From Planctomycetaceae bacterium (GTDB lineage: Bacteria > Planctomycetota > Planctomycetia > Pirellulales > UBA1268), in assembly GCA_947459185.1 (NCBI GenBank), contig CANHCU010000006.1:424-64423 (forward strand): a stretch of 64,000 bases of DNA, written 5' to 3'. This document shows positions 1 to 64,000 of this stretch, one piece after another. The notes beneath the pieces are model-generated. The model saw nothing but the letters and a program-made list of their open reading frames with translations. It did no database searches and had not been told where the DNA came from. The position numbers and the translations under genes are program-made. Positions within the stretch are counted from its first letter, which is position 1; the number at the start of each line of letters is the position of its first letter.

Positions 1-178
1 GCGTCCGCTTCGCGTCGGCGAACAATTGCACGCCGAGCCCGACCTGCTTGAGATTGTTGCTACACGACGAACGCCGAGCCGACTCGCGGGCCGCTTGAAC
101 CGCCGGCAGGAGCAGGCCGACGAGCACGCCGATCATCGCGATCACCACGAGCAACTCCACAAGCGTGAAGCCCTTCAG
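1..178 (-). CDS. DUF1559 domain protein with prepilin-type N-terminal methylation motif; 5' part only, the gene runs off the left edge
   Basis: The reverse complement of 1-178 reads [59 protein letters not shown], the same architecture as the neighbouring 283-1464 gene. The start codon is unclear (no ATG; possibly CTG at 176-178). Confidence 0.65.
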
Positions 179-282
179 CGACGTCCGACGACGCTATGAA
201 ATCTGGAGTCGCAAGCTCATAAAACCGCCCTCGGTGGACGTGACAATCCCATGGATCATCGCTAGCCGCAAAAGGGCTATGT

Positions 283-1464
283 TCAATAGCCCGCTGGAAC
301 GACTTCACCGCCTGCTCGTGTGCAAAGTGCTCGAAACACCTCAGGCGATGTTTCGTCGCCGATCAGTCGACACGAGCCATCCATGTTCAGAAATTGCGTG
401 CCCACCCTATAAGGACCGATGAATCCACCGGGGCTGCCCTGCAGGCTTGGCGTGCTGGACCGGACGTGCACCAGCACGGACGAGATCGCAGGACGCCAAT
501 TCCAACTTGGTTCAGCCGAACGGTACTGAGGCGACTCCGGCGCGTACACAAGCTCCTGCCCCGGCACGACTCCAACCCAACTGCTGCGAGTGTGGCGGCT
601 CATGCGTTCGCCAACACCGATAGTCTTGCTTGCCCCATCGCTTATCTCCGAAAGCCGAATTCGACTGTTGCGGTGAAACACGCCGTTGAATGGCTGCTCT
701 TCGTACGCCAGCGTGCCCAAGGATCCCACATAACTGCACACGGCGGCCTGACAAATGACGGTGGGAACGCTCGCATTGGCTGGCGTCGAGCCCGAATCGG
801 TTACATCTATAAGCTTTGGACTTGTATCACCGGGATCCACAAATACCGCGACCGGAGTCTCTCTTGCAGCCTTGTTGAGCGGGTCCGTGATCGGCAAATC
901 AAAGCGAATGCTTTTATGGAGCGAGGACTCCTCTACAAACGGCAGGATGAATGCAAAAAAGCTCCAGCCGGGTCCAGATTCCGGCACGGCATCATTCGAC
1001 CCGCCCGCCCAGCTACCGGTCGTGGTTGATTTGAAGCCTGCCGGAAAATGCCGATTGGCATCGTGGAATAAGTGCAGTGCTATACCGATCTGCTTGAGAT
1101 TCGAGATACTTTGCGTGCGGCGAGCTGCTTCTCGTGCAGTCTGAACAGCTGGGAGCAGCAGGCCGACGAGCGTGCCGATGATCGCGATGAAGACAAGCAG
1201 TTCCACCAAGGTAAACCCATTACGGCCCGACCTTTTCGCCAGTGGTGGACAGACAGCCGTTATCTCGGGTCTCGCGATAGAACCGGCGTTGCTCGACTTC
1301 GCAACGTCTGTCTCAACAGCGTTGCCACCATGTGATTTGATGCGAGCCAGTCGCCACATCGACTTTCCAGCGGCCGGGCCGGCCAAGGCGGCAGCCTCAG
1401 CGGCCGAGTTTGCTGGCGAACTTGACTCGCCAATACCCCAAAGATCCCCGTTCGCTCCGTTCAT
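283..1464 (-). CDS. DUF1559 domain protein (type II pseudopilin-like N-terminus), planctomycete family
   Basis: [53 protein letters not shown] is followed by a long DUF1559-type body. The start is uncertain; the ATG at 1357-1359 is an alternative. Confidence 0.85.
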   Translation of the reverse strand: MNGANGDLWGIGESSSPANSAAEAAALAGPAAGKSMWRLARIKSHGGNAVETDVAKSSNAGSIARPEITAVCPPLAKRSGRNGFTLVELLVFIAIIGTLVGLLLPAVQTAREAARRTQSISNLKQIGIALHLFHDANRHFPAGFKSTTTGSWAGGSNDAVPESGPGWSFFAFILPFVEESSLHKSIRFDLPITDPLNKAARETPVAVFVDPGDTSPKLIDVTDSGSTPANASVPTVICQAAVCSYVGSLGTLAYEEQPFNGVFHRNSRIRLSEISDGASKTIGVGERMSRHTRSSWVGVVPGQELVYAPESPQYRSAEPSWNWRPAISSVLVHVRSSTPSLQGSPGGFIGPYRVGTQFLNMDGSCRLIGDETSPEVFRALCTRAGGEVVPAGY

Positions 1465-1700
1465 CTAAGCCCTCCTCGTAGATAGCCACCAAATCAGGCC
1501 TCGCTCCCATTGAACGCGGCTTATTTGCTGGCTGGCTGTCGGGCGGTGCCCGCGGCTGGCTGGCGGATAACTCATTGCACGCGGCAGAAAACGCCGCTAG
1601 CATGGGCCAGATGGAGTTGAGAATGATTCTCAATACCATCTCGATTAAAGATATCCGTGGCTGCGAAAAATTCAATCCCTTTTTTTCGGTGCCTCAACAG

Positions 1701-1937
1701 ATGGCCAATGCACGCTCCACCAGCGGCAATCAAATGCCCGAGGAAGACTCGACGCCCCCTCATCGTGATGGCATCCAGACCTGCCAGCTTTGCGGCATTG
1801 AAGTGGACCCGAAGGGTGTGAGACGGACCTCTTCCCTCGCTCTACTGGGCACAAAGACCGAACTCCAGATTCTCCACAACGGCGAGGTTTACCGCCTCAC
1901 GCTCACGAGGTTCGGCAAGCTCATGTTGCAGAAGTGA
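1701..1937 (+). CDS. small hypothetical protein
   Basis: Open frame ending LTLTRFGKLMLQK. Its stop overlaps the GTG start of the next ORF (GTGA at 1934-1937). Start is 1701 or 1734. No recognisable domain. Confidence 0.3.
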   Translation: MANARSTSGNQMPEEDSTPPHRDGIQTCQLCGIEVDPKGVRRTSSLALLGTKTELQILHNGEVYRLTLTRFGKLMLQK

Positions 1938-2215
1938 ATTCGCGACCGACTTCTGGGACGCGAGATGCCAGCTACGACGAAGCATTGGACCTGCGCGTAT
2001 TCGGGAAGTTGCAGATCACCCGGGCGAGCCATGTCGAGCCAGACAAGGACGGCTGCTGGTGGGTTTCTATGCAGCCTGTTGATGGGCCGGTGCTGGGACC
2101 CTTCAGGAGTCGGACGGAGGCGTTGGAGACAGAGAGGATGTGGTTGAGTCGTCGCCAGCCCGTACCGCTCACAGATTCTGCCCCGGCTTCGCCTGCTCGA
2201 CTTCGGCATCCCTGA
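1934..2215 (+). CDS. small hypothetical protein
   Basis: 93-aa ORF coupled to the upstream ORF, with a non-repetitive composition (GKLQITRASHVEPDKDGCWWVSMQPVDGPVLGPF). Its 3' end overlaps the convergent gene 2169-2831. Confidence 0.3.
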   Translation: MNSRPTSGTRDASYDEALDLRVFGKLQITRASHVEPDKDGCWWVSMQPVDGPVLGPFRSRTEALETERMWLSRRQPVPLTDSAPASPARLRHP

Positions 2216-2831
2216 TCAGCCAATCGCCGCTTTTCTTGTGAAGCAGAGCTTTCACCGCCACCAATACGGTCGACTGACTTCCTTTCTCAATCACCTCACC
2301 CGTCACCCGCACGATCATTGCGGCGGTGGCCCTCGGAGGTTGTGTCGCGTGCTCTACGGCGACCTGCAGTTTCGTGATGACGACCTCCTTCGGCCGGACG
2401 TGTTTCAGCACCTGTTCGGCTGAGTCCCGTAGGGACCGTAGTTCTGGATCGAGAGCGGCCATGATCGTCGCCACGTCCTGTTTCTCCGCTGCACAAGCGA
2501 GCCGTGGGAAAAAGTCCTGAAGGTATTCGCGGTCCGTCACCACGAGCTGGTCAGCCACGAAAGCGCTGGTGCCTGCAACCACGAGAACGGCAGCCAATGC
2601 CAGTAGCGAAATGGTCTGCCGACGTGTCCAGATGACGAACGTGAAGATGCCGCCCAGTAGGCAGGCGGCGACAAGTGGCAGCGAGTCTTCGAACGGCATG
2701 GCTGCATCGTAGTCCGGCACGGGCCCGCCAGACGAGCCTGCCGGTACCGCAGTCTCGGCCAGTCCTACCGTCCCAGTCCTGGCGACGCAGATCGGGTCAC
2801 GACCAAAGGTGCCGTCTTCCGTGATGCCCAC
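2169..2831 (-). CDS. hypothetical membrane protein (two N-terminal TM segments)
   Basis: LPLVAACLLGGIFTFVIW and ISLLALAAVLVVAGTSAFV are followed by a soluble domain. The likely true start is MPFEDS at 2699. Confidence 0.55.
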   Translation of the reverse strand: MGITEDGTFGRDPICVARTGTVGLAETAVPAGSSGGPVPDYDAAMPFEDSLPLVAACLLGGIFTFVIWTRRQTISLLALAAVLVVAGTSAFVADQLVVTDREYLQDFFPRLACAAEKQDVATIMAALDPELRSLRDSAEQVLKHVRPKEVVITKLQVAVEHATQPPRATAAMIVRVTGEVIEKGSQSTVLVAVKALLHKKSGDWLIRDAEVEQAKPGQNL

Positions 2832-2889
2832 AGCCCCCGTCCAGCAACGGCATCGCAGGTCAAAGCCATCCGGGCTATCACCGCTCGCC

Positions 2890-2963
2890 GAAGATCGACC
2901 TCGTGGGCCTGCTCCGGGGGGGCATGGCGGGCGTATCAGGAGGTGATCCGGGAGGCAGGGTGA
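2890..2963 (+). pseudogene. C-terminal relic of a SprT-like (HExxH) small metalloprotease gene family
   Basis: It reads ...SGGAWRAYQEVIREAG*, matching the C-terminus ...VWRSYQEVIREAG* of the longer relic at 55480-55842. There is no upstream ORF. Confidence 0.3.
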
Positions 2964-2978
2964 TGCTCGGCGTCAGCC

Positions 2979-3290
2979 ACCGGCGCTCTCCCCTGCCCTT
3001 GCGAATGTTCGTGGTTACCGTTCGGCAGCGTTCGTAAGCTCGGCAGTCACCCGCGCTAGCACCGCCTCGCTCGCTGACGCTGGGATCCTCATGCCCGCCA
3101 CGAGGACCACCGCCCGGGCGAGCAACTCGATGCGATCAGCCGAAATCGCGTCGCATTTCGCGTCGCAGCTGGACGCGACCCCCTGCTTTCCCGAGCAAAA
3201 CCGCGTTCGTTCGGTTCCTGTCCCCGCCACTTTCTTCACGCCGGCAGGGCCATCCATGGCCCCGGCGGGCTGTTTTTTTGCGCGGCATCC
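2979..3290 (-). repeat. small-ORF-bearing dispersed repeat, copy 1 (most complete)
   Basis: Nucleotide similarity to 22694-22848, 32142-32336, 42215-42405 and 50568-50835. The minus-strand core reads CDAKCDAISADRIELLARAVVLVAGMRIPASASEAVLARVTAELTNAAER*. Confidence 0.75.
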
Positions 3291-3329
3291 TGCCGCGGGC
3301 CAGTGTTGGTAACTGATGCAAGTTTCGAA

Positions 3330-3376
3330 GAACCCGCTGCAACCTGAATGGTGGCAGCGGGTTCTGTCGTTTTGTG
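3330..3376 (+). terminator. candidate intrinsic terminator (perfect 11-bp stem)
   Basis: GAACCCGCTGC (3330-3340) pairs with GCAGCGGGTTC (3354-3364) across a 13-nt loop and is followed by TGTCGTTTTGTG. The T-tract is weaker on the minus strand. Confidence 0.4.
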
Positions 3377-3583
3377 CGACTCCGTGCTGCCGGATGCGGA
3401 CGCCTGCGGGGTCCCATTTCGCGTCGCAATGGATGCGCATTTCGCGACGCACTCTGACTGGCTCACCTGCCCCCCGTCCGCACCAGCCAAAGGGCTCGAC
3501 TCGCCGCCGCAGACGACGTCCTCAAAGTGGTGGTCGCGGGACATCAGGTAGTGCTGCGCCGCCACCTTCGGTGAGTGTCCCAG

Positions 3584-4417
3584 CTACTGGGCGAGGTAGA
3601 GCGGCAGAGTGCTTTCGCGAAGCAGCCTCAAAGCAGTCTCACCAAACACCCGCCGCAGGAGCAAGTTCTTGGCGCTATTACCGGCCACGATGAGGTCCGC
3701 CTTCCATGCTTCCGCGTACGGCAAGAGGTCACGGTCGGCACTACCACCCGCGTGGTCCGTCTCTACGGCGCGGCCATGCGCCGTGAAGAATGCCGTGGCC
3801 TTTTCCAGCCTTCTCGCCGCAGCCCGGGTATCGTCGCCAAAGTGAACGATCCGCACAGGGGCGTCGGTATACAGCCCCGAATGCACGAAACTCTTAAACG
3901 TCTTCGCACTTTCCAGCGAGCCAGAGTAGGCAACAAGAACACGGCGGATCGGTCGGTACTGTTCCGCTACGGCGAGGATCGGCCGCACTCCGTGGGAGAC
4001 GAGTCGCTCAAGCGCGTCTCGCGGCTCTGGAACCACGCCGTGTTCGAACAAACCGCGCAGGCCAAACACGCACATGTCGTGGTACCGAACGAGGTCGGCG
4101 GCGATTTCGAATGGATCTCCAGCCTCCTCGACGAGACAGTGCGTGACATGTGCGGCCCGGCAGCGGTTCCCAAACGACTCGCCAGCCGCTTGAATGTCCG
4201 CTGCAGCCCTTGCTATCCGCGTGCGCACGAGGTCAGCCGAGGCAGCGGTGACGCCGATGCCCATCGGGCGTGGACCGGTCCACTCCAGCCGAAGCGGATC
4301 GGTGATGGCGAGGCCGACGAGTTCCGCCGAATGCGGCTTCGCGATATCGATGGCCTGGCGAGTAACGCTCTCGGCAGTGGCGCTCGTGCCGAGTCCGACA
4401 AGAATGCGCTTAATCAT
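3584..4417 (-). CDS. universal stress protein, tandem UspA domains
   Basis: Two USP-like halves are visible (MIKRILVGLGTS...; RRVLVAYSGSLESAKT...ADLIVAGNSAKN). Confidence 0.8.
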   Translation of the reverse strand: MIKRILVGLGTSATAESVTRQAIDIAKPHSAELVGLAITDPLRLEWTGPRPMGIGVTAASADLVRTRIARAAADIQAAGESFGNRCRAAHVTHCLVEEAGDPFEIAADLVRYHDMCVFGLRGLFEHGVVPEPRDALERLVSHGVRPILAVAEQYRPIRRVLVAYSGSLESAKTFKSFVHSGLYTDAPVRIVHFGDDTRAAARRLEKATAFFTAHGRAVETDHAGGSADRDLLPYAEAWKADLIVAGNSAKNLLLRRVFGETALRLLRESTLPLYLAQ

Positions 4418-4511
4418 GTGTAGACTCCATAGATTCGTTGTCGAGCAGGATCAACTCTTAAATCATCATATCGACCGCTTTTGCAGCCCCACAGCCACTT
4501 GGCCGCCTCAA

Positions 4512-4868
4512 TCAAGCCCAGCGGAATGAGAGCCAGGGCGACCAGCTGCAGGAGATGCTCCGTCCTTCCTCCACGGCACCGACGATCGATGCGAAGTTGT
4601 CGTCGGCGACCACCATGTCGGAGGCCTCTTTTGTCACGTCGGCGCCTGTGACGCCCATGGCGATGCCGATGTCGGCGGCTTCCGGCGGTAGTTCGCGGAG
4701 TTGATTGAATCCAAACGACGTGCGGCGGCGATCGGCCTCCGTTTGGTCGAACCCGGTATCGACGCTCGTGCCGAGGCGCCCGACGATCTCCTCCAGTGAG
4801 AGCGAGTGCCAGGGAACGGCCATCGGCTCCTGCTCAACCGGCGGCACGCTGTCCACGACTGATTTCAT
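4512..4868 (-). pseudogene. P-type ATPase relic with a large internal deletion
   Basis: An N-terminal cation-ATPase segment ([43 protein letters not shown]) is fused directly to the hinge segment ([39 protein letters not shown]). The DKTGT region and the TM domains are absent. ATGA overlap with the upstream CaCA gene. Confidence 0.7.
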
Positions 4869-5863
4869 GAGAGTTGAAAGACAAGGGCCAGGGCACCACC
4901 GATCACAAGGATCACGAGCAGGGCATCCGGCTCGATGACCGCCAGCCGCCGGTCTGCATGGTAGAGCTGCCCCAGCACGGTGATCGCGGTGGCCACAATT
5001 ACCGCGAAAGCGGTGACGGCATGGGTGGGCGACACTGCCGCGAACAGGCTGCCTGGGTAGACCGCGTCGAGCGGCACGAACATGATCATGTTGAAGGCGT
5101 TGCTGCCGAACACGTTGCCGATCGCGAGGTCCACGGCACCGAGCCGGACGGCGGCCAGGGAGGCCACCAGTTCCGGCAGCGACGTGGTGACCGCCACGAG
5201 CGACGTGCCTACGAACGTACCGCCGAGGCCCGATCGCTCTGCGAGGTCAGCGGCGACTGCCGCCAATCGCGGTCCGGCAATCAGGAGCACCGCAGCTGCG
5301 ACAAGAAATGCAGCCGCCGGCATCCCGACGCTCCCCGATCGCTCGGGCACGCTTTCCGCGGCGAGCCGCGCCGAGATTCGCTGGTCTATGAACAGCATCC
5401 GCGCGCCGAGCAGGTATGAGATGAGCAACGCCCAAGACCAGCCGCCAACCCCCAGAATCGTGACTGCGGGGAGCTTGCCGACCGTCAGGATCGCGATGCC
5501 TGCGAGTGCCGTGACCGCAATCGCGAGTGTGGCGGACAGCGCATGTGATGCCGCCTCGCGGGACAGCATCTTTCGCCCGTTGCGGCGGCAAATGTCTATT
5601 CCCGCCAGGATGAGCAGGTTCATGAGACTGCTCCCCAGCAGATCTCCCGCCGCAAGGTCCACATGCCCCGCCTGCACCGCCGCGATGTCAACCGAGAGTT
5701 CGGGCAACGAGGTTGCAGCCGCGAGACCGATGCTCCCAACGAGCAACCGGCCGAGGCCGGTTGCCTCGGCAATCGCGTCAGCCGCTCTCGCAAGCACGAC
5801 GCCGGCGCCAGCCACGACGGCGGCGATGAGCAGGAATTGAATGACGAGAATGGTCATGAGCAA
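4865..5863 (-). CDS. sodium/calcium exchanger family (CaCA, YrbG-like) membrane protein
   Basis: Two alpha-repeat motifs ([11 protein letters not shown] and [11 protein letters not shown]) in a protein that is hydrophobic throughout. Confidence 0.85.
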
Positions 5864-6877
5864 CGACGAGCAATGAGATGGAAAGAACCATCTGCCGTGG
5901 CAGGCTCCATGAGTTGCACGACCCCTTGATGTCGCGTCGCGCCTCCCAACTGAAGGACCGGAGCATGGCTATTAATCTGCCGTGAGCCTCACCTGGTCAA
6001 CCTACCCTGCGGAAGTGGTCACTTTGAGCAGCTCATATCGGCGTTGGGAGATCTGCTGACGGCGCCGGTCGGGTATGGGCCGAATCGATCGCGCCCCATG
6101 GGCGGATAACGATCAGGCAGTCACGAACAGGAAAACGACTTGGTCCGCGGCCTATTAGCCTCGAGGCCCCGCTCCACCTGGCCCTCGACCGCAAGAAGGG
6201 AAAGGCAGGTGTCTCGCCTATCCTTGTCACAGATGGGGCCGCGAGTTCCGCAGTGAAATCCAAGGTGTCCACGTTTCGCCAGCGACGCTTGTCGGAATGA
6301 TCGGCGAGGCAACAGGAACGCTCTCATTCCGGGCAGCAGGCACCAGATTCGGCGTAGCAAAGGCGGATCTCGAGTCGCTGCTCTTCGACTTGGAGGTCAA
6401 CCATCGGGATAATGAGCAAAAAGTGTTTCCAATTCCAACGCCCTACACCACTCATGAGTTAGGTACGGTCGGGGCGTACCCACACAATCGCGGAAAAACC
6501 TTCCGGCGTTTCGCGGTGCGGCCTGCTCAACGCCGTCCGTCTTGCTCAAGATGCTCGGTTCGTGGCTGATCGTGCTGTCCGTCACACCGGAAGGCAACTC
6601 GCTGTCCGCCGCAGCAGAGATCGGCGAGATTACCGACGCCAAAGCAGGGCATGAGGCCCAGTGGTGTGAAGAGTTGAATCGCTTTGCGGTGAGCATCGAC
6701 TTCGAGCGTGGTGCTCCTGTGCAGGTACTCGAACGGGGATTTCCGCACGAACAGAGCATCGCAGGGGTTAACAAACGTACTCAGCAGATCTGACTGTGAG
6801 GGGTGAAATAGGGTGTTCGGGCCTGTTGAGAGTTCTGCTCGACAGTACGACACGCCGCGTTCTTCGGGATCTGCCTT

Positions 6878-6922
6878 GTTCTCCGCTCACGGGTTCTCCG
6901 CTCACGGGTTCTCCGCTCACGG
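6878..6922. repeat. perfect 15-bp tandem repeat x3 (GTTCTCCGCTCACGG)
   Basis: Three identical units at 6878-6892, 6893-6907 and 6908-6922, ending 154 bp upstream of the P-type ATPase start. Confidence 0.95.
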
Positions 6923-7075
6923 TCAGGCAGCAGGATGTGTTGAAGCACGAGGAAGAAAGGTGTTCTGAATGCCACGGGCGAGCGGATAACGATCGGATAT
7001 TACTGACACGGCTGGCATTTCTCGTGCGGTTATTACCGCGATCAAGTGTACAAGTTCGCTTTCGAGGGATACTGA

Positions 7076-9775
7076 ATGGCACCGCTCGATCAGCAGGTTG
7101 CAAGGGCGTGGCACGCTGAGACAGTCGAAGCCGTGCTCGCAGCGTGGCGTGCGACGGCAAGTGGTCTTTCGCAGGCTGAGTGCGAGCGTCGCCAGAAGAT
7201 GTACGGCCCAAATGTGCTCCCCGAGCGAGGAGCGACACCGGTCTGGAAGATCGTGTTGCGGCAATTCGCCAGCCCACTCATTTACATACTCGTTGCCGCT
7301 GCGGTTGTTTCGGCTGTGATCGGCGACCTGAAGGATGCGGCCTTTATTGCAGCCGTGCTGATGCTCAACGCAGTGATCGGAACATACCAGGAGTACCAGG
7401 CGGAACAGAGCAGCCAGGCGCTCAAGAAACTGCTACGGATGCTCGCTCAGGCGGAACGAGACGGGGTCGTGCGTGAAATTATTGCTGAAGAAGTTGTTCC
7501 CGGCGACGTTCTTTGGCTGGAGTCGGGGAACCGAGTTCCCGCGGATATTCGACTGCTTGCCTCGCAAGGTTTAGAGGCTGACGAGTCATTGCTCACCGGG
7601 GAATCGCTGGCGGTGGGAAAAGACTATGCGTGGATGGGCGACCAAGAATCGCCACTCGCGGACAGGCAGAACATGATATTTGCCGGCTCTTTGATCACTC
7701 GCGGTCGGGCAAAGGGAGTCGTGGTCGCCACCGGGACTGCCACCAGCGTTGGCCAGTTGGCTCTGGATGTGATGGGCAGCGGCGGCGGGAAGCCTCCGTT
7801 GCTGGCTCGCATGGAGCGATTCACAAACTACGTGGCCGTCTGCACTCTGGCTGCTGCTGGCGTTATCGGCACGCTGGGATTTGTGCAGGGAGGGTACACG
7901 GTTGTCGAAACCTTCTTCCTTGTGGTCGCACTGGCCGTGGCTGCCATTCCGGAAGGATTGCCGGTCGCAATCACTGTAGCGCTCGCCGTGGCGACGACAC
8001 GGATGGCAAGGCGAAACGTGATTGTCCGCCAGCTCACAGCGGTCGAAGGCCTAGGCAGTTGTACGCTGATTGCCACGGATAAGACTGGCACGCTGACCTG
8101 TAATGAACTCACTGTACGCGAAGTCTGCCTTGCCGATGGTGAGGTATTTCCTGTGACTGGCCAGGGATTCGCACCACACGGCGAGGTGCAACATGCCGGA
8201 GATCGTGCTGAATTGGCCGATCACTCCCGGCTGGCGGCGTCGATTCGTGCTGCCGTGTTGTGCAACGAGGCCGATTTGCAGCACCGCAACGGCGAGTGGG
8301 TGTGGCGTGGGGATGCAGTCGATATTGCAGCACTCAGCGTGGGCATCAAGTCGGGCGTGCATCGCCAACAGATGCTCAGTGCGTTTCCACAGGTGAGCAT
8401 CATTCCCTTCGAATCAGATAATCAGTTTGCAGCCTCGTTCAATCGCAACGGCGAAGCCGTCGAAGTCTTCGTCAAAGGCGCACCGGAACGCGTGCTGGAC
8501 ATGTGCGGCAATCAACTCACGCTGGCCGATCGGGAGCGATCGGAACGGGTGGCTGTGGGAATGGCGGCGCGCGGACTTCGCGTCCTTGCGGTGGCTAGCG
8601 GACGGCTCACCGAGCCACTACGCCCCGAGGACGTTCCGCCACAACCCGCAAATCTGACATTACACGGGTTTCTCGGGATGATGGACCCGCTGCGTGCCGG
8701 TGTTCGCGAGGCTGTGGCGGATTGCCGCCGGGCTGGTGTTTTGGTCTCCATGGTGACGGGCGATCACCGTGTCACGGCTTTGGCGATTGCTCGGGATCTT
8801 GGTCTGGCGGATCGGGACGACCAGGTTGTCACAGCCGCCGAGGTGGAAGGAACATCCACCGACCAACTAGCAGAGATGGTCCAGCGAGTACGCGTGTTCG
8901 CACGAGTCACGCCTCGTCAGAAACTGCTCATCGTGGAGGCGGCTCGCAAAGCAGGACACTTCGTCGCCGTCACCGGCGATGGCGTCAACGATGCCCCTGC
9001 ACTGCGGGCAGCAAATATTGGCGTGGCGATGGGTAAGGCTGGGACAGACGTAGCGCGTGAGGCTTCGGAACTCGTGATTAGTGACGACAACTTTAGTTCT
9101 ATCGTTGGTGGAATTGAAGAGGGCCGTATCGCTTATGACAACATCCGTAAAGTAATTTACCTGCTCGTATCGATGGGTGCCGCCGAACTGCTGATGGTTC
9201 TGCTGGCGGTCGTCAGTGGTCTCCCGATCCCCTTGCTTCCCGTCCAGTTGTTGTGGCTGAACCTTGTCACCAATGGGATTCAGGGCGTAGCTTTGGCGTT
9301 TGAGCCTGGCGAAGGAGATAGCCTCCGAAGAAAGCCTCGCCAGCCGAATGAACCCGTCTTTAACCAGTTGATGGTGGAACGGGTACTCCTGGCGATGCTG
9401 GTGGTCGGCGGTGGTGGCTTTGTGATTTACGCCATTGTCCTTGGCTTGGGATGGGCGGTGCCAGAGGCGCGTAATCTGTTGCTACTGGTGATGGTGTTGT
9501 TTGAGAACTTCCACGTTGGCAACTGCCGGTCGGAGACGAAGTCTGCCTTTGCCTTATCGCCACTCCGCAGCCCTTTTTTATTCTTCGGTACAATCGCCGC
9601 GTTTCTCGTTCACCTTGCGGCCATGTACGTGCCTTTTCTCCAGGAACTACTGAGCACCAGTCCCGTAGTCCCTCTGTCATGGGGCGTGGCAGTTGGTGTC
9701 AGCGTCCTGATTGTTCCGGCGGTTGAGGTGCATAAGTGGTGGTGGACAAGGCGAATCAATCGAGGTGCCGAATGA
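7076..9775 (+). CDS. cation-transporting P-type ATPase (type II, Ca2+/Mg2+-like)
   Basis: Motifs LTGESLAV, IATDKTGTLTCNELTV, MVTGDHRVTA and VTGDGVNDAPALRAANIGVAMG, with C-terminal TM helices. Confidence 0.95.
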   Translation: MAPLDQQVARAWHAETVEAVLAAWRATASGLSQAECERRQKMYGPNVLPERGATPVWKIVLRQFASPLIYILVAAAVVSAVIGDLKDAAFIAAVLMLNAVIGTYQEYQAEQSSQALKKLLRMLAQAERDGVVREIIAEEVVPGDVLWLESGNRVPADIRLLASQGLEADESLLTGESLAVGKDYAWMGDQESPLADRQNMIFAGSLITRGRAKGVVVATGTATSVGQLALDVMGSGGGKPPLLARMERFTNYVAVCTLAAAGVIGTLGFVQGGYTVVETFFLVVALAVAAIPEGLPVAITVALAVATTRMARRNVIVRQLTAVEGLGSCTLIATDKTGTLTCNELTVREVCLADGEVFPVTGQGFAPHGEVQHAGDRAELADHSRLAASIRAAVLCNEADLQHRNGEWVWRGDAVDIAALSVGIKSGVHRQQMLSAFPQVSIIPFESDNQFAASFNRNGEAVEVFVKGAPERVLDMCGNQLTLADRERSERVAVGMAARGLRVLAVASGRLTEPLRPEDVPPQPANLTLHGFLGMMDPLRAGVREAVADCRRAGVLVSMVTGDHRVTALAIARDLGLADRDDQVVTAAEVEGTSTDQLAEMVQRVRVFARVTPRQKLLIVEAARKAGHFVAVTGDGVNDAPALRAANIGVAMGKAGTDVAREASELVISDDNFSSIVGGIEEGRIAYDNIRKVIYLLVSMGAAELLMVLLAVVSGLPIPLLPVQLLWLNLVTNGIQGVALAFEPGEGDSLRRKPRQPNEPVFNQLMVERVLLAMLVVGGGGFVIYAIVLGLGWAVPEARNLLLLVMVLFENFHVGNCRSETKSAFALSPLRSPFLFFGTIAAFLVHLAAMYVPFLQELLSTSPVVPLSWGVAVGVSVLIVPAVEVHKWWWTRRINRGAE

Positions 9776-9802
9776 GTTCTAAGATGGAGTTGGTCGTTGG
9801 CC

Positions 9803-9841
9803 TGACCTGGCCCCCTTAAACAGCACCGCTTCCAGCGGGAG
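9803..9841 (+). repeat. 38-bp IS-end-like motif, copy a (diverged)
   Basis: TGACCTGGCCCCCTTAAACAGC.... Its tip lies 51 bp outside the orfB-proximal tip of the IS at 9854, in the same orientation as that IS end. Confidence 0.45.
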
Positions 9842-9887
9842 AATCTGGGGGCGTGACGCTGCCCCCAACTTGGTACCAGCCGGGTTG

Positions 9888-10748
9888 TTAGCCATGCAGG
9901 GCCGGTAGCTGGGCATGCCCAGCTACCGGCCGCGCGAATTCGAACGGCGTCTGGTTGCCCAGAGCGCCATGCGGACGCACGCGATTGTAATCGTCCCTCC
10001 AAGCTTCTGTCACGGTCCGTGCTTCATCGAGTGACAGGAACCAGTGCCTGTTCAAGCACTCGTCGCGAAGCCGACCATTGAACGACTCGATGAACGCATT
10101 GTCCGTGGGCTTTCCTGGCCTGCTGAAGTCGAGCTTCACGCCGTTGAAGTACGCCCACAGATCCAAGCTCCTCGAGATGAACTCCGGTCCATTGTCGACT
10201 CGAATCGTCTGCGGCTTGCCACGCTGTGAAGCCACCCCCTCCAAGACCCGCACAACATCGTCTCCAGTCAATCGCTGACCGACGTCGATGGCCAGGCTCT
10301 CACGGCTATGGTTATCCACTAACGTCAGCAACCGGAATCGCTGCCAGCCGACCAGCTGATCGGCCACGAAGTCCATGCTCCAACTCTCGTTGGTCTGCGC
10401 GGTCGGTGGACGTGCCTCGCGGACCGGGACGCTCTTCCGACGACGTGGCTTTCGCCGCCTGATTCGGAGGCCTTCTTCGCAGTACAGCCGATACACGAGC
10501 TTCTTGTTCACGAGCCACCCTTCACGACGCAGAAGAACCCAGAGCCGCGGATATCCGAACTGCACCCGACTGGCCGCCAGGTCTCGAAGTCGTACGCGAA
10601 GCTCGGCCCGCGGATTACGCCTGCTCCGGTAACGGTTGGTCGTTCGGGAAAACCCGAGCACCCGACAGGCTCGACGCTCGGCAACCCGGTACGCCACCTG
10701 CATCTCCCGTACCAGAACACGCTGCACCGCGGGCCTCACAGTTTTTTT
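9888..10748 (-). CDS. IS3 transposase OrfB (DDE integrase core), expressed by -1 frameshift as OrfAB
   Basis: WSMDFVADQL, IRVDNGPEFIS and DNAFIESFNGRLRDECLN are present. The frame is open upstream through the AAAAAAA run at 10742-10748. Confidence 0.8.
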   Translation of the reverse strand, partial: KKTVRPAVQRVLVREMQVAYRVAERRACRVLGFSRTTNRYRSRRNPRAELRVRLRDLAASRVQFGYPRLWVLLRREGWLVNKKLVYRLYCEEGLRIRRRKPRRRKSVPVREARPPTAQTNESWSMDFVADQLVGWQRFRLLTLVDNHSRESLAIDVGQRLTGDDVVRVLEGVASQRGKPQTIRVDNGPEFISRSLDLWAYFNGVKLDFSRPGKPTDNAFIESFNGRLRDECLNRHWFLSLDEARTVTEAWRDDYNRVRPHGALGNQTPFEFARPVAGHAQLPALHG

Positions 10749-11002
10749 GAGAGCACGTCCTGCAGCATCTTCTTGTCGAGGCTCAAGTCCGCCACCAGCT
10801 GCTTGAGCTTCTTGTTCTCCTCTTCCAAGATCCGAAGCCGTCGCAACTCGGCAATCCCGAGCCCTGCGAACCGCTTCTTCCATCGGTAGAAGGTCTGCTC
10901 GCTGATCCCGAGCTTGCGGATGATCTCGGCCACCGAAGTGCCCGACTCGGCCTGCCTCAGCGCGAACGCAATCTGCTCTTCTGTGAAATGCTTCTTTCCC
11001 AT
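10736..11002 (-). CDS. IS3 transposase OrfA (HTH plus leucine zipper)
   Basis: MGKKHFTEEQIAFALRQAESGTSVAEIIRKLGISEQTFYRWKKRF...LEEENKKLKQLVADL. It ends just after the A7 slippery site. Confidence 0.85.
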   Translation of the reverse strand: MGKKHFTEEQIAFALRQAESGTSVAEIIRKLGISEQTFYRWKKRFAGLGIAELRRLRILEEENKKLKQLVADLSLDKKMLQDVLSKKL

Positions 11003-11315
11003 CCGAAAAACCCACCCTTTCTGGTGATGCCAAGGTTAAAAAACCTAACAACCCGGCTGGTACCAAGTTGGGGGCAGCGTCAGGCACGCTCGTAAGCCTC
11101 CGTCAGGAGGGCTCGTAGTTCGGGGCAGACCGGCACTACCCGGACGGACGACGGCTGCACCGGGAATTACGGCCCCTTGCGTGTCGGTGACTGCTCCGGC
11201 AATCGTGGCCTGTGGGGTCTGGGCGCTCATAGCCCAAGCAGCGGCCAGGAACATCATCGAGAATGTACCAAGCGAGTTAATCGCTCACTTGCATCGAGTC
11301 CATTCGATTCCAGCG

Positions 11316-12257
11316 TTAGTAGTCGTCCAGCGGAAAGACGCCCGCCCGGTGCCAACGCCAGAGCAGCGAGAATTGCCGGGCTACAATCCGCAGCGCCGTG
11401 GGCCAATGAATGGGCCGACGATTTTTGGCGATCCAGTCGCGGCAAACGCTGGCTCGCGCGTGGAGGGCTTCCGACTGCAGCCCAGGCATGGAGGCGTTGG
11501 CGGGCAGGATGGCGCAGAGCAGGAGTTGGAAGCGCATCATGGCGACGACGGCTTCTGGCGCATAGTGCTTCTCCCAAAAACGGACGTTGCCCTGATACAC
11601 AAGCCGCAGGTTATCCACGCGATTGAGTTCGGCCTGGCTGTGTTTGCCCTGATGCCGCACGGTCGCCTCCGGGCACCAGCCAATCCGATGGCCGCGCTGG
11701 CGCGCGCGCCAACAGAGGTCCGTCTCCTCCTGGTAGAGAAAGAAGGCCGGATCTGGGCCGCCGAGTTCGTCGAGTACCTCGCGGCGAATCATCAGGCAGC
11801 AGCCGTTTACCCAGGCGATTTCGTCGCGGTCCCAGCCCGGCAGCAGCGGCAGCATGCCTTCGCCGGGGTAGAAGCGCCGGGGCGGAAAGGGAACTCGGTC
11901 GCCTTCCTGGACGCTGGGGCCAACAATCGCGAACTGCGGGTACGAGTCCAGAAAGTGCCGCAGTTGTTTGACCAGCGTGGCGTCGAAGCGGGTGTCAGGA
12001 TTCAGGAACAGCACATAGCGGCCTGCGGCGCGGGCCAGGTTTTGCCGCTGAGCCGCAGAGTAGCCGAGGTTGCTGGAGTTGGCCTGCGTGCGGCCTGGCC
12101 AGAGGTTGGCCAGCGTTTCCACCGTGCCGTCGGTGCTGCCGTTGTCGGTGAAGAGAACCTCGTAAGAGACGTCACGCTGTGCGCGCAGGTCCTGGGTCAA
12201 GGCGTTCAGGACAGGAGCGGAATGGTAGGTGACGATGGCGATGGAGACGTCGGTCAT
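11316..12257 (-). CDS. family 2 glycosyltransferase
   Basis: VSIAIVTYHSAPVLNALTQDL...VLFTDNGSTDGT...VLFLNPDTRF (GT2 A-fold with DxD). Confidence 0.9.
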   Translation of the reverse strand: MTDVSIAIVTYHSAPVLNALTQDLRAQRDVSYEVLFTDNGSTDGTVETLANLWPGRTQANSSNLGYSAAQRQNLARAAGRYVLFLNPDTRFDATLVKQLRHFLDSYPQFAIVGPSVQEGDRVPFPPRRFYPGEGMLPLLPGWDRDEIAWVNGCCLMIRREVLDELGGPDPAFFLYQEETDLCWRARQRGHRIGWCPEATVRHQGKHSQAELNRVDNLRLVYQGNVRFWEKHYAPEAVVAMMRFQLLLCAILPANASMPGLQSEALHARASVCRDWIAKNRRPIHWPTALRIVARQFSLLWRWHRAGVFPLDDY

Positions 12258-13441
12258 AAATCAGCCCAGGTGGCGACCGCCGTGGGGACGTCGACGAATT
12301 GGCTGTGCGCCAGGCCGGGATGAGCGAGGATGCGGGCCAGGTTTCTTTCGAGCGCAGGCCGCCAGTGGGGCACGCCGAAGTCGCCGGTGCGGATCACCAT
12401 GACCAGAGGTTCCCGCGTTACGTGCGCGAGTTCAGTGTCCAGGTGGTTCAGCATCGCGCGCGGGGAGAGCGAGAGATTCAATGGATAACTGCCGCGCACC
12501 AGGTAGGGTGGCCGGCGGACGGGCCGCAGACGCAGGGGCGTGGTACTGAGGGGCAGAATCCAAAGGGGCTGATCGCCTGCTTGCAACAAGTTGCCCGCGC
12601 GGGGCCGGTACGGATGCCGAGGGGCGGGGCGGTAGTCGGGGAGCCATGCCGTGGCGAGCGGGTCGTCGAAGATGGGCATGTCCGGTAGGCCTGGCTCCAC
12701 GGTACATTCATAGCGAACGCCAAGGTCGATGAGGAGGCGGACGGCATCATTGCTCAGCCAGCGATCACCCATGCGGCTAGCCACGGGTGGGCGCCCGAAG
12801 TACCGAGTGAAGGCGTCGACGGCGCCGCGCAGGCAGTGCTCCAGCCACGCCACGTCGGTGAATTCGGAGTACCAACAGCCGGCGGGGTTCTGGCGGCAGA
12901 GGTGCGTGTGAATCCCCGCATGGTCCTGATGGCGCTCCATGCTGGCCATGAGAGCCGGGAGCGCGTGCGGGACGAAGTCGATGCGGCCGAAGAGCTTTTC
13001 CACCTGCGGGTCCAGGCGTAGGAACCAATTCAGCTGCACCGGCGTCCCCGTGCGCCGTGCGGCTTCGACCCGCCAGACGGCAATTGCCTCAACGGCGGCT
13101 TGGGTGCCGAGCCAAGGGTCCGTCTCGCCGGCCCGGCGTTCGTCCGGTTCGACGTCGAGCATCAACACAATCGGTCTGCGGTACGGCATCTCTCGATGAT
13201 AACGGTGCGGTGTCCTTAGAGTCATGTTACGCCGTACTCTTTTGCAAGCGGCCTTCGCTCCAACGCGACGGAGACCGAATGTCGTATTCATTCTAATGAA
13301 CCAATGGCGCGCGAAGGATAGCCCGATCAATGGCACTTCCGCAACGGTCTCCCGGCTGACGAGCGCCTCGTGAGCCTCCGGGGGAACGGCCTGGGCGGCT
13401 GCGCCTACTCCCGGGTCAAGCGCCGAGGGTCTCTTGTTCAA
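12254..13441 (-). CDS. hypothetical protein, possibly polysaccharide-deacetylase-like
   Basis: ATGA overlap with the downstream GT2. The body RPIVLMLDVEPDER...HAGIHTHL... loosely resembles deacetylase beta/alpha barrels. The start is uncertain; MPYRRP near 13190 is plausible. Confidence 0.5.
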   Translation of the reverse strand: MNKRPSALDPGVGAAAQAVPPEAHEALVSRETVAEVPLIGLSFARHWFIRMNTTFGLRRVGAKAACKRVRRNMTLRTPHRYHREMPYRRPIVLMLDVEPDERRAGETDPWLGTQAAVEAIAVWRVEAARRTGTPVQLNWFLRLDPQVEKLFGRIDFVPHALPALMASMERHQDHAGIHTHLCRQNPAGCWYSEFTDVAWLEHCLRGAVDAFTRYFGRPPVASRMGDRWLSNDAVRLLIDLGVRYECTVEPGLPDMPIFDDPLATAWLPDYRPAPRHPYRPRAGNLLQAGDQPLWILPLSTTPLRLRPVRRPPYLVRGSYPLNLSLSPRAMLNHLDTELAHVTREPLVMVIRTGDFGVPHWRPALERNLARILAHPGLAHSQFVDVPTAVATWADL

Positions 13442-13673
13442 ACGGTTATCCGGAAGCGGGCGGGCTCATGACGCTGCGAACGATGCCGTCGCCCCCAACA
13501 TCGCCTTTGCCGAGGCGGCTGACGATGACGTGCCATTTTAAGGCGGGCTTCCTCGGCCTGCCGTTCGGCGGGTGACCCGTCGGGCCCTTCGGGTTGATCT
13601 CTCGCGGCGCAACGGGGTGTGGATGTCGATCACCGGCACTCGTCGGGGCCGAGCGCAACACGCCCGCGCCTCG

Positions 13674-14447
13674 TCATCGGCGAGCGAGATCCGCCACCTG
13701 TGCGTCGGTGAGAGCTGCCGCGTAGATCCGCACGTCGTCGATCACACCATCCATGAACTCGCCGGCCCCTGTGTCGCCGATCCGGAGCACTCGCCCCGCC
13801 TGCAGCAGCTTTGGCTGGCCGCTGAACGGAATCACCTTCTTGTGATCGCCGTCGAGATAAAGGCGACATTCATTCTTCGTGCCGTCGATGACGAACGTGA
13901 TGCAATACCACCGTTCGAGGTCAAGGTCGCCACCCTGACCGTTCGTACCCACGTCGCCCTTGTAAAAGTTTACCTTGGTCTCGATCCATCGGCTTCCATC
14001 GCCGATGTCGCCATGCACTTTGTCGGTGTTGACTTTCATGTCGAAGAGATTCGCCCCGCCCTGCCGTGTGCCGACGATGCCGGAGAAAGTGGGCGGTTTC
14101 GTGAGCCACACCCAGGCCGACACCGTGAACGTTGACAGCTCCAGGTCGGCTGCGTGGGGAACCTCGACGTAGTGCCGTCGGCTGCGATCGAAGTGCAAGC
14201 CGCCGCCCATCTTCCCGGCATGCGGCGTGGCACCGTGCACAGTGCCATGGTGCGTGCCCCTGGCATCTCGGCCTTCAGCCCCTGCCTCGTCGAAGGTCCA
14301 GTGGGCGACCGGCGTCGGCATGTCGGTCTCCGCCAAGCAGATCCGAGGACCGACCACCAGACCACAGGCGGCCACGACGCCGCAGAGCATCGTCATACGC
14401 ATGAAAGACCTCGAAATGAGAACTGTTTGAAAGCCCACACGCACCAT
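13674..14447 (-). CDS. secreted LamG (concanavalin A-like lectin/glucanase) domain protein
   Basis: Signal-like MLCGVVAACGLVVGPRICLA, then HWTFDE...LHFD...TFTVSAWVW...CRLYLDG...GVIDDVRIYAAALTDAQV. Confidence 0.8.
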   Translation of the reverse strand: MVRVGFQTVLISRSFMRMTMLCGVVAACGLVVGPRICLAETDMPTPVAHWTFDEAGAEGRDARGTHHGTVHGATPHAGKMGGGLHFDRSRRHYVEVPHAADLELSTFTVSAWVWLTKPPTFSGIVGTRQGGANLFDMKVNTDKVHGDIGDGSRWIETKVNFYKGDVGTNGQGGDLDLERWYCITFVIDGTKNECRLYLDGDHKKVIPFSGQPKLLQAGRVLRIGDTGAGEFMDGVIDDVRIYAAALTDAQVADLARR

Positions 14448-15871
14448 CAGGCAAACACTGCCTCTACCGACTTTCCCTTGCCGTCTTCGGTGGCGTAGAA
14501 CGGCCTGCCCTCGATCTCGTAGACCGTCTTCGGGCTCACGCCCATGGCCGTGAAGAGCGTGGCATGCAGGTCCGTGATCGTGACGGGATTCTCCACCGCC
14601 ATGCAGGGCCGCTCGTCGGCGGTTTTCCCATACACGAAGCCCTTCTTCATGCCGCCGCCGAAGAGCACCACGGTCGATCCGCCCGTGAAATGCCGGTGCT
14701 GGCCGTAATGATTGGGCAACTGCAAAAAATCCTTGGGTGAACTGGCCTGATCGCTGGCCTTCGACCCCGGCTGACCTTCGGTGATCATGTCGCGGCTGAA
14801 CTCGCTGGCGATCACGACGAGCGTGCGATCCAGCAGGCCTCGGGTCTCCAGGTCGCGAATGAGCGTGGCAATGGGCCGATCGATCTCCTTGTGGAGTTTA
14901 TCCACGGTCTCGTGACCGCGGTCATGCGTATCCCAGTGGACGAAGGGGATGTATTCGGTCGTCACTTCGACGTAACGGGCACCGTTTTCGACCAGACGGC
15001 GGGCGAGCAGGCAGCCGCGGCCGAATCTCCCGGTGTCATACCGCTCCCGGACATCCTTCGGCTCGAGCGTGATGTCGAAGGCTTCGCGTTCCTTCGCGCC
15101 GAGGAGCCGATGAGCATTGTCGAGGCTCCGTAGCATCGACTCCTGGTGGTAGTCGCTGGTGAATTCCGCATGCGGGGCGGCTTTCGCCAGTTTCTTGAAG
15201 TGCTCGTAGCGGCTGGCAAAGCGGCGGGCATCCATTCCACTGGGCGGTCGGACGGCAAGCGCAGCCTGTTCCGGGAAAGGGAGATTCATCGGCCCGAACT
15301 CGCTGCCGAAGAACCCGGCCGTGATGAAGGCCTTGATCTCCTCGTTTTCGCCGATCCCCTCGAGCCGCTGGCCGATGTTGACGAAGGCCGGCATCACCGG
15401 GTTTCGCGGGCCGAGCACCCGGCTCATCCAGGCGCCCAGGTGCGGACATGCCACCGTCTGCGGCGGCACGTAGCCCGTGTGCCAGTGATATTGATGCCGC
15501 GAGTGCAGGATACTGCCCAGGTCGGGCTGCACGTGGGAGCGGATCAGCGTGGCGCGGTCGAGAACGCTGGCGATCTCCGGCAGACCGTCGCAGATATGGA
15601 CGCCGTCGATCGCCGTCGGAATCGCCGGAAACGTGCTGATCACGTCAGCCACGGCCAGCCCCGGCTCGAACGGCTTGTATTTCTTAGGGTCGAACGTGTC
15701 AGGTGCGGCCATGCCGCCGGCCATCCAGAGCACGATGATCGCATCGGCCTTCGCGGCGGGATGAATGATCGTCGCGGCTTCGGTGCCGGCCCTCGCTCGT
15801 GGCTCAGGGAGCGCGAGCGTGGCCGTCGCCGCCGTGGCGAGGGATCGAAGCAGTTCACGACGGGATTGCAT
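14447..15871 (-). CDS. DUF1501 domain protein (sulfatase-like fold, Tat-type signal)
   Basis: MQSRRELLRSLATAATATL is followed by a typical DUF1501 body. It lies directly downstream of a DUF1549/DUF1553 gene, the canonical planctomycete pairing. Confidence 0.9.
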   Translation of the reverse strand: MQSRRELLRSLATAATATLALPEPRARAGTEAATIIHPAAKADAIIVLWMAGGMAAPDTFDPKKYKPFEPGLAVADVISTFPAIPTAIDGVHICDGLPEIASVLDRATLIRSHVQPDLGSILHSRHQYHWHTGYVPPQTVACPHLGAWMSRVLGPRNPVMPAFVNIGQRLEGIGENEEIKAFITAGFFGSEFGPMNLPFPEQAALAVRPPSGMDARRFASRYEHFKKLAKAAPHAEFTSDYHQESMLRSLDNAHRLLGAKEREAFDITLEPKDVRERYDTGRFGRGCLLARRLVENGARYVEVTTEYIPFVHWDTHDRGHETVDKLHKEIDRPIATLIRDLETRGLLDRTLVVIASEFSRDMITEGQPGSKASDQASSPKDFLQLPNHYGQHRHFTGGSTVVLFGGGMKKGFVYGKTADERPCMAVENPVTITDLHATLFTAMGVSPKTVYEIEGRPFYATEDGKGKSVEAVFA

Positions 15872-15880
15872 GAAGGTCTC

Positions 15881-18385
15881 CTAACGAATGAGCTGAAACT
15901 CGGGAAGCATGACGATTGCCCAGAGGCAGTCGGCCACGCTTTCCTTGGTCGGTGTCGTACCCAGCAGGTCGCGGACTGCCGCTGCCTCGGCCGCGGTGGG
16001 CGGCCGTGCGAGGGCAGCGGCGAACATCCACTCGAGAATGGCATCGGCTCCTGGGCCGTGGGCCTTGATGATCGCGGCACCGCCTCGGACGAATTCGCCT
16101 GCCAGCGTCTGCTCGTTGGCCAGCTGGATCGCCTCGAGCGTGGTGAGGTCGGTCGGCCGCGATGTCACCACCTGATCGCGGTTGGGCCGACCGAGCGCAG
16201 CCATGAGAGCCGTCCCCTTCACGAGCACGGCGCGGACCATCGGCAGCGAGCCGGGGACCGAGGCGACGAGCACCTGCCGCTCAAATGCGGCCAGGCCCGC
16301 CTGCCATGTCTCCTGGGCTTTGACGACGGCGGCTGGCGCCCAGTCGGTCGGCTGTTTGTCTTTGGCGAACTGGCCTTTGCCATCGGGGGCGGCGGCGGTC
16401 CACTGCCACGAGTCGTCCGTGGCGACTGTCACGTCCGCTCCATCGATCAGCCGGCCCCGGATCTCGACCCTCAGGGCAGCGGGTCCGCCAGCGACGCCGT
16501 TGGCGGCGGTGACGACGACCTCATTGGCACCCTGCCTGAGGTCGCTCGTCACCAGTTCCGTCACCGGTTGCGTCCATTCGGTGCTGGCTACAATCCGCTT
16601 CCCGTTCACGAACAGCACCGCCGCATTGTCGGCGGTCAGCACCGCGACGGCATGCGCCGGAGCGGACTTCAGGCTGAAACTCTTGCGGAACGTGAGCTTT
16701 TCTTCCGGCGGCGAAGCTGCCAGATCGTTCGACCAGATCCAGCGGGCCACCGGATCGGTCAGTCCGGGTTCGTCGTCGCGCCGCGTGAACCGCACGACCT
16801 CCACATCGGGCCTCTTCGGAGCGGTGTCGGTCAGGTGCCAGACGGCGTCGGTGAACTGCTCGGCCGACATCCGGCGCGGCAGTGGTCCCATGAAGACATA
16901 GTCAGCGGCCTGCGGCTGGCCTTGGACCGCGGGCGTCGCGGCCCCGTAGGCCTCCGACGTGCAGATCGTCTCGAGCACATGCTTGACATTCCACTGGTGC
17001 GTCACGAGTTCGCCGGCCAGCTGTTCGAGCAGATCCTCGCTCCACGGCCGTGCCCGAAGGCTGTCGATCGGATGCACGAGGCCACGGCCCATCAGCCGCT
17101 GCCAGAGCCGATTGACCAGCGTGCGTGAGAGCCAGCCGTTCTCCGGTTTGGTCATGATCGCGGCGAGCTGTTCCAGCCGTTTCGAGGGCGGAGCGGCGGC
17201 ATCGACCTGCCCCAGCTCCTCGAAAAGCCACGCCGGGCTGGCGATGACTCCCGTCGCCTTGTCACACCGGGAGAGCTCCAGCGGCTTCTCCGTCGCGATG
17301 GCCGCCAGGTCGTAGGTCTGTTTCAGTGTCCAACGGTCGACGAAGCTGTCGTGGCAACTGGCGCATTTGAGGTTGATGCCGAGAAACGTCTGGCCGACGT
17401 TCTGCGCAAACTGGATCGGCACCGTCTGGCTGGAGTTGACCTCGCCCCGCCAGACGATGCCGTCGATGAATCCCCGCGATGCATCGGTAGGCGCGATCAG
17501 TTCACGCACGAATCGGTCATACGCCTTGTTGTCCACGAGCGACTGATGGAGCCAGCCGGTGATCTGTCGGCGTCCTCCGGTGATGAAGCCTGTGCCGCTG
17601 GAGTCGTTCCGGAGAAGATCGTTCCAGAAGGTCATCCAATGCTCGGCGTAGGAGAAGGCATCGTCGAGGAGTTCCCGAACGAGCGCGGATCGCTTGGATG
17701 CGGTCGTATCGGCGACGAATCGTTCCACGCGGTCGGGATCAGGCAGCAGGCCGACCAGATCGAGCGTCACACGGCGAATGAAGGTGCGATCGTCGCACCG
17801 CGGCGGCCGGGCGATGCCTCGCTCCTGCCAGAAGCCGTCGACGATCCGGTCGATGGGATTGGTCCGACCGTTCTGCGCAGGCGGGAGGACCACGGCCTGC
17901 AGACGCAGCGGAGCCTCGTAGCCCGTGCCCTTGAAGGCGAAGCCGTCCTCCCATGGAGCCTTCTCGTCGATCCAGGTCCTGAGCACGGCCACGGCCTCTG
18001 GCGGAAGAGGCGGCCCTTCGCTCGGCATCCGAACATCGGGGTCGGAACTCGTGATCCGGGCGATGATCTCGCTCTCGGCCGCCTTGCCAGCCACGAAGCC
18101 GGCGGTGCCCGAATCGCCGCCGGCCAGCATGGTCTCACGCGTGTTCAGTGAGAAGCCGCCCTGCCGGGCGTCGCCTGTATGGCACTTGCCGCAGTGCACG
18201 CGGAGGACCGGCACCACATCGTGTGCGAAGTCGACGGCAGGGCTTGGCGTCGCGATCCCTGCAATGGCGAGCGCGATCACGATCGGCCAGACGTCCCGGC
18301 CTGGCGGCGCAGCCGTCGAGGCAGCGGCGGTGAAGATCCAGACGCAGCAGCGAAACAGGGTTGTAGAGATTCTCATCTTTGACAC
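15881..18385 (-). CDS. DUF1549/DUF1553 protein with planctomycete cytochrome-c-like domain (PSCyt/PSD1 type)
   Basis: N-terminal CGKCHTGDARQGGFSL, KCASCHDSFVDRW, and a C-terminal region ending VMLPEFQLIR. Confidence 0.9.
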   Translation of the reverse strand: MSKMRISTTLFRCCVWIFTAAASTAAPPGRDVWPIVIALAIAGIATPSPAVDFAHDVVPVLRVHCGKCHTGDARQGGFSLNTRETMLAGGDSGTAGFVAGKAAESEIIARITSSDPDVRMPSEGPPLPPEAVAVLRTWIDEKAPWEDGFAFKGTGYEAPLRLQAVVLPPAQNGRTNPIDRIVDGFWQERGIARPPRCDDRTFIRRVTLDLVGLLPDPDRVERFVADTTASKRSALVRELLDDAFSYAEHWMTFWNDLLRNDSSGTGFITGGRRQITGWLHQSLVDNKAYDRFVRELIAPTDASRGFIDGIVWRGEVNSSQTVPIQFAQNVGQTFLGINLKCASCHDSFVDRWTLKQTYDLAAIATEKPLELSRCDKATGVIASPAWLFEELGQVDAAAPPSKRLEQLAAIMTKPENGWLSRTLVNRLWQRLMGRGLVHPIDSLRARPWSEDLLEQLAGELVTHQWNVKHVLETICTSEAYGAATPAVQGQPQAADYVFMGPLPRRMSAEQFTDAVWHLTDTAPKRPDVEVVRFTRRDDEPGLTDPVARWIWSNDLAASPPEEKLTFRKSFSLKSAPAHAVAVLTADNAAVLFVNGKRIVASTEWTQPVTELVTSDLRQGANEVVVTAANGVAGGPAALRVEIRGRLIDGADVTVATDDSWQWTAAAPDGKGQFAKDKQPTDWAPAAVVKAQETWQAGLAAFERQVLVASVPGSLPMVRAVLVKGTALMAALGRPNRDQVVTSRPTDLTTLEAIQLANEQTLAGEFVRGGAAIIKAHGPGADAILEWMFAAALARPPTAAEAAAVRDLLGTTPTKESVADCLWAIVMLPEFQLIR

Positions 18386-18627
18386 TCGTTCGACTGTTCC
18401 ATCAACGCACGTCAGTTTAGCGTCGTCAATGACGATGCTGCCGGTCGGCAGCGTCCCTCGAACGGCTGCGGAACGTTAGCACCGCAGGCCCGGTCGCCGC
18501 CGCGCCCCCCTGGGCGAGGCCTATTGCTAACGTTTGCCGCCGAAACACCTTCCTGTCAACCGCGAAAAAGCCGAAAAACTGACGTAGATTCGGCTCGGGC
18601 TTTATTCCGCACCAGGAGCATGCATCG

Positions 18628-21207
18628 ATGGCACGTCGTTGCACTCACGCCGACCGGCCGACAACCATCCGCCTCGGGCTCGTGATCTGCCTCGCCGCCA
18701 TGACCCTGAGTGGCTCCGCAGAGGATCGTGCGATGGCAGAAGCCGATGATGCCGGCGCGATCGAGCGATTCGTAAACAGTTCTTGCATGAATTGCCATGA
18801 CGGCCCGGCCGCCGAAGCCGGTCTCGATATGGAGCCGCTTCTGACCGCCCTCGGCCGGCCACAGGCTCTCGATTCCCATGAAATGAGCCAGTGGGAGCGG
18901 GCCTTCGAGCGGGTGGAACGCGGCGAGATGCCTCCGGCCGACGCGGAGCAACCGGCGGCCGACAGCCGACGCGGGTTCCTCGCCGCCTTGGCAGCGGACC
19001 TGGCAGTCCGCAGTCGGGCGGTACAGATTGCCGAGGGCCGCACCGCGTTGCGGCGGCTCAACCGGGTTGAATACGAGAATACGCTGCGGGATCTGCTGGA
19101 GATGCCGGCACCTTCGGTGCAGGATCTGCTGCCGGATGATGCTTCGACCGCCGGCTTCGATACGGTGGCCGTTGGACTTGGCACCTCGGCGATGCATCTC
19201 GTTGGGTATCAGGAGGCTGCCGAGCGAGCCCTGCGGGCCGCCGTGCCCGACCGACCTTTTGCCACACTGCAGTGGTCGGCGACTGGGCGGGAGATCTTCG
19301 AGCGACAGGCCGAAGCCTACACGGCGTGGAATTGCTGGCTGGTCGAAGACGGGCTGGCCGCACCGTCACGCCTGCGGCCGCCCTACAACACCGTGGCGAC
19401 TCCTGCAGCGCCGGCAGACGGGTGCTATCGCGTGCGTGTTCTCGGCAACGTGATCAATACCGAAGGCAAGCCGCTTCCGGTCAGCTTCTCGATCACCCGC
19501 GAAGGGAGCGGTGAATCGGAAACAGTCCTCGCGTGGCGAGACCTCCCGGCCGATGAGCCGAAGACCATCGAAGTGGATCTCGTCCTTCGCAAGGGGCAGC
19601 GGGTCGACGTGCTCGGCTGGACGCTGCCAGACTGGGGCACGGTGAGGGGGAAGACGAAGGAGCAAACGGCCGAGGCCCAGGGGCTTCCGGCCCTCGTGGT
19701 GCGGCGGCTCGAGATCGAAGGCCCGCTCGACAGCTGGCCGCCAGCCAGCTACCGCACACTCTTTGGTGATCTGCCGCTGGCCCCCGAATCGGTGGCCAAG
19801 GCGATCGCGACGGGCATGGCCCTGCCCAAGGTAAACGAACGCCGCGATGACAAGGCCTGGCAGGCCGACCCGCTCGTGCCAGTGCCTATCGATGCGAAGG
19901 CCGACGCCACGAGACTGCTCCGACGGTTTCTGCCGCGGGCGTTCCGGCGGCCCGTGCCCGAGCCGCTGATGGCGGCGTACGTGGCCGAGGCCCATGCGGC
20001 GATCGACGACGGCCTGCCGTTCCACGACGCGATGCGTGAGACCTACCGTTCGGTGCTCTGCTCGCCGCATTTCCTCCTCTTCGCGGAGCGTCCCGGCCAT
20101 CTCGATGGCCATGCGGTCGCCACACGGCTGGCGTATTTTCTCTGGCGTGGTCCTCCGGACGATCAGCTCACCGCGACCGCCGCGGCCGGGAAACTCGCCA
20201 CCGCGTCTGGATTACGGACCGAGGTGGAACGGATGCTCGCCGATCCGAGGGTCGGGCGGTTCGTCGAGGATTTCACCGGCCAATGGCTCGACCTGCGAAA
20301 AATCGATGCCACGACGCCCGACGCGAAGCTGTATCGGGAGTTCGACTCTGTCCTGCAGAAGAGCGCGGTGCAAGAGACGCAACTCTTCTTCGCAGAGCTG
20401 CTGCGGTGCGACGGCAGTGTGCTCGACGTGGTCGACTCGCGGTGGACGATGCTCAACGAGCGGCTGGCGCGTCACTACGATCTGTTTCTCGAATCACCCG
20501 CCGGCCTGAGGTCGCCGGAGAAACGAACGCCGCTCGTGATTGGTGGCGAACTGCGGCGTACGACGCTTCCCCCTGCCAGCCGCCGCGGCGGCGTCCTCAC
20601 GCACGCCAGCGTGCTCAAGGTGACCGCCGACGGCACTCGCACGAGCCCGGTGGTCCGCGGGGCCTGGGTGTGCTCACGAATTCTCGGCATCGAACCGCCG
20701 GCGCCGCCAGCGAACGTTCCCAATATCGAGCCCGACATCCGGGGCGCGACGACGATCCGCGAGCAACTCGCCCGTCATCGCTCAGACGCCAGCTGCGCTT
20801 CCTGTCACAGGCTGATCGATCCGGCGGGATTCGCGCTGGAGACGTACGACGCGATCGGCGGCTGGCGAGATTTTTACCGAACAGCGGCCAAGCCAGGCCA
20901 CAACGCCCTTCTCGCCAACTACGGGCGGTGGGTTCCGCGTGGCCCCGACGTTGAGCAAGGGGATCGGATGCCCGACGGTCGGCCCTTCGCCGACATCGAC
21001 GACTACAAGCGGCTACTCCTGGAGGATCCCGATGCCATCACGCGGAATCTGGCCACCAAGCTCGTGACATTCGCCACCGGTGCGCCGATCCAGTTCGCCG
21101 ATCGCGACGAGATCGACGCCATCGTCGTCGGCATGAAATCGCAGGATTATGGCCTGCGGACGCTGGTCCACGCGGTCGTCCAAAGCCGGATGTTTCAGGA
21201 GAAGTGA
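18628..21207 (+). CDS. DUF1592/DUF1588/DUF1585-family protein with heme-binding-like CxxCH motifs
   Basis: SCMNCHDGPAAEAG near the N-terminus and SCASCHRLIDPAGFALETYDAIGGWR near the C-terminus. It is followed by a DUF1552 gene. Confidence 0.9.
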   Translation: MARRCTHADRPTTIRLGLVICLAAMTLSGSAEDRAMAEADDAGAIERFVNSSCMNCHDGPAAEAGLDMEPLLTALGRPQALDSHEMSQWERAFERVERGEMPPADAEQPAADSRRGFLAALAADLAVRSRAVQIAEGRTALRRLNRVEYENTLRDLLEMPAPSVQDLLPDDASTAGFDTVAVGLGTSAMHLVGYQEAAERALRAAVPDRPFATLQWSATGREIFERQAEAYTAWNCWLVEDGLAAPSRLRPPYNTVATPAAPADGCYRVRVLGNVINTEGKPLPVSFSITREGSGESETVLAWRDLPADEPKTIEVDLVLRKGQRVDVLGWTLPDWGTVRGKTKEQTAEAQGLPALVVRRLEIEGPLDSWPPASYRTLFGDLPLAPESVAKAIATGMALPKVNERRDDKAWQADPLVPVPIDAKADATRLLRRFLPRAFRRPVPEPLMAAYVAEAHAAIDDGLPFHDAMRETYRSVLCSPHFLLFAERPGHLDGHAVATRLAYFLWRGPPDDQLTATAAAGKLATASGLRTEVERMLADPRVGRFVEDFTGQWLDLRKIDATTPDAKLYREFDSVLQKSAVQETQLFFAELLRCDGSVLDVVDSRWTMLNERLARHYDLFLESPAGLRSPEKRTPLVIGGELRRTTLPPASRRGGVLTHASVLKVTADGTRTSPVVRGAWVCSRILGIEPPAPPANVPNIEPDIRGATTIREQLARHRSDASCASCHRLIDPAGFALETYDAIGGWRDFYRTAAKPGHNALLANYGRWVPRGPDVEQGDRMPDGRPFADIDDYKRLLLEDPDAITRNLATKLVTFATGAPIQFADRDEIDAIVVGMKSQDYGLRTLVHAVVQSRMFQEK

Positions 21208-21211
21208 AGTC

Positions 21212-22573
21212 ATGAGTCACCACCACGAAGTGATCGAGAGCCACGGGCATTTAGCGGTCTGTCCGCCCGTGCCGTGGACCACGCCGCCAACGCAGCGGCC
21301 GTTCGCGCGCCGCGACATGCTGCGGGCTGGTGCGGTGGCCATCGGGTTGCCACTGCTCGATTTCTTCTGCGGTCGGCGTAACGCCATGGCCGCGGATCGC
21401 GCGGCGAATCCGCGACGCCTGCTGCTCGTGGGCCGGCCGCTCGGATACCACGCACCTTTTCTCTTTCCCGAAAAGCAGGGCCTCTCCTACGAGGCAACCC
21501 GTTATCTCGCCCACCTGGAGCCCGTGCGCGGCGCCTTCACGGCGGTGTCGGGCATCTCCCATCCGGGGCATAGCCATCACCATTCCGAACCAGGCCTGTT
21601 CACCGGTGTCGACTGGGAGAGGATCGCGCATCCGGATCGAGAGTTTCGCAATTCCGTCTCCCTCGACCAGTTCGTGGCAGAACGCATCGACGCCGAAACC
21701 CGGTATCGCAACCTCGTGCTGGGCAAATCGAACTGGCCGACGTCGTGGACCGCGAAGGGAGCGGCGGTGCCGCCTGAAAACCGGCCGACGGCGGCGTTCC
21801 AGATGCTCTTTCTGGACGGGGATCCAGGCGGGGTGGCTGCGGAAATGCGACGGATTTGCCACGGCCACAGCATCCTCGACCGGGTGCGCGAAGAGGCGAA
21901 GACGCTCGGCCTCGATCTCGGAGCCGACGATCGGAGGCGGATCGACCTCCTGTTTTCCTCGATCCGTGAGGCGGAGCACGTGCTGGCCCGTTCCGAGTCG
22001 TGGGCGTCTTCACCAAAGCCGAAGGTGAATCTTCCGACGCCCACACGGGACCCGTCCGCGGCGGAGGTCACCGAGCGGGAGCGGCTCTGGTTCGACATCG
22101 TGCGACTGGCCTTCGCGACCGATTCCACACGGGTGATCCTGCTCTCCTTTGGTGAGGTGGGTACGCCGAAGGTGCCGGCTGACGTGAATCCCGAGCTGGT
22201 GGGCAATCACCACGACAGCTCTCACCACGGACTCGACGAGAGCAAGATCGCCAAGCTCGCGACGATCGAAGACATTGAGATGCACGAGTTTGGAAGGTTT
22301 CTCGAGTCGATGCAGACGACGGCCGAAGGGGACGGAACGCTCCTTGACCATACGGTGGTCGTAAGCGCGAGCAATCTTGGCAACGCCAGCGCCCACTCGA
22401 GCCAAAACCTGCCGGTGATCGTGGCTGGGGGCGGGCTGAAGCACGTTGGACACCTCGCCTTCGATCGCACGAAGAACCAACGGCTGTGCAATCTCTTCGT
22501 GCGAGTAGCGCAGCAGGTCGGCGTCGATGCCGAGTCGTTCGGCACGAGCGACGGCATTGTTTCGGAGCTCTGA
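21212..22573 (+). CDS. DUF1552 domain protein
   Basis: RRDMLRAGAVAIGLPLLDFF signal region and the canonical partner position after DUF1592. I chose the ATG at 21212, just after the upstream stop; the track ORF starts at 21149. Confidence 0.85.
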   Translation: MSHHHEVIESHGHLAVCPPVPWTTPPTQRPFARRDMLRAGAVAIGLPLLDFFCGRRNAMAADRAANPRRLLLVGRPLGYHAPFLFPEKQGLSYEATRYLAHLEPVRGAFTAVSGISHPGHSHHHSEPGLFTGVDWERIAHPDREFRNSVSLDQFVAERIDAETRYRNLVLGKSNWPTSWTAKGAAVPPENRPTAAFQMLFLDGDPGGVAAEMRRICHGHSILDRVREEAKTLGLDLGADDRRRIDLLFSSIREAEHVLARSESWASSPKPKVNLPTPTRDPSAAEVTERERLWFDIVRLAFATDSTRVILLSFGEVGTPKVPADVNPELVGNHHDSSHHGLDESKIAKLATIEDIEMHEFGRFLESMQTTAEGDGTLLDHTVVVSASNLGNASAHSSQNLPVIVAGGGLKHVGHLAFDRTKNQRLCNLFVRVAQQVGVDAESFGTSDGIVSEL

Positions 22574-22693
22574 AGAACAGGGTATCGGTCGACTTTCCAA
22601 AAAAGCCGAATTGACGTCACCTCAGCCAACGTCCGGTGACCAAAGACGCCTGCACCACGTCGATAAACCTCGGGCGTGCTCTCCACGACAACG

Positions 22694-22848
22694 ACCGGCG
22701 CTCTCCCCTACCCTCGGGGACGTGCGTGGTCGCTGTTCAGAGGCATTCGCAAGTTCGGCAGTCACCAGCGATAGCACTGCCTCCCGCTATGACTCGGGAA
22801 TCCGCATGCCCGCCACGAGAGCGACCGCAGGAGCGAGCAACTCGATGT
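22694..22848 (-). repeat. small-ORF-bearing dispersed repeat, copy 2 (truncated, with an in-frame stop)
   Basis: The minus strand reads IELLAPAVALVAGMRIPES*REAVLSLVTAELANASEQ. It shares the left-flank block ACCGGCGCTCTCCCCT with copy 1 and breaks off at GAGCAACTCGATG. Confidence 0.65.
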
Positions 22849-23444
22849 TGCAGAGCATCGGCAAGGCGAGCCGCGTGTTTGAGCTCGGCGTGTGGCAAGG
22901 AGGGAGCGCCGCGCGGTGGGCGCTGACAATGCGCCTCACTCGCTACGTCGGGATCGACTGCCGCAGCGTTGATCTGCTTTTTGCAGAGAGTCTGCGGCGG
23001 CATCCGCGATGGGGCGCCGTGCGTCTCCATGGCAATATCCCGCAGGCCGATCGGGAATCGCTTCGTCGCATCGCCGACGAGGATTTCGACGGACCGCTGG
23101 ATGTGGTCGTGGATGACGCCTCACACATGTACGCTGACTCACTGGCATCTTTCGACACCCTCTTTCCGAGGTTGCGTCCTGGGGGCATATACCTCATCGA
23201 GGACTGGGCATGGGCACATCGCCCCCGCTCTCAGGGCCCTGACGCGTAGTGGGCGAATGAGCCAGCCCTGTCGAACCTCGTCATGCGGCTGGTCATCCTC
23301 TCGGCCTCGCGGTTCGACTTGGTACCGAGCATCCTCATCCGGCCTGGCTTCGTGGCTGTCACGAACGGAAGGGTTGAGATTGGCGACGACTTCGACACGG
23401 ATCGCCTCATCGTTGCGCGCGGACGGAAGCTGTCGCTTCTCTGA
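22845..23444 (+). pseudogene. class I SAM-dependent methyltransferase interrupted by an in-frame TAG
   Basis: VFELGVWQGGSA (motif I), VVDDASHMY and GGIYLIEDW precede a TAG at 23247-23249. The same frame continues for 64 further codons (WANEPALSNLVMRLVILSASRF...) to the TGA at 23442-23444. The N-terminus abuts repeat copy 2. Confidence 0.6.
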
Positions 23445-23610
23445 TCGACCTGCCCGCGTAAGCGAGGCCACATTCAACGCGACCGGTAGGCCAAAGCGCT
23501 CATCGACGAACTCAAGAGCGACGAGCCGAGCACAATCCCCGGGACGAATGGCAACGGGGCCCGGGGCCTACGCACGGAACAGATCGTTACCCCACAAACT
23601 CCCACACGGG

Positions 23611-24171
23611 TCACCATTTTACGATTCCTCGCATCACTTTGAAGCCACCAACAAGCGTTGAACCTCCATATTCCTTGGCCAAACGGAGGAGGGTTTTGTG
23701 AAATCCGCAATTGGGAAATGTGGATTCGACTTTGGCTATAGCGGATCTGGGTATTCCCTTGCGGCACCAACCTTGCGTTGCGTCTATCCAATCGGCTTTA
23801 CGGCATGCCTCAATGACGTCCGCGTGCATTCCTTCGTACTTGAACACCTTGTGGTGCCAGTGGATCGCGCCACGTAAAGCGTCTGGGTCCAATCCCCAAC
23901 CGTTTTTATCGTTGTCCCTGAGAGCGACAGTTTCTGAGGGCTCCAAATAAGCCAATTCCTGATCTGTCCAAAGCCCGATGTCGTGATAGACGAACGCGGT
24001 TTCCACCATCTGCTCGTGTTCAGCCGCGTTGTCCAGAAAGTGCATGGCGTATGTGATGCAACGGTACACGTGGTTTCGATAGCCATCAAAGTCTTGGCCA
24101 ATCAGAGTTCGGTACGGTGCGAACAACTCTTCAACACGGGGGCGTTCAATCTTGATGGTGCTGTCAAGCAA
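23611..24171 (-). CDS. HD-domain-like phosphohydrolase family protein
   Basis: NHVYRCITYAMHF...AFVYHDIGLW...AIHWHH. The region is visibly lower in GC. Confidence 0.65.
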   Translation of the reverse strand: MLDSTIKIERPRVEELFAPYRTLIGQDFDGYRNHVYRCITYAMHFLDNAAEHEQMVETAFVYHDIGLWTDQELAYLEPSETVALRDNDKNGWGLDPDALRGAIHWHHKVFKYEGMHADVIEACRKADWIDATQGWCRKGIPRSAIAKVESTFPNCGFHKTLLRLAKEYGGSTLVGGFKVMRGIVKW

Positions 24172-24291
24172 GATACATCTGCTTTCTTGGAGTACACTCC
24201 GGCATTATTGAGAACGACCGCGATCAGTGGCTCGCGATCTAAAGATTCGCCACACCACCTGGGTTCATCACGATTCCACAGCATCGCGTGG

Positions 24292-24636
24292 TTAGAGCAT
24301 CGCTGCCAACATCGCCCCGCCAACGCTCGCCTCGAAAAGGATACCAACCACATTGTGCCACGACCGGCTCCCGTCGACGGCCAAGGACAACACTCGGGCC
24401 GCGGCCGCAGCGCACCAAGCGGCACCCACGACGGTGAAGGCAGAAGGAGATTGGGCTACGAAGCATCCAGTGCCGAGGCACAGGAAAAACCCGCCGTATG
24501 TGGCGCGGACTTCGGAAACGCCGAGCGGCCCCTGCGTACCAACGCCCAGAACTCGACAAACGGCAGCGGGAAAAAGCATGCCGAGGCACCCGAGCAATGC
24601 GGTTACGAGGGCTCCACAGTTCGCTAAAAGCATCAT
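24292..24636 (-). CDS. small membrane protein (DUF4345-like)
   Basis: Four hydrophobic segments; RATYGGFFLCLG resembles DUF4345 proteins. Confidence 0.5.
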   Translation of the reverse strand: MMLLANCGALVTALLGCLGMLFPAAVCRVLGVGTQGPLGVSEVRATYGGFFLCLGTGCFVAQSPSAFTVVGAAWCAAAAARVLSLAVDGSRSWHNVVGILFEASVGGAMLAAML

Positions 24637-24782
24637 CTTAAGCCGCCACTTTCGTCGCTCCCACCAGTGGTTTGCGAAGCGGTGAAATACGCTTCACATG
24701 CTGGAGAACCCTCCGCAGGCATCACGCTCGATCACTTTCAAGTTTCACCGCAGCATCCAGATCGATCAACCTCGGTTCCCGC

Positions 24783-24821
24783 TGACCTGCCCCCGGAATA
24801 CGGCACTCCAGTCAGAGAGAG
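24783..24821 (+). repeat. 38-bp IS-end-like motif, copy b
   Basis: TGACCTGCCCCCGGAATACGGCACTCCAGTCAGAGAGAG. It is inverted relative to copy c at 32333-32371. Confidence 0.55.
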
Positions 24822-24976
24822 CATCCGGAGTGGTGAGTCACGGCCCGGCTTCCCCGATTTCCGCGGAAAACCCGACCACGGCAACGCAACTGTGAGCGAG
24901 TTAGGATAGCGAATCTCCCCGAACATCCGAGCCGCTTCGCTGCTTACCCCCGGCAGCCCACACTATTCGTGCGACG

Positions 24977-25891
24977 ATGATCAGTCCACTGAACTCTGTC
25001 GCAGACTCGAACATTCCTCGACCTCGCTTCAGCGTGATCGTGCCGGTCTTGAACGGGGCCCGCTGGTTGCCCGATACGCTTGCCGCGATCGAGTCCCAAA
25101 CATTTCCGGCGGAGGCCACCGAGGTTCTGTTCATCGACAATGGCTCCACCGATGACTCGGTAGCGATTCTCATCCGCCACCCTCGCGTCCGCGTGCTCCA
25201 CGAGCCTCGTCGCGATCCATACCTGGCTCGGAATCGTGGCATCGAAGCGGCTAGCGGCGAGTACCTCGTCTTCCTGGATGCCGACTGTCCTCCGCACGTC
25301 GACTGGCTCGCCGAGTTCGACCGGTCGATTAACCAGGCGCCGGCCGACGTGCTCGTCGGCACTCTGCTTCACCCCGCCAAGTCACCCCTGATGCTGAAGT
25401 GCTACGAGGCTTACTACAACACGAAGATCGCGTGGCTCTTCGCACACGGCCGGACGGCGAACTTCTTCGGGCATGCCGGAAACATGGTCGTCCGCCGCGA
25501 CATATTCACCGATATCGGCTTGTTCGAAGCGATGCCGATCGTTGGAGATACCGAGATCATCCACCGGCTGCTGCACAGCAGGGCGGACGCGGTCATCCGT
25601 TTCGTGCCCCGGGCTCGGGTCGTGCACGCCGAGGTCGACTCGGTCGGTGCCCTGATGGCCAAACTGTACGCGATCGGCATGTACACCCAGAACCTCGTGC
25701 CTCGAGGCGGATACCGTCCCGTATCGCTGCAGGACAAGGTCTGCATCGCAGCCAACTCCATACGATCCCTGCCACTCGGGCTGCTCGGTGTAGTCCCCCT
25801 GGTCACGGTGCTCGGCTGCGGATGGGCGGTATACCTTTCGGGGCGGCTCACCGCGGCCCTGAACGCACTCACGGCGAGGCGGGGTGCCTGA
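24977..25891 (+). CDS. family 2 glycosyltransferase with C-terminal TM segments
   Basis: RFSVIVPVLNGARWLPDTLAAIESQ...VLFIDNGSTDDS...YLVFLDADCPP. It is a paralogue of 53763-54611. Confidence 0.9.
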   Translation: MISPLNSVADSNIPRPRFSVIVPVLNGARWLPDTLAAIESQTFPAEATEVLFIDNGSTDDSVAILIRHPRVRVLHEPRRDPYLARNRGIEAASGEYLVFLDADCPPHVDWLAEFDRSINQAPADVLVGTLLHPAKSPLMLKCYEAYYNTKIAWLFAHGRTANFFGHAGNMVVRRDIFTDIGLFEAMPIVGDTEIIHRLLHSRADAVIRFVPRARVVHAEVDSVGALMAKLYAIGMYTQNLVPRGGYRPVSLQDKVCIAANSIRSLPLGLLGVVPLVTVLGCGWAVYLSGRLTAALNALTARRGA

Positions 25892-25990
25892 CGATTCGGT
25901 CCAGAGGTCCGGCAGCCCCCGCCGTAGGATGACAGACCTCTCACAACCCCCGTTTGACAGTGTCGCATCAGCGACCGCAGGACGCATGGT

Positions 25991-27163
25991 ATGCAGGGTA
26001 TCCGTTACGTCAGCGAGGCTCCCACGACAGGCTTCGGCCGCGCCGCGAGGGAATACATGCGGCAGTTGGCCGCGCGTGGCATCCCGCTCACTTGGACGCC
26101 GATGGTCCCCGGACGAGGATGGGGACGGTCGCTCGAGCCCTTTCTCGGGCGGGACTGGCCTGACGAGACCTTCGGCCCGTTGACGAACCGTCCGATCGAA
26201 TACGACACGGTGATCCTTCATCTCCAGCCAGACGACATGCTGCGCTGGCGGATCGAGGAGCCCACCCGAGCGACCATCGGCATGACTTCGTGGGAATTCG
26301 ACCGCGTGCCGGGCCACTGGCCCCGCATCCTCAACTCGCTGCGAGGCGTGGTCGTGCCGTGCCGATGGAATAACGCATCGTTCTTGGCCGGCGGCGTCAG
26401 CGTCCCGATGGCGGTGATCCCCCACCTCGCCCCACCTCTACGCCCGGGGCCGTCGCTCCATCTGCCCGGCGTGCGAGATGACGACTTCGTGTTTTATTCA
26501 ATCGCGGCCTGGAGGGAACGGAATGCGCCGCATCTCGCCCTGGAGGCATTCCTGCGTGAATTTTGCGGAACGGACCGTGTGGCGATGGTTCTCAAGACAT
26601 CACGCATCAACGAACGCCGCCCGTACCGTGGCTTCTTCAATTATCACGTTCGCCGCCACTTCGATACCACGCTCCGGCAGGTCACGGCCATCCGTCGCCG
26701 GTGCGAGTCGGACGCACGGACAGTCGTGCTGCTGGACGACCTCGACGACGCGGGGATCGCGGCACTGCACGCCCGCGGCGATGCTTATGTGTCGCTGACA
26801 CGCACCGAGGGATGGGGCCTCGGCGCGTACGAAGCCGCCTGGGCGGGCAATCCGGTCATCATCACTGGCCATGGCGGTCAACTCGACTTTCTCCCGCCAC
26901 ACGAAACACTCTTCGTCGATCATGCGACGGTGCCGTTTCACGACCCGTTTTTCCATCCGTCGGAGCCCCTGAACCGCCTTGGCGTGACGTGGGCGAATCC
27001 CGATGTCGCGATGGCGGGGAGGCTCATGCGTCTCTTGGCAGCCGACCCAGCTGCCGCGAGACAGCGCGGGGCCGTCCTGCGTGCGCACGTCGAGGAGCGA
27101 TTCGCGTCAGCCCCGGTGATGAATCGACTCCTGGACTTCCTGAACCACACATGCGGGACATGA
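25991..27163 (+). CDS. GT-B fold glycosyltransferase (GT4-like)
   Basis: The C-terminal half reads ALHARGDAYVSLTRTEGWGLGAYEAAWAGNPVIITGHGGQLDF (EX7E-type region). Confidence 0.8.
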   Translation: MQGIRYVSEAPTTGFGRAAREYMRQLAARGIPLTWTPMVPGRGWGRSLEPFLGRDWPDETFGPLTNRPIEYDTVILHLQPDDMLRWRIEEPTRATIGMTSWEFDRVPGHWPRILNSLRGVVVPCRWNNASFLAGGVSVPMAVIPHLAPPLRPGPSLHLPGVRDDDFVFYSIAAWRERNAPHLALEAFLREFCGTDRVAMVLKTSRINERRPYRGFFNYHVRRHFDTTLRQVTAIRRRCESDARTVVLLDDLDDAGIAALHARGDAYVSLTRTEGWGLGAYEAAWAGNPVIITGHGGQLDFLPPHETLFVDHATVPFHDPFFHPSEPLNRLGVTWANPDVAMAGRLMRLLAADPAAARQRGAVLRAHVEERFASAPVMNRLLDFLNHTCGT

Positions 27164-28329
27164 CCCGGAATCGATCGCGAGAATCAGCCATGGCGCCCGA
27201 CACGAAACCGTCGCTCCTTTTCCTCTCCCCGTGCACGCCACGTGATGGGCACACGGGGCTGGCGATGAGGGCGTTGGCCACGTCGCAACACCTCAGAAGG
27301 CGACATGACGTCGAGGTCGCCGCAATTGACAGCTTCGGTAGCGATTTCGGCACGCGGCTCCGCCGATGCGTTCGGTTCTGGGCTCCGGCGATCGCGGCGT
27401 ACCTCCCTGGGGCACCGTCGGACTGGACGGCAGCCAACGCACCCACGGTCGCCGCGGTAACCCGCCGCAATTTTGATCGCGTGCACGTGTTCCGGCTCGC
27501 CATGGCTCCGTGTGCCAGTGCGTTTTTCGGCAGGTGCCGATGCGACCTCGATCTCGACGAGTTGGAATCATGGACGCGGCGAGACATCGCCGCGTTGGCG
27601 CACCGCAACCGGCACTACGGATTGGCGGCGGCGCTGTCCAGCGAGGCGGCGTTCTACGAACGCGCCGAGCGCGAGTGGCTGCCGCGATTCGACAGGGTCT
27701 TCACCGCTTCGCGGGCCGAGGCGGAACGTGTTGCGGCGGTAGCTCCGGGCGTCGATGTTCGCATCGTGCCCAACGTGACCTTTGTCACGCCGAAGACGCC
27801 GACGCTCCGACAGAGCGAGGACTTCACGCTGCTCTTCGTGGGCAATCTGGGCTATTACCCGAACCACGACGCCGTCGTCCATCTCATCCGCGACATTCTT
27901 CCGCGATGGAATGCCCACCGCCACGGCGCAGTCCGCTTGGTGGTGGCCGGCGGAGGGGCATCTCCACGTCTGCAAAAACTCATGGCGCGAGTGCCCGGCG
28001 TCGAGTACCGCGGTTTCATGGAGCTGTTAACGTCGGCCTACTCGCAGGCCGACGTGGCCATCGTGCCGCTCCGGGCCGGCGGAGGCACGCGACTGAAGAT
28101 CCTCGAGGCGTTCGCCCACGAGGTGCCGGTCGTGGCCACCACGAAGGCGGCCGAAGGACTCGATGTCGTGGACGGAAGGGAATGCCTCGTGGGCGACACG
28201 CCCGACGCGATCGTGCATGCCTGCGAACGGCTTCTGGAGAACCGGTCGCTGGGTTCCAGCCTGGCCGCGCAGGCGCTCGCCTACGTCGAGTCACGCCACG
28301 GCCCGTCCGCGCTCGACAGCCTGGACTGA
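27160..28329 (+). CDS. family 4 glycosyltransferase
   Basis: LLFVGNLGYYPNHDAV...AIVPLRAGGGTRLKILEAFAHEVPVVATTKAAEGL. The start is 27151, 27160 or 27190; 27160 gives an ATGA overlap with the upstream stop. The 588-aa track ORF is an upstream extension. Confidence 0.85.
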   Translation: MTRNRSRESAMAPDTKPSLLFLSPCTPRDGHTGLAMRALATSQHLRRRHDVEVAAIDSFGSDFGTRLRRCVRFWAPAIAAYLPGAPSDWTAANAPTVAAVTRRNFDRVHVFRLAMAPCASAFFGRCRCDLDLDELESWTRRDIAALAHRNRHYGLAAALSSEAAFYERAEREWLPRFDRVFTASRAEAERVAAVAPGVDVRIVPNVTFVTPKTPTLRQSEDFTLLFVGNLGYYPNHDAVVHLIRDILPRWNAHRHGAVRLVVAGGGASPRLQKLMARVPGVEYRGFMELLTSAYSQADVAIVPLRAGGGTRLKILEAFAHEVPVVATTKAAEGLDVVDGRECLVGDTPDAIVHACERLLENRSLGSSLAAQALAYVESRHGPSALDSLD

Positions 28330-28462
28330 CGCCGCGTCTGTCGGGAGGCGATGCGATCCCCATCGCCGGCGGCGAGCTTTGACGCCGTCGCGAAATCAGC
28401 GATAGTACGGATATGCCCCTCCGACCGGTGACCGTACGGCCCCTCGAGGACGACCTGGAGAA

Positions 28463-30076
28463 ATGGCTGTCGCGACACCAACGGGCGTGCCCCGGATCAT
28501 CCACCAAACGTGGAAGGATGCGCATCCGCCAACCGCCAAGGGTGACCCGGAGAGCTGGCGTCGCCTGAACCCCGGATGGGAATACCGCCTCTGGACCGAC
28601 GAGGATCTGCTCGCCTTCATGACGCGGGAGTGGCCGGAGCTCCTCGACATGTACCTCGCGTATGCGAGACCTGTTCAGCGGGCCGACCTGGCGAGGTACT
28701 GCCTTCTTCGGCGGTTTGGCGGCGTCTATGCCGACATCGACACGCGGTGCCTCTCCCCGCTTGAGCCGCTCGCCGGTGATCCTCGCGTGGTTCTATGCGA
28801 GGAGCCGCCGGAGCACTTCGAGCCCGCTCTCGCCCGCGGCCTGGGGCGGATGTTCTTCAACGGCACCATGGCCAGCCCGCCGGGCCATGCCTTTTGGGAC
28901 GACGTCATCGCCTTGTGCCGCACGATGTTTCCGCGACGTGACGGTGACGTGTTGGAGACGACCGGCCCGCTGCTGCTGACCGCGGCGGTGCTCCAATGGC
29001 CCGCCCAGGATCGTCTGTCACTGAATTCCTGTCATTGCTTCGCGCGGCTGACGGCTGCCGGCAGCGACTCGTCCGCCGTTCCCTCGGGCTGCTACGGCGA
29101 CACGGTGTTCTCCGAACATCTCTGGCAGGGAAGTTGGTACAAGCGTCGCCGGGAGTTGATCCACACCCGCACTCTGGGCAGGGCGCGGCGGGCGCTGCAC
29201 CAGTTCACCGCTCGGCCGACACTGTCGTTCGCCGAGGCCAGCCGTGCGATCGACGTGGACCTGCTCACGAGGCCACTCCACGACGTCGGAAGCCGTCCGC
29301 GGATCGCCATCCTCATCCCGGCCCGGGACGCCGCCGGCTGTCTCAGGGCGAACTTCTCGGCAATACGCGGCCTCGATTACCCGCTGGACCGCATCACGGT
29401 GATCTACGGCGTGGGCGAGAGCACCGACGGCACGGAGGACATCGTCGCCGACCTGCTTCGCGAGCACAGGACGCGATTCGCGGGCATGCGGTCTGTCGCC
29501 GCGTCGTCCGGCACGCGGGCCCCGCCACATGACCGACGCTGGTTGCCCAAGTTCCAACGCCGCCGCCGGGCTGGCATCGCCCGCGCCCGAAACGCCCTCA
29601 TGCGGGAGGCTCTGGCGGAGCCGGTGGACTGGTTCCTGTGGCTCGACGCCGACGTCGTGGGCCTGCCATCCGACCTCATCCAGCGACTGCTGGAGGCCGA
29701 GTCAAAAATCGTGGTGCCGGACTGCGTTCTTGAACCCGGAGGGCCGAGCTACGACCTCAATGCATTTCTCGAGGTGGGCACGCCCACGGTCGCCACCTAC
29801 TACCGGCATTGCCGGTACGGTCTGTTCCAGCCGCCGGCACGGTACTGGGAACGCAGGCACCTCGACGATCTCCGCTACCTGCACCGCACGCCGCTGCACG
29901 GCGTCGGCGGCACCGCGCTGTTCGTGCACGGCGACGTGCATCGGGCGGGACTGGGGTTCCCCGAGATTCCCTATCGTGACCTGCTGGAGACGGAAGCCTT
30001 CGGCATCCTGGCCCGTGATTGCGGCCTCGTGCCGATGGGCCTGCCACGTGTGACGGTGATCCATGCGCGAGCCTGA
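28463..30076 (+). CDS. two-domain glycosyltransferase: N-terminal GT32 (DXD sugar-binding region) plus C-terminal GT2/Anp1-like domain
   Basis: N-terminus: RIIHQTWKD...ADLARYCLLRRFGGVYADIDTRC. C-terminus: RIAILIPARDAAGCL...VIYGVGESTDGTEDIV...WFLWLDADVVGLP. Confidence 0.8.
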   Translation: MAVATPTGVPRIIHQTWKDAHPPTAKGDPESWRRLNPGWEYRLWTDEDLLAFMTREWPELLDMYLAYARPVQRADLARYCLLRRFGGVYADIDTRCLSPLEPLAGDPRVVLCEEPPEHFEPALARGLGRMFFNGTMASPPGHAFWDDVIALCRTMFPRRDGDVLETTGPLLLTAAVLQWPAQDRLSLNSCHCFARLTAAGSDSSAVPSGCYGDTVFSEHLWQGSWYKRRRELIHTRTLGRARRALHQFTARPTLSFAEASRAIDVDLLTRPLHDVGSRPRIAILIPARDAAGCLRANFSAIRGLDYPLDRITVIYGVGESTDGTEDIVADLLREHRTRFAGMRSVAASSGTRAPPHDRRWLPKFQRRRRAGIARARNALMREALAEPVDWFLWLDADVVGLPSDLIQRLLEAESKIVVPDCVLEPGGPSYDLNAFLEVGTPTVATYYRHCRYGLFQPPARYWERRHLDDLRYLHRTPLHGVGGTALFVHGDVHRAGLGFPEIPYRDLLETEAFGILARDCGLVPMGLPRVTVIHARA

Positions 30077-31082
30077 CGAGCCCGACCAGTTCAAGCCGCC
30101 GCCACTCGACGTCGTCTTCACTTGGTGCGACGAATCCGACCCAGTCTTCCAGTCCGACATCCGCCGATACCGGACGGTATCGCAGTCCGCGGAGGCCGCC
30201 GGATCCGCACGCTTTCGCACCTACGACGAACTGAGGTACTCGCTCCGTGCACTCGACATGCACGCTCCCTGGATCAGGAACGTGATTCTGGTCACCAATG
30301 ACCAGACGCCGCACTGGCTCGATCGCGGGGCCCCGGGCGTCCGCGTCGTCTCGCATCGCGACCTCTTCGAGGACCATTCGCACCTGCCGTGCTTCAATTC
30401 GCTCGCTATCGAGATGAGCCTCCACCGTATCCCGGACCTGTCGGAATGGTTTCTCTATTTCAACGACGACTTCTTCATAGGAAACACGCTCTCGCCCCGG
30501 GCGTTTTTCTCGCCCGAAGGCCAGCCGCTTTTTTTCGTGGAGAACTACCCACTGCCAGCCCCGCGGGCCCCGTGGTTTCCAGGTCGAGACGAGGATCTCA
30601 TGAAACGGTGCCACCGCTACAACCATCGGCTGCTGCGGGCATTGCTACCCGGGCTACAGGATGCCCGTGATCCGACGCACACGCCGCAACTGTACGAGCG
30701 GGAGGGCCTTCGTCGCCTCGCACGACATTGGGCGAACGAGATTCGGGCCACTCAGGCCTGCCGCTTCCGCGAACCACACAATACCAAGCTAGCAGTGCTC
30801 TATCCGTCGTTCGTCGCCGCATCGGCAGAACCGGAGAGGCGGTGCTTGCAGCGAACGATTTACAACGGCTCTTCCGAATACCTCTTCAGGACCGTCCGCG
30901 ACCGTGACGTCGACGAGTTGGAGCGATGGCTCGCCGAGATCGAGGCCGAGCGTCCGAACTTTTTCTGCGTGAACGATTCCGTCGAAGCCCCCTCGGTGGC
31001 CGAACGAATGCTGTATCACTACCGGGCGATGCTCGAACGAATGTTTCCGCGGCCGTCTCGATGGGAACAAGTCTTGCCATGA
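30063..31082 (+). CDS. Stealth-family protein (capsule-type hexose-1-phosphate transferase)
   Basis: CR1 DVVFTWCDESDP; CR2 DELRYSLRALDMHAPWIRNVILVTNDQTPHWL; CR3 FNSLAIEMSLHRIPDLSEWFLYFNDDFF. Confidence 0.85.
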   Translation: MREPDEPDQFKPPPLDVVFTWCDESDPVFQSDIRRYRTVSQSAEAAGSARFRTYDELRYSLRALDMHAPWIRNVILVTNDQTPHWLDRGAPGVRVVSHRDLFEDHSHLPCFNSLAIEMSLHRIPDLSEWFLYFNDDFFIGNTLSPRAFFSPEGQPLFFVENYPLPAPRAPWFPGRDEDLMKRCHRYNHRLLRALLPGLQDARDPTHTPQLYEREGLRRLARHWANEIRATQACRFREPHNTKLAVLYPSFVAASAEPERRCLQRTIYNGSSEYLFRTVRDRDVDELERWLAEIEAERPNFFCVNDSVEAPSVAERMLYHYRAMLERMFPRPSRWEQVLP

Positions 31083-32101
31083 CCCAGCCGTCCGTCATCC
31101 ACATCGCGATCTACCTCGACGAAGGCTACGCGGTGCCCGCGACGGTTCTGGTGCGATCGATGCTGGACAACCTTGGCCCCTCGCCAGCGGTGCACCTTCA
31201 CGTGCTGGGCCTCGGAATCGGAGACACCACCAAGCGCACGATGGCCGCAAGTTGGCCTGCCGACCGCGTCGTGGTCCATTGGGTCGATGTCGATTGGCGC
31301 GACTACGAGGGTGTCTATCTGCCGACCGGCTATTTGTCGTCCGCGGCCTATGCACGGCTCCTCATCGATCGCCACCTACCCGCGGACGTGGAAAAAGTGC
31401 TCACGATCGACTCCGATGGCATCGTCCTCGGCGATATCGCGGAATTGTGGCGGCTCACTCCGCGGCGGTCGTGCCTCATGGCGGTACGGGACTCCTTCGT
31501 GAGAACGCTGCGCGACGACACGTCGGAGTTTATTCAGCGCGACTGCACCACCCCCACCGCTCCATACTTCAACAGCGGGCTCATGCTCATCAATACGAAA
31601 CGGTGGCGGGACCTCGGCGTCGCGCAGCGGTGCTTCGAACTCGCATCCCGGTATCCGGGAAAGGCGGTCATCGGAGACAACTCCCTGCTCAACGCGGTCC
31701 TCGCAGGCGACTGGGAGCCATTGCCGCTGCGGTGGAACTGCAACACCCGACACTTAGCGATCCACTCCTATCCGTCGATCCGCGGCCACGTGCACGCCCC
31801 CGCCGAGGTGGCCGACGCCCTACGGCATCCGGGCTTTCTCCATTTTGTTTCCGGCCGTAAGCCGTGGGATGCCCGGTGGTATCACCCCGACGGCGAAATC
31901 TATCGCCGCTATGTGGCCCAGACGGAATGGCCCGACCAGCAACTCGCGGTCACGGGACGGCAGTGGCGATGGGACGCCACCGCCTTCGGCTGGCTCTGCT
32001 ACCGCCAAGCAGCGGAGACACGCGGTCGGTGGCGCAAGTCTGGAAAGCGAACGGCGGACCTCGTCCATTTCATGAAACGTCTGGTGACCGATGGGGAATA
32101 A
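31079..32101 (+). CDS. family 8 glycosyltransferase (RfaJ/LgtC-like)
   Basis: IHIAIYLDEGYAVPATVLVRSML, YARLLIDRHLP, TIDSDGIVLGDIAELW, YFNSGLMLINTKRW. ATGA overlap with the Stealth stop. Confidence 0.9.
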   Translation: MTQPSVIHIAIYLDEGYAVPATVLVRSMLDNLGPSPAVHLHVLGLGIGDTTKRTMAASWPADRVVVHWVDVDWRDYEGVYLPTGYLSSAAYARLLIDRHLPADVEKVLTIDSDGIVLGDIAELWRLTPRRSCLMAVRDSFVRTLRDDTSEFIQRDCTTPTAPYFNSGLMLINTKRWRDLGVAQRCFELASRYPGKAVIGDNSLLNAVLAGDWEPLPLRWNCNTRHLAIHSYPSIRGHVHAPAEVADALRHPGFLHFVSGRKPWDARWYHPDGEIYRRYVAQTEWPDQQLAVTGRQWRWDATAFGWLCYRQAAETRGRWRKSGKRTADLVHFMKRLVTDGE

Positions 32102-32141
32102 CTGCCCGCCAGGGCCTTTCCTAAGCCGCTCTTGCGGGTTT

Positions 32142-32336
32142 TCAACCAGCGCTGCCCCGCGTCAGATCAGCGACCACCCGCGGGAGGACTGCGGCCCGCT
32201 CAGCCTCGGCCAGATTCATGCCGGCCACGAGGATCACAGCGCGGGCGATTACGGCGATCCGATCGGCCGAAATCGCGTCGCATTTCGCGTCGCAGTGGGA
32301 CGCGACTCTTCGATTTCCCGAGCGGGCAAAAACCTA
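32142..32336 (-). repeat. small-ORF-bearing dispersed repeat, copy 3 (5'-truncated, no start codon)
   Basis: The minus strand reads VFARSGNRRVASHCDAKCDAISADRIAVIARAVILVAGMNLAEAERAAVLPRVVADLTRGSAG*, preceded by an in-frame TAG. Confidence 0.7.
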
Positions 32337-32371
32337 AGTTAGCATCGGGCGTCATTCATGGGGGCAGGTCA
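32333..32371 (-). repeat. 38-bp IS-end-like motif, copy c
   Basis: The reverse complement reads TGACCTGCCCCCATGAATGACGCCCGATGCTAACTTAGG. Confidence 0.55.
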
Positions 32372-32483
32372 TGCTGTTTCGGCTTCCGCGGTCGCGCTGA
32401 TAGGGCTTAGCCGGAACGAGCACAGCAAGTTGACCAAGATATTTGGCGACCTGAAAGACAAACTATAAGAGTGGAACCATTTT

Positions 32484-33467
32484 GTGAACTGGCTCATACA
32501 TAAGATTCATCGCGTCGTGTTCTTCAGGACACCTATCGGTGAAGTGTGGTCAATTCTTTACGGCTTGTACCTGCACCTGAGGTTTTCCTTCAACGATAGG
32601 TCACCCGGAAAAGATAGAGCAAAGCTCACATACTATCTTACCAAGCACTGCCATATTCTCGAAAAAGGGCTTGCGTTGCCAGCGCCAAGGGCCGGCTTCG
32701 GGCAAAAACAAATTATTGATCTGATCGAAAAGACAAGATCGTACGAAAGCTTGCACGGCAAGGACACCGTGACAAAAGTGGTACGCGACACCATTCGTGA
32801 ATACATTTCCTTCCACGAAAAGAATCCGCATGCATTGCCGCGAGAATTTCTTTGCTTGATCCTGGGGTTTGTGGAAGAGGAAGAGTCGGCCGGCAAGGGT
32901 GGACTTAAGACCCTTGAAAAGAAGATGTGGGGAAGCTACTCACTGGAAACCTTTAAACACTTTCTAACTTGCAGGCACAGCGTAAGGGATTTCAGTAACA
33001 CTCCCATCGGAGATGCGACGATCCAGGAAATAGTTCATGTAGCCCTCAACACGCCGTCTGTCTGCAATCGTCAGGGCTGGATGATTCACTATTACAACAA
33101 TGAAGCTGAGATCAAGACCCTGCTTGGATATCAGAATGGCAACGCAGGCTTTACCGATTGCATAAATAGGCTCCTGATTGTTACTGGCAATATCAAGGCA
33201 TTCACTCGGTATGAGCACAATCAGCTCTTTGTTGATGGTGGTTTGCTATCCATGAATATCATGCTTGCATTGCATTCCGCTGGTCTGGGGTCGTGCCCCC
33301 TCAATACGTGCATGCCATCTTACAAAGAAGAAATCCTGAAGAAGGCAGCCAAGATTCCGATGAATGAAAAACTGATCATGATGATTGCCGTTGGTAGCCT
33401 CAAGGATAAGTTCAGCGTGACTCAGTCGGACAGGTACGAACTTGACCACGTACTAAAGGCTCACTGA
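32484..33467 (+). CDS. nitroreductase family protein
   Basis: CRHSVRDFSNTPI...ALNTPSVCNRQGW...DGGLLSMNIMLALHSAGLGSCPLN. GTG start. Visibly AT-richer codon usage. Confidence 0.8.
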   Translation: MNWLIHKIHRVVFFRTPIGEVWSILYGLYLHLRFSFNDRSPGKDRAKLTYYLTKHCHILEKGLALPAPRAGFGQKQIIDLIEKTRSYESLHGKDTVTKVVRDTIREYISFHEKNPHALPREFLCLILGFVEEEESAGKGGLKTLEKKMWGSYSLETFKHFLTCRHSVRDFSNTPIGDATIQEIVHVALNTPSVCNRQGWMIHYYNNEAEIKTLLGYQNGNAGFTDCINRLLIVTGNIKAFTRYEHNQLFVDGGLLSMNIMLALHSAGLGSCPLNTCMPSYKEEILKKAAKIPMNEKLIMMIAVGSLKDKFSVTQSDRYELDHVLKAH

Positions 33468-33471
33468 CCCG

Positions 33472-34593
33472 ATGAAAATCGCCATCATGACCCAGCCGCT
33501 GGGCGACAATTACGGCGGCATCATGCAAGCTTGGGCGCTCCAACAGGTGCTCAAGAAAATGGGCCATGAGCCGGTGACCATAGATCGGCGGCCTGAGCAA
33601 CGCAGCGCAACCTACAAAGCTGCCCGCCTGGCCTATAGGGTGGCGATGAAAGCCGTAGGGAAACGCAAGAGACCAATTTATTTCGAGCGCCACCTGCCCA
33701 CCCTGCTGCAGCACACACGGAGCTTTATCAATCAGCACATAGCAATGTCGGAACCTCTGTCCAACACCGAGGCGCTCAGAGCACATTTCGATCGAAGCCA
33801 ATACGATGCGGTGATCGTGGGCAGTGACCAGACCTGGCGGCCGCGCTATTCGCCCAATATCTATAACTTCTTTCTTGACTTCCTGCAGGACAAGCCTATC
33901 AGGCGCATTGCTTATGCCTCGTCTTTTGGAGTGGACGAATGGGAATTCACTAAAATCCAAACACGACGTTGCGCAGAACTGGCCAAGCGGTTTGACGCCA
34001 TCAGCGTAAGGGAAGATTCAGGGGTAGAACTCTGCCGCAAGCATCTTGCTGTTGAAGCAACTGCGGTGTTGGACCCAACCCTGCTGCTCAACAAGCAAGA
34101 CTACGAGCAACTGCTAGGTCCAGGCCGGTTAGGCGGCGCACCCAAGGGGGTGTACACCTACTTTCTTGACAAGACCCCGGGGAAATTGGCATTGGCAAAG
34201 CAAGCCAGCAAAGAGCTCGGGGAGCCAATCTATTCCTGTCAAGCGAAATACGGCTTCGGCGAAGATGCCGACGATTGGCTGACCGGCTGTACCAAGCCCA
34301 ACATTAAAGACTGGCTGGCTGGCTTTGCCAACGCCAGGTTCGTGCTGACGGATTCATTTCATGGCCTGGTTTTTTCAATAGCCTTCAGGCGCCCTTTTAT
34401 TGCAGTCAAGAATGCCAGTCGCGGTAATGCAAGGTTCATGTCTTTATCCAGAGCCACTGGATATACGGCACATCTCAAGGAGCAGAGTTGTGATCGGCCC
34501 ATCTCATTGTTTGCCGAGCAACTTGCTGAGCCGACAGATGCCTTTCATGTACTTCGTTCATTTTCATCGGAGTATATAAGGACAGCGCTGTGA
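33472..34593 (+). CDS. polysaccharide pyruvyl transferase family protein
   Basis: MKIAIMTQPLGDNYGGIMQAWALQQVLKKMGHEP...VIVGSDQTWRP...TDSFHGLVFSIAFRRPF. Confidence 0.85.
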   Translation: MKIAIMTQPLGDNYGGIMQAWALQQVLKKMGHEPVTIDRRPEQRSATYKAARLAYRVAMKAVGKRKRPIYFERHLPTLLQHTRSFINQHIAMSEPLSNTEALRAHFDRSQYDAVIVGSDQTWRPRYSPNIYNFFLDFLQDKPIRRIAYASSFGVDEWEFTKIQTRRCAELAKRFDAISVREDSGVELCRKHLAVEATAVLDPTLLLNKQDYEQLLGPGRLGGAPKGVYTYFLDKTPGKLALAKQASKELGEPIYSCQAKYGFGEDADDWLTGCTKPNIKDWLAGFANARFVLTDSFHGLVFSIAFRRPFIAVKNASRGNARFMSLSRATGYTAHLKEQSCDRPISLFAEQLAEPTDAFHVLRSFSSEYIRTAL

Positions 34594-34639
34594 TGGCCGG
34601 AGTGTTCCCAAGACACGGGTTGCCTGGATCAGACCGAGA

Positions 34640-35360
34640 TCAGGCCGAACTCAGAGCGGCTTCCTTGCCGACGCGCTGCTGGTAGGTCCTGAAGACTTGG
34701 CCGGCACGCAGGGCGGGCATCACCTGCCCATGCATCGCTGCCGGGATCGGCACATCGAGCAGTGCCAAGATCGTGGGCGCCACATCGAGGTTCGTGCAAG
34801 GTGCGAGCTTGCCAGCCTGCACTTGCGTGCCCCATAAGGCCAACATGCCGTCGATGTGGTGCATGCCCTGCTTCACGGTGGGCGCGTCCATCTCGAATAG
34901 TTCGCCCAAAGGGCGCACGGTTCTCTTGCCATCGGGCAGTGTGAACTCGTACTCGATGGGGCCGTGGTTCCTGGCAAGACCGAGCGGCGTGATCGTCCAC
35001 TGGTCATGCATTTCCTGTACCGCGAAGGCGCTGTCGGGCGCGCCTGCCTGGCGGCGCACCGCGGCTTCGAAGACGACTTTGACCTGCGCACGGCGGGTCG
35101 CGTCGGGGATGGTCAGGTTCCACTGCGGCACCATTGTCGGCACGACATCGGTGATGCCGTCGTGGCCGATCAGCTCAAGCACCTTGTCGATGTTCTTGAT
35201 CCGCACGACGTACTTGCCTTCGACGTAGCGCTCGCTGATAAGGGGCTGCCGGCCCATGCTGGAGGCGAGCACGAGCACGGTGTCGTCACCAATCATGGCC
35301 ATGGCCTTGCCGAGCAGCTTGTCGCACAACTGGTAGCCATAGGGTACGGCTTCGCCGAAC
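34640..35360 (-). pseudogene. alkaline-phosphatase-superfamily (nucleotide pyrophosphatase/phosphodiesterase-like) gene, 5'-truncated at an IS3 relic
   Basis: Only the C-terminal part is present (DDTVLVLASSMG...GMHHIDGMLALWG...NLDVAPTILALLDVPIP). The apparent N-terminal residues are read from IS-derived sequence. The junction position is approximate. Confidence 0.55.
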
Positions 35361-36068
35361 TGCGACGGGTATCGAAGGCTGTGGATGCTCTTGCGCCGCG
35401 AAGGATGGCTCGTGAACAAGAAGCTCGTCTACCGGCTGTACTGCGAAGAAGGGCTGGGAATCAGGCGGTGAAAGCCACGTCGGCGGAAGAGCGTCCAGGT
35501 ACGGGAGGTACGGCCGCCGACCGGGCAGACCAATGAGAGCTGGAGCATGGACTTCATGGCCGATCAACTGGTCGGCGGGCAGCGGTTCCGGCTGCTGCAG
35601 TTAGTCGATAACCACAGCCGTGAGAGCCTGGCGATTGAGGTCGGCCAGCGGCTGACCGGAGACGATGTCGTTCGGGTCTTGGAGCGGGTCTCGATGGTGC
35701 GTGAAAGCCGCAGACAATTCGAGTCGATAACGGTCCCGAGTTCGTCTCGCAGAGCTTGGATCTGTGGGCGTACTTCAACGGCGTGAAGCTCGACTTCAGC
35801 AGACCGGGAAAGCCCACGGATAACGCCGTGATCGAGTCATTCAACGGCAGGCTTCGCGACGAGTGCTTGAACCAGCACTGGTTCTTGTCGCTCGACGACG
35901 CGCAAGCCGTGACACAAGAGTGGAGCGAGGACTACAATTGAGTCCAACCGCACGGTGCTCTGGGCAACCGCACGCCGTCGGAGTTCGCTAGGCCGTTAGA
36001 TGGGCATGCCCATCTAACGGCCCTGCATGGCTAACAACTCGGCTGGCACCAAGTTGTGGGCAGCGTCC
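35361..36068 (+). mobile_element. IS3-family relic (3' two-thirds of orfB plus right IR, with stops and frameshifts)
   Basis: GWLVNKKLVYRLYCEEGLGIRR*, WSMDFMADQLVGGQRFRLLQLVDNHSRESLAIEVG and KLDFSRPGKPTDNAVIESFNGRLRDECLNQHWF are present. The IR-like end GGCTAACAACTCGGCTGGCACCAAGTTGTGGGCAGCGTC finishes at 36067. Confidence 0.8.
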
Positions 36069-36080
36069 CAACCACAGACT

Positions 36081-36119
36081 CTCTCTCTGAAAGTGGCGAC
36101 GTTCATGGGGGGCAGGTCA
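36081..36119 (-). repeat. 38-bp IS-end-like motif, copy d
   Basis: The reverse complement reads TGACCTGCCCCCCATGAACGTCGCCACTTTCAGAGAGAGA. Its tip lies 51 bp outside the IS relic tip. Confidence 0.55.
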
Positions 36120-36245
36120 ATGGATACCCTGGTGATAGATACTGGATCCATTCATGTCATGGGGGCATGTCACGGATCGGTGAAGGAAGGCGGGCGACGG
36201 TTCACATTTGCTCGCGTCGGAGAGTGAATGTAGCATCGAGAACGG

Positions 36246-37655
36246 TTGACGCGACACAGGGCGACGCCCGCCAACATGACGCAAGCAGTAGTTTTACGTT
36301 CGATTGCCGGCAGCATTCCCATGGAGGCGGGGAGGCGTGCGATGGCATGGCTGTCCGCCGCGCCGGTGATCCGAAACGTCGGCCGTGGTATCTACGATTA
36401 CGCGGTTCGGCACGTCGCCCATCGCGTTGCCGCGATCGAGGGCGTGGCGAGCCTGATCTCCTACAACAGTTATGCAAGTCGGTCTGTCATCCCCGGCTAC
36501 AGCGACATCGACCTCTCCGTCGTCGTGCGAGATGACCTCGATGCATCGTCGTTGGTCAGGGTTCTTCGACGAGTCGACGCGGTGTATGGAGCCGCTCGCA
36601 GGCTCTATCCGATGATCGATGGCAACACCGTCGTGTACACGCAAAAATCATTTGAAACCGCTTGGAACACGGGGTGTCTGACTCAGCACGCCGATGCATG
36701 GCGCTGCGAATGGGGAGAAGAAAGCGTTCTCGACGCGGCACTCGCCGCAGAGACTCCATCACTTCCGGATAGGCTTGCCGAACTAAGTCGCACGTACCTG
36801 ACGGGTTTCCATGCCAATCTCCTGACGGCGTTGAAAGCCGGCAGACGACGGCCGACGATCGCCTTGGAGCGGTCCACAGCGAAGATCTATCGGAAGCTAT
36901 CAAAGCTCGCCCCATTCATTCTCGCCCCAAAGTCACAACGTCTCGATGCGTTCGTCCATCAGGTCATCGTCGACTTGGAAGAAGTCCTACGAGCAGGTTG
37001 GTCAAGCGATGCACCACACACTTGGCCCGTCGTCTCCCCCGGCGTCGCAGGAGTGCCGCGCCGACAAATTCGGCACGATCCCGCGACCGTCAAGGGGAAC
37101 TCGGTGATCTCGTTGCCCGACGGAAGCACGCACTGGCATATCCTGCCGGATGCGTTCGCCGAATCGAATGTCGCGGCAGCACTGTCATCGATCGTGTCGG
37201 CGGGACGCGATTCGTCTGCTCTTCACCAAGTCGTGACGCGTCGCCTGTACGAGATTTCCAATCGACACCTCAATCCCCTCGGATACTACGGCCGGATGAG
37301 CGCGAGAGACGTGCAGGGCGAGGATCTTCTGGCGAACATGCCTGAGCCGACGGACGCCGGCATCCGTTGCTTTTTCCGCACTGAAGCCCTGAAACTGCTG
37401 CAGTTGCCCCCAGCCGTCGACGCCTTGGTTGCCGGTGAAGCTGCGAACCTGCAGTCCTGGTGGACGCGTTGCCATAGGCTTCGGCATTTCATCGATCGTG
37501 GCGAGTTCATACTGAACGCGAGGCAGACATACGGCGATTGTCCAGACCGTCGGCCCGAAGTCATTGTCGGACTGATGCGAGACACCATCGCGGCTCTGAC
37601 GTCTCCTCATGCCGCCGCTTTGGTACGATCTGAGTCGGCGGAGGTCCATCGGTGA
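36246..37655 (+). CDS. nucleotidyltransferase-domain protein (large, uncharacterised)
   Basis: GVASLISYNSYASRSVIPGYSDIDLSVVV is a pol-beta-type NTase signature (G-S...D-x-D). ATGA overlap with the next gene. The start is uncertain (TTG 36246 or ATG 36321). Confidence 0.6.
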   Translation: MTRHRATPANMTQAVVLRSIAGSIPMEAGRRAMAWLSAAPVIRNVGRGIYDYAVRHVAHRVAAIEGVASLISYNSYASRSVIPGYSDIDLSVVVRDDLDASSLVRVLRRVDAVYGAARRLYPMIDGNTVVYTQKSFETAWNTGCLTQHADAWRCEWGEESVLDAALAAETPSLPDRLAELSRTYLTGFHANLLTALKAGRRRPTIALERSTAKIYRKLSKLAPFILAPKSQRLDAFVHQVIVDLEEVLRAGWSSDAPHTWPVVSPGVAGVPRRQIRHDPATVKGNSVISLPDGSTHWHILPDAFAESNVAAALSSIVSAGRDSSALHQVVTRRLYEISNRHLNPLGYYGRMSARDVQGEDLLANMPEPTDAGIRCFFRTEALKLLQLPPAVDALVAGEAANLQSWWTRCHRLRHFIDRGEFILNARQTYGDCPDRRPEVIVGLMRDTIAALTSPHAAALVRSESAEVHR

Positions 37656-40600
37656 ACATCGGCATCGTGTCGAAGAGCGTCGACCAGCAGGGCGGAGCCG
37701 AGATTTATCTTCTCGAGTGCATGCGTCGCTGGCAGAAGAAGGCGGACATCACGCTCTATTCCACGTGCATCGACCCGCAGCTTCTGGTCGATCATGGAAT
37801 TGATACCTCACGACTGATCCAAGTGCTCCTGCCGGGCTTCGAGGATCGTGACCGCCGGCCGTTCTCGCTGCTCGAGGATCTCATGATCCTGCCTCGGCTT
37901 TGGGAGGACCAACTCCGTAAGCACGACGTCTACTTCCTCAACGGGTGCCCGACGCAGATCATGCGTTGCTCGCCCAGCGTGTTCATGTGCCACGAGCCGC
38001 TGCGCATGCTCTACGACCTTCGTTATCTCGGGGAGCATGTACACGGCGACGAAGAACTCAGTGTCCATGTCTATCCCGAACAGGCATATCGCTGTGCACC
38101 CGTTCTGGAGATGGATGCCCAGATGGGCCTGCTCGAGTCGCTCGACCGTGGCACCGTCTTCGATCGAATGGCGGTCAACAGTCAAAACATGGCTCGGTAT
38201 GCGGAAAACGTTTACGGCCGTCGCCCCGACGTCATCGCCTACCCCGGAGTCAATGTCTGGGAGAAGCCGGGACGGCCCGCCGCTGGAAAGCGGGCTGTGT
38301 TCGTCGGGCGACTCTGGTCGCACAAGCGACTCGAACTCGCGATCAAGGCCATCGCGCTGGTGCCGGACGGCAATCTTGACATCGTCGGGCAAGGACCGGA
38401 CAGAGACAAACTGGAGGCGTTGGCCGCCAGACTGGGAGTTTCCGACCGAGTGGTGTTCCATGGCCGACTCCCGCAGCAGGATGTTGAACGCATCTATCGA
38501 GAAGCCACCTGCGGCGTCTATGTGCCGCTGCGTGAACCGTTCGGGATGATGCCGCTCGAAGCCGCCGCCGCCGGCCTGCCGGTGGTCGTCAGCCCCGAGG
38601 GTGGATACATGGAGATTCTCGGCGATCACGGGGCGATTGTCGTGCAACCGAACCCGAAGAGCATCGCCCGGGGGCTGGACCGATTGTTCAGCAACCCCGC
38701 CTTCGCCGCCACCATGGGCAGGCAGGCCGCCGCCGCAGTGGCAAACCACACTTGGGATCGCACCGCGGATGAACTATACGAACTGCTTATAGATGCGACA
38801 CGCGTACGCAAACTCCCTGTCCAGTCCACCGCCACCGACCGTCCGCTCCTCGGTGCTCATTACTATCCGTGGTACAACGCCGGCTCGCCGACGCGTCACT
38901 GGAATGAGAATTCCGAGTATTCCGGAGTCACGGATCGGCCTCAGCAGGGCTGCTACACCTCGCAGGACGATGAAACAATCCAGCATCATCTCGATCTGGC
39001 TGAGGAAGGCGGCCTCGATTTCCTCATCATCAATTTGGAGATCGGATCGACGGGAGCGAACGCACAGGATCTCGACGCGACGAGGCGGATGGTCGCCGCG
39101 GCAGAGGCGAGGAAGGGACGCGTGAGGGTGAGCGTGATGCTGAGCATTGGAACCGTGCTCGAGCATCCCGTCCGCACTGCCCTGCACAACATCCAGAAAC
39201 TCGCCGAGTCGCCCTCATGGCTCCACCATCGAGGGAAGCCGATGCTGTGGATATTTTTCTCGAACAACCTTCTCGGCTGCTACTTCACCAATCGAGCGAT
39301 GTTGGAGCGGGAGTGTGCGCGATTCAACGTAGTGGCGGCCGGTGCGATTTCCCTGCCGAGATGTCTCCCCATGTCGCTGCAGCAATTCGTAGTCGGATGG
39401 TGCCTCTACAAGCCCTTGCGCTACGCGGACGCGACAGAAAGCATCGCCTATGCGACGAGTTGCTATGCACGGCATGTCAACCATGGCCAGGACCCGATCC
39501 GGATCTTCGCCGTCTCGCCAGGATATGATGATCGTCACCTCACTGGCGATGCACGTCAGAGTGGAGACGCGCGGCGCGTAGATCGGGCCGATGGACGCAT
39601 CTACCAATCCATGCTGCACGCCGCGATCCAAGCCTCGCCGCGGCCGGAGATGGTCGTCATCACCAGCTTCAACGAATTCCATGAAAACACCCACATCGAG
39701 CCAAGCGTCAACTACGGCGACAGGTTCATTCGAATGTCGGCGGAATTCAGCCGTGCAGTGAAGGCCCGGCGCGATGATTGGCCTGACGACTTCGCGAGGC
39801 CAGCGTCAACCGCCTCGCGTGGATACGATCCACACTTTCAGGAGCTATCGGCCACAGACGTCCCCGAGCCAGCCACTCGGCAGAAAGGGGAGCGTGGACT
39901 CACGAAGCAGTTCCGAACAGCGGTCATCCATGTCGGCACCGACAAGACTGGCAGTACCGCGTTGCAGACGTCCATGGACGCCATGCGCAATGCGTTCGTG
40001 CGTCGTCGTAAAGTCGCATATCTGCCGGGACCCGTTCATCACATGCTGGGGTCGCACTTCAGCGCCGAACCTGAGCGGCTGGAGTTTAACATTGCCGAGG
40101 GATTCTCGAGTCGGTCAGCCATCCAGGAGCGAGATCGGGCCTATCTGACATCCGTCGAGCGGTTCCTGCAGACGGCCGGCGAGTGTGAGACTCTCTTCCT
40201 CTCCTTCGAAGGTTTCCACAGCCTCGCGGAGGAGACACTGGATTCACTGGTCGCTTGGGCGAGGTCCCACGCCGAATCGGTGACCGCCCTCATGTACGTG
40301 AGACAGCCTCACTCGTACGCGGTGAGTGCGCTCAGCCAGCGCGTGTTCAGTGGTCAAGCGGCGACGGCGACCAAGCCGCTTCCCCGCGTGAACACACGCC
40401 GCGTGCTGACACGCCTCGAGAATGCATTCGGGCAGGGGCGTGTGCTGGTCAGGGCCTATGAGGCATCGCAGCTCGTTGGGGGGGACATCGTGTCCGATTG
40501 CCTGCACGCAATCGGAGCGGAAGAGATCATCGGAACTGCCGATTATGTGCGCGGGGGGCAAGTCAACACTCAGATGTCTCGCGAGGCAGCGACGTTTGGC

Positions 40601-40894
40601 AAGGCACTGATAACGGCACTCACGGAAGGCGGCGCGAAGTTGCCGGACAGAACGTCGTGGAGGAAGTGCCGCGACTTGATTGCCACGATGCCCGGGCATC
40701 GGATTACATTGACGCCGAAACAGGCGGCGGAATTGTCGGATGCTACACAAAGTGACCTGTCACTGCTGAAGGCCGCATACGGGATCGAATTCCAAGAACC
40801 CGTTTCGAAGTACGTCGAGGACTCGGACTTCTCGGCAGAGACGGCCATGATCACAGAGATCGCGAAAGTCGTTGCCACGATGATGCCCCACTAG
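37652..40894 (+). CDS. three-domain enzyme: GT4 glycosyltransferase + GH99-like domain + sulfotransferase-like P-loop domain
   Basis: aa 1-385 are GT4 (VFVGRLWSHKRLELAI...FGMMPLEAAAAGLPVVVSPEGG). The middle domain reads LLGAHYYPWYNAG...HWNE...GCYTSQDDETIQHHL...VVITSFNEFHENTHIEPS (GH99-like). The C-terminus has VIHVGTDKTGSTALQ (PAPS-binding-loop-like). Confidence 0.8.
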   Translation: MNIGIVSKSVDQQGGAEIYLLECMRRWQKKADITLYSTCIDPQLLVDHGIDTSRLIQVLLPGFEDRDRRPFSLLEDLMILPRLWEDQLRKHDVYFLNGCPTQIMRCSPSVFMCHEPLRMLYDLRYLGEHVHGDEELSVHVYPEQAYRCAPVLEMDAQMGLLESLDRGTVFDRMAVNSQNMARYAENVYGRRPDVIAYPGVNVWEKPGRPAAGKRAVFVGRLWSHKRLELAIKAIALVPDGNLDIVGQGPDRDKLEALAARLGVSDRVVFHGRLPQQDVERIYREATCGVYVPLREPFGMMPLEAAAAGLPVVVSPEGGYMEILGDHGAIVVQPNPKSIARGLDRLFSNPAFAATMGRQAAAAVANHTWDRTADELYELLIDATRVRKLPVQSTATDRPLLGAHYYPWYNAGSPTRHWNENSEYSGVTDRPQQGCYTSQDDETIQHHLDLAEEGGLDFLIINLEIGSTGANAQDLDATRRMVAAAEARKGRVRVSVMLSIGTVLEHPVRTALHNIQKLAESPSWLHHRGKPMLWIFFSNNLLGCYFTNRAMLERECARFNVVAAGAISLPRCLPMSLQQFVVGWCLYKPLRYADATESIAYATSCYARHVNHGQDPIRIFAVSPGYDDRHLTGDARQSGDARRVDRADGRIYQSMLHAAIQASPRPEMVVITSFNEFHENTHIEPSVNYGDRFIRMSAEFSRAVKARRDDWPDDFARPASTASRGYDPHFQELSATDVPEPATRQKGERGLTKQFRTAVIHVGTDKTGSTALQTSMDAMRNAFVRRRKVAYLPGPVHHMLGSHFSAEPERLEFNIAEGFSSRSAIQERDRAYLTSVERFLQTAGECETLFLSFEGFHSLAEETLDSLVAWARSHAESVTALMYVRQPHSYAVSALSQRVFSGQAATATKPLPRVNTRRVLTRLENAFGQGRVLVRAYEASQLVGGDIVSDCLHAIGAEEIIGTADYVRGGQVNTQMSREAATFGKALITALTEGGAKLPDRTSWRKCRDLIATMPGHRITLTPKQAAELSDATQSDLSLLKAAYGIEFQEPVSKYVEDSDFSAETAMITEIAKVVATMMPH

Positions 40895-40932
40895 CAACTT
40901 TCGGTGTCGTACTTGGGGGAAGGAGCTCCTCG

Positions 40933-41961
40933 TTGGCTGAAATCTATACGATCGACCTGTATTTCGCTGCTTGTCGCATCACGGTCCGCAGCCAGGTTGC
41001 CACCGTGATCGAGTGGCTTCGACGGGATTTTCCTTGCCATCTCACACCCCTCGAGGCGACGCGAATCAAAGTCGTCATCGAGTCAAGGCCGAACTCGCAT
41101 GTCGCTCAGCCGAGAGGACGAAGCTTCCTGCGGCACCTTGGTGGCACCGCATTCGGCTGGGGCGATCATCGCTTCATCGACTATCAGGGAGCCTGCGTTT
41201 TTTACGACCATCGCCGCGGCGTGGGTACCGTCGCGTCCACCGACTTGGAACTACTTTACCATTACAGCTACTACCTGATTATCGCGATCTCGGGCGAGCA
41301 GCTCGATGCCCAAGGACTTCATCGTTTTCATGCTGTTGGCGTCTGCTACCACGGGCTTGCTTTCTTGGTATCGATGCCACCCAACGGGGGAAAGTCCACG
41401 CTCGCCATGTCGCTGCTCGACGATCCGGACTTTCTTCTTATTTCCGAGGACACGCCGCTGATCGACCTTCGGGGGCGAATCCATCCTTTTCCGATCCGCA
41501 TCAGCCTGCGTGAGATCCGGGATCGTCACATTCCCGCACGGTTTGTTCGAGAAAGGCTTGATCCCGTGTTCGGGCGAAAGCTCCTTCTCGATCTCGATTT
41601 TCATGGCGTGCACCGCGTGCATGACACCCCGGTAAGCCACCCCATCATCTGCTGGGGACGACGTTCCACGACCGACACACCTGCAATCCAGCCGCTGCCC
41701 CCGCTGCGATCTCTTGCCCTTGTGCTCCTCCAAGTGGTGACTGGCAAGGACTGTCCTCAGAGGGCGGAAATCGTGCTCCGCTTCACTCCCTGGGGGCTTT
41801 GCCGTTGGGCCACCATCGCAGCCAGCCGGCTGGCCGCCGCGGTCGCCCTCTGGCGTCACGGTCGTTTCTACGAACTGGTGCTATCCCAGGACCCAACGAG
41901 AAATGCAGCCTTCGTCACAGCATTTCTGCGATCACTGACGCCGCCTGAACGGTTCGCCTAG
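40933..41961 (+). CDS. HPr-kinase-C-terminal-domain-like P-loop protein (HprK-related kinase)
   Basis: GLHRFHAVGVCYHGLAFLVSMPPNGGKSTLAMSLLDDPDFLLISEDTPLID. TTG start as given in the track. Confidence 0.65.
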   Translation: MAEIYTIDLYFAACRITVRSQVATVIEWLRRDFPCHLTPLEATRIKVVIESRPNSHVAQPRGRSFLRHLGGTAFGWGDHRFIDYQGACVFYDHRRGVGTVASTDLELLYHYSYYLIIAISGEQLDAQGLHRFHAVGVCYHGLAFLVSMPPNGGKSTLAMSLLDDPDFLLISEDTPLIDLRGRIHPFPIRISLREIRDRHIPARFVRERLDPVFGRKLLLDLDFHGVHRVHDTPVSHPIICWGRRSTTDTPAIQPLPPLRSLALVLLQVVTGKDCPQRAEIVLRFTPWGLCRWATIAASRLAAAVALWRHGRFYELVLSQDPTRNAAFVTAFLRSLTPPERFA

Positions 41962-42214
41962 GAAACGCCTCGCTTGTCCATCGCCCGTCGTAGGCCTCCA
42001 AAACCATCACCGGCCAGGCGGTTGCCCAGCACGTGCCGCCACCAGTCTGGCCGGCTAACGAAGCTGGTGACGCCAGAGCACGCGGCGAAGCCCTCGTCGA
42101 TGTGCTACTCCCCCGAACATTTCCAAATGCCGTCAAACAGGTCGGTCTGCTAGCGAGCACCCACATGGCCGTCGCACTCCATTGCCATGAACACGCCTTG
42201 GCGTCTTGTGGTGA

Positions 42215-42405
42215 CTATTCGACGGCATCCACAAGCTCGGCAGTCACCCGCGCGGGCGAGCAACTCGATGCGATCGGCCGAAATCGCGTCGCAGTTGGAG
42301 TCGCCCCCCGCTTTCCCGTGTGAAACCGCCTTTGTTCGGTTCCTGTCCCCGCCACTTGAAGCCCGCCGGGCCCTCCATGGTTCGTGCGGCCTGTTTCTTG
42401 CGCGA
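42215..42405 (-). repeat. small-ORF-bearing dispersed repeat, copy 4 (internal deletion, frame broken)
   Basis: It contains CDAISADRIELLARA and then jumps to ...RVTAELVDAVE* in another frame. It shares the GTGGCGGGGACAGGAACCGAAC block with copies 1 and 5. Confidence 0.65.
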
Positions 42406-42427
42406 TAGCCGGCTGACGAATCCATGG

Positions 42428-43765
42428 TCAGCCGCCCGAACCCCTCAGTGCGACAAACGGTCGGGCCTTGCCACCGGGACCTGCCGGGATGGCGTCGACG
42501 CGACGGAGCGTGAAGTTGATGCACGCCGGCAGTGCCGCTCGTGCCGCGGCTACGAGCGACGCTTCCTCCGCTACTCCCATAGCCTCGGTGGCCACCACCA
42601 GATACTCCAACCGGTCGTCCGCCATCTGCGCAAGGCTCGCCTGCCGCACCATCCCCAGCCAGGGCCGAACGGCGTTGTGGATCGTCCACGGATGGAGGGA
42701 GATCCCGCCAGCGAGCCGGAACATCTCGATCGTTCGGCCATGAATCGCCATGAGCGTGGAATAGGGGGCCCCACAGGGGCAACGATCCGGCCCCCGCACC
42801 GCGAGATCGCCGATCGTGTAGCGGATGAAGGGCATCGCGAACGAATGCAGTCCCGTGACCACAACTTCGCCGGCCTGTCCCACCTCCACCGGCCTGCCGT
42901 CCGGCCCCAGCACCTCCAACACCACGGCGTCGTCACAGACGTGATAGGTGCCCTGCCCTGCCGGACACTGCCAAGCCAGCAGATTGAACTCATTGGAACC
43001 GTAGAGATCGCGGATCGGGCTGCCGATCGCCGCGATTGCGGCACGCAGCGGTGCGGTGAGCAGTTCGCCGGTCGTCACCACGAGCCGAGGTGAGAGCGTG
43101 AGCCGACGGGCGACCACCGTATCGACCAGAGCGGCCAGTGCGCTCGTCATCCCCGTGAGGCAGTGCGGAGCGAACCGGGCCGCCTTCTCTGCCGCTGCAT
43201 CGTCGCCGAGGGCATCGACGACCAGAATCTGTCGCCACCCTAGCGCCATGGCCAGCCGAGCCAGCCGCTGGTCGTCGCGCGGATCAGCATTGCCGTGGAA
43301 CAGGGCGTTGACCGTGCGTTCATGCCGGCCGACGCCATAGCTGCGAAAGGCACGCCAGCGGAAACAGTTGAGGAGCCGCTCTTCCAGCCAGGTTCGCCGA
43401 ATCGCCATGCGTTCGCCCGTCGACCCGCTGGTAGACCGATCCAGCAGCCGCTCGGGCGACACGTTCCCGGCCAGCGTCCCAGCGAGCCCCGCCTCCTGGT
43501 AGTCGCGGCGGGTGAGCACCGGAAAGCGTTGCAACTCCTCGCCCGCCCCGTCAGCGCCCAGCCTCGTCGCATGGGATGGTGCGCGGAGGTGAAACAACGG
43601 CACTTGCTGCCGAGCATGGGCCAAGAGCATGCTGAGTCGGGCATCGCGCCACCGGGCCACAGCTGCGGCGTCGCGTGGCTCCCGGAGCGTCGCGCGAAAG
43701 GCGTCCCATTGATGATGGCGCAGCCAGGCGATCCCGCTGTGCCATGTCGCATGCGATCTGGTCAT
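42428..43765 (-). CDS. phenylacetate-CoA-ligase/CapK/F390-synthetase-like adenylate-forming enzyme
   Basis: DRSTSGSTGERM (AMP-binding core motif), PaaK-like length and C-terminal domain. ATGA overlap with the upstream GT4. Confidence 0.8.
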   Translation of the reverse strand: MTRSHATWHSGIAWLRHHQWDAFRATLREPRDAAAVARWRDARLSMLLAHARQQVPLFHLRAPSHATRLGADGAGEELQRFPVLTRRDYQEAGLAGTLAGNVSPERLLDRSTSGSTGERMAIRRTWLEERLLNCFRWRAFRSYGVGRHERTVNALFHGNADPRDDQRLARLAMALGWRQILVVDALGDDAAAEKAARFAPHCLTGMTSALAALVDTVVARRLTLSPRLVVTTGELLTAPLRAAIAAIGSPIRDLYGSNEFNLLAWQCPAGQGTYHVCDDAVVLEVLGPDGRPVEVGQAGEVVVTGLHSFAMPFIRYTIGDLAVRGPDRCPCGAPYSTLMAIHGRTIEMFRLAGGISLHPWTIHNAVRPWLGMVRQASLAQMADDRLEYLVVATEAMGVAEEASLVAAARAALPACINFTLRRVDAIPAGPGGKARPFVALRGSGG

Positions 43766-44898
43766 GGTGCCTCCGACAGCAGTCGCGTCGCGTGTCGGGC
43801 CCGGGCTGCGTCATACAAAGCACGATACGCGGCGATCACTCCATCGGGGGCGTAGCGTTCGCGGGCGAGACGCCTGCCCGCGTGGCCATACGCTTCCGCG
43901 AGGCGATGCTGCATCAGGAGTTCGCACGCCGCCGCCGCCATCCCGTCGAGATCGCCCACCGGCAGGAGTCTGCCGCAGACGCCCTCCGCGACCACACCCG
44001 TCAGCCCTCCCACCCGCGTCCCCACCACCGGCACACCCGCAGCCATCGCCTCCAGCGCCGCCATCCCGAACGACTCGCAGGCACTCGGAAGCAGGAGCAC
44101 ATCCGCTTGGGCGAAGTAGGGTCCGACATGCGCGGTCGCCCCCACGAATGAAATGGTGTCGGCCACGCCAAGGCGAACTGCTTCAGAATGCATGGCACCT
44201 GCATCGGGACCTTCCCCCACCACCAGCAACCGGCAGCGCACACGCCGGTTCACACGGGCCAGGATTCCAACGCAGTCGACAGCTCGTTTCACCGGCCGGA
44301 GCGTCGAGACATGCAACAGCACCCGCTCGCTCCTGAAGTGGATCCGCCGTTCGATATCAGACAGGGGACTCGACGACACGCGCTCGATGCAGTTGGGAAT
44401 CACGACCGGCCGCGGAATGCCAAGCGACATGACTGCGGCATCTGCCAAAAAGGGACTCACCGCTGACACCCCATCGCTTGCGAAGAGTGCTGCGGAAATC
44501 GCTGGGGCCACGTCCGGGGCCATCGTCACGTCGGTGCCATGGAGGGTCGTGACCACCGTCGGCCTTCGCGCTGCCGGCAGCATCTCCCTGGCAGCGACAG
44601 CCGCCACCGCATGGGGGTTGGCATAGTGGGCATGCACGATGTCAAGACTGTCCTCCAACGCCACTGCGGCAATTGCGTGCGCGAGTCGCTGGACCTCCGC
44701 GGTCGATCCAGGCCGCAGCGGGTTACCGGCATCGGGAATGGCACGAAACAACACACCGCTATGCGGATGCAGCCGTTCCGGCGGCGCGGAAGCCAACAGG
44801 AAGACGCTGTGTCCAGCGGCCACAAGGTGGCCGGCGAGCGATGCAGCCACCGTGCTGCTCCCCCCGATGGCCGCAAAACAGACGACGCCGATCCGCAT
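43762..44898 (-). CDS. bshA: BshA-like GT4 (N-acetylglucosaminyl-malate synthase family)
   Basis: MRIGVVCFAAIGGSSTVAASLAGHLVAAGHSV, LDIVHAHYANPHAVAA, VVTTLHGTDVT, VSTLRPVKR, LLVVGEGPD and ESFGMAALEAMAAGVPVVGT parallel Bacillus BshA blocks, from my recollection of that sequence. A 378-aa product results with the ATG at 44898, preceded by GGAGGAG. Confidence 0.75.
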   Translation of the reverse strand: MRIGVVCFAAIGGSSTVAASLAGHLVAAGHSVFLLASAPPERLHPHSGVLFRAIPDAGNPLRPGSTAEVQRLAHAIAAVALEDSLDIVHAHYANPHAVAAVAAREMLPAARRPTVVTTLHGTDVTMAPDVAPAISAALFASDGVSAVSPFLADAAVMSLGIPRPVVIPNCIERVSSSPLSDIERRIHFRSERVLLHVSTLRPVKRAVDCVGILARVNRRVRCRLLVVGEGPDAGAMHSEAVRLGVADTISFVGATAHVGPYFAQADVLLLPSACESFGMAALEAMAAGVPVVGTRVGGLTGVVAEGVCGRLLPVGDLDGMAAAACELLMQHRLAEAYGHAGRRLARERYAPDGVIAAYRALYDAARARHATRLLSEAP

Positions 44899-44921
44899 GA
44901 TGTCACTCCTCCGACGATCGG

Positions 44922-45674
44922 CTACGGCAAGACATCGTAGGAGCGCGCAAACAGAGCGACCGGATCGTCGACCGACAGGCAGGTTCGCACCCAGAAGGCC
45001 TCGCCTGCGGCGGCGTTGATCGCTGCGCCATCTCCCCGCCGTCGGGCCATTACTCGGTGCAGAAAGTCTGGCTGCGACACCCCCGTCTCTCCCGCATTCC
45101 GCCCAGCCACGTGCCACTGCGAGCGGTGACAGCGCACCGCCCGCTCCCACTCCTCCTCCCAGCAGCCAACATCGACGACGAAAGTCGGTGGCGTCCCGCG
45201 AGGGAGGCCGAAGTGCAGGATCGCAGCCGGTCGGTGCGGGGGCGAATCGTCGACAGGGTATGCCCGCCGCAGCCCCGCCAGATAGGCAGCCGCCGTGACG
45301 ATCTTCGCGGTCGCTGCATGATCCGGATGCGGCTGATCTGCATGGTGCGTGAGCACCAACCGAGGCCTAAACCTGCGAAGCAACGCAACAACCGCGGCCC
45401 GGGCGGCATCCGAGTCTGTCAGCCGGCTGTCTCCGAGATCGAGTGACTCGCGGCATGCCGCGCCCAGCACGGCCGCGGCGGCCCGCGCCTCCGCGGCACG
45501 CTCAGCCACCGTACCGTGTGTGGCCGCCTCGCCCCGTGTCAGATCGACGATAGCGGTGCTGTATCCGAGCGAGGCCAACCGCAGGAGCGTGCCGCCGGCG
45601 TGGAGTTCGACGTCGTCGGGATGGGCACCGACGGCAAGGACATCAACAGTCAAGGTCTGGCTCATGGCCCACAT
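44922..45674 (-). CDS. bshB1: PIG-L family deacetylase, BshB1-like
   Basis: VLAVGAHPDDVELHAGGT, VDLTRGEAATHGT and HPDHAATAKIV. Gene order bshB1-bshA is the same as in Bacillus. Confidence 0.75.
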   Translation of the reverse strand: MWAMSQTLTVDVLAVGAHPDDVELHAGGTLLRLASLGYSTAIVDLTRGEAATHGTVAERAAEARAAAAVLGAACRESLDLGDSRLTDSDAARAAVVALLRRFRPRLVLTHHADQPHPDHAATAKIVTAAAYLAGLRRAYPVDDSPPHRPAAILHFGLPRGTPPTFVVDVGCWEEEWERAVRCHRSQWHVAGRNAGETGVSQPDFLHRVMARRRGDGAAINAAAGEAFWVRTCLSVDDPVALFARSYDVLP

Positions 45675-45770
45675 TGTATTTCGAATGTCGTTGGCCCGCG
45701 ACGCTGGGGCTCAATCCCGCTGCGTTCGACCGGGCGTGCCATGACGCGGCCTGGGGTTGGGCAGCCGAAA

Positions 45771-45824
45771 GCCTCGGACTGCGCGCGGCCGGTAGCTCAG
45801 CATGCCCAACTACCGGACTGCCAG
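45771..45824 (+). mobile_element. short IS3 right-end scar
   Basis: GCCTCGGACTGCGCGCGGCCGGTAGCTCAGCATGCCCAACTACCGG matches the subterminal palindrome region of the IS (9900-9950, reverse complement). It is preceded at 45707-45765 by a SprT-like relic (NPAAFDRACHDAAWGWA). Confidence 0.5.
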
Positions 45825-45834
45825 GGCGAACACC

Positions 45835-46464
45835 TCAGGCAAGACTTTGGCTCGTCACATCCTTGATCCAATGACGACGCCACGAACCAACCTTTATTCG
45901 GCGCATCAGAGAGCAGACCACGAAGCCATTCTTCGCATGGGCTCGCAACGCGGCATGATTCTCGGGGAGCGTGGCGCGGATGGCCATTTGCGTGCCCTCC
46001 TCACGGCAGCGTCGCAGCAATTCGTTGCTCAATGCTGGCGCGATACCCTGACCACGAAACTGCGGATCGGTATAGGCTTCGCACAGGTACACCGTTGCGG
46101 ACGGTAAGGGCAGTTCGTATTCCAAATACTCGATCCTGGCCGAGCGACCGACGACCCACATGGCGCCGACCAACCGCCCGTTCCAGCGACCGAGCAGGCA
46201 GCGCTGGCGGCTCTCCAGACGGCTGAGCAGTTCCTTCGGATCCGTGGCTGGTCGCATGGTCCGGTACTCACCGACCCCCTCCGGGAGCAGCCATTCCATC
46301 CTGATGGGCAACCGGCAGTCAACCCGCGACAGCGGCTCGTTCAGGGAGCGACGGAGCAGAAACAAGCGACGGTAGCCGAGCACATCGACTAGTTTGAACC
46401 AGAAGCTGCGTATTCCCTCACGCTGCAAGGTTTCCCATGCACGAGACATCCGTGACCCGTTCAT
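45835..46464 (-). CDS. GNAT family N-acetyltransferase
   Basis: YLCEAYTDPQFRGQGIAPALSNELLRRCREEG (acetyl-CoA binding motif A). Confidence 0.8.
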   Translation of the reverse strand: MNGSRMSRAWETLQREGIRSFWFKLVDVLGYRRLFLLRRSLNEPLSRVDCRLPIRMEWLLPEGVGEYRTMRPATDPKELLSRLESRQRCLLGRWNGRLVGAMWVVGRSARIEYLEYELPLPSATVYLCEAYTDPQFRGQGIAPALSNELLRRCREEGTQMAIRATLPENHAALRAHAKNGFVVCSLMRRIKVGSWRRHWIKDVTSQSLA

Positions 46465-47318
46465 GTCGAGATCCCGGACCGATGGCGATTGTAGAAGCCG
46501 AGTGCGCCGAATGCCGCTGGGGTCATCGCTCGACGGCCGAAGATGGAAGCCAGCTCGTGGACGCGTCGCAACAAGGACATGTTTGTCGCCAACTGCGTCC
46601 GCTCCGTATCAAACCAGATGTTGTCCTCCAGGCCGACGCGGACGCCGCCGCCTTCCACGATGGCCAGCGCGTTGGCACGCAGCTGCGCATCCCCGATGCC
46701 TCCAAGCGACCAGAGTCCGCCTGGGGGTACGTTTTGGAGCAGCAAAGCGACTTGTGCCAGGTCTGCCTGGGCGGTGGCGATATTGCCGACAAGCACGTTG
46801 AAGTAAAACGGCGGCTTCAATATGCCCTTGCCAGCCAGGTATTTCGCGAAATTGATCATTCCCTGGTCGAAGCACTCCAGTTCCGGCACCACCCCGTGCC
46901 CGGCCATGGCTTCGGCCAGTCGCTGGATCATTTCTGGTGAGTTGACGCTGGCCTCCCGGGAGAAGTTCAACGAACCCAAAGTCAGCGAGGCCATGTCGGG
47001 CCGGGCCTGGAGCACCGCGGAACGCTTCTCGAACTCGCCGTAATTGCGACCGCTTAACGAAACGCAGATGACGAGGTCGGGACAATGACGACGGATGCCG
47101 TCGAGTATCGGACCGTAGATCTCCGGCTCCCACGCAGGCGTGCCGTCTGCGTGCCTCGCGTGGACATGAACGACGGTGATCCCGATTGCGTGCGCCTCGT
47201 GGACTTGCTCGATGATTTCCGTCGCCGTTATCGGAACATGCGGCGTCACATCTTTGGTCGGCACCATGCCCGTCGGCACGAAATTGACGATAAGGTCGGG
47301 TCGGCTTGCAGTCGTCAT
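46461..47318 (-). CDS. BKACE family enzyme (3-keto-5-aminohexanoate cleavage-like, DUF849)
   Basis: LIVNFVPTGMVPTKDVTPHVPITATEIIEQVHEAHAIGITVVHVHAR and a TIM-barrel-like length. ATGA overlap with the GNAT gene. Confidence 0.8.
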   Translation of the reverse strand: MTTASRPDLIVNFVPTGMVPTKDVTPHVPITATEIIEQVHEAHAIGITVVHVHARHADGTPAWEPEIYGPILDGIRRHCPDLVICVSLSGRNYGEFEKRSAVLQARPDMASLTLGSLNFSREASVNSPEMIQRLAEAMAGHGVVPELECFDQGMINFAKYLAGKGILKPPFYFNVLVGNIATAQADLAQVALLLQNVPPGGLWSLGGIGDAQLRANALAIVEGGGVRVGLEDNIWFDTERTQLATNMSLLRRVHELASIFGRRAMTPAAFGALGFYNRHRSGIST

Positions 47319-47348
47319 GGGAGGAATCCTGCGGGCTCTGTCGTCGAT

Positions 47349-48635
47349 TCAAGAATGGAGTGAGCTCTTCGTGAGCATAGGACACTTTGCGCAACTGCGG
47401 ACTTTCACCTCGCAGCGTTCGAGATCGCACCGCACCGTATGCCCCTGCAGTGCAAGCCCGATTCGTTCGAGCCGTTGGTCGTGACGGCCTTTGATCAGCA
47501 CGACGTCACCCGGGCGCAACTCCTCCAGCAGCAGAGCCGAGGCCCGCGCGACACTGCTGCCCGCATCGTGGAGAGTGGCTTCGTCGTGGCCACCACGCCG
47601 GGCTCCCGCGGCATATCGCTGAAAGTTGCTCCCGATGATCACGAGTGAGTCGGTGACACGCCCAAACCGCTCCCCGAGGTCCCGATAGATCGGTCCTTGG
47701 CTCCCCGGTGGCTCGGTAACTTCCCCGAGAACGGCCAGACGGCGATCTGCGGGAACGTGTGCGAGCACATTCAAAGCCGGGCCGAAGGTTTCCAGGCCGG
47801 ATTTAAAGTCATCGCGCAACAGCCACGCTCCGTTGGGGAGCGCAACCGGCTCCAAGCGGCCGGGGGTGGGTGGCAAGTGGGTGAGACGGGGCGAGACCGC
47901 GTCGAACGCGAGTCCCGCGGCCTCCGCCACGGTGATGGCGGCGAGGATTGGGTAGAGCATGGTCTCCCCGAGCAACGGCACGTGCATCGCCCGCGTGACG
48001 TTGGCAGTCTCGAGTCGGAACCGGGTGCCGTGCGGCCAATCCAGGGCGACCTGTGCTGCCCGCACGTCGTTGCTGTCCCCCAGCCCGAACATGATCACGC
48101 GGGCCGCGGTCTGTGACTTCATCCACACCACGTTGGGGTCGTCGCCGTTGAGCACGGCCACGCCAGACCTGGACAAGGCACGCACCATCGCCGCCTTTTC
48201 GTGCCGGGTTGTTTCGATGGTTCCCAAGGACCGACCGTGTTCCGTGCCGATGCTTGTCACGACCACAACATCTGGTCGGAGAAGTGCGGCATACGTCGCC
48301 ATCTGACCGACGTCATCGATTCCCACCTCGATGACCGCATGCCGGTGCCAGGGCCTGATGCGCAACACGGCGCCAGCGACGTCAGACCACGCATTCCAGA
48401 GGTTTTGCCGATGCAAAGGCAGGCCCAAGGCAACGAGCGTGGCCCTGGTCGTCGTGGTCTTGCCATAGCTGCCGACAACGGCGATCAGGCATGTGCGCCG
48501 TGCCAACGTGCGACGATGCAGCCACGCGAGGACCGAGACAAGCGGCCAGCAACGAAACCACACGCCGCGGGCCACCTGCCACCGTCCAATCGGCGTCCGC
48601 AGCATGGCTGCGATTTCACTCACACGGTAACGCAT
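47349..48635 (-). CDS. Mur ligase family protein (MurF-like central and C-terminal domains, Cys-rich tail)
   Basis: IAVVGSYGKTTTTRATL P-loop, VVVTSIGTEH, LRDDFKSGLETF, and the tail VRCDLERCEVKVRSCAKCP. Confidence 0.75.
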   Translation of the reverse strand: MRYRVSEIAAMLRTPIGRWQVARGVWFRCWPLVSVLAWLHRRTLARRTCLIAVVGSYGKTTTTRATLVALGLPLHRQNLWNAWSDVAGAVLRIRPWHRHAVIEVGIDDVGQMATYAALLRPDVVVVTSIGTEHGRSLGTIETTRHEKAAMVRALSRSGVAVLNGDDPNVVWMKSQTAARVIMFGLGDSNDVRAAQVALDWPHGTRFRLETANVTRAMHVPLLGETMLYPILAAITVAEAAGLAFDAVSPRLTHLPPTPGRLEPVALPNGAWLLRDDFKSGLETFGPALNVLAHVPADRRLAVLGEVTEPPGSQGPIYRDLGERFGRVTDSLVIIGSNFQRYAAGARRGGHDEATLHDAGSSVARASALLLEELRPGDVVLIKGRHDQRLERIGLALQGHTVRCDLERCEVKVRSCAKCPMLTKSSLHS

Positions 48636-50494
48636 TCCAATCGCTTTCTAAACATGTCGTCCCACAATTGTGTTCCGGCGATCAAAAGTAGCAACCGGCT
48701 ATGGTCTGCCACGCCCGCCTCGTGGGCGCGGAGCAGCCCTGCCACGCAGGACGCATCGAAATAACCCGTGTCTCGTATGCGAGACGCCGACAAAGAATCC
48801 CGCACGACATCCGGCAACGGGGGCCGCATCCAGTCTTTCACCGGCGCCGACAAAGGACGCTTGCGTCGCCGGCATATGGGGGGCGGCAACACCCCGCGCA
48901 TTGCCCGCCTTAGGACGGCCTTTTCCTGAAGTCCGCGCAACTTGACCCACGGCGGTATCGTCGCGCAGAACTCCACCAGCGGGTGATCGAGAAAGGGGAC
49001 GCGGGCCTCCAGCGAGTACGCCATCGAGTGGCTGTCCAAGTGTTGCACCACGGACTCTGACAGTCGCATTTTGAAGTCCAAGTACTGCAGCTGGGCAAAT
49101 CGGTGCCAGCCTGCGAATTCTGCAGGCAACGGTGACGACTCTACGCCGCCCACTGCGTTATCCAGCAACAATCCGTCGGGCAGGTCGGCATTGGTCGCCC
49201 CGCCGGACAACGCCCGAAATCTCGAAACACCCATCGCGGCCGGCGCAAGCAGGATCGTTGAGGCACCGGGCCAGCGGCGGCGTAATACAGCCGCAGCCAA
49301 TCGCCGCAAGGCGAGTGGCCACCTGGCGGCTGGTGCCAGTGCCTTGTCGGCGCGATACCAGGCGTAGCCACCCAGTGCCTCGTCGGCACCTTCGCCGCAC
49401 AACACGACCTTGACCTCGCGGGCGCTCGCTTCCGCGATCAACATGCGCGATATGTCCACCCCTTGCCCGAAGGGCTGCTCCCGATGCCAGACGGCTCGGG
49501 GCAACAGCCCGCAGTGCTCACGCCGGCACTCGAGTCGCCGTCCAATCAGCTGGTACGACGGGTATTCATCGAGCAATCGATGGTACCTCAGTTCGTCCAC
49601 CTCTGGATTCTCGAAACCAAGTGTAAATGTCGGCAGTGGGCGAAGCAGTTCCATCTGCATCAGGGCTGCGACGGCACTCGAATCGATGCCCGCGCTCAGC
49701 CAGACGCCGACGGGTGCGTCGCTCCGCAGATGCAGTCGCACCGAGTGCGTCAGTTCGGCACGTAACTGATCTGCCCAGGCGTCATCGGAGCGACTGCGGT
49801 CATAGTCGGCGGCCGCGGGAAACGTAAGGTCCCAGTATTGGCGCGTCGCCACCGTTCCAGACTCGAAGGTGAGGCATTCGCCGGCACGCAGACGGTTGAC
49901 GCCGGCAACCATGCTGCGTGGCGTGCGAACGTAGCCGAACGTGAACACGTCACGCAGGGCGTTGTGATCCATGCACGCGGACACGCCGCCCGAAGCCAGG
50001 ATGGCCTTGAGTTCCGACCCGAAGACCACTCCTTCGTCCGTAAGGGCGTAGTGCAGGGGCTTGATGCCGAAGCGGTCGCGGGCCAGGGTCAGCCGCCGTC
50101 GGCGGGCGTCCCATACCGCGAGGGCGAACATGCCACGCAACTGCTCCACGAAGGCGGAAGGATCCTCCTCGTAGAGGTGAACGATCACCTCGGTGTCGGA
50201 CTGGGTGCGAAACCGGTGCCCGGCCGCCTGCAGCCGCGCCCGTAGTTCGACGAAGTTGTAGATTTCGCCGTTGCAAATCACGACGACTGATCCGTCCTCG
50301 TTGGCGATCGGTTGGTCGCCCGTGGCGGTGTCGATGATGCTCAGCCGGCGCATTCCCAAGCCGATGCCGGGACCGAAGTGGAATCCCTCGCTATCGGGGC
50401 CACGATGCCACATGATCTGCGTCATGCGGCGCAGTCGCGACTCATCCGTGCCGCGATTGGGGTCGGTACAGGCGATTCCCGCGATTCCGCACAT
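48620..50494 (-). CDS. asnB: asparagine synthase (glutamine-hydrolysing) family amidotransferase
   Basis: The N-terminal MCGIAG (catalytic Cys2) is present, with the PP-loop variant LSAGIDSSAVAAL. 624 aa. Confidence 0.9.
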   Translation of the reverse strand: MCGIAGIACTDPNRGTDESRLRRMTQIMWHRGPDSEGFHFGPGIGLGMRRLSIIDTATGDQPIANEDGSVVVICNGEIYNFVELRARLQAAGHRFRTQSDTEVIVHLYEEDPSAFVEQLRGMFALAVWDARRRRLTLARDRFGIKPLHYALTDEGVVFGSELKAILASGGVSACMDHNALRDVFTFGYVRTPRSMVAGVNRLRAGECLTFESGTVATRQYWDLTFPAAADYDRSRSDDAWADQLRAELTHSVRLHLRSDAPVGVWLSAGIDSSAVAALMQMELLRPLPTFTLGFENPEVDELRYHRLLDEYPSYQLIGRRLECRREHCGLLPRAVWHREQPFGQGVDISRMLIAEASAREVKVVLCGEGADEALGGYAWYRADKALAPAARWPLALRRLAAAVLRRRWPGASTILLAPAAMGVSRFRALSGGATNADLPDGLLLDNAVGGVESSPLPAEFAGWHRFAQLQYLDFKMRLSESVVQHLDSHSMAYSLEARVPFLDHPLVEFCATIPPWVKLRGLQEKAVLRRAMRGVLPPPICRRRKRPLSAPVKDWMRPPLPDVVRDSLSASRIRDTGYFDASCVAGLLRAHEAGVADHSRLLLLIAGTQLWDDMFRKRLECVTV

Positions 50495-50518
50495 GGCGTC
50501 GTTTCATGGGGGCAGGCC
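50495..50518 (-). repeat. 38-bp IS-end-like motif, copy e (partial)
   Basis: GGCGTCGTTTCATGGGGGCAGGCC lies immediately upstream of the asnB start codon (minus-strand sense). Confidence 0.35.
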
Positions 50519-50567
50519 GCCTTTCCCTTCGATCTGACAGCTGCGACTAGGATAGCCTCCGCGGACA

Positions 50568-50835
50568 TCATGGAAAAATCCAGGATTGGCAACGGCACTT
50601 CCGCTCTGCGACCACTCTCCCGAGCAATGCCGTCCGCTCAGCCTCGGCCATAGTCATGCCGGCCACGAGGATCACGGCGAGGGCGAGCAACTCGATGCGA
50701 TCAGCCGAAAGTGCGTCGCATTCTGCGTCGCACTTGGACACGACCCTCTGATTTCGCGACTGAAACCGCGTTTGTTCGCTTCCTGTCCCCGCCACTTTAC
50801 GCCCGCCGGGCCATCCCTGGCCGCTGCCGGCTCAT
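50568..50835 (-). repeat. small-ORF-bearing dispersed repeat, copy 5 (open 75-codon ORF, GTG start)
   Basis: MAGTGSEQTRFQSRNQRVVSKCDAECDALSADRIELLALAVILVAGMTMAEAERTALLGRVVAERKCRCQSWIFP*. Confidence 0.7.
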
Positions 50836-50882
50836 CTGCGCTGCAGCTCGACGGCGACGCCTGCCCACCGCCCACGGCAAGG

Positions 50883-52013
50883 TCAGGCCCCTACGTCCCC
50901 CAGCAGGGCCACGAGTCGTGTCCGAAGAACGTCGATGTCGTAGTAGGCACGCTCGCCACATGAACCGGTTCCGGCGAACGGCAGGAAGTGCGACTCGGCC
51001 CCAGACAGGCTATCGCACATCAGCTGATTGAGCGTGAGCCCGCTGTTGCGTCGCGGTGTGCCCACATTGATCACGGGTGTGCCCGGTCGGACGAACACGC
51101 TGTTGTGCAGTGCCGATCCCTCGGCGCCAGCGATAATCTCAGCGCGTTGATACAGCGCCACCTGCCGCGCGAACGACCACTGCTGAGGGTGGAGGATGCG
51201 GAACCCAGCCGCAGTGAACACTCGCTCAACCTGTCGCTCGTTGCGCATCGGACGGTTACCATGAACTCGACGTCGCGAGAAGTAGAGACGCAAAGGCCCG
51301 TCGCCGGGCCAGCCCCGCAGGCGGTGAAGAAACCCCGGGCCGCAATCGGGCTGCGCGAGGCAGTGCTCCACAACACGTCGGTATGTAGCGGCCATGGCCG
51401 GTTCCACACCATTGCTGATCTCCAGCTGGGCGGTCGGCAGTACGACTCGCTCGAACCGTAGCGGCCGGCGCACCACGATCACCCTATCCAGCGGAATGCC
51501 GAAGCAGGCGAAGCACTCCCGGGCCGGTTGGAACCAGCGCGGCGTCAATGGCAGGCCGTAGAGATGGTGGAAGACGTAGTGGTCGAACGGGCCAAGTTGT
51601 TCGAGTGCCCAAAACCGAGAGAGGGTTTCGAGCAAAAAGTGGCCGTAGTGACGGGAGGAAATCCCTAGGTAGATGCTGCGACCAGGCACCCACCGTGCCG
51701 ACTGGTGCGGATCGATGTGATCCGGATCGCCGAGAATAAAATGCTCGCCTCTCGCACTGCGCTGCGAGGCTGGGCAACGTGAGCCGTCGCGGTCATAAAG
51801 GCATCCGCGAATGAGCTTTTTGCGCTGCGGCATTGCTACCACGGCCCGAGGCGTGGCGATGGCGTGCTCCAACTCCACGACCTGCTGGCTCCATGCAGGT
51901 AGCGGCACGCAGCGGTGTCCCCCGCGGGCTCCGGGCACGGGCCTCTCCCTGGGCAGGAGACTGCTGCTCCGTCGGCGACGGCTATCGGCGGCGTCCGCTG
52001 CTCGTTGTTCCAT
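50883..52013 (-). CDS. GT61/DUF563 family glycosyltransferase
   Basis: HYGHFLLETLSRFWAL, YFSRRRVHGNRPMRNERQVERVFTAAGFRILHPQ and AGAEGSALHN. The start is uncertain; MPQRKK at 51833 is an alternative. Confidence 0.8.
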   Translation of the reverse strand: MEQRAADAADSRRRRSSSLLPRERPVPGARGGHRCVPLPAWSQQVVELEHAIATPRAVVAMPQRKKLIRGCLYDRDGSRCPASQRSARGEHFILGDPDHIDPHQSARWVPGRSIYLGISSRHYGHFLLETLSRFWALEQLGPFDHYVFHHLYGLPLTPRWFQPARECFACFGIPLDRVIVVRRPLRFERVVLPTAQLEISNGVEPAMAATYRRVVEHCLAQPDCGPGFLHRLRGWPGDGPLRLYFSRRRVHGNRPMRNERQVERVFTAAGFRILHPQQWSFARQVALYQRAEIIAGAEGSALHNSVFVRPGTPVINVGTPRRNSGLTLNQLMCDSLSGAESHFLPFAGTGSCGERAYYDIDVLRTRLVALLGDVGA

Positions 52014-52797
52014 TCAGACGCCTCATGAGGGAGTGAGCGGCCTGTGTCAGGCTGCGGGGAGACGACTGCAATTGCAGAAGCCTCTCGCGAATGGTCCATG
52101 GGCCGTCGTCGATCAACCACGTGGTTCCGACGCACTTGAGCCGACGCCCTCTCCTGCGTGCCGATCTGGATGCAGGGTCCCGAATCGGAAACGAGTACCC
52201 ATCGCTCCAATTCCAATCGTCCCCGGCGATGACGGCGTCAGGAAAAAGCTCATCACACACCGGGATCTCGTGACCCTTCTTGTCGGCGTCGATGTACACC
52301 ATGTCGGGCCGTAGGCCCAGCGAGTGCAACTCCGGCAGTACGTCCAGCGACATACCTCGCACGTGAACGATCCGGTGCCGGACATCCCACATGGAGGAAA
52401 TGAACGACCGATAGACACCTTCCGGGGCATGGAGTTGGTCACGATAGGCACGGCCGATGCGATGGGCGGCGATTCCCGCCCCCGGGTCGATCAGGTCAGG
52501 CCAGGGGTCGACGCAGACCACGACGACCTCCCGCGACGCGGCCAGCCACTGACGGGCCGATCCCCCGAGGAACGAGCCGATCTCGAGCAGCACGTTGACG
52601 CCGCGCGATGCGATCGCGTCAGTGACCAGTCGCCGCCCTCCGTAATCCAGGCTCCACAGGATCGGCGACTCGGACGGCCGTTCCGTTGGCCAGGGGTATC
52701 GCGCCTTGAGGCTTGCGAGCGACTCGCGGGCCTGCAGCGCAGCACGACTCCCTCGCGCGGTCGCGGTGTCGGCGATGTTTGCTGCTCCTGTCGTCAT
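51982..52797 (-). CDS. class I SAM-dependent methyltransferase
   Basis: VNVLLEIGSFLGGSARQW (motif I) and MVYIDADKKG. The ATG at 52797 gives an ATGA overlap with the upstream stop. Confidence 0.8.
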   Translation of the reverse strand: MTTGAANIADTATARGSRAALQARESLASLKARYPWPTERPSESPILWSLDYGGRRLVTDAIASRGVNVLLEIGSFLGGSARQWLAASREVVVVCVDPWPDLIDPGAGIAAHRIGRAYRDQLHAPEGVYRSFISSMWDVRHRIVHVRGMSLDVLPELHSLGLRPDMVYIDADKKGHEIPVCDELFPDAVIAGDDWNWSDGYSFPIRDPASRSARRRGRRLKCVGTTWLIDDGPWTIRERLLQLQSSPRSLTQAAHSLMRRLNGTTSSGRRR

Positions 52798-53759
52798 GCC
52801 GCACGTGCGCTCGCGTCGCGAAGTCCGCGAGACTGCCACAGTCCCGCCCATGCTTTCCCGATGAGGTATGCGGTTCCCATGACGCAGAGAACCGGCAGGG
52901 CGAGCGGCAGCAGCAGCAGGCTCGATGGTTGCGTCCGGGCGATCTGCTGTAGCCTGCCTGCCAGTCGGCCGAGGACGCCATGCCCGGGCCTATCCGGGGC
53001 CATGGCACCAAGATACGGCCTGCCCGTCTCGCGGGCAGTGATGGCACGGATCGATGCAGCATCGCTGCCGAGACGGTAGTAACGGGCGATGACTTCAGAC
53101 GGCGGAACGACCGCGTGCCAGCCGCGCGCCCTGGGCTGCCGGAGAATGACTCCTGACTCCCGCATGACTCTCGCCATGTGAATGAGGTTCTGCCCGCGGT
53201 AGAGTTCGGCCGGATCGGGGAGCGGGACGCGTGTCAAGCTCGTCCTGCGGGCTGCGACGTTGTTCGCCCAGTACGTCGTGGTCGGGGCAAGGGCGGACTC
53301 GCCCGTGAGCCTCGGGAAATTGAACGTCATGGCAAATGCCAGCGAATACGGACCAGTGATCGGCGTGGTCGTCTCGCCGGCGATCATGTCGGCGTCCGGA
53401 CGTTGGCGAAAGCCATCGAGCAAGGCCTCGAGCCAGCCAGCTTCATAGACGACGTCACCGTCGCAGAACACGACGATTTCCGATCCCGTCTCGAGTGCGC
53501 CGGCAAGTTTCAAGTCGATGTACGACGCGCCGTTAGGTCTCTTCACGATGGTGACCCAAGGGTGGCGGCGGTGGATCTCGGCCAGAACTGTCTCGGGCAC
53601 CACGCCTCCGTCCGCCACGAACACGCCATCGGCCAGTCGCACGAGATCACCCTGCGACTTGATGCTGTCCAGGCAGCGGAAGAGTTCGTCGAGATCGACG
53701 ATGGCAAGGTTGTCCGTCTCGACGACGATGCAGAACGATGGAAACACCGTCTTATCCAT
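52794..53759 (-). CDS. GT2-like glycosyltransferase with C-terminal TM segment
   Basis: FCIVVETDNLAIVDLDELFRCLDSIKSQ...VVFCDGDVVYEAGWLEALL. Confidence 0.7.
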   Translation of the reverse strand: MDKTVFPSFCIVVETDNLAIVDLDELFRCLDSIKSQGDLVRLADGVFVADGGVVPETVLAEIHRRHPWVTIVKRPNGASYIDLKLAGALETGSEIVVFCDGDVVYEAGWLEALLDGFRQRPDADMIAGETTTPITGPYSLAFAMTFNFPRLTGESALAPTTTYWANNVAARRTSLTRVPLPDPAELYRGQNLIHMARVMRESGVILRQPRARGWHAVVPPSEVIARYYRLGSDAASIRAITARETGRPYLGAMAPDRPGHGVLGRLAGRLQQIARTQPSSLLLLPLALPVLCVMGTAYLIGKAWAGLWQSRGLRDASARAA

Positions 53760-53762
53760 GGC

Positions 53763-54611
53763 TCACTTCCTGATGACGTAGCCGCTCAAGCGGCCGATGG
53801 CCCATGCACAGAGACCCACCGCCAGCAAAAAGGCCAGCGTCGACGCCCGCAGGAAGCCGTAGGACTTGTTATGGACCGTTTTCCGAAAAACTGCCAGCCG
53901 ATCGCCCATCGTCAACGGCCGCACCGCGATCACGCGACGATAGGACTGCATGCTCCGGCCATAAGTGAACACCTTCCGCAGGTACGTTGCGACCCCGTCC
54001 ATCTCCAGGTGCGACACGATCATGGCGGGCACGAATGCTAGCGCGGAGCATCCCTCGCCATCGACGACGCGCCTCATGAAGATCGTGTCGGAGCCGCGGC
54101 TGCGATCGTCGAAGGGGCCATGGCGATCCCACGCCGCTCGCGTCACTCCCATGTTGTTCGTGTAGCCGTAGTATTTCGTGGGCTCTCCCGAGGTGAGCGC
54201 CCACTCGTCTCTCGTCGTGTCGTAGTCGCCGAGCATCCGATTGAGGCCGGTGTCGGGGGTCGGCCGGCGGACGCCAAGCGCCACGGCGACCCCCGGTTGT
54301 CGCATCGCTTCGAACAAGTGTCGCAGCCACGATTGTCCGGGCACGCAGTCAGGGTCGATGAAGGCGAGGATGCCACCAGTCGCGGCCGCCACGCCGGTGT
54401 TGCGAGCCATGTAGGCGCCGGGGCGGCTCTCAAGAAGCAGCCGCACCCGCGGGTCGGCCCGGAGGATCTTCGCCGAATCATCAGTCGATCCGTTGTCCAC
54501 GAAGATCCACTCCACGTCACCGTCGAAATCGTCCTGGGCTTGGAGTCCTGCCAGGCAGGCCGGCAAGGTCGCCGCAGCATCGAGCACCGGTACAATAATC
54601 GAGACGTCCAT
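53763..54611 (-). CDS. family 2 glycosyltransferase (paralogue of 24977-25891)
   Basis: MDVSIIVPVLDAAATLPACLAGLQAQ...WIFVDNGSTDDS...ILAFIDPDCVP. I chose the ATG at 54611; the track ORF extends to 54686. Confidence 0.9.
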   Translation of the reverse strand: MDVSIIVPVLDAAATLPACLAGLQAQDDFDGDVEWIFVDNGSTDDSAKILRADPRVRLLLESRPGAYMARNTGVAAATGGILAFIDPDCVPGQSWLRHLFEAMRQPGVAVALGVRRPTPDTGLNRMLGDYDTTRDEWALTSGEPTKYYGYTNNMGVTRAAWDRHGPFDDRSRGSDTIFMRRVVDGEGCSALAFVPAMIVSHLEMDGVATYLRKVFTYGRSMQSYRRVIAVRPLTMGDRLAVFRKTVHNKSYGFLRASTLAFLLAVGLCAWAIGRLSGYVIRK

Positions 54612-54652
54612 ATCGTCTAGTACCGGCTTTCCCAGCCGAGTAGCGCCTCTTC

Positions 54653-55264
54653 TCAGAAGTGAAACACGTCGGTGCGTGTAACCCATTTGCGGCCAGGGCC
54701 GATGCCCTCGTGTCGCGTCACGTCACGGGCGCGGGTGTCGCCGATCTGCAGATCGAATCGCCAGGCGCCATCGAGCACAATCACCCCGCCCACCCGAACG
54801 AACTGTTCGGCCTGGCGAAAGCAGGTAAGCCGATCGACGCCCTGCCGGTGCTCGTGGCCATCCACCAGAATGACGTCGTGGGGTTGGTCGAGCGAGAGTA
54901 CGTAGGGGCTTTGCGCGTACGGCTCGACACTCGAATCAGCTGGGCACAGAGTCACGTTTTCCAGGGATTCCTCGGCGAGCCGGTCACGCACGATCCGCTG
55001 CCAACGCGGGTCATCTTCGACCGAAATCACTCTCTTCGCGCGTTTGGCGAAAAAGAGGGTCGACCCTCCCGTTCCATATTCGAACACGGAGTGCGAACGA
55101 GTCAGGAATCGGTCAAGAAAATCGATCGCTCCCCACGCCAGCCATGGCAGCCCGCTGCGGATGGGGAGCACATACCACGACGTCAGCCAGCGAGACACGT
55201 CGGTCGGTCGGGTGGCAAGTGAGTGGCCCAGTCGCAATACCTTGTCGGGAACTGATTCATTCAT
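54653..55264 (-). CDS. class I SAM-dependent methyltransferase-like protein
   Basis: VFEYGTGGSTLFFAKRAKRVISVEDD and VILVDGHEHR. Start MNESVP at 55264. Confidence 0.7.
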   Translation of the reverse strand: MNESVPDKVLRLGHSLATRPTDVSRWLTSWYVLPIRSGLPWLAWGAIDFLDRFLTRSHSVFEYGTGGSTLFFAKRAKRVISVEDDPRWQRIVRDRLAEESLENVTLCPADSSVEPYAQSPYVLSLDQPHDVILVDGHEHRQGVDRLTCFRQAEQFVRVGGVIVLDGAWRFDLQIGDTRARDVTRHEGIGPGRKWVTRTDVFHF

Positions 55265-55479
55265 CGTGCGTGTGCAAAGGAAGGTTAGGGCCGACCGGCA
55301 GCGCCGCCGCACGCGTCCGCTGGGCGGTGAGCCGCCGCGGAAGCACGGCGGCGATCGGTCCCGACTCCGAGATTCCGTCCCGAGCTCAAAGAGTAGTCTC
55401 CGCCACGCGGCGTATTCAAATGCTCAGGAATGTGATGGTGCGGACATGGACAGGGGAGCGACCGCTTCTCGCGTCGTAA

Positions 55480-55842
55480 ACCGCCCTGGCGGGCGCGAGT
55501 TGCAGCCGGTTCTGGCGGGTCTTCGATGGGAATGCCCTCCAGCCCTCTCCGTCGTCGTTCGGGCCCTCCTGGCTGCCCGAAACGATCCTGGGCCCGTGCC
55601 TTCGGCGGGCAAAACGGTTCGTGGTCCATCTTAACCGGAACCTGGGCGAGCCGCAGGCCGTCGAGGTGCTCTGCCACGAATGGGCACACGCGCCGGCCTG
55701 GAACTACTCGCTCGACCGGTTAGCGCGGACGCCCAGCATCGATCCGGCGGAGTTCGACAGGGCCAGCCATGACGAGGCTTGGGGCGGCGCCTACTCCTGA
55801 GTCTGGCGGTCCTATCAGGAGGTCATCCGCGAGGCGGGGTAA
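55480..55842 (+). pseudogene. SprT-like zinc metalloprotease gene relic (no start codon, in-frame TGA)
   Basis: ...RFVVHLNRNLGEPQAVEVLCHEWAHAPAWNYSL...FDRASHDEAWGGAYS*VWRSYQEVIREAG*. It has HExxH plus a downstream H...W. The TGA is at 55798-55800. Confidence 0.5.
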
Positions 55843-55859
55843 GGCCCCGCGTCAACGGC

Positions 55860-55975
55860 CGTTGCTCTGGGCAACCGAACACCGTCGGACTTCGCGCGGC
55901 CGGTAGATGGGCATGCCCATCTACCGGCCCTGCATGGCTAACAACCCGGCTGGTACCAAGTTGGGGGCAGCGTCA
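55860..55975 (+). mobile_element. IS3-family right-end relic (last ~115 bp)
   Basis: It encodes ALGNRTPSDFARPVDGHAHLPALHG* and ends with the IR GGCTAACAACCCGGCTGGTACCAAGTTGGGGGCAGCGTCA. Confidence 0.85.
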
Positions 55976-55987
55976 CTGAGCAAAACC

Positions 55988-56025
55988 CTCACTTAGAAAC
56001 TGGCGTTATTCATGGGGGCAGGTCA
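55988..56025 (-). repeat. 38-bp IS-end-like motif, copy f
   Basis: The reverse complement reads TGACCTGCCCCCATGAATAACGCCAGTTTCTAAGTGAG. Its tip lies 50 bp outside the IS relic tip, and it supplies the last codons of the gene 56010-57818. Confidence 0.55.
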
Positions 56026-57818
56026 ACTTGCGTGCAGTTGATCTGCTTGACCACCTCACCTGGGCGGCGGTTCAGTTTGTTCTTACGGATCGACACGTTG
56101 TGGCAGCCAGAGAGGATGAACGCGGCCGTGGGAGGCTTGTCAAGAAAGAGACCGTCAATCGTATTGTCGCAGATCCTGATCGCCTCTGCATGACTCACTT
56201 TGACGCCACCGGCACTCGAATCGGTGATGGTGTTACCAACTATCTCAATGTTCTCGAAAGCGTATTGCGTTGCCTCATTGGGGCTTGCGACGATGTTTGG
56301 CCCGATTGTGATCGCGGCATCACCAGAGCCCCAGCCCTTTCGATGACTCGTTTCTCGAAAGCGGTTGTCGCGGATCGTGATGTTGTGTCCCGTGCCACCT
56401 TCCAGCCACCAGGCATCGCAGCAGATAACAAGCCCACCGCTTATTCGGGTGAATGAGTTGCTCTCCACGAGGGCCTGAGTGCATCCCTGAATCATCACAC
56501 GTGTTGAACAGTCACGCCAATCACAATTCCGCATCGTCACATCGAGTTGCAGTGACTTGTTCTCAACCCAGCACCCTCGCAGTCCTGGGACTGCTCGATC
56601 GATGCGGACACGTCGAATTGGCCTCTTCTCGCGCACCTTGCAGTGTAGCTCCTTGTCAGCGACTCTTTGCATCAGATCGCGTTGAATGACTTCCAGTTGT
56701 TGGTCCGAAAGCTGCTCGACATCAGCGACCACGGCGTCGGCAGCGACGGAAAAGTCATCGTGGCGGTAAAAACGCAGCGTGTCGCCCTGTTTCGGCACAT
56801 CGTTGTAGACGATCACCGAATCAGCGGCTTCCTGTTCAGCGCATAGCATCAGCTTTCCCATTTGCAGATCCAGCAAGTCATCCGTGTTGCTGCAAAACTC
56901 ACAGCCATCCATCAGAAAACTGCCTTGGGACATCTCAAACTGAAAAGAATGGCCTCCCGTGAGTCGGCAACTGCCGGGTCGGGGCACAGACCGAACGCGA
57001 ACGACTTTCCACTCGCCCCGGCCGTCTCCCCACATGACACTCCCTCCGTGGTAGCAGTCAATGTCCTGGAGCAACACATCCTCGCTCTCGGAGCTGATGA
57101 ACATGATTCCACCATATCCCAGCACGAGACGGTTTCCAGGACGGAACATACCGGCCGCCTCACCGTCACTCACTTTTGGACGGAACGCGACCACCCGATG
57201 TTCCGCGTCTTCAATTCGGTAATCGCGGATGGTGTTCCACTGAGGGTTCTTCAACCATTGGCCATCGTGACTGAACGCTTTGACAACATCCTCAGTGTTA
57301 TTCCCAGGCTTACTCCCCGGAACCTGCAGCGGAAAGCCGGATTCGACCTCCATCATGACCACGCCCGTTTCGCCTTGGAAATGGCTCACGACGCCCTGGA
57401 TGCAGGGTGATGGATCCGCATCAAGAATGACGGGGCCAATGATCTCAATCTTGCGGGCTTTCCACAGATGAAATAAGGGTTCGCAGTCTTCCTTGATGAA
57501 CTCAACTCCTTGCAGATTGAGACGAAACCCGTTTTCGGTCTGGCTCAGACCAATCTTCATGCCATTTGGGATGCGATAAACACCCGGTGGTACGGTGAAG
57601 TCCCTTCCGCCGGATCGTACCGACTGATTGATTTTCTCAACGATCTCTCGCCCCTTTTCGCGTTGTGCTTGTTTCTCGGCTTGGCTGTACTGCGTCGGAT
57701 AGACGGGCAGTCCGACACGACTTGTACTTTGGTTGGCGAGTTGCGTGGACTGGCCATGGACTGGCACGAATACGCCGACAAAGCACAAGACAAGTATGAA
57801 GAGTCGAAAGAGAATCAT
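56010..57818 (-). CDS. secreted right-handed parallel beta-helix (pectin-lyase-fold) protein
   Basis: Signal MILFRLFILVLCFVGVFVPVHG. Repeated rungs ITIRDNRF, IEIVGNTITDS, IRICDNTIDG and VSIRKNKL. Lower GC by eye. The track ORF extends upstream to 57965. Confidence 0.75.
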   Translation of the reverse strand: MILFRLFILVLCFVGVFVPVHGQSTQLANQSTSRVGLPVYPTQYSQAEKQAQREKGREIVEKINQSVRSGGRDFTVPPGVYRIPNGMKIGLSQTENGFRLNLQGVEFIKEDCEPLFHLWKARKIEIIGPVILDADPSPCIQGVVSHFQGETGVVMMEVESGFPLQVPGSKPGNNTEDVVKAFSHDGQWLKNPQWNTIRDYRIEDAEHRVVAFRPKVSDGEAAGMFRPGNRLVLGYGGIMFISSESEDVLLQDIDCYHGGSVMWGDGRGEWKVVRVRSVPRPGSCRLTGGHSFQFEMSQGSFLMDGCEFCSNTDDLLDLQMGKLMLCAEQEAADSVIVYNDVPKQGDTLRFYRHDDFSVAADAVVADVEQLSDQQLEVIQRDLMQRVADKELHCKVREKRPIRRVRIDRAVPGLRGCWVENKSLQLDVTMRNCDWRDCSTRVMIQGCTQALVESNSFTRISGGLVICCDAWWLEGGTGHNITIRDNRFRETSHRKGWGSGDAAITIGPNIVASPNEATQYAFENIEIVGNTITDSSAGGVKVSHAEAIRICDNTIDGLFLDKPPTAAFILSGCHNVSIRKNKLNRRPGEVVKQINCTQVDLPP

Positions 57819-57995
57819 GACGCCTCCAACCCGGATTCGTCGTTGGTAACCGCTACGGTAGCGAGTCCGCAGGCACTCGCTGAAGTTTCCCAACTCTTGC
57901 GGCACACGAGTCGCCGTGGATGTGCTCCGGCACAACCCTGTGGATAGCCTGAGGGCCAGAAGCATACCATAGAAGCCGAGCCCTGGGCGGGCGGC

Positions 57996-59765
57996 TCAGG
58001 GCAGCCGAGTGACGATCCGACTGATCGCATCGGAGTGACCGATCTCCGCGCCGTCGACGATCACCCGCAGGCCGGGGCCGAGGCCGTAGCGGTCGCCGGT
58101 CTCATCCCACAGGATCGTCATCCGTCGCCCCTGGTAGGTGATGCGATCGATGCCGAACCACCGCCAGTCCCGTGGCAGTGACGGCTCCACCTCGACCGTC
58201 GAATCGGGATGCACCTTGAGCCCGATGATGCTGGTGATGATCCGATCGCAGGAGCCGGTGGCATCACCGGCGGGAGCCGCCCGCTGCGTCGACGCGAGCC
58301 CGCAGAGCGGCAGGTCATGGAGCCATCGGGCCTCGGTCAGCAGGTCTCCGAACCCTGGCGGCAGTTCCCGAATGACGGGGCCTTCGTCGGCGTGGTGGAC
58401 GTGCTTGCGCAGCGTCCACCAGCGGCGGTAATAGTCGCGTTCCATCTCCGCATCGGGGCACTCGAACCAAGGCGCGTGGTGCCGCAGGAAGTTGGCCGCC
58501 TGGCTGTTGGGAATGGGCAGATCCTCGGTCTCGTCGTCGGCCGCATTGAACGCCCGGACCGCAGCCTGTAGCCGCGTAGGCCAGATCGGCGGCTCTGCCG
58601 CATCGACCTGCTCTTTCAGGTTCGCCGCACGCTCGACGACGATGGTTCGCAGGGTGTCGACGGCCTTCGTGAACCGCTCGAGCGAATCGACGCCCATCTC
58701 CGTCAGGATTGGGCGGAGCCGCTCGGCTGTCTGATCGATCCGCGGCACCAACCGGTCGGCGGCGAAGATCGGCAGGAGTTCCTCCACCCGCTCGCGATAC
58801 CGGCGCCGCCATTCCACGCGATCGAGCACCGCCATAGCCACGAGCGCGGGTGGCGGCTCGAAGATGCCCGCGCCGGCGTCGGCGAAGATCTGGTCCATCC
58901 CGTGCGGCAGGAACCGCACCCGATCCCCCGCCCCAGGGTCCACGTAGACCCGGTAGTTGTTTTGGGCGGAGCAATAGCCGTCCCAGTGGTCTAGGAGTGC
59001 CTCGACGGCCGCGAAGGTGATGAACGACTCGACGTCGAGTCGCTCGTCGATCAACGCCGCGCGGTCGGCGTCGTCGACGGTGCGGCAGGCGTCCGCCAGC
59101 GCCGCCAGATCGTCGCCGGCGTCGCCCCTGTGCCCCTCGTCTCGCTTGAGGCCTTCGTCGATCTCCTGATTGGGCTGGCAGTCGTAGAGGTTGCCGTCCG
59201 CCCGACGGAACGAACGTCGTAGGAAGTCTTCGTCGAACGATTCCTTGAGCAGATAGAGTCCGACGTCGCGGTCCGCGATCCAGACGCGGGCATGCGTCAC
59301 CCGCGGCGCGGCGACGCCCGCCTTCCGAAATAGCTCCGAGCCGAGGAGTTCGCGAAGCAGCGATTCGTCCTGTACGGAGTTGTTCAGGTGGAACTTGTCG
59401 AGCCCGTGGAACCTGCGGCCGGGCACGTGTTTGTCCATGTTGAGCGTCAGGGCTGGGCGATCGTCGAGGTCACGCATGCTGCCAGGACCGCCCTTGATCT
59501 TGATCGCCACCCGCTCGTGGACGACATCGCCGTTTTCCACGAGCGTGCAGGTCGTCCAGGTGGACGGCTCGCTCCGCAACGACTCGGCGGCCTTCTCGGA
59601 GAGCCGGATCTGGAGCCGCGGCACCACGCTCTGGCCGAACAGGGCTTCCGCCGCGGCGTCGTGGCCGGCGTCATCGGCCTTGGCCGGCACGCAGGCAGTC
59701 GCGATGGCGGCCGTCAGTATGACCGCGGCGACAACAGCCGCTCGTCCGCGGTGCGTGCCGATCAT
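57996..59765 (-). CDS. CotH kinase family protein (secreted)
   Basis: Signal MIGTHRGRAAVVAAVILTAAIATACVPA, then FHGLDKFHLNNSVQDESLLRELLGSELFRKAGVAAPRVTHARVWI and GNLYD. The track ORF (to 60275) is an Arg-rich upstream extension. Confidence 0.85.
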   Translation of the reverse strand: MIGTHRGRAAVVAAVILTAAIATACVPAKADDAGHDAAAEALFGQSVVPRLQIRLSEKAAESLRSEPSTWTTCTLVENGDVVHERVAIKIKGGPGSMRDLDDRPALTLNMDKHVPGRRFHGLDKFHLNNSVQDESLLRELLGSELFRKAGVAAPRVTHARVWIADRDVGLYLLKESFDEDFLRRSFRRADGNLYDCQPNQEIDEGLKRDEGHRGDAGDDLAALADACRTVDDADRAALIDERLDVESFITFAAVEALLDHWDGYCSAQNNYRVYVDPGAGDRVRFLPHGMDQIFADAGAGIFEPPPALVAMAVLDRVEWRRRYRERVEELLPIFAADRLVPRIDQTAERLRPILTEMGVDSLERFTKAVDTLRTIVVERAANLKEQVDAAEPPIWPTRLQAAVRAFNAADDETEDLPIPNSQAANFLRHHAPWFECPDAEMERDYYRRWWTLRKHVHHADEGPVIRELPPGFGDLLTEARWLHDLPLCGLASTQRAAPAGDATGSCDRIITSIIGLKVHPDSTVEVEPSLPRDWRWFGIDRITYQGRRMTILWDETGDRYGLGPGLRVIVDGAEIGHSDAISRIVTRLP

Positions 59766-60445
59766 GCTTGCGTCCTCGTCTGCCGCAGATTGACCGACTG
59801 CACGCCTGCGACGTTGGCAAGGTCGCGGATGAGGGCCTGAGGCGCCGCGTCGGGCGGCAGCAGGGTGCGGTAGACGATCCGCAGGGCCGTTCCTTTTTTT
59901 GCCGTGCTGCCGTGGATCGGCTCGGCGGTCACGCCATGGCGGGAGAGCACGTCCCTCATCTGAGGTTCCGCCGCGGCGTCGCTCGCCATTCGCACGGTCA
60001 GGTCGTACGTCCGCCGTGCGCCGCGCTGCGGTTCGCTCGACGCGTCCCGGAACAGCCAGGCGACGATGCCGGTGGCGACAACACCGCCGATGCCGACGAG
60101 CGGCTGGCCGGCGCCGATGGCCATCCCGACGGCCACGGCGAAGATCACGAATGCCGTATCCTTCGTGTCCCGCACCGCCGTGCGAAACCGCACGATCGAT
60201 AGGGCGCCCACGAGGCTGAAGGCGAGCGCAATGTTGTCGCCGATCACCTGCGTGACCATCGCGATGAGCACGCACAGCAGCACGAGCGTGCCGGGAAACG
60301 ACGCCGATTCACGCGAGACATCCCGCGTGCCGCGGTAGATCACCGATACGACCAGGCCGAACAGGGCCGCCGTCGCGAGCCGGAGCGCAAGTACTCGCCA
60401 GTCGACCGTCGGCTGGGTGAACGAGGCTGTCAGCCATTCGGGCAT
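59762..60445 (-). CDS. DUF4956 domain membrane protein
   Basis: ALSIVRFRTAVRDTKDTAFVIFAVAVGMAIGAG. ATGA overlap with the CotH start. Start MPEWL at 60445. Confidence 0.8.
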   Translation of the reverse strand: MPEWLTASFTQPTVDWRVLALRLATAALFGLVVSVIYRGTRDVSRESASFPGTLVLLCVLIAMVTQVIGDNIALAFSLVGALSIVRFRTAVRDTKDTAFVIFAVAVGMAIGAGQPLVGIGGVVATGIVAWLFRDASSEPQRGARRTYDLTVRMASDAAAEPQMRDVLSRHGVTAEPIHGSTAKKGTALRIVYRTLLPPDAAPQALIRDLANVAGVQSVNLRQTRTQA

Positions 60446-60679
60446 CAGCACGCACTCCTGCGTGAACGGACGGTACGGGGGCACTCGGCTGGTGGGGCAC
60501 GCGGCCTGACGAGTGCCACGAGAGAATACTACACTCGCGTCAGCCTCTTCGTTGTCGAATGGCCAGAGGGTGGCGATTTCCGCCGGTGCGGCCGCGCGAC
60601 CCCACTGGCTGGCCTCTCTCGGCCCAGCACCCTTCGGCACGACCGCGGCGGGCACCTGACACGCGGCGACAGGATTCCG

Positions 60680-61506
60680 CTACCGCCAGTTTCGGAACGG
60701 CTCGTAGATGCGAAACGCGAAGAACAGTCCGCTGGCACCGAACGCGGAACCGATGACTTCACTCCCAACTGGTATTGGCACATACGAGATCACACCGGTT
60801 GATGTGCTGTTCGCGATTTGAAAGTAGCGATACCCGATGTCGAGTGTGATTCGGTCAATAATCGCGTATGCAGCGCCGCCACCGGCCTGCCACGCAAACG
60901 TGCTCACGTTGTTCGTCGCGGCAATCTGAAATTTGGTGCCACAAAGTCACCCGCTGGCTGTTTCAGATAGGAGAACCGATAGCCACCGCCGCCGACACCA
61001 CCGCCGAGGTAGAGCGACAGTCGGTCTGAGGCTTGGTAGTCCCGCCAGAGATTCACGAGGGTCGACCATCCGCTTTTGGCCGACGATGTGAACCGCCATT
61101 CCTCAAGGCCGATGGGCGCTTCAAACGTGGTGCCTCGTTGGCTGACGAGATTATCTCGGCTCCGGCCTTCGAACTCGACACGCCAGTTGCGGTCGAGCGC
61201 TTCGAATGCGAGGCCAATGGCACCGCCCGCAGTTAACAGCGATTGGTTGGCAGAAGGACTGGGCGACGGATCGCCCGTGCCATTCCCGTTGGGCCCGAGC
61301 GGTGTGCCAAGCGTGGCAAAGGAGTTACCGATGATGCCGGCAACGTAGAGTCGTCGTGCGACGCCTTCACCGCGAGAAAGACCGGCCGGCTCGATGAGAT
61401 CGCCCAACGCGGACGCTTCACGCGGCTGCTGGAAATCGATTGGGGCACCGAGTGCTTCAATGCTTTGCGGGACATCATCACCGGCATTCGCCGCCTTCCA
61501 CCGCAA
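60680..61506 (-). pseudogene. outer-membrane beta-barrel protein gene split by a frameshift near 60905-60945
   Basis: The 200-aa ORF (...LYLGGGVGGGGYRFSYLKQPAGDFVAPNFRLPRRTT*) continues in another frame as TKFQIAATNNVSTFAWQAGGGAAYAI...GLFFAFRIYEPFRNWR*. No signal peptide is seen. Confidence 0.55.
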
Positions 61507-61529
61507 TGCGCTCGTGCAGTGTCCGCTGC

Positions 61530-61718
61530 TTAAGGAACGGCTCCGCTGCGGGTGCTTCGCCCATGCCCAGCAGCTCCTTCGCCAGGGAACGCCGATGCTC
61601 CCGGTGCGCTGCCAATCAAGTGGGGCAGGTCACGATATAGCCGAAGTTGATCAGCGAGTGGCAACGCCTCAACCGCTATTTCAATTTCGTACCAACGCCC
61701 GTCGCTTTTTTGCTTCAT
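61530..61718 (-). CDS. small hypothetical protein (antitoxin-like N-terminus?)
   Basis: MKQKSDGRWYEIEIAVEALPLADQLRLYRDLPHLI is followed by a low-complexity tail. Support is weak. Confidence 0.2.
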   Translation of the reverse strand: MKQKSDGRWYEIEIAVEALPLADQLRLYRDLPHLIGSAPGASAFPGEGAAGHGRSTRSGAVP

Positions 61719-61727
61719 GTTTTCTGC

Positions 61728-62162
61728 TTAACGTTTCAGAGCCAAGACCAGCACGCCAGCACCGACCATGAGTATGCCCAGCCATTCGCGAACCGATGGC
61801 CGCTCGTGAAGGAACAGCACTGCGAAGACGGCCACGAGCACAAGGCTGAGTTTGTCGACCGGGGCCACCTTCGAAGCGTCACCAATCTTCAAAGCCCTGA
61901 AGTAGCAGACCCATGATGCCCCTGTTGCAAGGCCCGAGAGCAGCAAAAACAGCAGTGTCTTCGCGGGAAGTGTCATCGGGTTCGCCCATTTCCCAGTCCC
62001 GATCACGAAGGCGGTCAGAACCACCGCGATGACGCCGGTCCGCACCAGAGTCGCCAGATCGGAATCGACCCCCGTGAGGCCGATCTTCGCGAATATGGCC
62101 GTCATCGCTGCAAACACGGCCGAAAGCAACGCCCAGAAAAACCATGTCGTACTGCTTTCCAT
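61728..62162 (-). CDS. EamA-family (DMT superfamily) small transporter
   Basis: FFWALLSAVFAAMTAIFAKIGL...SGLATGASWVCYFRALKIGDASKVAPVDKLSLVLVAVFAVLFLHE. Start MESSTTW at 62162. Confidence 0.8.
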   Translation of the reverse strand: MESSTTWFFWALLSAVFAAMTAIFAKIGLTGVDSDLATLVRTGVIAVVLTAFVIGTGKWANPMTLPAKTLLFLLLSGLATGASWVCYFRALKIGDASKVAPVDKLSLVLVAVFAVLFLHERPSVREWLGILMVGAGVLVLALKR

Positions 62163-62452
62163 GGAATCAGTCTCCACGCCCCGCTTGAGCGGTGCCGTTG
62201 CTTGAGTCGGTGCCAGCATACCGCAGCTGTTTCATGGCGGAGGTGAATTCTGCCTTGCCACCCTCCCAATACGTGTACTCGCATTCCCCTTGGGCTCTGT
62301 GTAGGCTCAGACCCGAAGGAGCCTGAAACGTCCCTGAAAATACTGCGTTGCGGCTTGAGCAAGTAAGGCCGGAAAAGTTTCGACTCAGCGAAGAATGGGT
62401 CGGCTAACGGGCTCTATCACATGCCCCCGGGATTCCGATCACCTCCGCTCGC

Positions 62453-63538
62453 ATGGCCATGGCACATCTCATCCACCACTGGACGACACTCGCCCCGCTC
62501 GCAGCCGCGGCTCTGCTCGTGCTCACCACCGCCATCGGCGAACAGCCCTGGCTGCTCGTGGGCTGCGTTGCGGCGATCATCGCTGCCGTGCTCGCCGCAG
62601 TGCACCATGCAGAAGTGATCGCCCACCGCGTCGGCGAGCCGCTCGGCACGCTCGTGCTCGCCCTTGCCGTGACCGTGATCGAGGCGGCCCTGCTCCTCTC
62701 GCTGCTCTTCGCCGGCGGCGCCGGCATGGAGACGCTGCCCCGCGACACCGTCTATGCCACCGTCATGATCATTACCACCGGTGTCGTCGGCCTCTGCACG
62801 ATGATCGGCGGCCTGGCCCACCGCGAGCAGTCGTTTCGCGTCGATGGGGCGGGCGGGGGACTTGCGGCACTGATCGTGCTCGCGGTCGTCACGCTCGTGC
62901 TCCCCGACTTCACGATCACGACCGGCGTCGGCACTTACAGCCGTGGCCAGTCGCTCTTCGCAGCCGTCGTCTCGGCGGCGCTGTGGGGCATTTTCGTCTT
63001 TGTCCAGACCATCCGGCACCGCGACTACTTCCTGCCGCACGACGATCAGGCCCGTCCCGAAGAGCATGCCCTGCCTCCCTCGCGCCGGCAGGCGACGCTG
63101 AGCCTGGTGTTTCTCCTCGTCGCCCTCGTCGCGGTTGTAGGCCTTGCGAAAGTGCTCTCGCACCCGCTCGAGGAGTTCGTCGAGGCATTTCACCTGCCGC
63201 GCGGCGTGGTAGGGATCGTGGTGGCAATGGTGGTGCTCCTGCCCGAGACCTGGGCCGCGATTCGGGCAGCGTATGCCAACCGGCTCCAGAGCAGCATGAA
63301 CCTCGCGATCGGGTCTGCGCTCGCGACCATCGGCCTCACGGTGCCAGTCGTCGTCTTCTTCGCCACCGCCTACGGACTGCCGCTCGTTCTCGGACTCGAC
63401 CCGAAGGACATCGTGCTCCTCGCAACGGCCCTGCTCGTGAGCGTTGTCACGCTCGGCACGGGGCGGACGTCGATGATGCAGGGCGCGGTGCACCTCGTGC
63501 TCTTCGCGACCTACCTGTTTCTTGCCTGCGTGCCCTGA
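62453..63538 (+). CDS. calcium/proton exchanger family (ChaA/CAX-like) membrane protein
   Basis: HHAEVIAHRVGEPLGTLVLALAVTVIEAAL and a second repeat LAIGSALATIGLTVPVV, about 11 TM segments. Both overlapping long ORFs are Arg-rich shadow frames. Confidence 0.85.
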   Translation: MAMAHLIHHWTTLAPLAAAALLVLTTAIGEQPWLLVGCVAAIIAAVLAAVHHAEVIAHRVGEPLGTLVLALAVTVIEAALLLSLLFAGGAGMETLPRDTVYATVMIITTGVVGLCTMIGGLAHREQSFRVDGAGGGLAALIVLAVVTLVLPDFTITTGVGTYSRGQSLFAAVVSAALWGIFVFVQTIRHRDYFLPHDDQARPEEHALPPSRRQATLSLVFLLVALVAVVGLAKVLSHPLEEFVEAFHLPRGVVGIVVAMVVLLPETWAAIRAAYANRLQSSMNLAIGSALATIGLTVPVVVFFATAYGLPLVLGLDPKDIVLLATALLVSVVTLGTGRTSMMQGAVHLVLFATYLFLACVP

Positions 63539-63672
63539 GACGGGCATCCCGAGGGCACAGTGGCCTACGTTCTCGAAGCGCCTCGAAGGACCGCTAGAGG
63601 AAGGGTCGCCGATCGTCTGGCAGTTTCATCTGCCCGAGGGGGCTATCGAGGTAACCAACTGACACCTCGAGA

Positions 63673-64000
63673 TCATCCGTTGGCGATCGACGGTGCAAAG
63701 AGTCGGACGAGCAATCCCGATTTCGGCAGCAGGGGAACCGATACCCCTGCCACCCGTATTGTCAGCGGAATGCGCACCTCATTCAGCCCCTTGAGTAGAG
63801 GCAAGAGCACGGGCACGGCGGAATTGCTGTATTTGCGCAGTCGCCACCCTGAGTAAAGGGTCGAAACATCAAGCACGACCCCGGCCTCATCAGCACTGAT
63901 CACGACCGGGCGACCATCGAAAGTTCCCGTGAGTCGCCCGGCCAAGATCAGTTTGGGGACGTGCCTGTGTCCCGAGTGCGAATCTTCATCGTCCCGTGCA
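63673..64000 (-). CDS. hypothetical protein; the frame stays open to the right edge
   Basis: ...PKLILAGRLTGTFDGRPVVISADEAGVVLDVSTLYSGWRLRKY...FAPSIANG*. No domain recognised. Confidence 0.35.
   Translation of the reverse strand, partial: ARDDEDSHSGHRHVPKLILAGRLTGTFDGRPVVISADEAGVVLDVSTLYSGWRLRKYSNSAVPVLLPLLKGLNEVRIPLTIRVAGVSVPLLPKSGLLVRLFAPSIANG

Follow-up and report, generated by a model that had tools for sequence, protein, structure and literature searches.

A probable mosaic, IS-rich flexible region in a freshwater Pirellulales chromosome, with a previously undescribed two-gene repeat at its junctions

How do gene modules that are separated, junction after junction, by the same few repeats come to lie side by side on a bacterial chromosome? 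The question is raised by a stretch of 64,000 nucleotides (the window) from a Pirellulales bacterium, a freshwater planctomycete, where an earlier note had described such a pattern between 9.8 and 56 kb and had read it as shuffling of surface-glycan genes. It is probable, and we put the chance at roughly 70%, that the 9.8–56 kb region belongs to the additive type of flexible region, a chromosomal mosaic in which modules were juxtaposed by rearrangements and the repeats are the scars. It is a real reshuffling zone but a largely ordinary one, i.e., an IS-rich additive island of a known kind; the new part is the junction unit, a small-ORF two-gene repeat that was previously undescribed.

Every repeat that had been listed was recovered in place by self-BLAST, with E-values from 1e-7 to 0, far above chance. 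That nearly every junction carries a repeat is true of about 10 of the 12–13 spacers of more than 150 bp that separate genes in the 9.8–56 kb interval, as counted by eye from the ORF map rather than by script, but not of the gap 13441–13674, which has none. The window holds no tRNA or tmRNA gene and no Rfam match, and no integrase or recombinase other than IS transposases was found with Pfam among ~55 of its ORFs, a set that takes in some of those shorter than 80 aa.

The junction unit is built around a small gene of ~85 aa, present in the window as five copies or relics and usually convergent with a gene that has an HExxH motif and is here called SprT-like. In self-comparison the small repeat covers positions 2971–3284, 22686–22847, 32167–32323, 42248–42404, and 50605–50832, with pairwise identities of 73–84% and E-values from 5e-5 for the weakest pair to 1e-49 (most pairs ≤1e-25). 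All five ORFs lie on the minus strand. The first (c1, 3015–3230, GTG start at 3230) is intact and the fifth (c5, 50604–50832) is near-intact with a chimeric hairpin, the three in between being relics: c2 (22686–22847) keeps only the C-terminal half and has an in-frame stop, c3 (32136–32323) has its first ~12 codons and the hairpin replaced by the end of an insertion sequence (ISx, see below), and c4 (42248–42404) has internal deletions and a frameshift, at a position where a related contig (L041) has an intact unit. The small ORF is protein-coding, with a variability of 0.10, 0.09, and 0.22 at the first, second, and third codon position and either ATG or GTG as start codon among the copies. 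A non-coding intergenic repeat of the MITE or REP type was rejected because of this coding substitution pattern and the conserved start codon. Homologs of the small ORF form 335 clusters, all annotated as "hypothetical"; its predicted protein is a two-helix hairpin only, with no fold match, and no DNA-binding domain was detectable in the unit with Pfam, NCBIfam, or PHROGs.

Just upstream of the small ORF lies a palindromic hairpin followed by a T-run, terminator-like on the plus strand, together with a second small hairpin (3233–3295, plus strand; terminator-like match at 3256–3273). Selection maintains the pairing of the hairpin arms: compensatory changes are found in 6 of 12 pairs, and the covariation score of 0.288, compared to 0.096 in shuffles, was reached in none of 500 shuffles. 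In about 8 of 25 unit copies the two hairpin arms do not belong to one type, a sign that crossovers have taken place inside units. Further upstream of c1 the unit is extended (3404–3474, minus strand) by a duplicated "MRIHCDAK" piece and a box resembling an ISx tip, TCACCTGCCCCC; this extension is 91–93% identical to L037 5570–5636 and L041 727–786.

Both relics of the SprT-like gene that had been listed were confirmed and a third was found, all on the plus strand. The new one is a 3' relic adjoining c1 (2925–2989), 78% identical to 55804–55868 and with a translation that ends in ...EVIREAG* like the copy at 55.8 kb; another 3' relic (45700–45765; translation ...NPAAFDRACHDAAWGWA) is 82.5% identical to L015 3432–3494, and the pseudogene at 55437–55842 has the motif HEWAH, lacks its N-terminus, and is frameshifted at ~55549–55565, so that tblastn recovers two pieces in different frames. 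The name is a label only, as membership in the SprT-like family (PF10263) was rejected: the match has E 0.15 and scores 12.4 bits where 25.6 would be required. The gene has a HEWAH or HEWAY motif, reaches E 0.26 with Peptidase_M78, and has no match in NCBIfam or PHROGs.

The second kind of repeat derives from two insertion sequences, ISw and ISx, both undescribed planctomycete elements. ISw is intact at 9854–11082 (minus strand), and its 1229 bp fall within the ~1.2–1.5 kb of the IS3 family. It belongs to this family, having an orfA with a helix-turn-helix and an orfB with a DDE (rve) core. The former (10736–11002) has a precomputed Pfam match to HTH_Tnp_1 and scores a sub-cut-off 49 bits with NCBIfam transpos_IS3, and the latter, ending at 9888, matches Pfam HTH_21, rve, and rve_3 and scores 238 bits with transpos_IS3 against a cut-off of 160. 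The inverted repeats, of 41 nt and 98% complementary, start with TGACGCTGCCCCC and thus have the 5'-TG expected. No target-site duplication of 3–4 bp was found at its flanks (...GGGGGCG| and |GGCACGC, i.e., GCG against GGC); this suggests a recombinant copy and is not taken as evidence against IS3 membership. Besides this copy the window has three relics of ISw, all on the plus strand. One (35366–36068) consists of the 3' half of orfB with the right inverted repeat and lies in a 755-bp match (35366–36119) that is 83% identical to 9803–10557 in inverted orientation. Another (55853–55976) keeps the terminal ~113 bp with the right inverted repeat, its match (55864–55976) being 93% identical to 9853–9965, likewise inverted, and the third (45758–45832) is the internal palindrome region that has lost the terminal repeat, 80% identical to 55868–55943 and 76% to 9886–9961.

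What had been described as a 38-bp IS-end-like motif is the terminal repeat of ISx, a second IS3-family element. An intact ISx occurs on contig Ga0620610_0000018 from the same metagenome, where the motif matches both ends; at L038 6555–7862 ISx measures 1308 bp, its orfA matches HTH_Tnp_1 and its orfB rve, and its ends are 82–87% identical to window positions 9803–9849, 32326–32371, 36075–36119, and 55978–56025. With up to three mismatches TTCATGGGGGCAGGTCA matches the window five times (9803, 32355, 36156, 50503, 56009) where 0.17 matches are expected, a count reached in 0 of 100 shuffles, and the 12-mer TGACCTGCCCCC recovers the copy that had been listed at 24783 as well as the tip (36119) of the one listed at 36081. 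In the window ISx survives solely as solo ends of ~50 bp, all on the plus strand. Two are IRL-type, with tips at 9803 (9803–9853, 87% identical to ISx 1–47) and 24783 (24783–24832, at the left edge of a six-glycosyltransferase module, exactly where homology to contig L014 stops). Two are IRR-type, with tips at 32371 (32324–32371, 83% to ISx 1263–1308, with an exact 17-mer match) and 56025 (55978–56025, 85% to ISx 1261–1308). A further end (36069–36119, tip 36119) adjoins an ISw relic and is followed by a tip-like box at 36156–36172, and an IRR-type remnant of only 24 bp (50495–50519) directly abuts the start codon of an AsnB gene.

ISw sits 50–52 bp inside ISx ends of the IRL-type (9803) as well as the IRR-type (56025, and in L030), and these nestings are independent insertions at one relative position. 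The IS elements are currently active, as an IS insertion of 1282 bp inside ISx is present in only one of two samples of 99.99% identity. The six-glycosyltransferase module may be a composite transposon (24783–32371), as it is enclosed by an IRL-type tip at 24783 and an IRR-type tip at 32371 that both point outward; its flanks (CCGC and TGCT) show no duplication, and the relatives cover its left end only. Target-site duplications or matching IS pairs that would prove any single transposition event were not found.

The modules between these repeats are of mixed content. On the plus strand Pfam identifies six glycosyltransferases at 24977–32101 (GT2, GT4-like, GT1, Anp1/Gly_transf_sug, Stealth, and GT8), a nitroreductase-like gene with a polysaccharide pyruvyl transferase at 32484–34593 (GC only 51–53%), and at 36246–41961 a GT1+GH99 fusion of 1080 aa between an unknown 469-aa and an unknown 342-aa gene. 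On the minus strand the block 42428–50494, previously taken as one module, is two, divided at the 45.7-kb junction: a PIG-L (BshB1-like) deacetylase, GT4, and AMP-dependent ligase (42428–45674; Pfam, NCBIfam, and JGI names), which form one block of 92% identity in contigs L041–L044, and an operon of AsnB, Mur ligase, BKACE, and GNAT (45835–50494; Pfam). These are followed on the same strand by GT61, methyltransferase, GT2, GT2, and methyltransferase genes (50883–55312; Pfam). Low GC in two modules, as judged from composition, suggests a foreign origin for them. The segment 13674–22573 was rejected as a glycan block, since its Laminin_G_3, DUF1501, PSCyt/PSD, and DUF1552 genes are planctomycete-specific, and two further modules may not serve surface glycans either. 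Contrary to what had been suggested, the shuffling is not confined to surface-glycan genes, and units also occur at stable non-glycan sites, e.g., in an identical arrangement in six samples (L051–L056). That genes next to junctions are broken was correct for the frameshifted SprT-like gene and for the beta-helix gene at 56010–57965, whose last 5 codons and stop are supplied by the ISx end at 55978–56025. The ORF at 34640–35419 (minus strand), the 5' end of which overlaps an ISw relic, is at best a C-terminal fragment of a possible truncated sulfatase (Pfam SGSH_C, E 7e-4, below cut-off), but the supposedly broken gene at 22845–23249 retains a complete Methyltransf_24 domain.

When relatives were aligned, as the earlier note had proposed, its shuffling reading was borne out: the same modules were found beside other neighbours, with homology ending at the edges of the recurring sequences. 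Contigs of a sister population show a steady nucleotide identity of 92–95% in unique genes, and at five junctions (24783, ~42248, 45751–45759, 50604, and 55808) homology runs out at the edge of a repeat; at a sixth breakpoint, ~23597, no repeat was detected in the window. In L014 the edge of the GT2 module at 24783, an ISx tip, is joined to the PIG-L module edge at 45759 through two small-ORF units and a nucleotidyltransferase-like gene. In L041–L044, from four samples, the PIG-L/GT4/AMP-ligase trio (45751–42248) lies between two small-ORF units with OprB and DUF1559 genes as neighbours. L050 parts from the window at precisely 50604, where c5 has its edge, and in L019 an intact small-ORF unit occupies the place of the window's IS relic (55808). 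The arrangements of L014, L019, and L050 are known from one contig each, and several informative relatives are short metagenome contigs whose repeats are where assemblers make chimeras. Module variation at 92–95% identity is also seen in L021, L023, L026, and L032. In more distant relatives (76–83%) two modules are found in housekeeping contexts without repeats: in L048 and L049 (83%) the AsnB–Mur–BKACE–GNAT operon lies between nusG (tuf–secE–nusG) and CHAD–proS, homology being confined to window positions 50493–45834, precisely from the start codon of AsnB to the stop codon of GNAT, and in L045 (76%) the BshB1-like trio occurs without units in a MoxR/BatA context.

It is likely that independent modules (the six- and five-gene glycosyltransferase/methyltransferase blocks, the low-GC pyruvyl-transferase pair, the BshB1-like trio, and the AsnB–Mur ligase operon) were brought together by rearrangements of which dispersed repeats of two kinds are the scars. 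ISw would have inserted repeatedly just inside the ISx ends and later decayed. Neighbouring DNA would have been shifted and cut short as IS copies recombined with one another, through deletions next to them, and possibly through composite transposition. The lineage-specific, multi-copy two-gene unit between operons, with its predicted helical protein and GC-rich palindromic terminator, would provide 250–650 bp of portable homology in or beside which ISx may often land; co-location only suggests a specificity of ISx for the small-ORF unit. We infer the order of these events, as well as the role of the repeats as substrates of rearrangement, homologous or IS-mediated, rather than bystanders. It counts against this explanation that the units are mutually only 73–88% identical, and therefore a poor substrate for RecA-type recombination. 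The collinearity of same-population contigs, the shortness of several informative contigs, the units at stable non-glycan sites, and the missing target-site duplications and IS pairs weigh in the same direction.

The opposite view is that the locus is in essence vertically inherited, that IS fragments and units pile up passively in tolerant spacers, and that odd neighbours are assembly chimeras or paralogs. In agreement with this, all same-population contigs, at 99.9% identity and from at least four assemblies, run collinear with the window and show no ongoing structural heterogeneity at the locus, units are present in stable core contexts, and many of the informative contigs are short ones that stop within or close to repeats. 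However, the arrangement of L041 was assembled independently from four samples, L048 and L049 give the same picture as two independent contigs, the steady 92–95% across all modules fits sister-population orthologs and not paralogs, and the flanks of the AsnB operon are wholly different from the start and stop codons outward, so that passive accumulation is quite unlikely.

As a regulatory punctuation, the unit would be a paralogous regulator and insulator that marks the limits of operons and resembles in role the regulator pairs leading polysaccharide loci. Its small protein would bind DNA or RNA, its strong terminator would help to isolate adjacent glycan operons, and its presence at breakpoints would be secondary. 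This is compatible with the main explanation and agrees with the selection on coding sequence and hairpin, the invariable inter-operon location, the retention of intact copies in stable contexts, and a terminator facing the convergent gene, the SprT-like transcripts of which would cross the small ORF antisense. It is nevertheless doubtful, as only two of the five copies in the window are not dead relics, although the operons beside the other three look intact, many copies adjoin non-glycan genes, and a DNA-binding domain is not detectable. It is very unlikely that the unit is a dedicated recombination or docking element, in which the palindrome, with variable outer arms and an invariant core GCCATGGATGGC, is a crossover site at which a site-specific enzyme, or hairpin cleavage provoking repair from another copy, exchanges modules cassette-wise. 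The mixed arms in about a third of the copies, which imply crossovers between covarying types, would fit such a system, as would the direct repeats around the BshB1-like trio in L041, the tandem triplication of the hairpin segment in L016, and the separation of modules by units both in the window and in the unrelated contig L040, where three units divide glycan modules in an architecture like that of the window. On the other hand the ORFs scanned include no non-IS recombinase or integrase, an intrinsic terminator under RNA-level selection sufficiently explains palindrome and T-run, the predicted protein is a bare helical hairpin, and breakpoints vary from the 3' edge of the unit (50604) to the inside of the ORF (L041/L014) and the far upstream end (24783), i.e., not all are at the hairpin.

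As a reshuffling zone the region resembles the additive flexible genomic islands defined for Alteromonas macleodii (PMC3698932) in that content, neighbours, and module number vary between close relatives while part is conserved, and in being rich in transposable elements and cell-envelope glycan genes. Unlike these it has no tRNA, integron, or integrative element (ICE) as anchor, and its junctions are IS3-family relics and a lineage-specific two-gene unit; moreover glycan islands are mostly of the replacement type, exchanged whole (PMC3698932), whereas here the glycan region is itself modular. According to the summary in PMC3299598 (ref. 28 therein) the IS911 transposase prefers targets with IS-end sequences when OrfA is limiting. 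Like IS911 and the IS3 family in general, ISw has orfA/orfB, encodes HTH and DDE (rve) domains, is bounded by inverted repeats of the TG...CA type, and measures 1.2 kb, and its repeated placement just within ISx ends, i.e., those of a second IS3-family element, fits this preference; unlike in IS911, the targeting is deduced from three to four nested insertions and the intact copy lacks a target duplication.

The unit has several partial parallels. REP/BIME sequences are dispersed intergenic hairpin repeats targeted by the IS3-family elements IS1397 and ISKpn1, and the unit likewise is a dispersed intergenic hairpin repeat that draws IS3-family insertions, but it encodes proteins and is ~10 times longer. 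Similar to integron attC arrays, imperfect palindromes with variable arms around a conserved core recur between functional units, so that the earlier term "cassette-array-like" is loosely apt; an actual integron or gene-cassette array was rejected, as no IntI was found among the ~55 ORFs and the modules have 2–6 genes with their own starts on both strands, and unlike attC the repeat is protein-coding, 250–650 bp long, and its palindrome is followed by a T-run as in a terminator. Capsule loci of Bacteroides are led by the paralogous regulator pairs upxY/upxZ, which are similarly a small-gene family recurring at polysaccharide-cluster boundaries. The window genes have no sequence or domain relationship to these, are often relics, are convergent with the HExxH gene, and are also found away from glycan loci; in L038 a small-ORF unit lies beside an NRPS gene.

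The region is best supported as an IS-rich additive flexible island, the term being used in the sense of PMC3698932. Genes in and around the island are typical of Planctomycetota (DUF1559 with an N-terminal methylation motif, DUF1501, PSCyt1/2/3, PSD1-5), the GC content of the window is ~63%, and neither Rfam (at gathering thresholds) nor a tRNA scan gave a match across its whole length. By exact protein matches the window belongs to contig Ga0620610_0000052 (278 kb) of JGI metagenome 3300072388, where it begins at about base 130. The Pfam map places glycan modules at 24977-32101 (six glycosyltransferases), 32484-34593, 36246-41961 and 50883-55312, and a GT2 gene at 11316-12257. The earlier note had taken all modules to be glycan modules, which is not the case for the block at 13674-22573, and had treated 42428-50494 as one module, which is really two with the division at 45.7 kb, i.e., a PIG-L/GT4/AMP-ligase trio (42428-45674) and, after it, an AsnB-Mur ligase-BKACE-GNAT operon. 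The deacetylase of the trio was called BshB1-like by JGI, and in relatives (76-93% identity) the three genes stay together. The product of the trio may be a low-molecular-weight thiol or a glycoside of similar kind, and not a surface glycan.

The recurring repeats that had been listed at module junctions, all of which were recovered at their positions by self-comparison, are an IS3-family element (ISw), ends of a second IS3-family element (ISx), and a unit in which a small ORF is convergent with an HExxH ("SprT-like") gene. The proposal that modules are shuffled at these repeats is supported by gene order in relatives, as contigs of a sister population show other neighbours and their homology to the window ends at repeat edges. 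Identity of this population to the window is a steady 92-95% in unique genes, and as it is uniform the contigs are likely to be orthologous. Contigs from the same population as the window (99.9% identical; ENA ERZ27280167, ERZ28613002, ERZ27263785 and Logan runs) are collinear with it over ~0-60 kb, including the IS at 9.8 kb, and this level of identity is uninformative on module variation. Among the related metagenome contigs (handles L014 to L056), L014 joins window positions 25506 to 24783 to positions 45759 to 45049 through two small-ORF units with a nucleotidyltransferase-like gene between them. The window lacks this gene (L014 1433-2080), which matches DUF6036 weakly (E 0.037). In four samples (L041-L044) window positions 45751 to 42248 are present at 92.1%, with a partial unit and SprT stub at one end of the trio and, as a direct repeat, an intact unit at the other; further out come OprB and DUF1559 genes and not the GNAT or GT1-GH99 modules. 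L050 (92.6%) tracks the window over 45691-50604 and diverges exactly at the edge of the small-ORF copy at 50605, and L019 (92.6%) tracks 53199-55808 and then continues into a normal small-ORF unit, at which place the window has an ISw relic, an ISx end and a beta-helix gene. The gene at 23611-24171 adjoins units in L021, L023 and L026 with the break at ~23597. The 186-aa genes beside units in L038 and L041 were compared with it and are not its homologs. L032 is collinear with the window across the small-ORF copy at 42248-42404. Several of the key relatives are represented by one short metagenome contig each, and chimeric joins are easily assembled at repeats; the arrangement of L041 and that of L048 and L049 were each seen independently more than once.

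More distant relatives carry two of the modules in other surroundings. In L045 (76%) the BshB1-like trio has no unit with it and adjoins Pterin_4a, MoxR, DUF58 and BatA genes, and in L048 and L049 (83-84%) the AsnB operon lies between tuf-rpmG-secE-nusG and CHAD-proS. Nucleotide homology of the latter two to the window is confined to 50493-45834, exactly from start codon to stop codon, and in the window the start codon is abutted by an ISx remnant and the stop codon by an ISw relic. Such contexts may be where the two modules came from; modules that occupy core contexts in more distant relatives stand side by side in one island here.

ISw (9854-11082, minus strand) is a complete IS3-family element. 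The 38-bp IS-end-like motif, which might have been the true outer end of this IS, is the terminal repeat of ISx; that candidate was ruled out by a separate intact ISx of 1308 bp with the motif at both ends (L038 6555-7862, contig Ga0620610_0000018, from the same metagenome as the window). A 17-mer core of the motif gave 5 matches at <=3 mismatches against 0.17 expected, and a 12-mer from its tip additionally recovered copies at 24783 and 36119. ISx is present in the window only as solo ends without a body, the left end (TGACCCGCCCCCCTTAAACAGCACC...) being of the type found at 9803, 24783 and partly 36119, and the right end (...AAACTGGCGACTTTCATGGGGGCAGGTCA) of the type found at 32371, 56025 and as a 24-bp remnant at 50495-50519. 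ISw or a relic of it starts 50-52 bp inside an ISx end at 9803-9853, 36069-36119 and 55978-56025, as well as in the relative L030 (845-900). As one of these ISx ends is left-type and others are right-type, they are independent ISw insertions at the same relative position and not copies of one junction, and this suggests that ISw insertion is targeted next to IS-end-like sequences. In agreement with this, a passage in PMC3299598, citing Rousseau et al. 2007, reports that IS911 tends to insert into targets with IS-end sequences. The intact ISw lacks a target duplication and is bordered by ISx on one side only, which indicates that this copy has recombined. Transposition is active now in the population, as the same region in the assemblies of two samples, 99.99% identical, differs by a 1282-bp IS inserted in ISx (L037 6389-7670 versus L038 ~7300); the first 124 bp of the insert in L037 form the contig end of L038.

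The small repeat is an open frame of ~72-85 codons whose start alternates between ATG and GTG in an alignment of 25 non-redundant copies from the window and related contigs. Variability is 0.22 at third codon positions and 0.10 and 0.09 at first and second positions, i.e., twofold, with a greater contrast from codon 22 on; together with the alternating start codons this rules out a non-coding RNA or a MITE. The consensus is MAGTGTEQTRFHSGNQQVVSKCDAKCDAISADRIELLARAVVLVAGMRIPEAAREAVLARVTAELANTSEQRPP. In the window the copy at 2971-3284 is intact and that at 50605-50832 nearly intact, while those at 22686-22847, 32167-32323 and 42248-42404 are relics. A duplicated piece of the small ORF, "MRIHCDAK", is located at 3404-3452 upstream of the intact copy and is fused in frame to the remaining ORF in L041-L043 and in protein P0094, so that the units themselves are mosaics. 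In the complete unit a 219-aa HExxH gene (L033 376-1035) faces the small gene in convergent orientation, the stop codons being ~10 nt apart. The HExxH protein matches the Pfam SprT-like family only at E = 0.15, so that "SprT-like" is a label and not a membership. The window holds a frameshifted, N-terminally truncated copy of this gene (55437-55842) and two 3' stubs (45700-45765 and 2925-2989). Neither protein has a family in Pfam, NCBIfam or PHROGs. AlphaFold predicts the small protein as a two-helix hairpin (residues ~31-70 at pLDDT >85) with a disordered N-terminus, and a Foldseek search of the PDB with this model gave nothing below E = 3. When 5.8 billion proteins were searched, homologs of the small ORF fell into 335 clusters, none of them named or carrying a Pfam domain, and a DNA pattern from the repeat matches metagenome-assembled "Pirellulales bacterium" genomes and contigs of several JGI metagenomes. 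The majority of the homologs are on contigs <5 kb, and the repeat family is therefore a probable cause of the fragmented assemblies of these genomes. A short sequence with one copy in the window (1972-2146) has 77-83% identical counterparts beside units in L017, L021, L026, L033 and L040.

Directly upstream of the small gene is a GC-rich palindrome with core GCCATGGATGGC. It is under structural selection: 17 distinct copies have compensatory changes in 6 of the 12 pairs, and the covariation score is 0.288 against 0.096 when shuffled, with none of 500 shuffles as high and slid registers collapsing. The arms fall into five covarying types, and in ~8 of the 25 copies, including those at 2971-3284, 42248-42404 and 50605-50832, the left arm is of one type and the right of another, which indicates crossovers between the arms and thus that units have recombined with one another. 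The palindromes compared include those at 3233-3270, 42360-42395 and 50800-50832 of the window and those in L014, L016, L017, L020, L022, L037 and other loci. In L016 (1917-2083, at the contig end) a ~61-bp hairpin segment is present in three tandem copies.

It is tempting to speculate that the unit of small ORF, HExxH gene and covarying palindrome represents a new kind of junction element with an active part in promoting the exchange of multi-gene modules in Pirellulales, crossover being provoked or catalysed at the hairpin core and the two proteins serving as accessory or addiction factors. The unit would then play for whole operons, in modular form, the part that attC sites play in integrons. 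We consider this unlikely, at roughly one chance in ten. A dedicated recombination role of the palindrome is possible, but no enzyme supports it, and on the opposite strand a T-run follows the palindrome and gives a terminator-like site facing the HExxH gene, so that a terminator adequately explains the hairpin. A regulatory or insulating role of the unit agrees with all the observations and can coexist with the reading as an additive island. The loci compared include no clean filled-site/empty-site pair by which independent movement of a unit would be shown. For the island as a whole, we infer both the order of events and that the repeats were substrates of rearrangement, modules having been brought together through IS-mediated events and through recombination of dispersed units with one another. 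The repeats form a nested hierarchy, with units in inter-operon spacers, ISx in or beside units, and ISw inside ISx ends. Such shuffling is not integron-like, and the earlier comparison with a cassette array applies only loosely.

The diversity of cell-surface glycans is regarded as a driver of phage-host dynamics in aquatic bacteria and, to our knowledge, the rebuilding of such glycan islands is poorly known beyond a few cultured models. The locus provides a concrete picture at the sequence level for uncultured freshwater Planctomycetota, its breakpoints falling at nested IS3-family ends and at members of a large two-gene repeat family that has no annotation (at least 335 protein clusters). 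Mosaics of this sort are already known. Not described before is the junction unit, in which an 85-aa gene and an HExxH gene are combined with a covarying palindrome, and which is abundant. If it promotes recombination it would be a new tool-like element, and if not it is an abundant unknown gene pair worth naming. The idea that the pattern belongs to surface-glycan genes holds only partly. It is supported by the unrelated contig L040, which has the same architecture with three units or SprT stubs between glycosyltransferase/methyltransferase modules, and by L025, L028 and L035, where the neighbours of the unit are GT2-like and GT4-like. Against it, units also flank the BshB1-like trio, adjoin an NRPS gene and IS elements in L038 (same metagenome, and presumably same organism, as the window), and in one case separate an outer-membrane protein gene from a PATR giant gene, identically in six samples.

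Two modules have a lower GC content than their neighbours (62-68%), namely 32484-34593 (51-57%) and 56010-57965 (55-56%), which is consistent with a foreign origin. The latter is the beta-helix gene (minus strand), the last five codons and stop of which (…QVDLPP*) come from the tip of an ISx end (56010-56025); its native C-terminus was probably lost by the cut. Adjoining the island, 57996-60275 encodes a CotH kinase-like protein with a GH65 C-terminal domain, followed in related contigs by DUF4956.

What the first reader, a model, noticed from the sequence alone, without database searches (positions are those of the whole stretch)
24783..32371. 7.6-kb Stealth/glycosyltransferase cassette bounded by inverted IS3-end-like 38-bp repeats (mobile-insertion-cassette-like)
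TGACCTGCCCCC... at 24783-24821 and its reverse complement ...GGGGGCAGGTCA at 32333-32371 face each other as terminal inverted repeats. The outer 12 nt are perfectly inverted and the tips are TG...CA, as in IS3-family ends. They enclose exactly the six co-directional genes 24977-32101 plus small-ORF repeat copy 3, and no transposase lies inside. The motif resembles the 38-bp IR of the intact IS in this window (TGACGCTGCCCCCAACTTGGTACCAG versus TGACCTGCCCCCATGAATAACGCCAG). The unit therefore has the formal structure of a passenger-only cassette that a related transposase could move in trans. The flanking triplets are CGC (24780-24782) and TGC (32372-32374), so there is no clean target-site duplication.
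Basis: partly seen in the sequence, partly recalled or inferred. Interest (0 to 1): 0.68.

Follow-up and report, generated by a model that had tools for sequence, protein, structure and literature searches.

The report
Dead IS ends flank glycosyltransferase operon
The two inverted repeats are real leftover ends of an IS3/IS407-type insertion sequence, but related strains carry one end without the other, so they are relics of separate insertions around an ordinary sugar-polymer operon and not the ends of a mobile cassette.

Summary
24783-24833 (+) and 32322-32371 (-) are true IS3-family/IS407-group terminal repeats with tips TGACCTGCCCCC...GGGGGCAGGTCA. A complete 1287-bp reference copy from another Planctomycetota genome shows that the left stump is the IRL type and the right stump the IRR type of the same IS species. 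The topology is therefore formally correct. They enclose six glycosyltransferase genes (GT2, two GT4, GT32/Anp1, Stealth, GT8) and no transposase.

The mobile-cassette reading fails the available tests:
- There is no target duplication.
- Such stumps are dense, at least six in 64 kb, so a tips-outward neighbouring pair is expected (about 0.9).
- The two flanks are not halves of one target. The left flank continues into unrelated DNA in one relative. The right flank is the 3' end of a 507-aa gene that is intact in others.
- The ends assort independently among strains. Two relatives (97% and 94% identical) have IRL plus operon but no IRR. Another has the IRR (115 nt) with only GT2 and no IRL. 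A third has the IRR without GT8 beside it. More distant relatives have the operon with neither end.

Best reading: two eroded IS copies mark breakpoints in a mosaic, IS-riddled glycan locus of a freshwater Pirellulales. This is ordinary biology. One junction remains unexplained.

The parts
24783..24833 (+). 51-nt stump of the left inverted repeat (IRL type) of an IS3-family/IS407-group IS, called 'IS-AD' here. The tip is at 24783 and reads inward.
   Evidence: nhmmer against an IRL-type profile built from 8 other genomes gives E = 2.3e-5 over positions 1-49. It is 73% identical to the IRL of the complete 1287-bp copy in L125. The same stump is present in L004, L343 and L344.
24977..25891 (+). 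GT2-family glycosyltransferase, gene 1 of the operon.
   Evidence: Pfam Glycos_transf_2, E = 7.8e-26. Gene call in L001.
25991..27163 (+). GT4-like glycosyltransferase, gene 2.
   Evidence: Pfam GT4-conflict and Glycos_transf_1, weak. Gene call.
27190..28329 (+). GT4 glycosyltransferase, gene 3.
   Evidence: The gene call in L001 carries Glycos_transf_1 and Glyco_trans_1_4. An ORF I first tried in another frame (27510-28382) had no Pfam hit.
28463..30076 (+). Two-domain glycosyltransferase (Gly_transf_sug DXD domain plus Anp1-like), gene 4.
   Evidence: Pfam Anp1 E = 2.1e-30 and Gly_transf_sug E = 5.9e-14.
30063..31082 (+). Stealth-family protein (CR1-CR4), a putative hexose-1-phosphoryltransferase, gene 5.
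   Evidence: Pfam Stealth_CR2 E = 1.5e-41, with CR1, CR3 and CR4 also hit.
31079..32101 (+). GT8 glycosyltransferase, gene 6.
   Evidence: Pfam Glyco_transf_8 E = 3.6e-32. Gene call.
32102..32321 (+). Copy 3 of the 'R' repeat (small-ORF repeat). It is cut short here and continues about 120-200 nt further in relatives.
   Evidence: L278, L279 and L343 align through about 32306-32309 and then continue as a full R copy.
32322..32371 (-). 48-50-nt stump of the right inverted repeat (IRR type) of IS-AD. The tip is at 32371.
   Evidence: nhmmer against the IRR-type profile gives E = 6.5e-14. It is 84% identical to the reference IRR. The same tip|TGCT junction occurs in L340, L345 and L346, where 50 nt (plus a type C fragment) or 115 nt of the IS remain.
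32372..32468 (+). Last ~32 codons of a 507-aa membrane-protein gene, truncated exactly at the IS tip.
   Evidence: L341 aligns from exactly 32372. tblastn matches residues 478-506 of the L341 protein to 32376-32462. The N-terminal ~475 codons are absent from the window.
32484..34593 (+). Nitroreductase-like gene plus polysaccharide pyruvyl transferase. This low-GC block is shared with strain K, L340, L341 and L342 but is not seen next to the operon in L343 or bin47.
   Evidence: Pfam. GC 0.51-0.57 against about 0.64 for the window. Best genome relatives are Pseudomonas at 63%, then Advenella and Balneolales at 57%.
22848..24782 (.). Left flank 'LF' (GC 0.58, hypothetical ORFs). It ends at the IRL tip.
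   Evidence: L336 matches 23701-24780 at 91.9% and then continues with unrelated DNA and no IR. L338 and L339 match to about 24686 and then carry an inverted IS-AD 5' remnant.
9853..11083 (-). Intact IS3-family IS of a different species ('type C') with 38-bp perfect IRs, orfA at 10736-11002 and orfB running to 9888.
   Evidence: Pfam HTH_Tnp_1, HTH_21, rve and rve_3.
9803..9852 (+). IRL-type IS-AD stump, with the type C IS inserted at its inner edge.
   Evidence: nhmmer E = 4.1e-13.
35366..36172 (-). Truncated type C IS (35366-36067), followed by an IRL-type stump (tip 36119) and a 'type B' IR stump (tip 36172). This is a triple nesting.
   Evidence: nhmmer D profile E = 6.5e-13 and B profile E = 9.1e-11.
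55860..56025 (-). Type C IS fragment (55860-55975) plus an IRR-type IS-AD stump (55980-56025).
   Evidence: nhmmer A profile E = 1.2e-16.

Best explanation
The interval is a conserved six-gene glycosyltransferase operon. It sits inside a glycan-biosynthesis super-locus of at least 45 kb in a freshwater Pirellulales (Planctomycetota). It happens to be bracketed by the eroded ends of two different copies of one IS3-family/IS407-group insertion sequence.

Proposed history:
- One copy inserted upstream of GT2. It was cut down to a 51-nt IRL stump before this strain split from its 94-97% relatives.
- A second, complete copy inserted into a 507-aa membrane-protein gene of a lower-GC pyruvylation module. 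It was later eaten away from the inside, leaving 48 nt here, 50 nt in L340 and 115 nt in strain K.
- Deletions and recombination at the IS copies and at the dispersed 'R' repeats then joined the modules.

On this reading the stumps are scars that mark strain-to-strain breakpoints. They are not a working pair of transposon ends.

Shown: the identity of the ends, the gene content, the independent distribution of the ends, and the non-matching flanks. Inferred: the order of events, and that the stumps are now inert.
For: (1) The ends are real IS ends of one species.
- A scan of genome contigs found more than 115 loci, mostly Planctomycetota. There the IRR-type sequence is followed by a hairpin and the reverse complement of an rve-type orfB 3' end. 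Many contigs break inside it.
- The 1287-bp copy in L125 has IRL = the left-arm type and IRR = the right-arm type, with HTH_Tnp_1 plus rve/rve_3 ORFs.
- The tip equals the IS407A and ISPa32 IR.

(2) The stumps are dense. Validated stumps lie at 9803+, 24783+, 32371-, 36119-, 36172- and 56025-. A tips-outward neighbouring pair is expected with probability about 0.9.

(3) The ends assort independently.
- L343/L344 (96.8% identical over 24783-32309) and bin47 contigs L004/L278 (about 94%) have the IRL stump and the operon. After GT8 they have a full R copy and no IRR.
- Strain K (L345/L346) has cupin-GT2-200 nt of gene 2 | 115 nt of the IS right end | the same downstream block. It has no IRL, and homology starts at 24948.
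- L340 has IRR | the same block, but a type C fragment and another R copy on the inner side, and no GT8.
- L281 and L282/L283 have the operon with no IR.

(4) The flanks are not one target.
- L336 continues from 24782 into unrelated DNA.
- L341 and L342 continue leftwards from 32372 into the rest of a 507-aa gene.
- There is no TSD.

(5) The operon has the host's GC (0.63-0.68). The block to its right is 0.51-0.57, and its best genome relatives are outside Planctomycetota.

(6) There is precedent. IS407A drives deletions and rearrangements in Burkholderia mallei, is found self-disrupted, and 84% of copies there lack a matching TSD.
Against: - The polarity is exactly that of one IS: IRL on the left, IRR on the right, cargo in the transposase orientation. 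That is roughly a 1 in 8 chance per neighbouring pair.
- Both stumps keep the whole IR length and an intact 12-nt tip.
- Homology to L343, L344 and L004 begins at exactly the IRL tip, and those relatives have a different left neighbour (an R copy). The left flank was therefore exchanged at the tip after the IRL was already a stump. That is easiest to explain if something still acted on that tip.
- Absence of a TSD is weak evidence in this IS group.
- All relatives are metagenome contigs or MAGs. The locus is mosaic, so the order of events is inferred.
Confidence: 0.8

Rival explanations
1. Mobile insertion cassette. The 7.6-kb unit from the IRL stump to the IRR stump is a transposase-less element that was inserted here, or can still be moved, by an IS-AD-type transposase acting in trans.
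For: - The ends are IRL and IRR of one IS species in the correct polarity, with complete IR length and intact tips.
- There is no transposase inside.
- Related genomes carry full copies that could supply transposase (L084 and L125).
- Both tips coincide with homology breakpoints against relatives.
Against: - There is no TSD.
- No second copy and no empty site were found. The left and right flanks belong to two different uninterrupted sequences in L336 and in L341/L342.
- The unit with both ends was seen only in this strain's own contigs, L001-L003.
- The closest relatives have the operon with IRL only. Strain K and L340 have the IRR without the operon's 3' end.
- The segment shared with relatives ends at about 32309-32321. 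That is the inner edge of the IRR stump and not its tip.
- The left stump is only 73% identical to the consensus IRL.
- Among the fetched loci, the only IRL...IRR pairs are a 1287-bp IS and a 1003-bp deleted IS.
Confidence: 0.06
2. Decayed composite transposon. Two complete IS-AD copies in direct orientation once flanked the operon and moved it as IS-operon-IS. Both IS bodies were later deleted, leaving the outer IRL and the outer IRR.
For: - The right stump does descend from a complete IS, because strain K keeps 115 nt with the hairpin and the orfB-distal sequence.
- The outer-end polarity fits.
- The glycan locus is full of IS relics.
Against: - It needs the two copies to have been present together. 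In fact the IRL stump is already a stump in relatives that never show the IRR, and the IRR is tied to the low-GC block in strains without the operon's 3' part.
- The flanks do not match one target site.
- There is no TSD.
Confidence: 0.07
3. The operon is a module bounded by the dispersed 'R' repeat, and R is what changes its neighbours. R-R homologous recombination, or site-specific recombination at the tRNA-3'-end-like segment inside R, swaps modules in the glycan locus. The IS stumps are bystanders.
For: - In L343/L344 and bin47 the operon (with its IRL stump) lies between two direct R copies.
- The window has five direct R copies between glycan modules.
- After the downstream R, each lineage carries a different module. 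L278 has a TylF-like methyltransferase, L343 has other genes, and the window has the IRR plus pyruvylation block.
- R carries a partial tRNA 3' end and terminators, like an att scar.
Against: - No integrase was found in the window.
- There is no tRNA gene in the window.
- In the window the left junction is at the IS tip, not inside R.
- The R copies are only 74-88% identical.
- This view complements the best explanation and does not replace it.
Confidence: 0.25

Closest known systems
IS407 / IS407A (IS3 family, IS407 group) and ISPa32
   Same: - The terminal sequence is identical: TGACCTGCCCCC...GGGGGCAGGTCA.
- The size is about 1.2-1.3 kb.
- The ORFs are orfA (HTH_Tnp_1) and orfB (HTH_21/rve/rve_3).
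- Copies act as breakpoints of deletions and rearrangements, are found disrupted by other ISs, and often lack a TSD.
   Different: - The host is Planctomycetota.
- The internal IR sequence after the 12-nt tip differs.
- I could not query ISfinder, so whether this species is already named is unknown.
- A 4-bp TSD was not seen for the one complete copy I examined.
Mobile insertion cassettes (MIC231 of Bacillus cereus; qnrD and qnrS2 'mic' elements)
   Same: Passenger genes lie between the IRs of a known IS with no transposase. This is the formal definition quoted in PMC3913671.
   Different: - MICs usually show a target duplication and recur at several sites. MIC231A1 was shown to be mobilised in trans by the IS231A transposase (as reported in PMC3913671).
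- Here there is no TSD and no second copy, the flanks do not match one site, and the ends occur separately in relatives.
- At 7.6 kb with six genes, it is also larger than the MICs I know of (own knowledge).
IS-mediated genome mosaicism, as with IS407A in Burkholderia mallei
   Same: IS copies mark the borders of rearranged blocks between close relatives, and recombination between copies erases TSDs.
   Different: Here most copies are reduced to 48-115-nt stumps, and the blocks are modules of one glycan locus.
Targeted insertion next to or into IRs: IS911 'targeted insertion' (title cited), and IS4321/IS5075 into the 38-bp IRs of Tn21-family transposons (own knowledge)
   Same: The second IS of the window (type C) lands at a fixed position and polarity in the IRs of related ISs. 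21 of 54 ends lie 49-52 nt from the tip.
   Different: - The target is the inner edge of IS407-group IRs, both IRL and IRR types.
- The mechanism is untested.
- I cannot exclude that some outer-stump-plus-IS combinations move together.

Membership tests
Mobile insertion cassette (MIC) | Bracketed by inverted repeats that match the ends of a known IS | tested here: met
   The left arm is the IRL type (E = 2.3e-5) and the right arm the IRR type (E = 6.5e-14) of a 1287-bp IS3-family IS.
Mobile insertion cassette (MIC) | No transposase gene between the repeats | tested here: met
   Six genes, all glycosyltransferase or Stealth by Pfam and gene calls.
Mobile insertion cassette (MIC) | Target-site duplication flanking the unit (4 bp expected for the IS407 group) | tested here: not met
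   The flanks are CCGC | ... | TGCT. This is weak on its own, because 84% of IS407A copies in B. mallei lack a matching TSD.
Mobile insertion cassette (MIC) | The same unit at other sites, or an empty site in relatives | tested here: not met
   - The unit with both ends occurs only in the same strain's contigs.
- L336 shows left flank | unrelated DNA.
- L341 and L342 show an intact 507-aa gene across the right junction.
- Relatives carry one end without the other.
Mobile insertion cassette (MIC) | Mobilisation in trans by the cognate transposase | not testable with these tools
   This needs a transposition assay.
IS3 family, IS407 group (parent IS of the stumps) | Terminal IRs ending 5'-TG...CA-3' with the TGACCTGCCCCC tip | tested here: met
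.
IS3 family, IS407 group (parent IS of the stumps) | Two overlapping ORFs: orfA with an HTH, and orfB with a DDE (rve) domain | tested here: met
   In the L125 copy, orfA hits HTH_Tnp_1 at 3.4e-13 and orfB hits HTH_21, rve and rve_3. No such copy is in the window itself.
IS3 family, IS407 group (parent IS of the stumps) | Programmed -1 frameshift signal between orfA and orfB | not tested
   The frames are offset as expected, but I did not look for the slippery motif.
IS3 family, IS407 group (parent IS of the stumps) | 4-bp target duplication | tested here: inconclusive
   The one complete copy examined (L125) has flanks ...TCCG | and | GACT... with no duplication. One copy is not enough.
Composite transposon | Two complete IS copies flanking the cargo | tested here: not met
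   Only 51-nt and 48-50-nt stumps are present. No relative shows two complete copies around the operon.
Stealth protein family (gene 5) | Conserved regions CR1-CR4 | tested here: met
   Pfam hits: Stealth_CR2 at 1.5e-41, CR4 at 1.6e-7, CR3 at 1.7e-6 and CR1 at 2.6e-4.

The most novel reading that the evidence does not exclude
The 51-nt IRL stump is not inert. After it had been truncated, a transposase supplied in trans still used its tip, paired with some right end other than the 32371 IRR, to move the glycosyltransferase operon into a new neighbourhood. The basis is that the left flank differs from that of three relatives exactly at the tip, and ends at the same nucleotide as in L336. That would make IS stumps vehicles for shuffling whole glycan operons in Planctomycetota.
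Probability: 0.1. Interest if true: 0.55.

Novelty: new member of a known kind. Interest (0 to 1): 0.2.

Why it matters
As a mobile cassette it would have been the largest MIC-like element I know of and a route for spreading capsule-like glycan genes. The evidence says it is not one.

What remains is useful but ordinary:
- It is a worked example of how solo IS ends can imitate transposon boundaries in IS-rich genomes.
- It gives a description of an IS407-group IS and its relics in freshwater Pirellulales.
- It shows that the surface-glycan locus of this population is mosaic between strains that are 92-97% identical. Methylation, pyruvylation and glycosyltransferase modules are exchanged at IS scars and at a dispersed repeat.

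Tried and rejected
- I first took the two arms to belong to different IR subfamilies ('A' and 'D') and meant to use that against the cassette. The complete copy in L125 showed they are the IRR and IRL of one IS, so I dropped that argument.
- I considered that the ~50 nt outside the intact IS (9803-9852) is part of that IS. Only 21 of 54 ends in other genomes carry such an outer stump, so it is a preferred target and not an obligatory part.
- A metagenome-contig scan with GT2 found nothing closer than 45%.
- Rfam (gathering thresholds) and the tRNA scan of the window found nothing.
- A promoter and terminator scan at both junctions found no sigma-70-like promoter in or next to the stumps.
- I searched for a family of IRL...IRR-bounded cargo units among about 200 fetched loci. 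I found only a full IS (1287 bp), a deleted IS (1003 bp) and one IRL-IRL pair. The sampling is limited to 8-kb windows.
- I considered that L004 is a chimeric MAG contig. I rejected this because the same R|IRL junction occurs in L343 and L344, which come from two other samples, and because the diverged stump shares no long k-mer with consensus IRLs.
- A possible extra IR at 23446 (CGACCTGCCCGCG) is not supported by any profile.
- The paper on IS911 targeted insertion (PMC2546779) is not held. What I say about it rests on its title and my own knowledge.

Full report
**Source and setting.** The window matches a 278-kb JGI metagenome contig (3300072388, Ga0620610_0000052). L001 is 99.98% identical to 14977-35891. 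PSCyt/PSD/DUF1501/DUF1559 proteins, together with the nearest MAGs, place it in the Pirellulales (Planctomycetota). The nearest MAGs are freshwater Pirellulales bins. From about 11 kb to 56 kb the window is one large glycan-biosynthesis region. It holds GT2, the six-gene operon, a pyruvyl transferase, a GT4::GH99 fusion, GT4, PIG-L, GNAT, BKACE, a Mur-ligase-like gene, an asparagine synthase, GT61, a methyltransferase and another GT2. No integrase was seen.

**Checking the observation.**
- The 12-mer, allowing one mismatch, occurs 9 times in 64 kb against 0.5 expected.
- Between the arms lie six co-directional genes: GT2, GT4-like, GT4, a Gly_transf_sug+Anp1 two-domain enzyme, a Stealth protein with CR1-CR4, and GT8. 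There is no transposase.
- A copy of a dispersed repeat (R, 32102-32321) lies between GT8 and the right arm.
- The flanks (CCGC | ... | TGCT) show no duplication.

**What the arms are.** I scanned one genome per species for TGACCTGCCCCCATGAA and found more than 115 loci, mostly Planctomycetota. In many of them the motif is followed by about 50 conserved nt, a hairpin, and the reverse complement of the 3' end of an rve-type orfB. Many contigs stop a few dozen nt inside it, as multi-copy ISs make assemblies do.

One complete copy (L125, 1287 bp) has this sequence as its IRR. Its IRL is TGACCTGCCCCCCTTAAACAGCACCACTTTCAGAGAGAGAATCTGGTGGTG, followed by a leader and orfA. Its ORFs hit HTH_Tnp_1 and HTH_21/rve/rve_3. 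The tip is the published IR of IS407A, which makes 4-bp duplications, and of ISPa32. I call this IS 'IS-AD'.

Profiles built only from other genomes score the two arms as follows:
- The right arm is a full-length IRR (E = 6.5e-14).
- The left arm is a full-length IRL (E = 2.3e-5).
- The left arm is 73% identical to the reference IRL and the right arm 84% identical to the reference IRR.
- The two arms are 54% identical to each other. The reference IRL and IRR are 62% identical.

**Why it is nevertheless not a cassette.**

*First, density.* Validated stumps of this family lie at 9803+, 24783+, 32371-, 36119-, 36172- and 56025-. With six to eight copies, a neighbouring tips-outward pair is expected with probability 0.89-0.96. 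IS insertions survive only outside an operon, which explains why the arms enclose 'exactly six genes'.

*Second, the flanks.*
- In L336 the left flank (23701-24780, 91.9% identity) runs on from the nucleotide before the IRL tip into unrelated DNA with no IR.
- In L341 (85%) and L342 (83%), homology to the window starts at exactly 32372. It lies inside a 507-aa membrane-protein gene, of which the window keeps only the last ~32 codons. The rest of that gene is nowhere in the window.
- The two junctions therefore belong to two different target sequences.

*Third, and decisive, the ends occur separately in relatives.*
- L343 and L344 come from two samples, on contigs of 44 and 36 kb. L343 is 96.8% identical over 24783-32309. 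Both have R | IRL stump - GT2 at the left junction. In L343, GT8 is followed by a full R copy, then other genes, and no IRR (L344 ends within gene 3).
- The bin47 population (L004, L278-L280, about 94%) shows the same arrangement, with a TylF-like methyltransferase after R.
- Strain K (L345/L346; GT2 94.6%, downstream block 92.9%) has a cupin-like gene, GT2 and the first ~200 nt of gene 2. These are joined to 115 nt of the IS-AD right end (IRR plus hairpin), whose tip abuts the same 507-aa-gene remnant, nitroreductase-like gene and pyruvyl transferase. There is no IRL upstream of GT2, and homology begins at 24948.
- L340 (95.4%) has the same IRR tip | TGCT junction. On the inner side it has a 47-nt fragment of the other IS and a different R copy, and no GT8.
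- More distant relatives keep the operon with no IR. L282/L283 have the same gene order between housekeeping genes. L281 has the first three genes inverted.

The segment shared between the window and its closest relatives runs from the IRL tip to about 32309-32321. That is the inner edge of the IRR stump, so the IRR lies outside the shared unit. The right stump is thus the remainder of an ordinary complete IS that sat in the 507-aa gene and has been eroded to different extents in different strains. The left stump is older and is already a stump in three lineages.

**Composition.** The operon has the host's GC (0.63-0.68). The block from 32372 to about 35.4 kb has 0.51-0.57. Its nitroreductase-like gene has its best genome relatives in Pseudomonas, Advenella and Balneolales at 57-63%. 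The foreign-looking DNA is therefore outside the proposed cassette, not inside it.

**The other IS and the ~50-nt stumps.** The intact IS at 9853-11083 ('type C') is a different IS3-family species with 38-bp perfect IRs. In the window its orfB-distal end lies 50-52 nt inside an IS-AD stump three times. At 36068/36119/36172 three ends are nested.

Across genomes, 21 of 54 such ends lie 49-52 nt inside the tip of another IS407-type IR, always in the same polarity. Ten are the IRR type, nine the IRL type and two a third type. This is a targeted-insertion habit. It may be part of why stumps of about 50 nt are so common, although how the type C copy would then be lost is not shown.

**Mechanism proposed.** Shown: two separate IS-AD insertions, and erosion of the right copy. 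Inferred: deletions from inside the IS copies, and recombination at IS and R copies, joined the operon to a pyruvylation module in this strain, to a methylation module in bin47, and to other genes in L343. IS407A does the same on a larger scale in Burkholderia mallei, where most copies have lost their duplications through recombination.

**What is not explained.** Homology to L343, L344 and L004 starts at exactly the IRL tip. Those genomes have an R copy against the tip, whereas the window has LF, and LF ends at the same nucleotide in L336. The IRL was already a stump when this exchange happened. Three explanations remain open:
- a transposase acted in trans on the stump;
- LF is an element with a defined end that landed beside the tip;
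- an IS that is now lost sat at that position.

**Comparison with known systems.**
- The stumps belong to an IS3-family/IS407-group IS. The tip, the ORFs and the size all fit. The frameshift signal was not examined, and the TSD is inconclusive.
- The MIC definition calls for IRs, no transposase nearby, and usually a target duplication. The interval meets the two structural criteria. It fails on the duplication, on recurrence and on an empty site.
- It is not a composite transposon.

**Verdict.** The repeat observation is real. The mobile-cassette interpretation is not supported. This is ordinary IS archaeology in a mosaic glycan locus. Interest is low (0.2).

Noticed in passing
window 9803-11083, 35366-36172, 55860-56025; loci L093, L142, L159, L170, L182, L194, L295-L335: The intact IS3-family IS of the window (type C) shows position- and polarity-specific insertion into the IRs of other IS407-type ISs. 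21 of 54 ends found across Planctomycetota genomes lie 49-52 nt inside another IS's tip. Three ends are nested at 36068/36119/36172.
   Followed up: partly
window 2920-3378, 22681-22847, 32102-32321, 42208-42399, 50600-50832; L004 729-1182 and 2443-2889; L343 9523-9801 and 17183-17430: A dispersed repeat 'R' is present as five direct copies in the window. It combines a small minus-strand ORF (..CDAxCDAxSADRIELLAxAVVLVAGM.., no Pfam hit), a partial tRNA 3' end (GTTCGGTTCCTGTCCCCGCCA) and terminator hairpins. It sits between glycan-gene modules and brackets the operon in L343/L344 and bin47. It may be an att-like scar or a recombination site.
   Followed up: partly
window 22848-24782 (LF); L336, L337, L338, L339: The 1.2-1.9-kb left flank (GC 0.58, two hypothetical ORFs) recurs in other assemblies in different contexts. 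In L336 it sits next to unrelated DNA, in L337 next to a tRNA gene, and in L338/L339 next to an inverted IS-AD 5' remnant followed by a tRNA. Its right end coincides to the nucleotide in the window and L336. It may itself be a mobile or island-end segment.
   Followed up: partly
window 32372-35365: This lower-GC block holds the 3' end of a 507-aa membrane-protein gene, a nitroreductase-like gene, a polysaccharide pyruvyl transferase and a 259-aa ORF. Its closest genome relatives are outside Planctomycetota. In L341 the same genes follow an acyltransferase and the intact 507-aa gene. This looks like a horizontally acquired pyruvylation module.
   Followed up: partly
L345 1-2362 versus window 36188-38549: In strain K the DNA that lies right of the 36172 IS-end cluster in the window is inverted. 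It sits about 2.5 kb upstream of GT2, and the breakpoint is within 16 nt of the 36172 tip. This is another IS-associated rearrangement between strains.
   Followed up: no
window 9803, 24783 (+) versus 32371, 36119, 36172, 56025 (-): All validated IS-end stumps left of the operon are on the + strand and all those right of it on the - strand. That is 1 of 15 arrangements for 2 + and 4 -. It is weak and may be chance or an orientation bias.
   Followed up: no
window 45774-45832: A solitary copy of the subterminal palindrome of the type C IS (GGCCGGTAGCT..AGCTACCGG) lies here without the rest of the IS. It is next to a synteny break against L004, whose alignment stops at 45756.
   Followed up: no
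window 37652-40894: A 1080-aa ORF fuses a GT4 glycosyltransferase domain with a GH99-like domain.
   Followed up: no

Follow-up and report, generated by a model that had tools for sequence, protein, structure and literature searches.

A bshB1-bshA-ligase gene trio in a planctomycete as a candidate BshC-independent route to a bacillithiol-like compound

BshC is the third enzyme of the canonical bacillithiol operon; in the planctomycete locus analysed here, part of a 64-kb stretch of DNA (the window), an unrelated ATP-dependent ligase takes that place instead. This raises the question of what a bshA/bshB1-type pair makes together with such a ligase, and whether the four genes next to them belong to the same pathway. 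Reconstitution of the BshC reaction has not yet been achieved (PMC5790435), and in 2018 a low-molecular-weight thiol was neither documented nor predicted for Planctomycetes and Verrucomicrobia (PMC6282198). A 2025 RefSeq survey listed complete BshABC in only two Planctomycetota species and in no Verrucomicrobiota, with BshC in the planctomycetes Engelhardtia and Saltatorellus (PMC12719100 supplement). No description of the bshB1-bshA-ligase combination was found in the searchable literature, as the preliminary description of this DNA had supposed.

An ORF check revealed seven co-directional minus-strand genes at 42428-50494, all where they had been placed before (Table 1). The AsnB and Mur-like genes overlap by 16 nt, ATGA overlaps join BKACE to GNAT and GT4 to the ligase, and GGAGGAG lies 7 nt upstream of the GT4 start codon at 44898; the overlaps and ribosome-binding site claimed in the preliminary description were thus reproduced. 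Its seven family assignments also held in Pfam/NCBIfam profile comparison, with matches to Asn_synthase plus GATase, Mur_ligase_M plus Mur_ligase_C, BKACE, GNAT, PIG-L, GT4 and, weakly, AMP-binding. The block is composed of two adjoining modules rather than a single conserved operon, namely module 1 (AsnB, Mur-like, BKACE, GNAT; 45835-50494) and module 2 (bshB1-bshA-ligase; 42428-45674), referred to as the trio.

Table 1. Features of the seven-gene block and its flanks in the window
Feature	Position	Strand	Basis
Small-ORF repeat copy, upstream of AsnB	50571..50831	-	direct repeats, shared peptide
AsnB-type glutamine-hydrolysing amidotransferase, module 1 gene 1	48620..50494	-	TIGR01536
Mur-ligase-like ATP-dependent amide ligase	47349..48635	-	Mur_ligase_M and Mur_ligase_C above Pfam thresholds
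BKACE (DUF849) beta-keto-acid cleavage enzyme	46461..47318	-	Pfam BKACE, 259 bits
GNAT N-acyltransferase, last module 1 gene	45835..46464	-	Pfam Acetyltransf_1; ATGA overlap with BKACE
160-bp intermodule gap	45675..45834	.	palindromic repeat and partly conserved leader
BshB1-type PIG-L/LmbE deacetylase, trio gene 1	44922..45674	-	TIGR04001, structures, tree
BshA-type GT4 glycosyltransferase, trio gene 2	43762..44898	-	TIGR03999, structures, tree
PaaK/CapK-family (ANL superfamily) adenylate-forming ligase, trio gene 3	42428..43765	-	fold, motifs, ATGA overlap with bshA
Degenerate small-ORF repeat copy, downstream of ligase	42153-42593		direct repeats

The GT4 product scored 301.8 bits with TIGR03999 (BshA) against a cut-off of 273.7, a margin of only 28 bits, and its closest solved relatives are the BshA structures 2JJM, 3MBO and 5D00 (E about 1e-55). 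For the deacetylase, TIGR04001 (BshB1) gave 218.5 bits at a cut-off of 182.5, with TT1542 (1UAN), BshB1 (6P2T) and BC1534 (2IXD) as closest solved relatives; the BshA and BshB1 motif blocks formerly recognised by eye are visible in HMMER alignments to 2JJM, 3MBO and 5D00 and to 6P2T and 2IXD, respectively. Among the trio homologues, all 12 BshA-type partner GT4s strongly favour BshA (best E 2e-127 versus 4e-42 for other families), and NCBI and JGI name GT4 homologues BshA. The PIG-L proteins match BshB1 best and far above any other family (11/11), and the metal-binding His, Asp and HPDH positions are invariant in 11 homologues. Phylogenetic analysis, too, placed the pair in or beside the BshA and BshB1 clades: the BshB1s of the trios group together as a single clade within canonical BshB1, with Blastocatellia as sister group, and trio BshAs adjoin canonical BshAs. 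With curated thresholds passed and phylogeny in agreement, the two enzymes belong to the families first suggested for them; the GT4 is predicted to form GlcNAc-malate from UDP-GlcNAc and L-malate, and the deacetylase to convert GlcNAc-malate to GlcN-malate.

An AlphaFold model of the ligase (pLDDT 85, pTM 0.83) has a predicted PaaK-type fold, and Foldseek retrieved PaaK1/2, BT_0428, AjiA1, NatL2, ClxA and HCL at about E 1e-23. Identity with PaaK itself was rejected (TIGR02155, 34 bits versus 646). The ligase looks active: besides its PaaK-type predicted fold, 27 orthologues show no variation at the positions read as ANL core motifs A3, A5, A7 and A8 and as the A10 lysine. Its translational coupling to bshA, proposed in the preliminary description, is reflected by the ATGA overlap; the ligase is also co-conserved with bshB1-bshA across phyla.

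When loci with ligase orthologues of at least 47% identity were compared, the bshB1-bshA-ligase order was found to be kept in 15 of the 18 loci other than the window, in MAGs of Planctomycetota, Verrucomicrobiota and Binatia (Pirellulales, Planctomycetales, Isosphaeraceae, Limisphaerales, Akkermansiaceae, Verrucomicrobiales and Binatia), and stop/start codon overlaps are frequent within these trios. In a sixteenth locus (L002), bshA adjoins the ligase and the contig stops before bshB1. Exceptions are L015, where the ligase occurs with a GNAT and a methyltransferase and bshA/bshB are not adjacent, and L009/L032, where it is paired with a non-BshA GT4 (73 bits) and a GST-fold protein. One Verrucomicrobiota locus encodes all three proteins at 65-70% identity to those of the window, and the trio appears to have been transferred as a unit, which we count in support of its being self-contained. 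Its scarcity (some 68 protein clusters with at least 46% identity; 13 such loci in a genome scan, all MAGs) counts against the pathway reading given below, and a role as the general thiol pathway in these phyla is excluded.

No BshC-like sequence was detected by tblastn with eight BshC queries across the whole window, confirming an earlier remark, and none of the 19 trio loci, which together span 362 kb, contains bshC. Conversely, 13 of 79 canonical bshB1 loci carry bshC immediately upstream of that gene and none of the 79 has a trio-type ligase, so that bshC and the ligase are mutually exclusive in these gene neighbourhoods. In a Phycisphaeraceae locus (L128), the operon is the canonical bshC-bshB1-bshA, whereas trio loci hold the ligase after bshA. 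BshC is probably missing from the remainder of the trio-bearing genomes as well.

We consider it about an even chance (probability roughly 0.5) that module 2 by itself constitutes a pathway of three steps, similar in type to those of bacillithiol and mycothiol, leading to a BshC-independent N-acyl- or aminoacyl-GlcN-malate, with module 1 being separate. All chemical steps and the acyl donor are inferred, as follows. BshA would join UDP-GlcNAc and L-malate, BshB1 would remove the acetyl group and free the C2 amine, and the PaaK/CapK-family enzyme would activate a carboxylic acid as acyl-adenylate and transfer it to this amine, yielding the N-acyl- or aminoacyl-GlcN-malate. Because the ligase would acylate the freed C2 amine, it would take the BshC slot of canonical operons and is a candidate stand-in for BshC.

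L-Cysteine is the leading and most likely candidate for the acyl donor, which would make bacillithiol or a close analogue the product, and about one third of our belief lies on cysteine specifically. A precedent is MshC, which makes Cys-GlcN-Ins via a cysteinyl-adenylate; against it, to our knowledge, the characterised substrates of the PaaK family are all aryl or alkyl acids and include no amino acids. A GNAT of one subfamily accompanies the trio in the window and in four loci of Verrucomicrobiota; this arrangement resembles mycothiol synthesis, where MshD acetylates the cysteine amine, and it implies an amine on the added acyl group. Since the trio recurs in phyla without a known small protective thiol, it offers a testable candidate route to a bacillithiol-like compound, which, if true, would be independent of BshC.

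For module 1, AsnB reached 431.9 bits with TIGR01536 (versus 267.1), scored under the XrtA/PEP-CTERM and NAGGN amidotransferase cut-offs, and has the Cys2 nucleophile in its N-terminus MCGIAG. The Mur-like ligase is under the MurF cut-off (168.3 vs 288.6) and consists of the middle and C-terminal domains only, with a four-cysteine motif at the C-terminus; its GSxGKTT P-loop and C403, C408, C415 and C418 are invariant, and in many phyla the gene after AsnB is an orthologue of 45-57% identity. BKACE is under the Kce cut-off (220.6 vs 382) and is predicted to supply acyl-CoA to the GNAT; in L054 (66% and 44% identity), as in L007, a BKACE gene is likewise directly followed by a GNAT. Members of the GNAT subfamily (28-44% identity) occur beside the trio in the four verrucomicrobial loci, beside AsnB-MurL in beta-proteobacteria and beside CapK paralogues in Desulfobulbaceae, and GNAT-AsnB-MurL and MurL-BKACE-GNAT sets without bshA/bshB occur in beta-proteobacteria, Kuenenia and Prosthecobacter. 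On these gene neighbourhoods, module 1 is best read as an independently conserved amide-forming and N-acylating tailoring module that has met the trio in this lineage alone; there it may modify the trio product further or act on an unrelated glycan.

The seven genes had been seen as one unit, and of the neighbourhood conservation anticipated for them, the part concerning the trio stood and that concerning the whole block did not. All seven are kept only in L034 (92% identity), where the flanks differ from those of the window and no other glycosyltransferase is nearby, whereas the four module 1 genes are absent from 16 of the 17 other bshA-ligase loci, including relatives of 93%, 86% and 79% identity, and module 1 sets or parts stand without bshA, bshB and ligase in many phyla. 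The modules are also split by the 160-bp gap. L034 shows 89% conservation over the entire gap; in L001, a relative with the trio alone, conservation is limited to the bshB1-proximal 82 nt, which fits a separate trio transcription unit, with this part as the likely leader or promoter region. These findings make it rather improbable that one obligatory seven-gene pathway builds a GlcN-malate metabolite that is heavily decorated and largely uncharged by PaaK-like acylation, Mur-like carboxylate extension, AsnB amidation and GNAT N-acylation with BKACE-derived acyl-CoA, despite the co-directional genes with overlaps or short gaps, the L034 block, the GNAT subfamily adjoining the Verrucomicrobiota trio, and CapK-like ligases near MurL/AsnB/GNAT/BKACE homologues in L007, L008, L023, L026, L049, L054 and L058.

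A comparably low probability is given to the ligase being an ordinary acyl-CoA ligase, from which the GNAT would move the acyl group to the GlcN-malate amine, giving a non-thiol N-acyl-GlcN-malate such as an osmolyte, a signal or a surfactant-like molecule. Its nearest folds PaaK, HCL and BT_0428 are CoA ligases, a related GNAT lies beside the ligase in the window, L012, L013, L015 and L017, and the GNAT shows translational coupling to BKACE, a second enzyme that produces acyl-CoA; however, 9 of the 17 other bshA-ligase loci lack an adjacent GNAT of the subfamily (e.g., L004, L005, L016, L020, L035, L036 and L038), elsewhere the GNAT goes with module 1, and PaaK-family members that bypass CoA are equally near in fold (NatL2, AjiA1 and ClxA, in which the adenylate reacts directly with O or N nucleophiles). 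That ordinary bacillithiol is made by a canonical BshC encoded elsewhere, with a secondary role of the ligase in recycling, conjugate handling or further bacillithiol/GlcN-malate modification, is unlikely: the Planctomycetota with BshC named above speak for it, but the trio flanks and the RefSeq Verrucomicrobiota speak against it, and the separate clade of trio BshB1s suggests co-evolution with the ligase. It is most doubtful that the BshA/BshB1 matches are misleading and that GT4, deacetylase and ligase instead serve to assemble or modify a glycan of the cell surface or a lipid-linked sugar. GT4 and PIG-L pairs also serve GPI-anchor and aminoglycoside pathways, the narrow BshA margin of the window would fit, ligase paralogues (33-42% identity) and module 1 homologues occur in polysaccharide-type clusters, and the trio of the window sits in a large glycan-gene island (GT61, two GT2s, methyltransferases, a GT4-GH99 fusion and a CotH kinase). 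Elsewhere, however, its neighbours are mostly unrelated housekeeping genes (e.g., tyrS, ABC-F, serA and trigger factor), and in most genomes its surroundings lack a flippase, a polymerase and any further glycosyltransferase; both enzymes group in or beside the canonical clades, and some trio BshAs lie far over the cut-off.

The distal part of the gap contains a 28-nt palindrome (45789-45816) present in four copies in the window versus none expected by chance. No Rfam match and no sigma-70 or terminator consensus were found in the gap, and its folding is no better than that of shuffled sequence. None of these repeat, Rfam, consensus and folding analyses gave support for the SprT-like and IS3 scars that the preliminary description placed in the gap, the one detail of its gene map that did not hold up. 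The small-ORF repeats reported to bracket the block are real, as evident from 79-85% identity between the elements at 42250-42380 and 50600-50820 and from a common minus-strand peptide (..CDAxCDAISADRIELLA..) that has no Pfam match. The downstream copy is conserved in L034, the upstream copy is not, and more copies lie near 3.1 kb and 32.2 kb.

The seven minus-strand open reading frames (ORFs) of the operon block lie exactly at the coordinates claimed for them in the preliminary description, with a 16-nt overlap between the AsnB and Mur-like ligase genes, ATGA overlaps at both the BKACE/GNAT and the GT4/ligase junctions, and GGAGGAG placed 7 nt upstream of the GT4 ATG at 44898. The family assignments of all seven proteins were confirmed with Pfam and NCBIfam models. 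Of the interpretation, the substitute ligase beside bshA and bshB1 was retained and the seven-gene unit was given up, since the conserved unit is the trio of bshB1, bshA and ligase gene, and the other four genes (module 1) are missing from several close relatives. The coordinates of all features are compiled in the table.

Features of the window and of the loci compared with it
Feature	Sequence	Position	Strand	Remarks
AsnB	window	48620-50494	minus	module 1
Mur-like ligase	window	47349-48635	minus	module 1
BKACE	window	46461-47318	minus	module 1
GNAT	window	45835-46464	minus	module 1
Gap between module 1 and trio	window	45675-45834		160 bp
PIG-L deacetylase (BshB1)	window	44922-45674	minus	trio
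GT4 (BshA)	window	43762-44898	minus	trio
PaaK/CapK-family ligase	window	42428-43765	minus	trio
28-nt near-perfect palindrome	window	9902-9929, 35993-36020, 45789-45816, 55900-55927		CCGGTAGnTnnGCATGCCCAnCTACCGG; four copies vs 0 expected by chance
Small-ORF repeat	window	3018-3455, 32145-32333, 42153-42593, 50571-50831	minus	130-220-nt element
Glycan-gene island around the operon block	window	37652-40894 and 50883-60275		
Canonical bshC-bshB1-bshA operon	L128, Phycisphaeraceae MAG (Planctomycetota)	5029-8573		
Deltaproteobacterial locus with ligase orthologue	L009 (= L032)	4748-8800		52-56% identity; translationally coupled to GT4
Class-I SAM methyltransferase near ligase orthologue/paralogue	L003	5896-8025		
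Class-I SAM methyltransferase near ligase orthologue/paralogue	L015	3380-4222		
Class-I SAM methyltransferase near ligase orthologue/paralogue	L008			
Class-I SAM methyltransferase near ligase orthologue/paralogue	L026			
Other module 1 loci	L040, L041, L042, L044, L046, L047, L057	match about 8001-9270		

The GT4 protein scored 301.8 bits against the BshA model TIGR03999 (cut-off 273.7; next model 113.6 bits), its top PDB matches were all BshA (2JJM, 3MBO, 5D00, 6N1X), and its homologues carry the name BshA at NCBI and JGI. For the PIG-L protein, the BshB1 equivalog model TIGR04001 gave 218.5 bits (cut-off 182.5), and the closest solved structures were TT1542, BshB1 (6P2T) and BC1534. The motif blocks previously matched by eye to BshA and BshB1 are recognisable in the alignments to solved structures. 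Residues H18, D21 and H116-P-D-H119 of the PIG-L protein are invariant in 11 homologues; the zinc ligands of BshB1 are His12, Asp15 and His113 (PMC5790435). The same picture was obtained for the partner proteins in other trio loci, with BshA by far the strongest match of 12 BshA-type GT4s (best E 2e-127) and BshB1 the strongest match of the PIG-L proteins (11/11). A position of the pair outside the BshA/BshB clades, allowed for in the preliminary description, is contradicted by neighbour-joining trees, which place the trio BshAs beside canonical BshAs and the trio BshB1s as one clade within canonical BshB1, sister to Blastocatellia.

The third protein of the trio gave a weak AMP-binding match in Pfam and nothing stronger. 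Its assignment as PaaK (TIGR02155) was rejected at 34.2 bits against a cut-off of 646.3, as was that to the DVU_1553 family, the best NCBIfam match (103 bits against 300); judged by these models, the ligase is a member of no named family. An AlphaFold model of the protein (pLDDT 85, pTM 0.83) yielded full-length Foldseek matches to PaaK1/2, BT_0428, HCL, AjiA1, NatL2 and ClxA at E values of about 1e-23 and identities of 19-23%, and its profile matched PaaK at E 1e-31 to 1e-33. STSGSTG, YGxNE, RYxxGD, GRT and K432 are invariant in 27 orthologues, and we take these positions to be the ANL motifs A3 (P-loop), A5, A7, A8 (hinge) and A10 (Lys). With these core motifs, as we read them, and a PaaK-type two-domain fold, the ligase falls into the PaaK/CapK branch of the ANL superfamily. 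In the profile alignment, the YGYGLFTGG stretch of PaaK, which presumably lines the aryl pocket, is aligned with F..DPRDDQ, which has an invariant Asp. This replacement hints at a substrate different from that of PaaK and possibly cationic, although the alignment does not pin it down.

A protein search with the ligase returned about 68 clusters at identities of at least 46%, the next level being at most 42%. Scans of species-representative genomes added 13 orthologue loci, every one from metagenome-assembled genomes (MAGs), and these were compared together with metagenome loci by tblastn and called-gene tables. The orthologue loci belong to Pirellulales, Planctomycetaceae, Planctomycetales, Isosphaeraceae, Limisphaerales, Akkermansiaceae, Verrucomicrobiales, Binatia and one deltaproteobacterium, with freshwater samples as the source of many of them. 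The order PIG-L, GT4, ligase was found in 15 of the 18 other orthologue loci, frequently with stop/start overlaps; at locus L002 the contig stops short of the PIG-L position. Elsewhere the trio is flanked by housekeeping genes unrelated to it, among them tyrS, ABC-F, serA and trigger factor. A Verrucomicrobiota locus shares 65-70% identity with the window over all three trio proteins, which suggests that the three genes were transferred together. All four module 1 genes were found beside the trio only in the relative L034 (92% identity), where the flanks differ, and they are missing from trio relatives at 93%, 86% and 79% identity.

All-against-all clustering of ORFs revealed no recurrent flanking genes of the trio other than the GNAT and phylum-level synteny. 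Thiol-type neighbours occurred sporadically: a DinB/MST gene 3 kb from the trio locus L005 was too isolated to count, and serA and aminotransferase genes adjoining L005 and L038, as well as a GST adjoining L009, were too sporadic. In L003, an ATP-grasp ligase is divergent from the trio. One Limisphaerales MAG carries trio and GNAT on two contigs (CBDIPJ010000027.1 and CBDIPJ010000005.1) with identical match coordinates and identities, which could reflect duplication, haplotypes or assembly redundancy. The class-I SAM methyltransferases near several ligase orthologues or paralogues were considered as NmbA, and this was rejected because the matches were weak and generic; their best match was the DVU_1556 family (about 40 bits). 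As DVU_1553 is the best named match of the ligase, there is a hint of a connection with an uncharacterised gene cluster of Desulfovibrio.

Canonical bacillithiol loci, retrieved with a BshB1 alignment, served as the source of BshC sequences. In Acidobacteriota, Thermoanaerobaculia and one Phycisphaeraceae MAG, an ORF of about 536 residues lies directly upstream of bshB1; TIGR03998 was the sole match of the two that were scanned, and homologues of the Phycisphaeraceae copy have PF10079 and the name BshC. Eight BshC sequences were searched by tblastn against 2.8 Mb of window and locus sequence. No bshC was detected in the 64-kb window or in the 19 trio loci (362 kb), in agreement with the claim that no BshC-like gene is present near the operon. 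Conversely, the trio ligase was found in 0 of 79 canonical loci. Given these two zero counts, [bshC]-bshB1-bshA and bshB1-bshA-[ANL ligase] are mutually exclusive arrangements in gene neighbourhoods. The Phycisphaeraceae operon adds to a very short list of planctomycetes with the full set of canonical bacillithiol genes. The trio arrangement was not found described in the literature on bacillithiol with adenylate-forming enzymes, on these phyla or on missing BshC, which supports the claim of an undescribed combination.

The best-supported reading of these data is that the trio encodes a BshC-independent pathway of the bacillithiol/mycothiol type. BshA would form GlcNAc-malate, BshB1 would deacetylate it, and the ligase would acylate the freed amine via an acyl-adenylate. 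The foremost candidate acyl donor, by analogy, is cysteine, because the ligase holds the slot of BshC, because MshC of mycothiol synthesis likewise works through an adenylate, and because the accompanying GNAT implies an amine on the added group, as in mycothiol. In its specific form, the ligase would be a true cysteine:GlcN-malate ligase and a non-orthologous replacement of BshC, and the trio would provide some freshwater Planctomycetota, Verrucomicrobiota and Binatia with a bacillithiol-type low-molecular-weight thiol, which would carry an N-acetyl group wherever the GNAT accompanies the trio; we give this proposal roughly three chances in ten. Counted against the trio as a pathway are its rarity, the glycan-gene island in which it lies in the window, and two ligase orthologue loci that lack adjacent bshA/bshB. 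One of these is L015. In the other, the deltaproteobacterial locus, the coupled GT4 (73 bits) is not BshA, no PIG-L is adjacent, and the genes that follow encode a GST-fold protein and a HAD hydrolase.

Two other explanations were weighed against this pathway. In the first, a CoA thioester would be produced by the ligase and used by the GNAT, which stands beside the trio in the window and in four verrucomicrobial loci, an association also reminiscent of the mycothiol pathway. NatL2, AjiA1, ClxA and BagE, which share fold and length with the trio ligase (E about 1e-21 to 1e-23), capture the adenylate directly with an O or N nucleophile, without CoA, the first three of them forming ester or amide bonds; their identity to it is, however, 19-23%, and their substrates are aminohydroxybenzoates. 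Alternatively, BshC might be encoded elsewhere in the trio genomes. Among the canonical loci, bshC adjoins bshB1, directly upstream of it, in 13 of 79, and in RefSeq complete BshABC is nearly or wholly missing from the host phyla of the trio: a 2025 survey lists two Planctomycetota species with the complete set, and none among Verrucomicrobiota, Thermodesulfobacteriota or Pseudomonadota (PMC12719100, supplement).

The BshC-independent pathway, for its part, bears on two open questions of bacterial thiol biology, and the prediction is directly testable. Hiras et al. (PMC6282198) listed Verrucomicrobia and Planctomycetes as major lineages in which a low-molecular-weight thiol was neither documented nor predicted; for at least some of their members, the trio offers a concrete candidate pathway and, if the cysteine ligase is real, the first predicted thiol pathway of the lineages that carry it. 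The need for BshC is established genetically, but neither its reaction nor the activated cysteine donor has been demonstrated in vitro, and the reaction still awaits reconstitution (PMC5790435). For this reason, a true cysteine ligase would matter as the last bacillithiol step in a form that can be studied biochemically, and an ATP-dependent ligase in the operon slot of BshC can be assayed directly with GlcN-malate. Even with another acyl donor in place of cysteine, the trio, a cassette of three genes that has passed between phyla, would yield a GlcN-malate conjugate that is new.

Compared with BshA-BshB1-BshC of bacillithiol synthesis, the first two trio enzymes belong to the same families by HMM cut-offs, the bshB1-bshA order is that of Bacillus (PMC5790435) and of the Blastocatellia and Phycisphaeraceae loci, and a third gene for amide formation is likewise attached to the pair. 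This third enzyme is an ANL/PaaK-fold adenylating ligase encoded downstream of bshA, whereas BshC (PF10079) is encoded upstream of bshB1. The mycothiol pathway of Actinomycetes (MshA-MshB-MshC-MshD) follows the same logic of GT4, PIG-L deacetylase, acyl-adenylate ligase and amine-capping GNAT. It differs in its aglycone, inositol phosphate for MshA (62 bits for the window GT4 with the MshA model) against the malate type of the BshA family, in MshC, a cysteinyl-tRNA-synthetase paralogue in place of an ANL enzyme, and in MshD, which has two GNAT domains where the window GNAT has one. A GlcNAc transferase followed by an LmbE/PIG-L de-N-acetylase that exposes the sugar amine is also known from the aminoglycoside pairs NeoM/NeoL and BtrM/BtrD and from the PIG-A/PIG-L pair of GPI synthesis. 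Among the family models listed for the window proteins, those of BshA and BshB1 scored best, and their cut-offs were exceeded.

Turning to module 1, AsnB scored 431.9 bits with TIGR01536 (cut-off 267.1), and its N-terminus, MCGIAG, provides the Cys nucleophile; its assignment as XrtA/PEP-CTERM amidotransferase (TIGR03108) was rejected at 500.6 bits against 816.9. The Mur-like protein matched PF08245 (77.9) and PF02875 (35.9), both past the gathering scores, with GSxGKTT invariant. It was rejected as MurF (TIGR01143, 168.3 bits against 288.6); the match begins at model position 74, the N-terminal UDP-MurNAc-binding domain is absent, and the orthologues follow AsnB and are not in dcw clusters. 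Its C-terminus carries an invariant CX4C...CX2C arrangement (C403, C408, C415, C418), likely a zinc-binding motif, which is not known from MurF. BKACE is a member of PF05853 (259 bits), scoring 220.6 bits with the Kce model for 3-keto-5-aminohexanoate cleavage enzyme (NF052387, cut-off 382).

A genome scan with the Mur-like alignment, followed by tblastn, revealed three arrangements (MurL denoting homologues of the Mur-like ligase). Casimicrobiaceae and further beta-proteobacteria share the order GNAT-AsnB-MurL, a Kuenenia MAG (L042) has a GNAT gene convergent to AsnB-MurL, and Prosthecobacter has MurL-BKACE-GNAT (L054:8001-10846; 66% and 44% identity). No bshA, bshB or trio ligase was found in these loci, and their neighbours are genes for GT2, epimerase/dehydratase, methyltransferase, UDP-GlcNAc 2-epimerase and polysaccharide deacetylase. 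In the Casimicrobiaceae MAG L041, a class-I pyridine-nucleotide disulfide oxidoreductase with dimerisation domain (9363-11003) and a DoxX protein (11225-12265) are both convergent to GNAT-AsnB-MurL. Ligase paralogues (27-42% identity) adjoin MurL, AsnB, GNAT or BKACE homologues in several clusters, and one GNAT subfamily is common to trio, module 1 and CapK-paralogue settings, which makes it plausible that CapK-like ligases are functionally linked to these tailoring genes, yet not in a way specific to the trio. The recurrence of a BKACE gene directly followed by the GNAT gene, seen three times, suggests that BKACE would yield an acyl-CoA from which the GNAT would transfer the acyl group. Module 1 resembles the N-acetylglutaminylglutamine amide (NAGGN) trio Ngg/AsnO in bringing together a GNAT with an amidotransferase of AsnB type and an ATP-dependent amide ligase. 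AsnB of the window, however, stays under the cut-off of the NAGGN amidotransferase model (373 bits against 570), the ligase is of Mur fold where that of NAGGN is ATP-grasp, BKACE is added, and module 1 elsewhere adjoins GT2, epimerase and methyltransferase genes, unlike the NAGGN trio. Module 1, a widespread and uncharacterised module of three or four genes now delimited, would be a separate tailoring or glycoconjugate module; in this lineage it might act on the product of the trio, or might not.

The gap between the two modules accounts for the one minor detail in which the observations of the preliminary description were not borne out: analyses of repeats, Rfam and folding gave no support for SprT-like and IS3 scars in these 160 bp. 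The gap had no Rfam match and folded no better than shuffled sequence. It contains one of the four window copies of the palindrome CCGGTAGnTnnGCATGCCCAnCTACCGG, the exact pattern of which was not found in 36 other loci examined; the element may be an RNA hairpin, an operator or a REP-like element. In the trio-only relative L001, conservation covers the 82 nt of the gap next to bshB1 but not the distal part with the palindrome, which fits a leader specific to the trio. A promoter scan returned 0 sigma-70-like sites with a consensus that may not suit planctomycete promoters, and terminator-like sites were no more frequent than the chance rate.

The small-ORF repeats said to bracket the operon are real, with a small minus-strand peptide in common (..CDAxCDAISADRIELLAxAVILVAGM..AEAER..) that has no Pfam match. 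The copies, of which that at 42 kb is degenerate, sit where gene blocks meet, and further copies were found in L034 at about 11.4, 14.8 and 17.8 kb. The glycan-gene island around the operon block encodes a 1080-residue GT4-GH99 fusion, a GT61, two GT2s and two Methyltransf_24 proteins, together with a beta-helix/NosD-like protein and a CotH kinase with a C-terminal GH65 domain.
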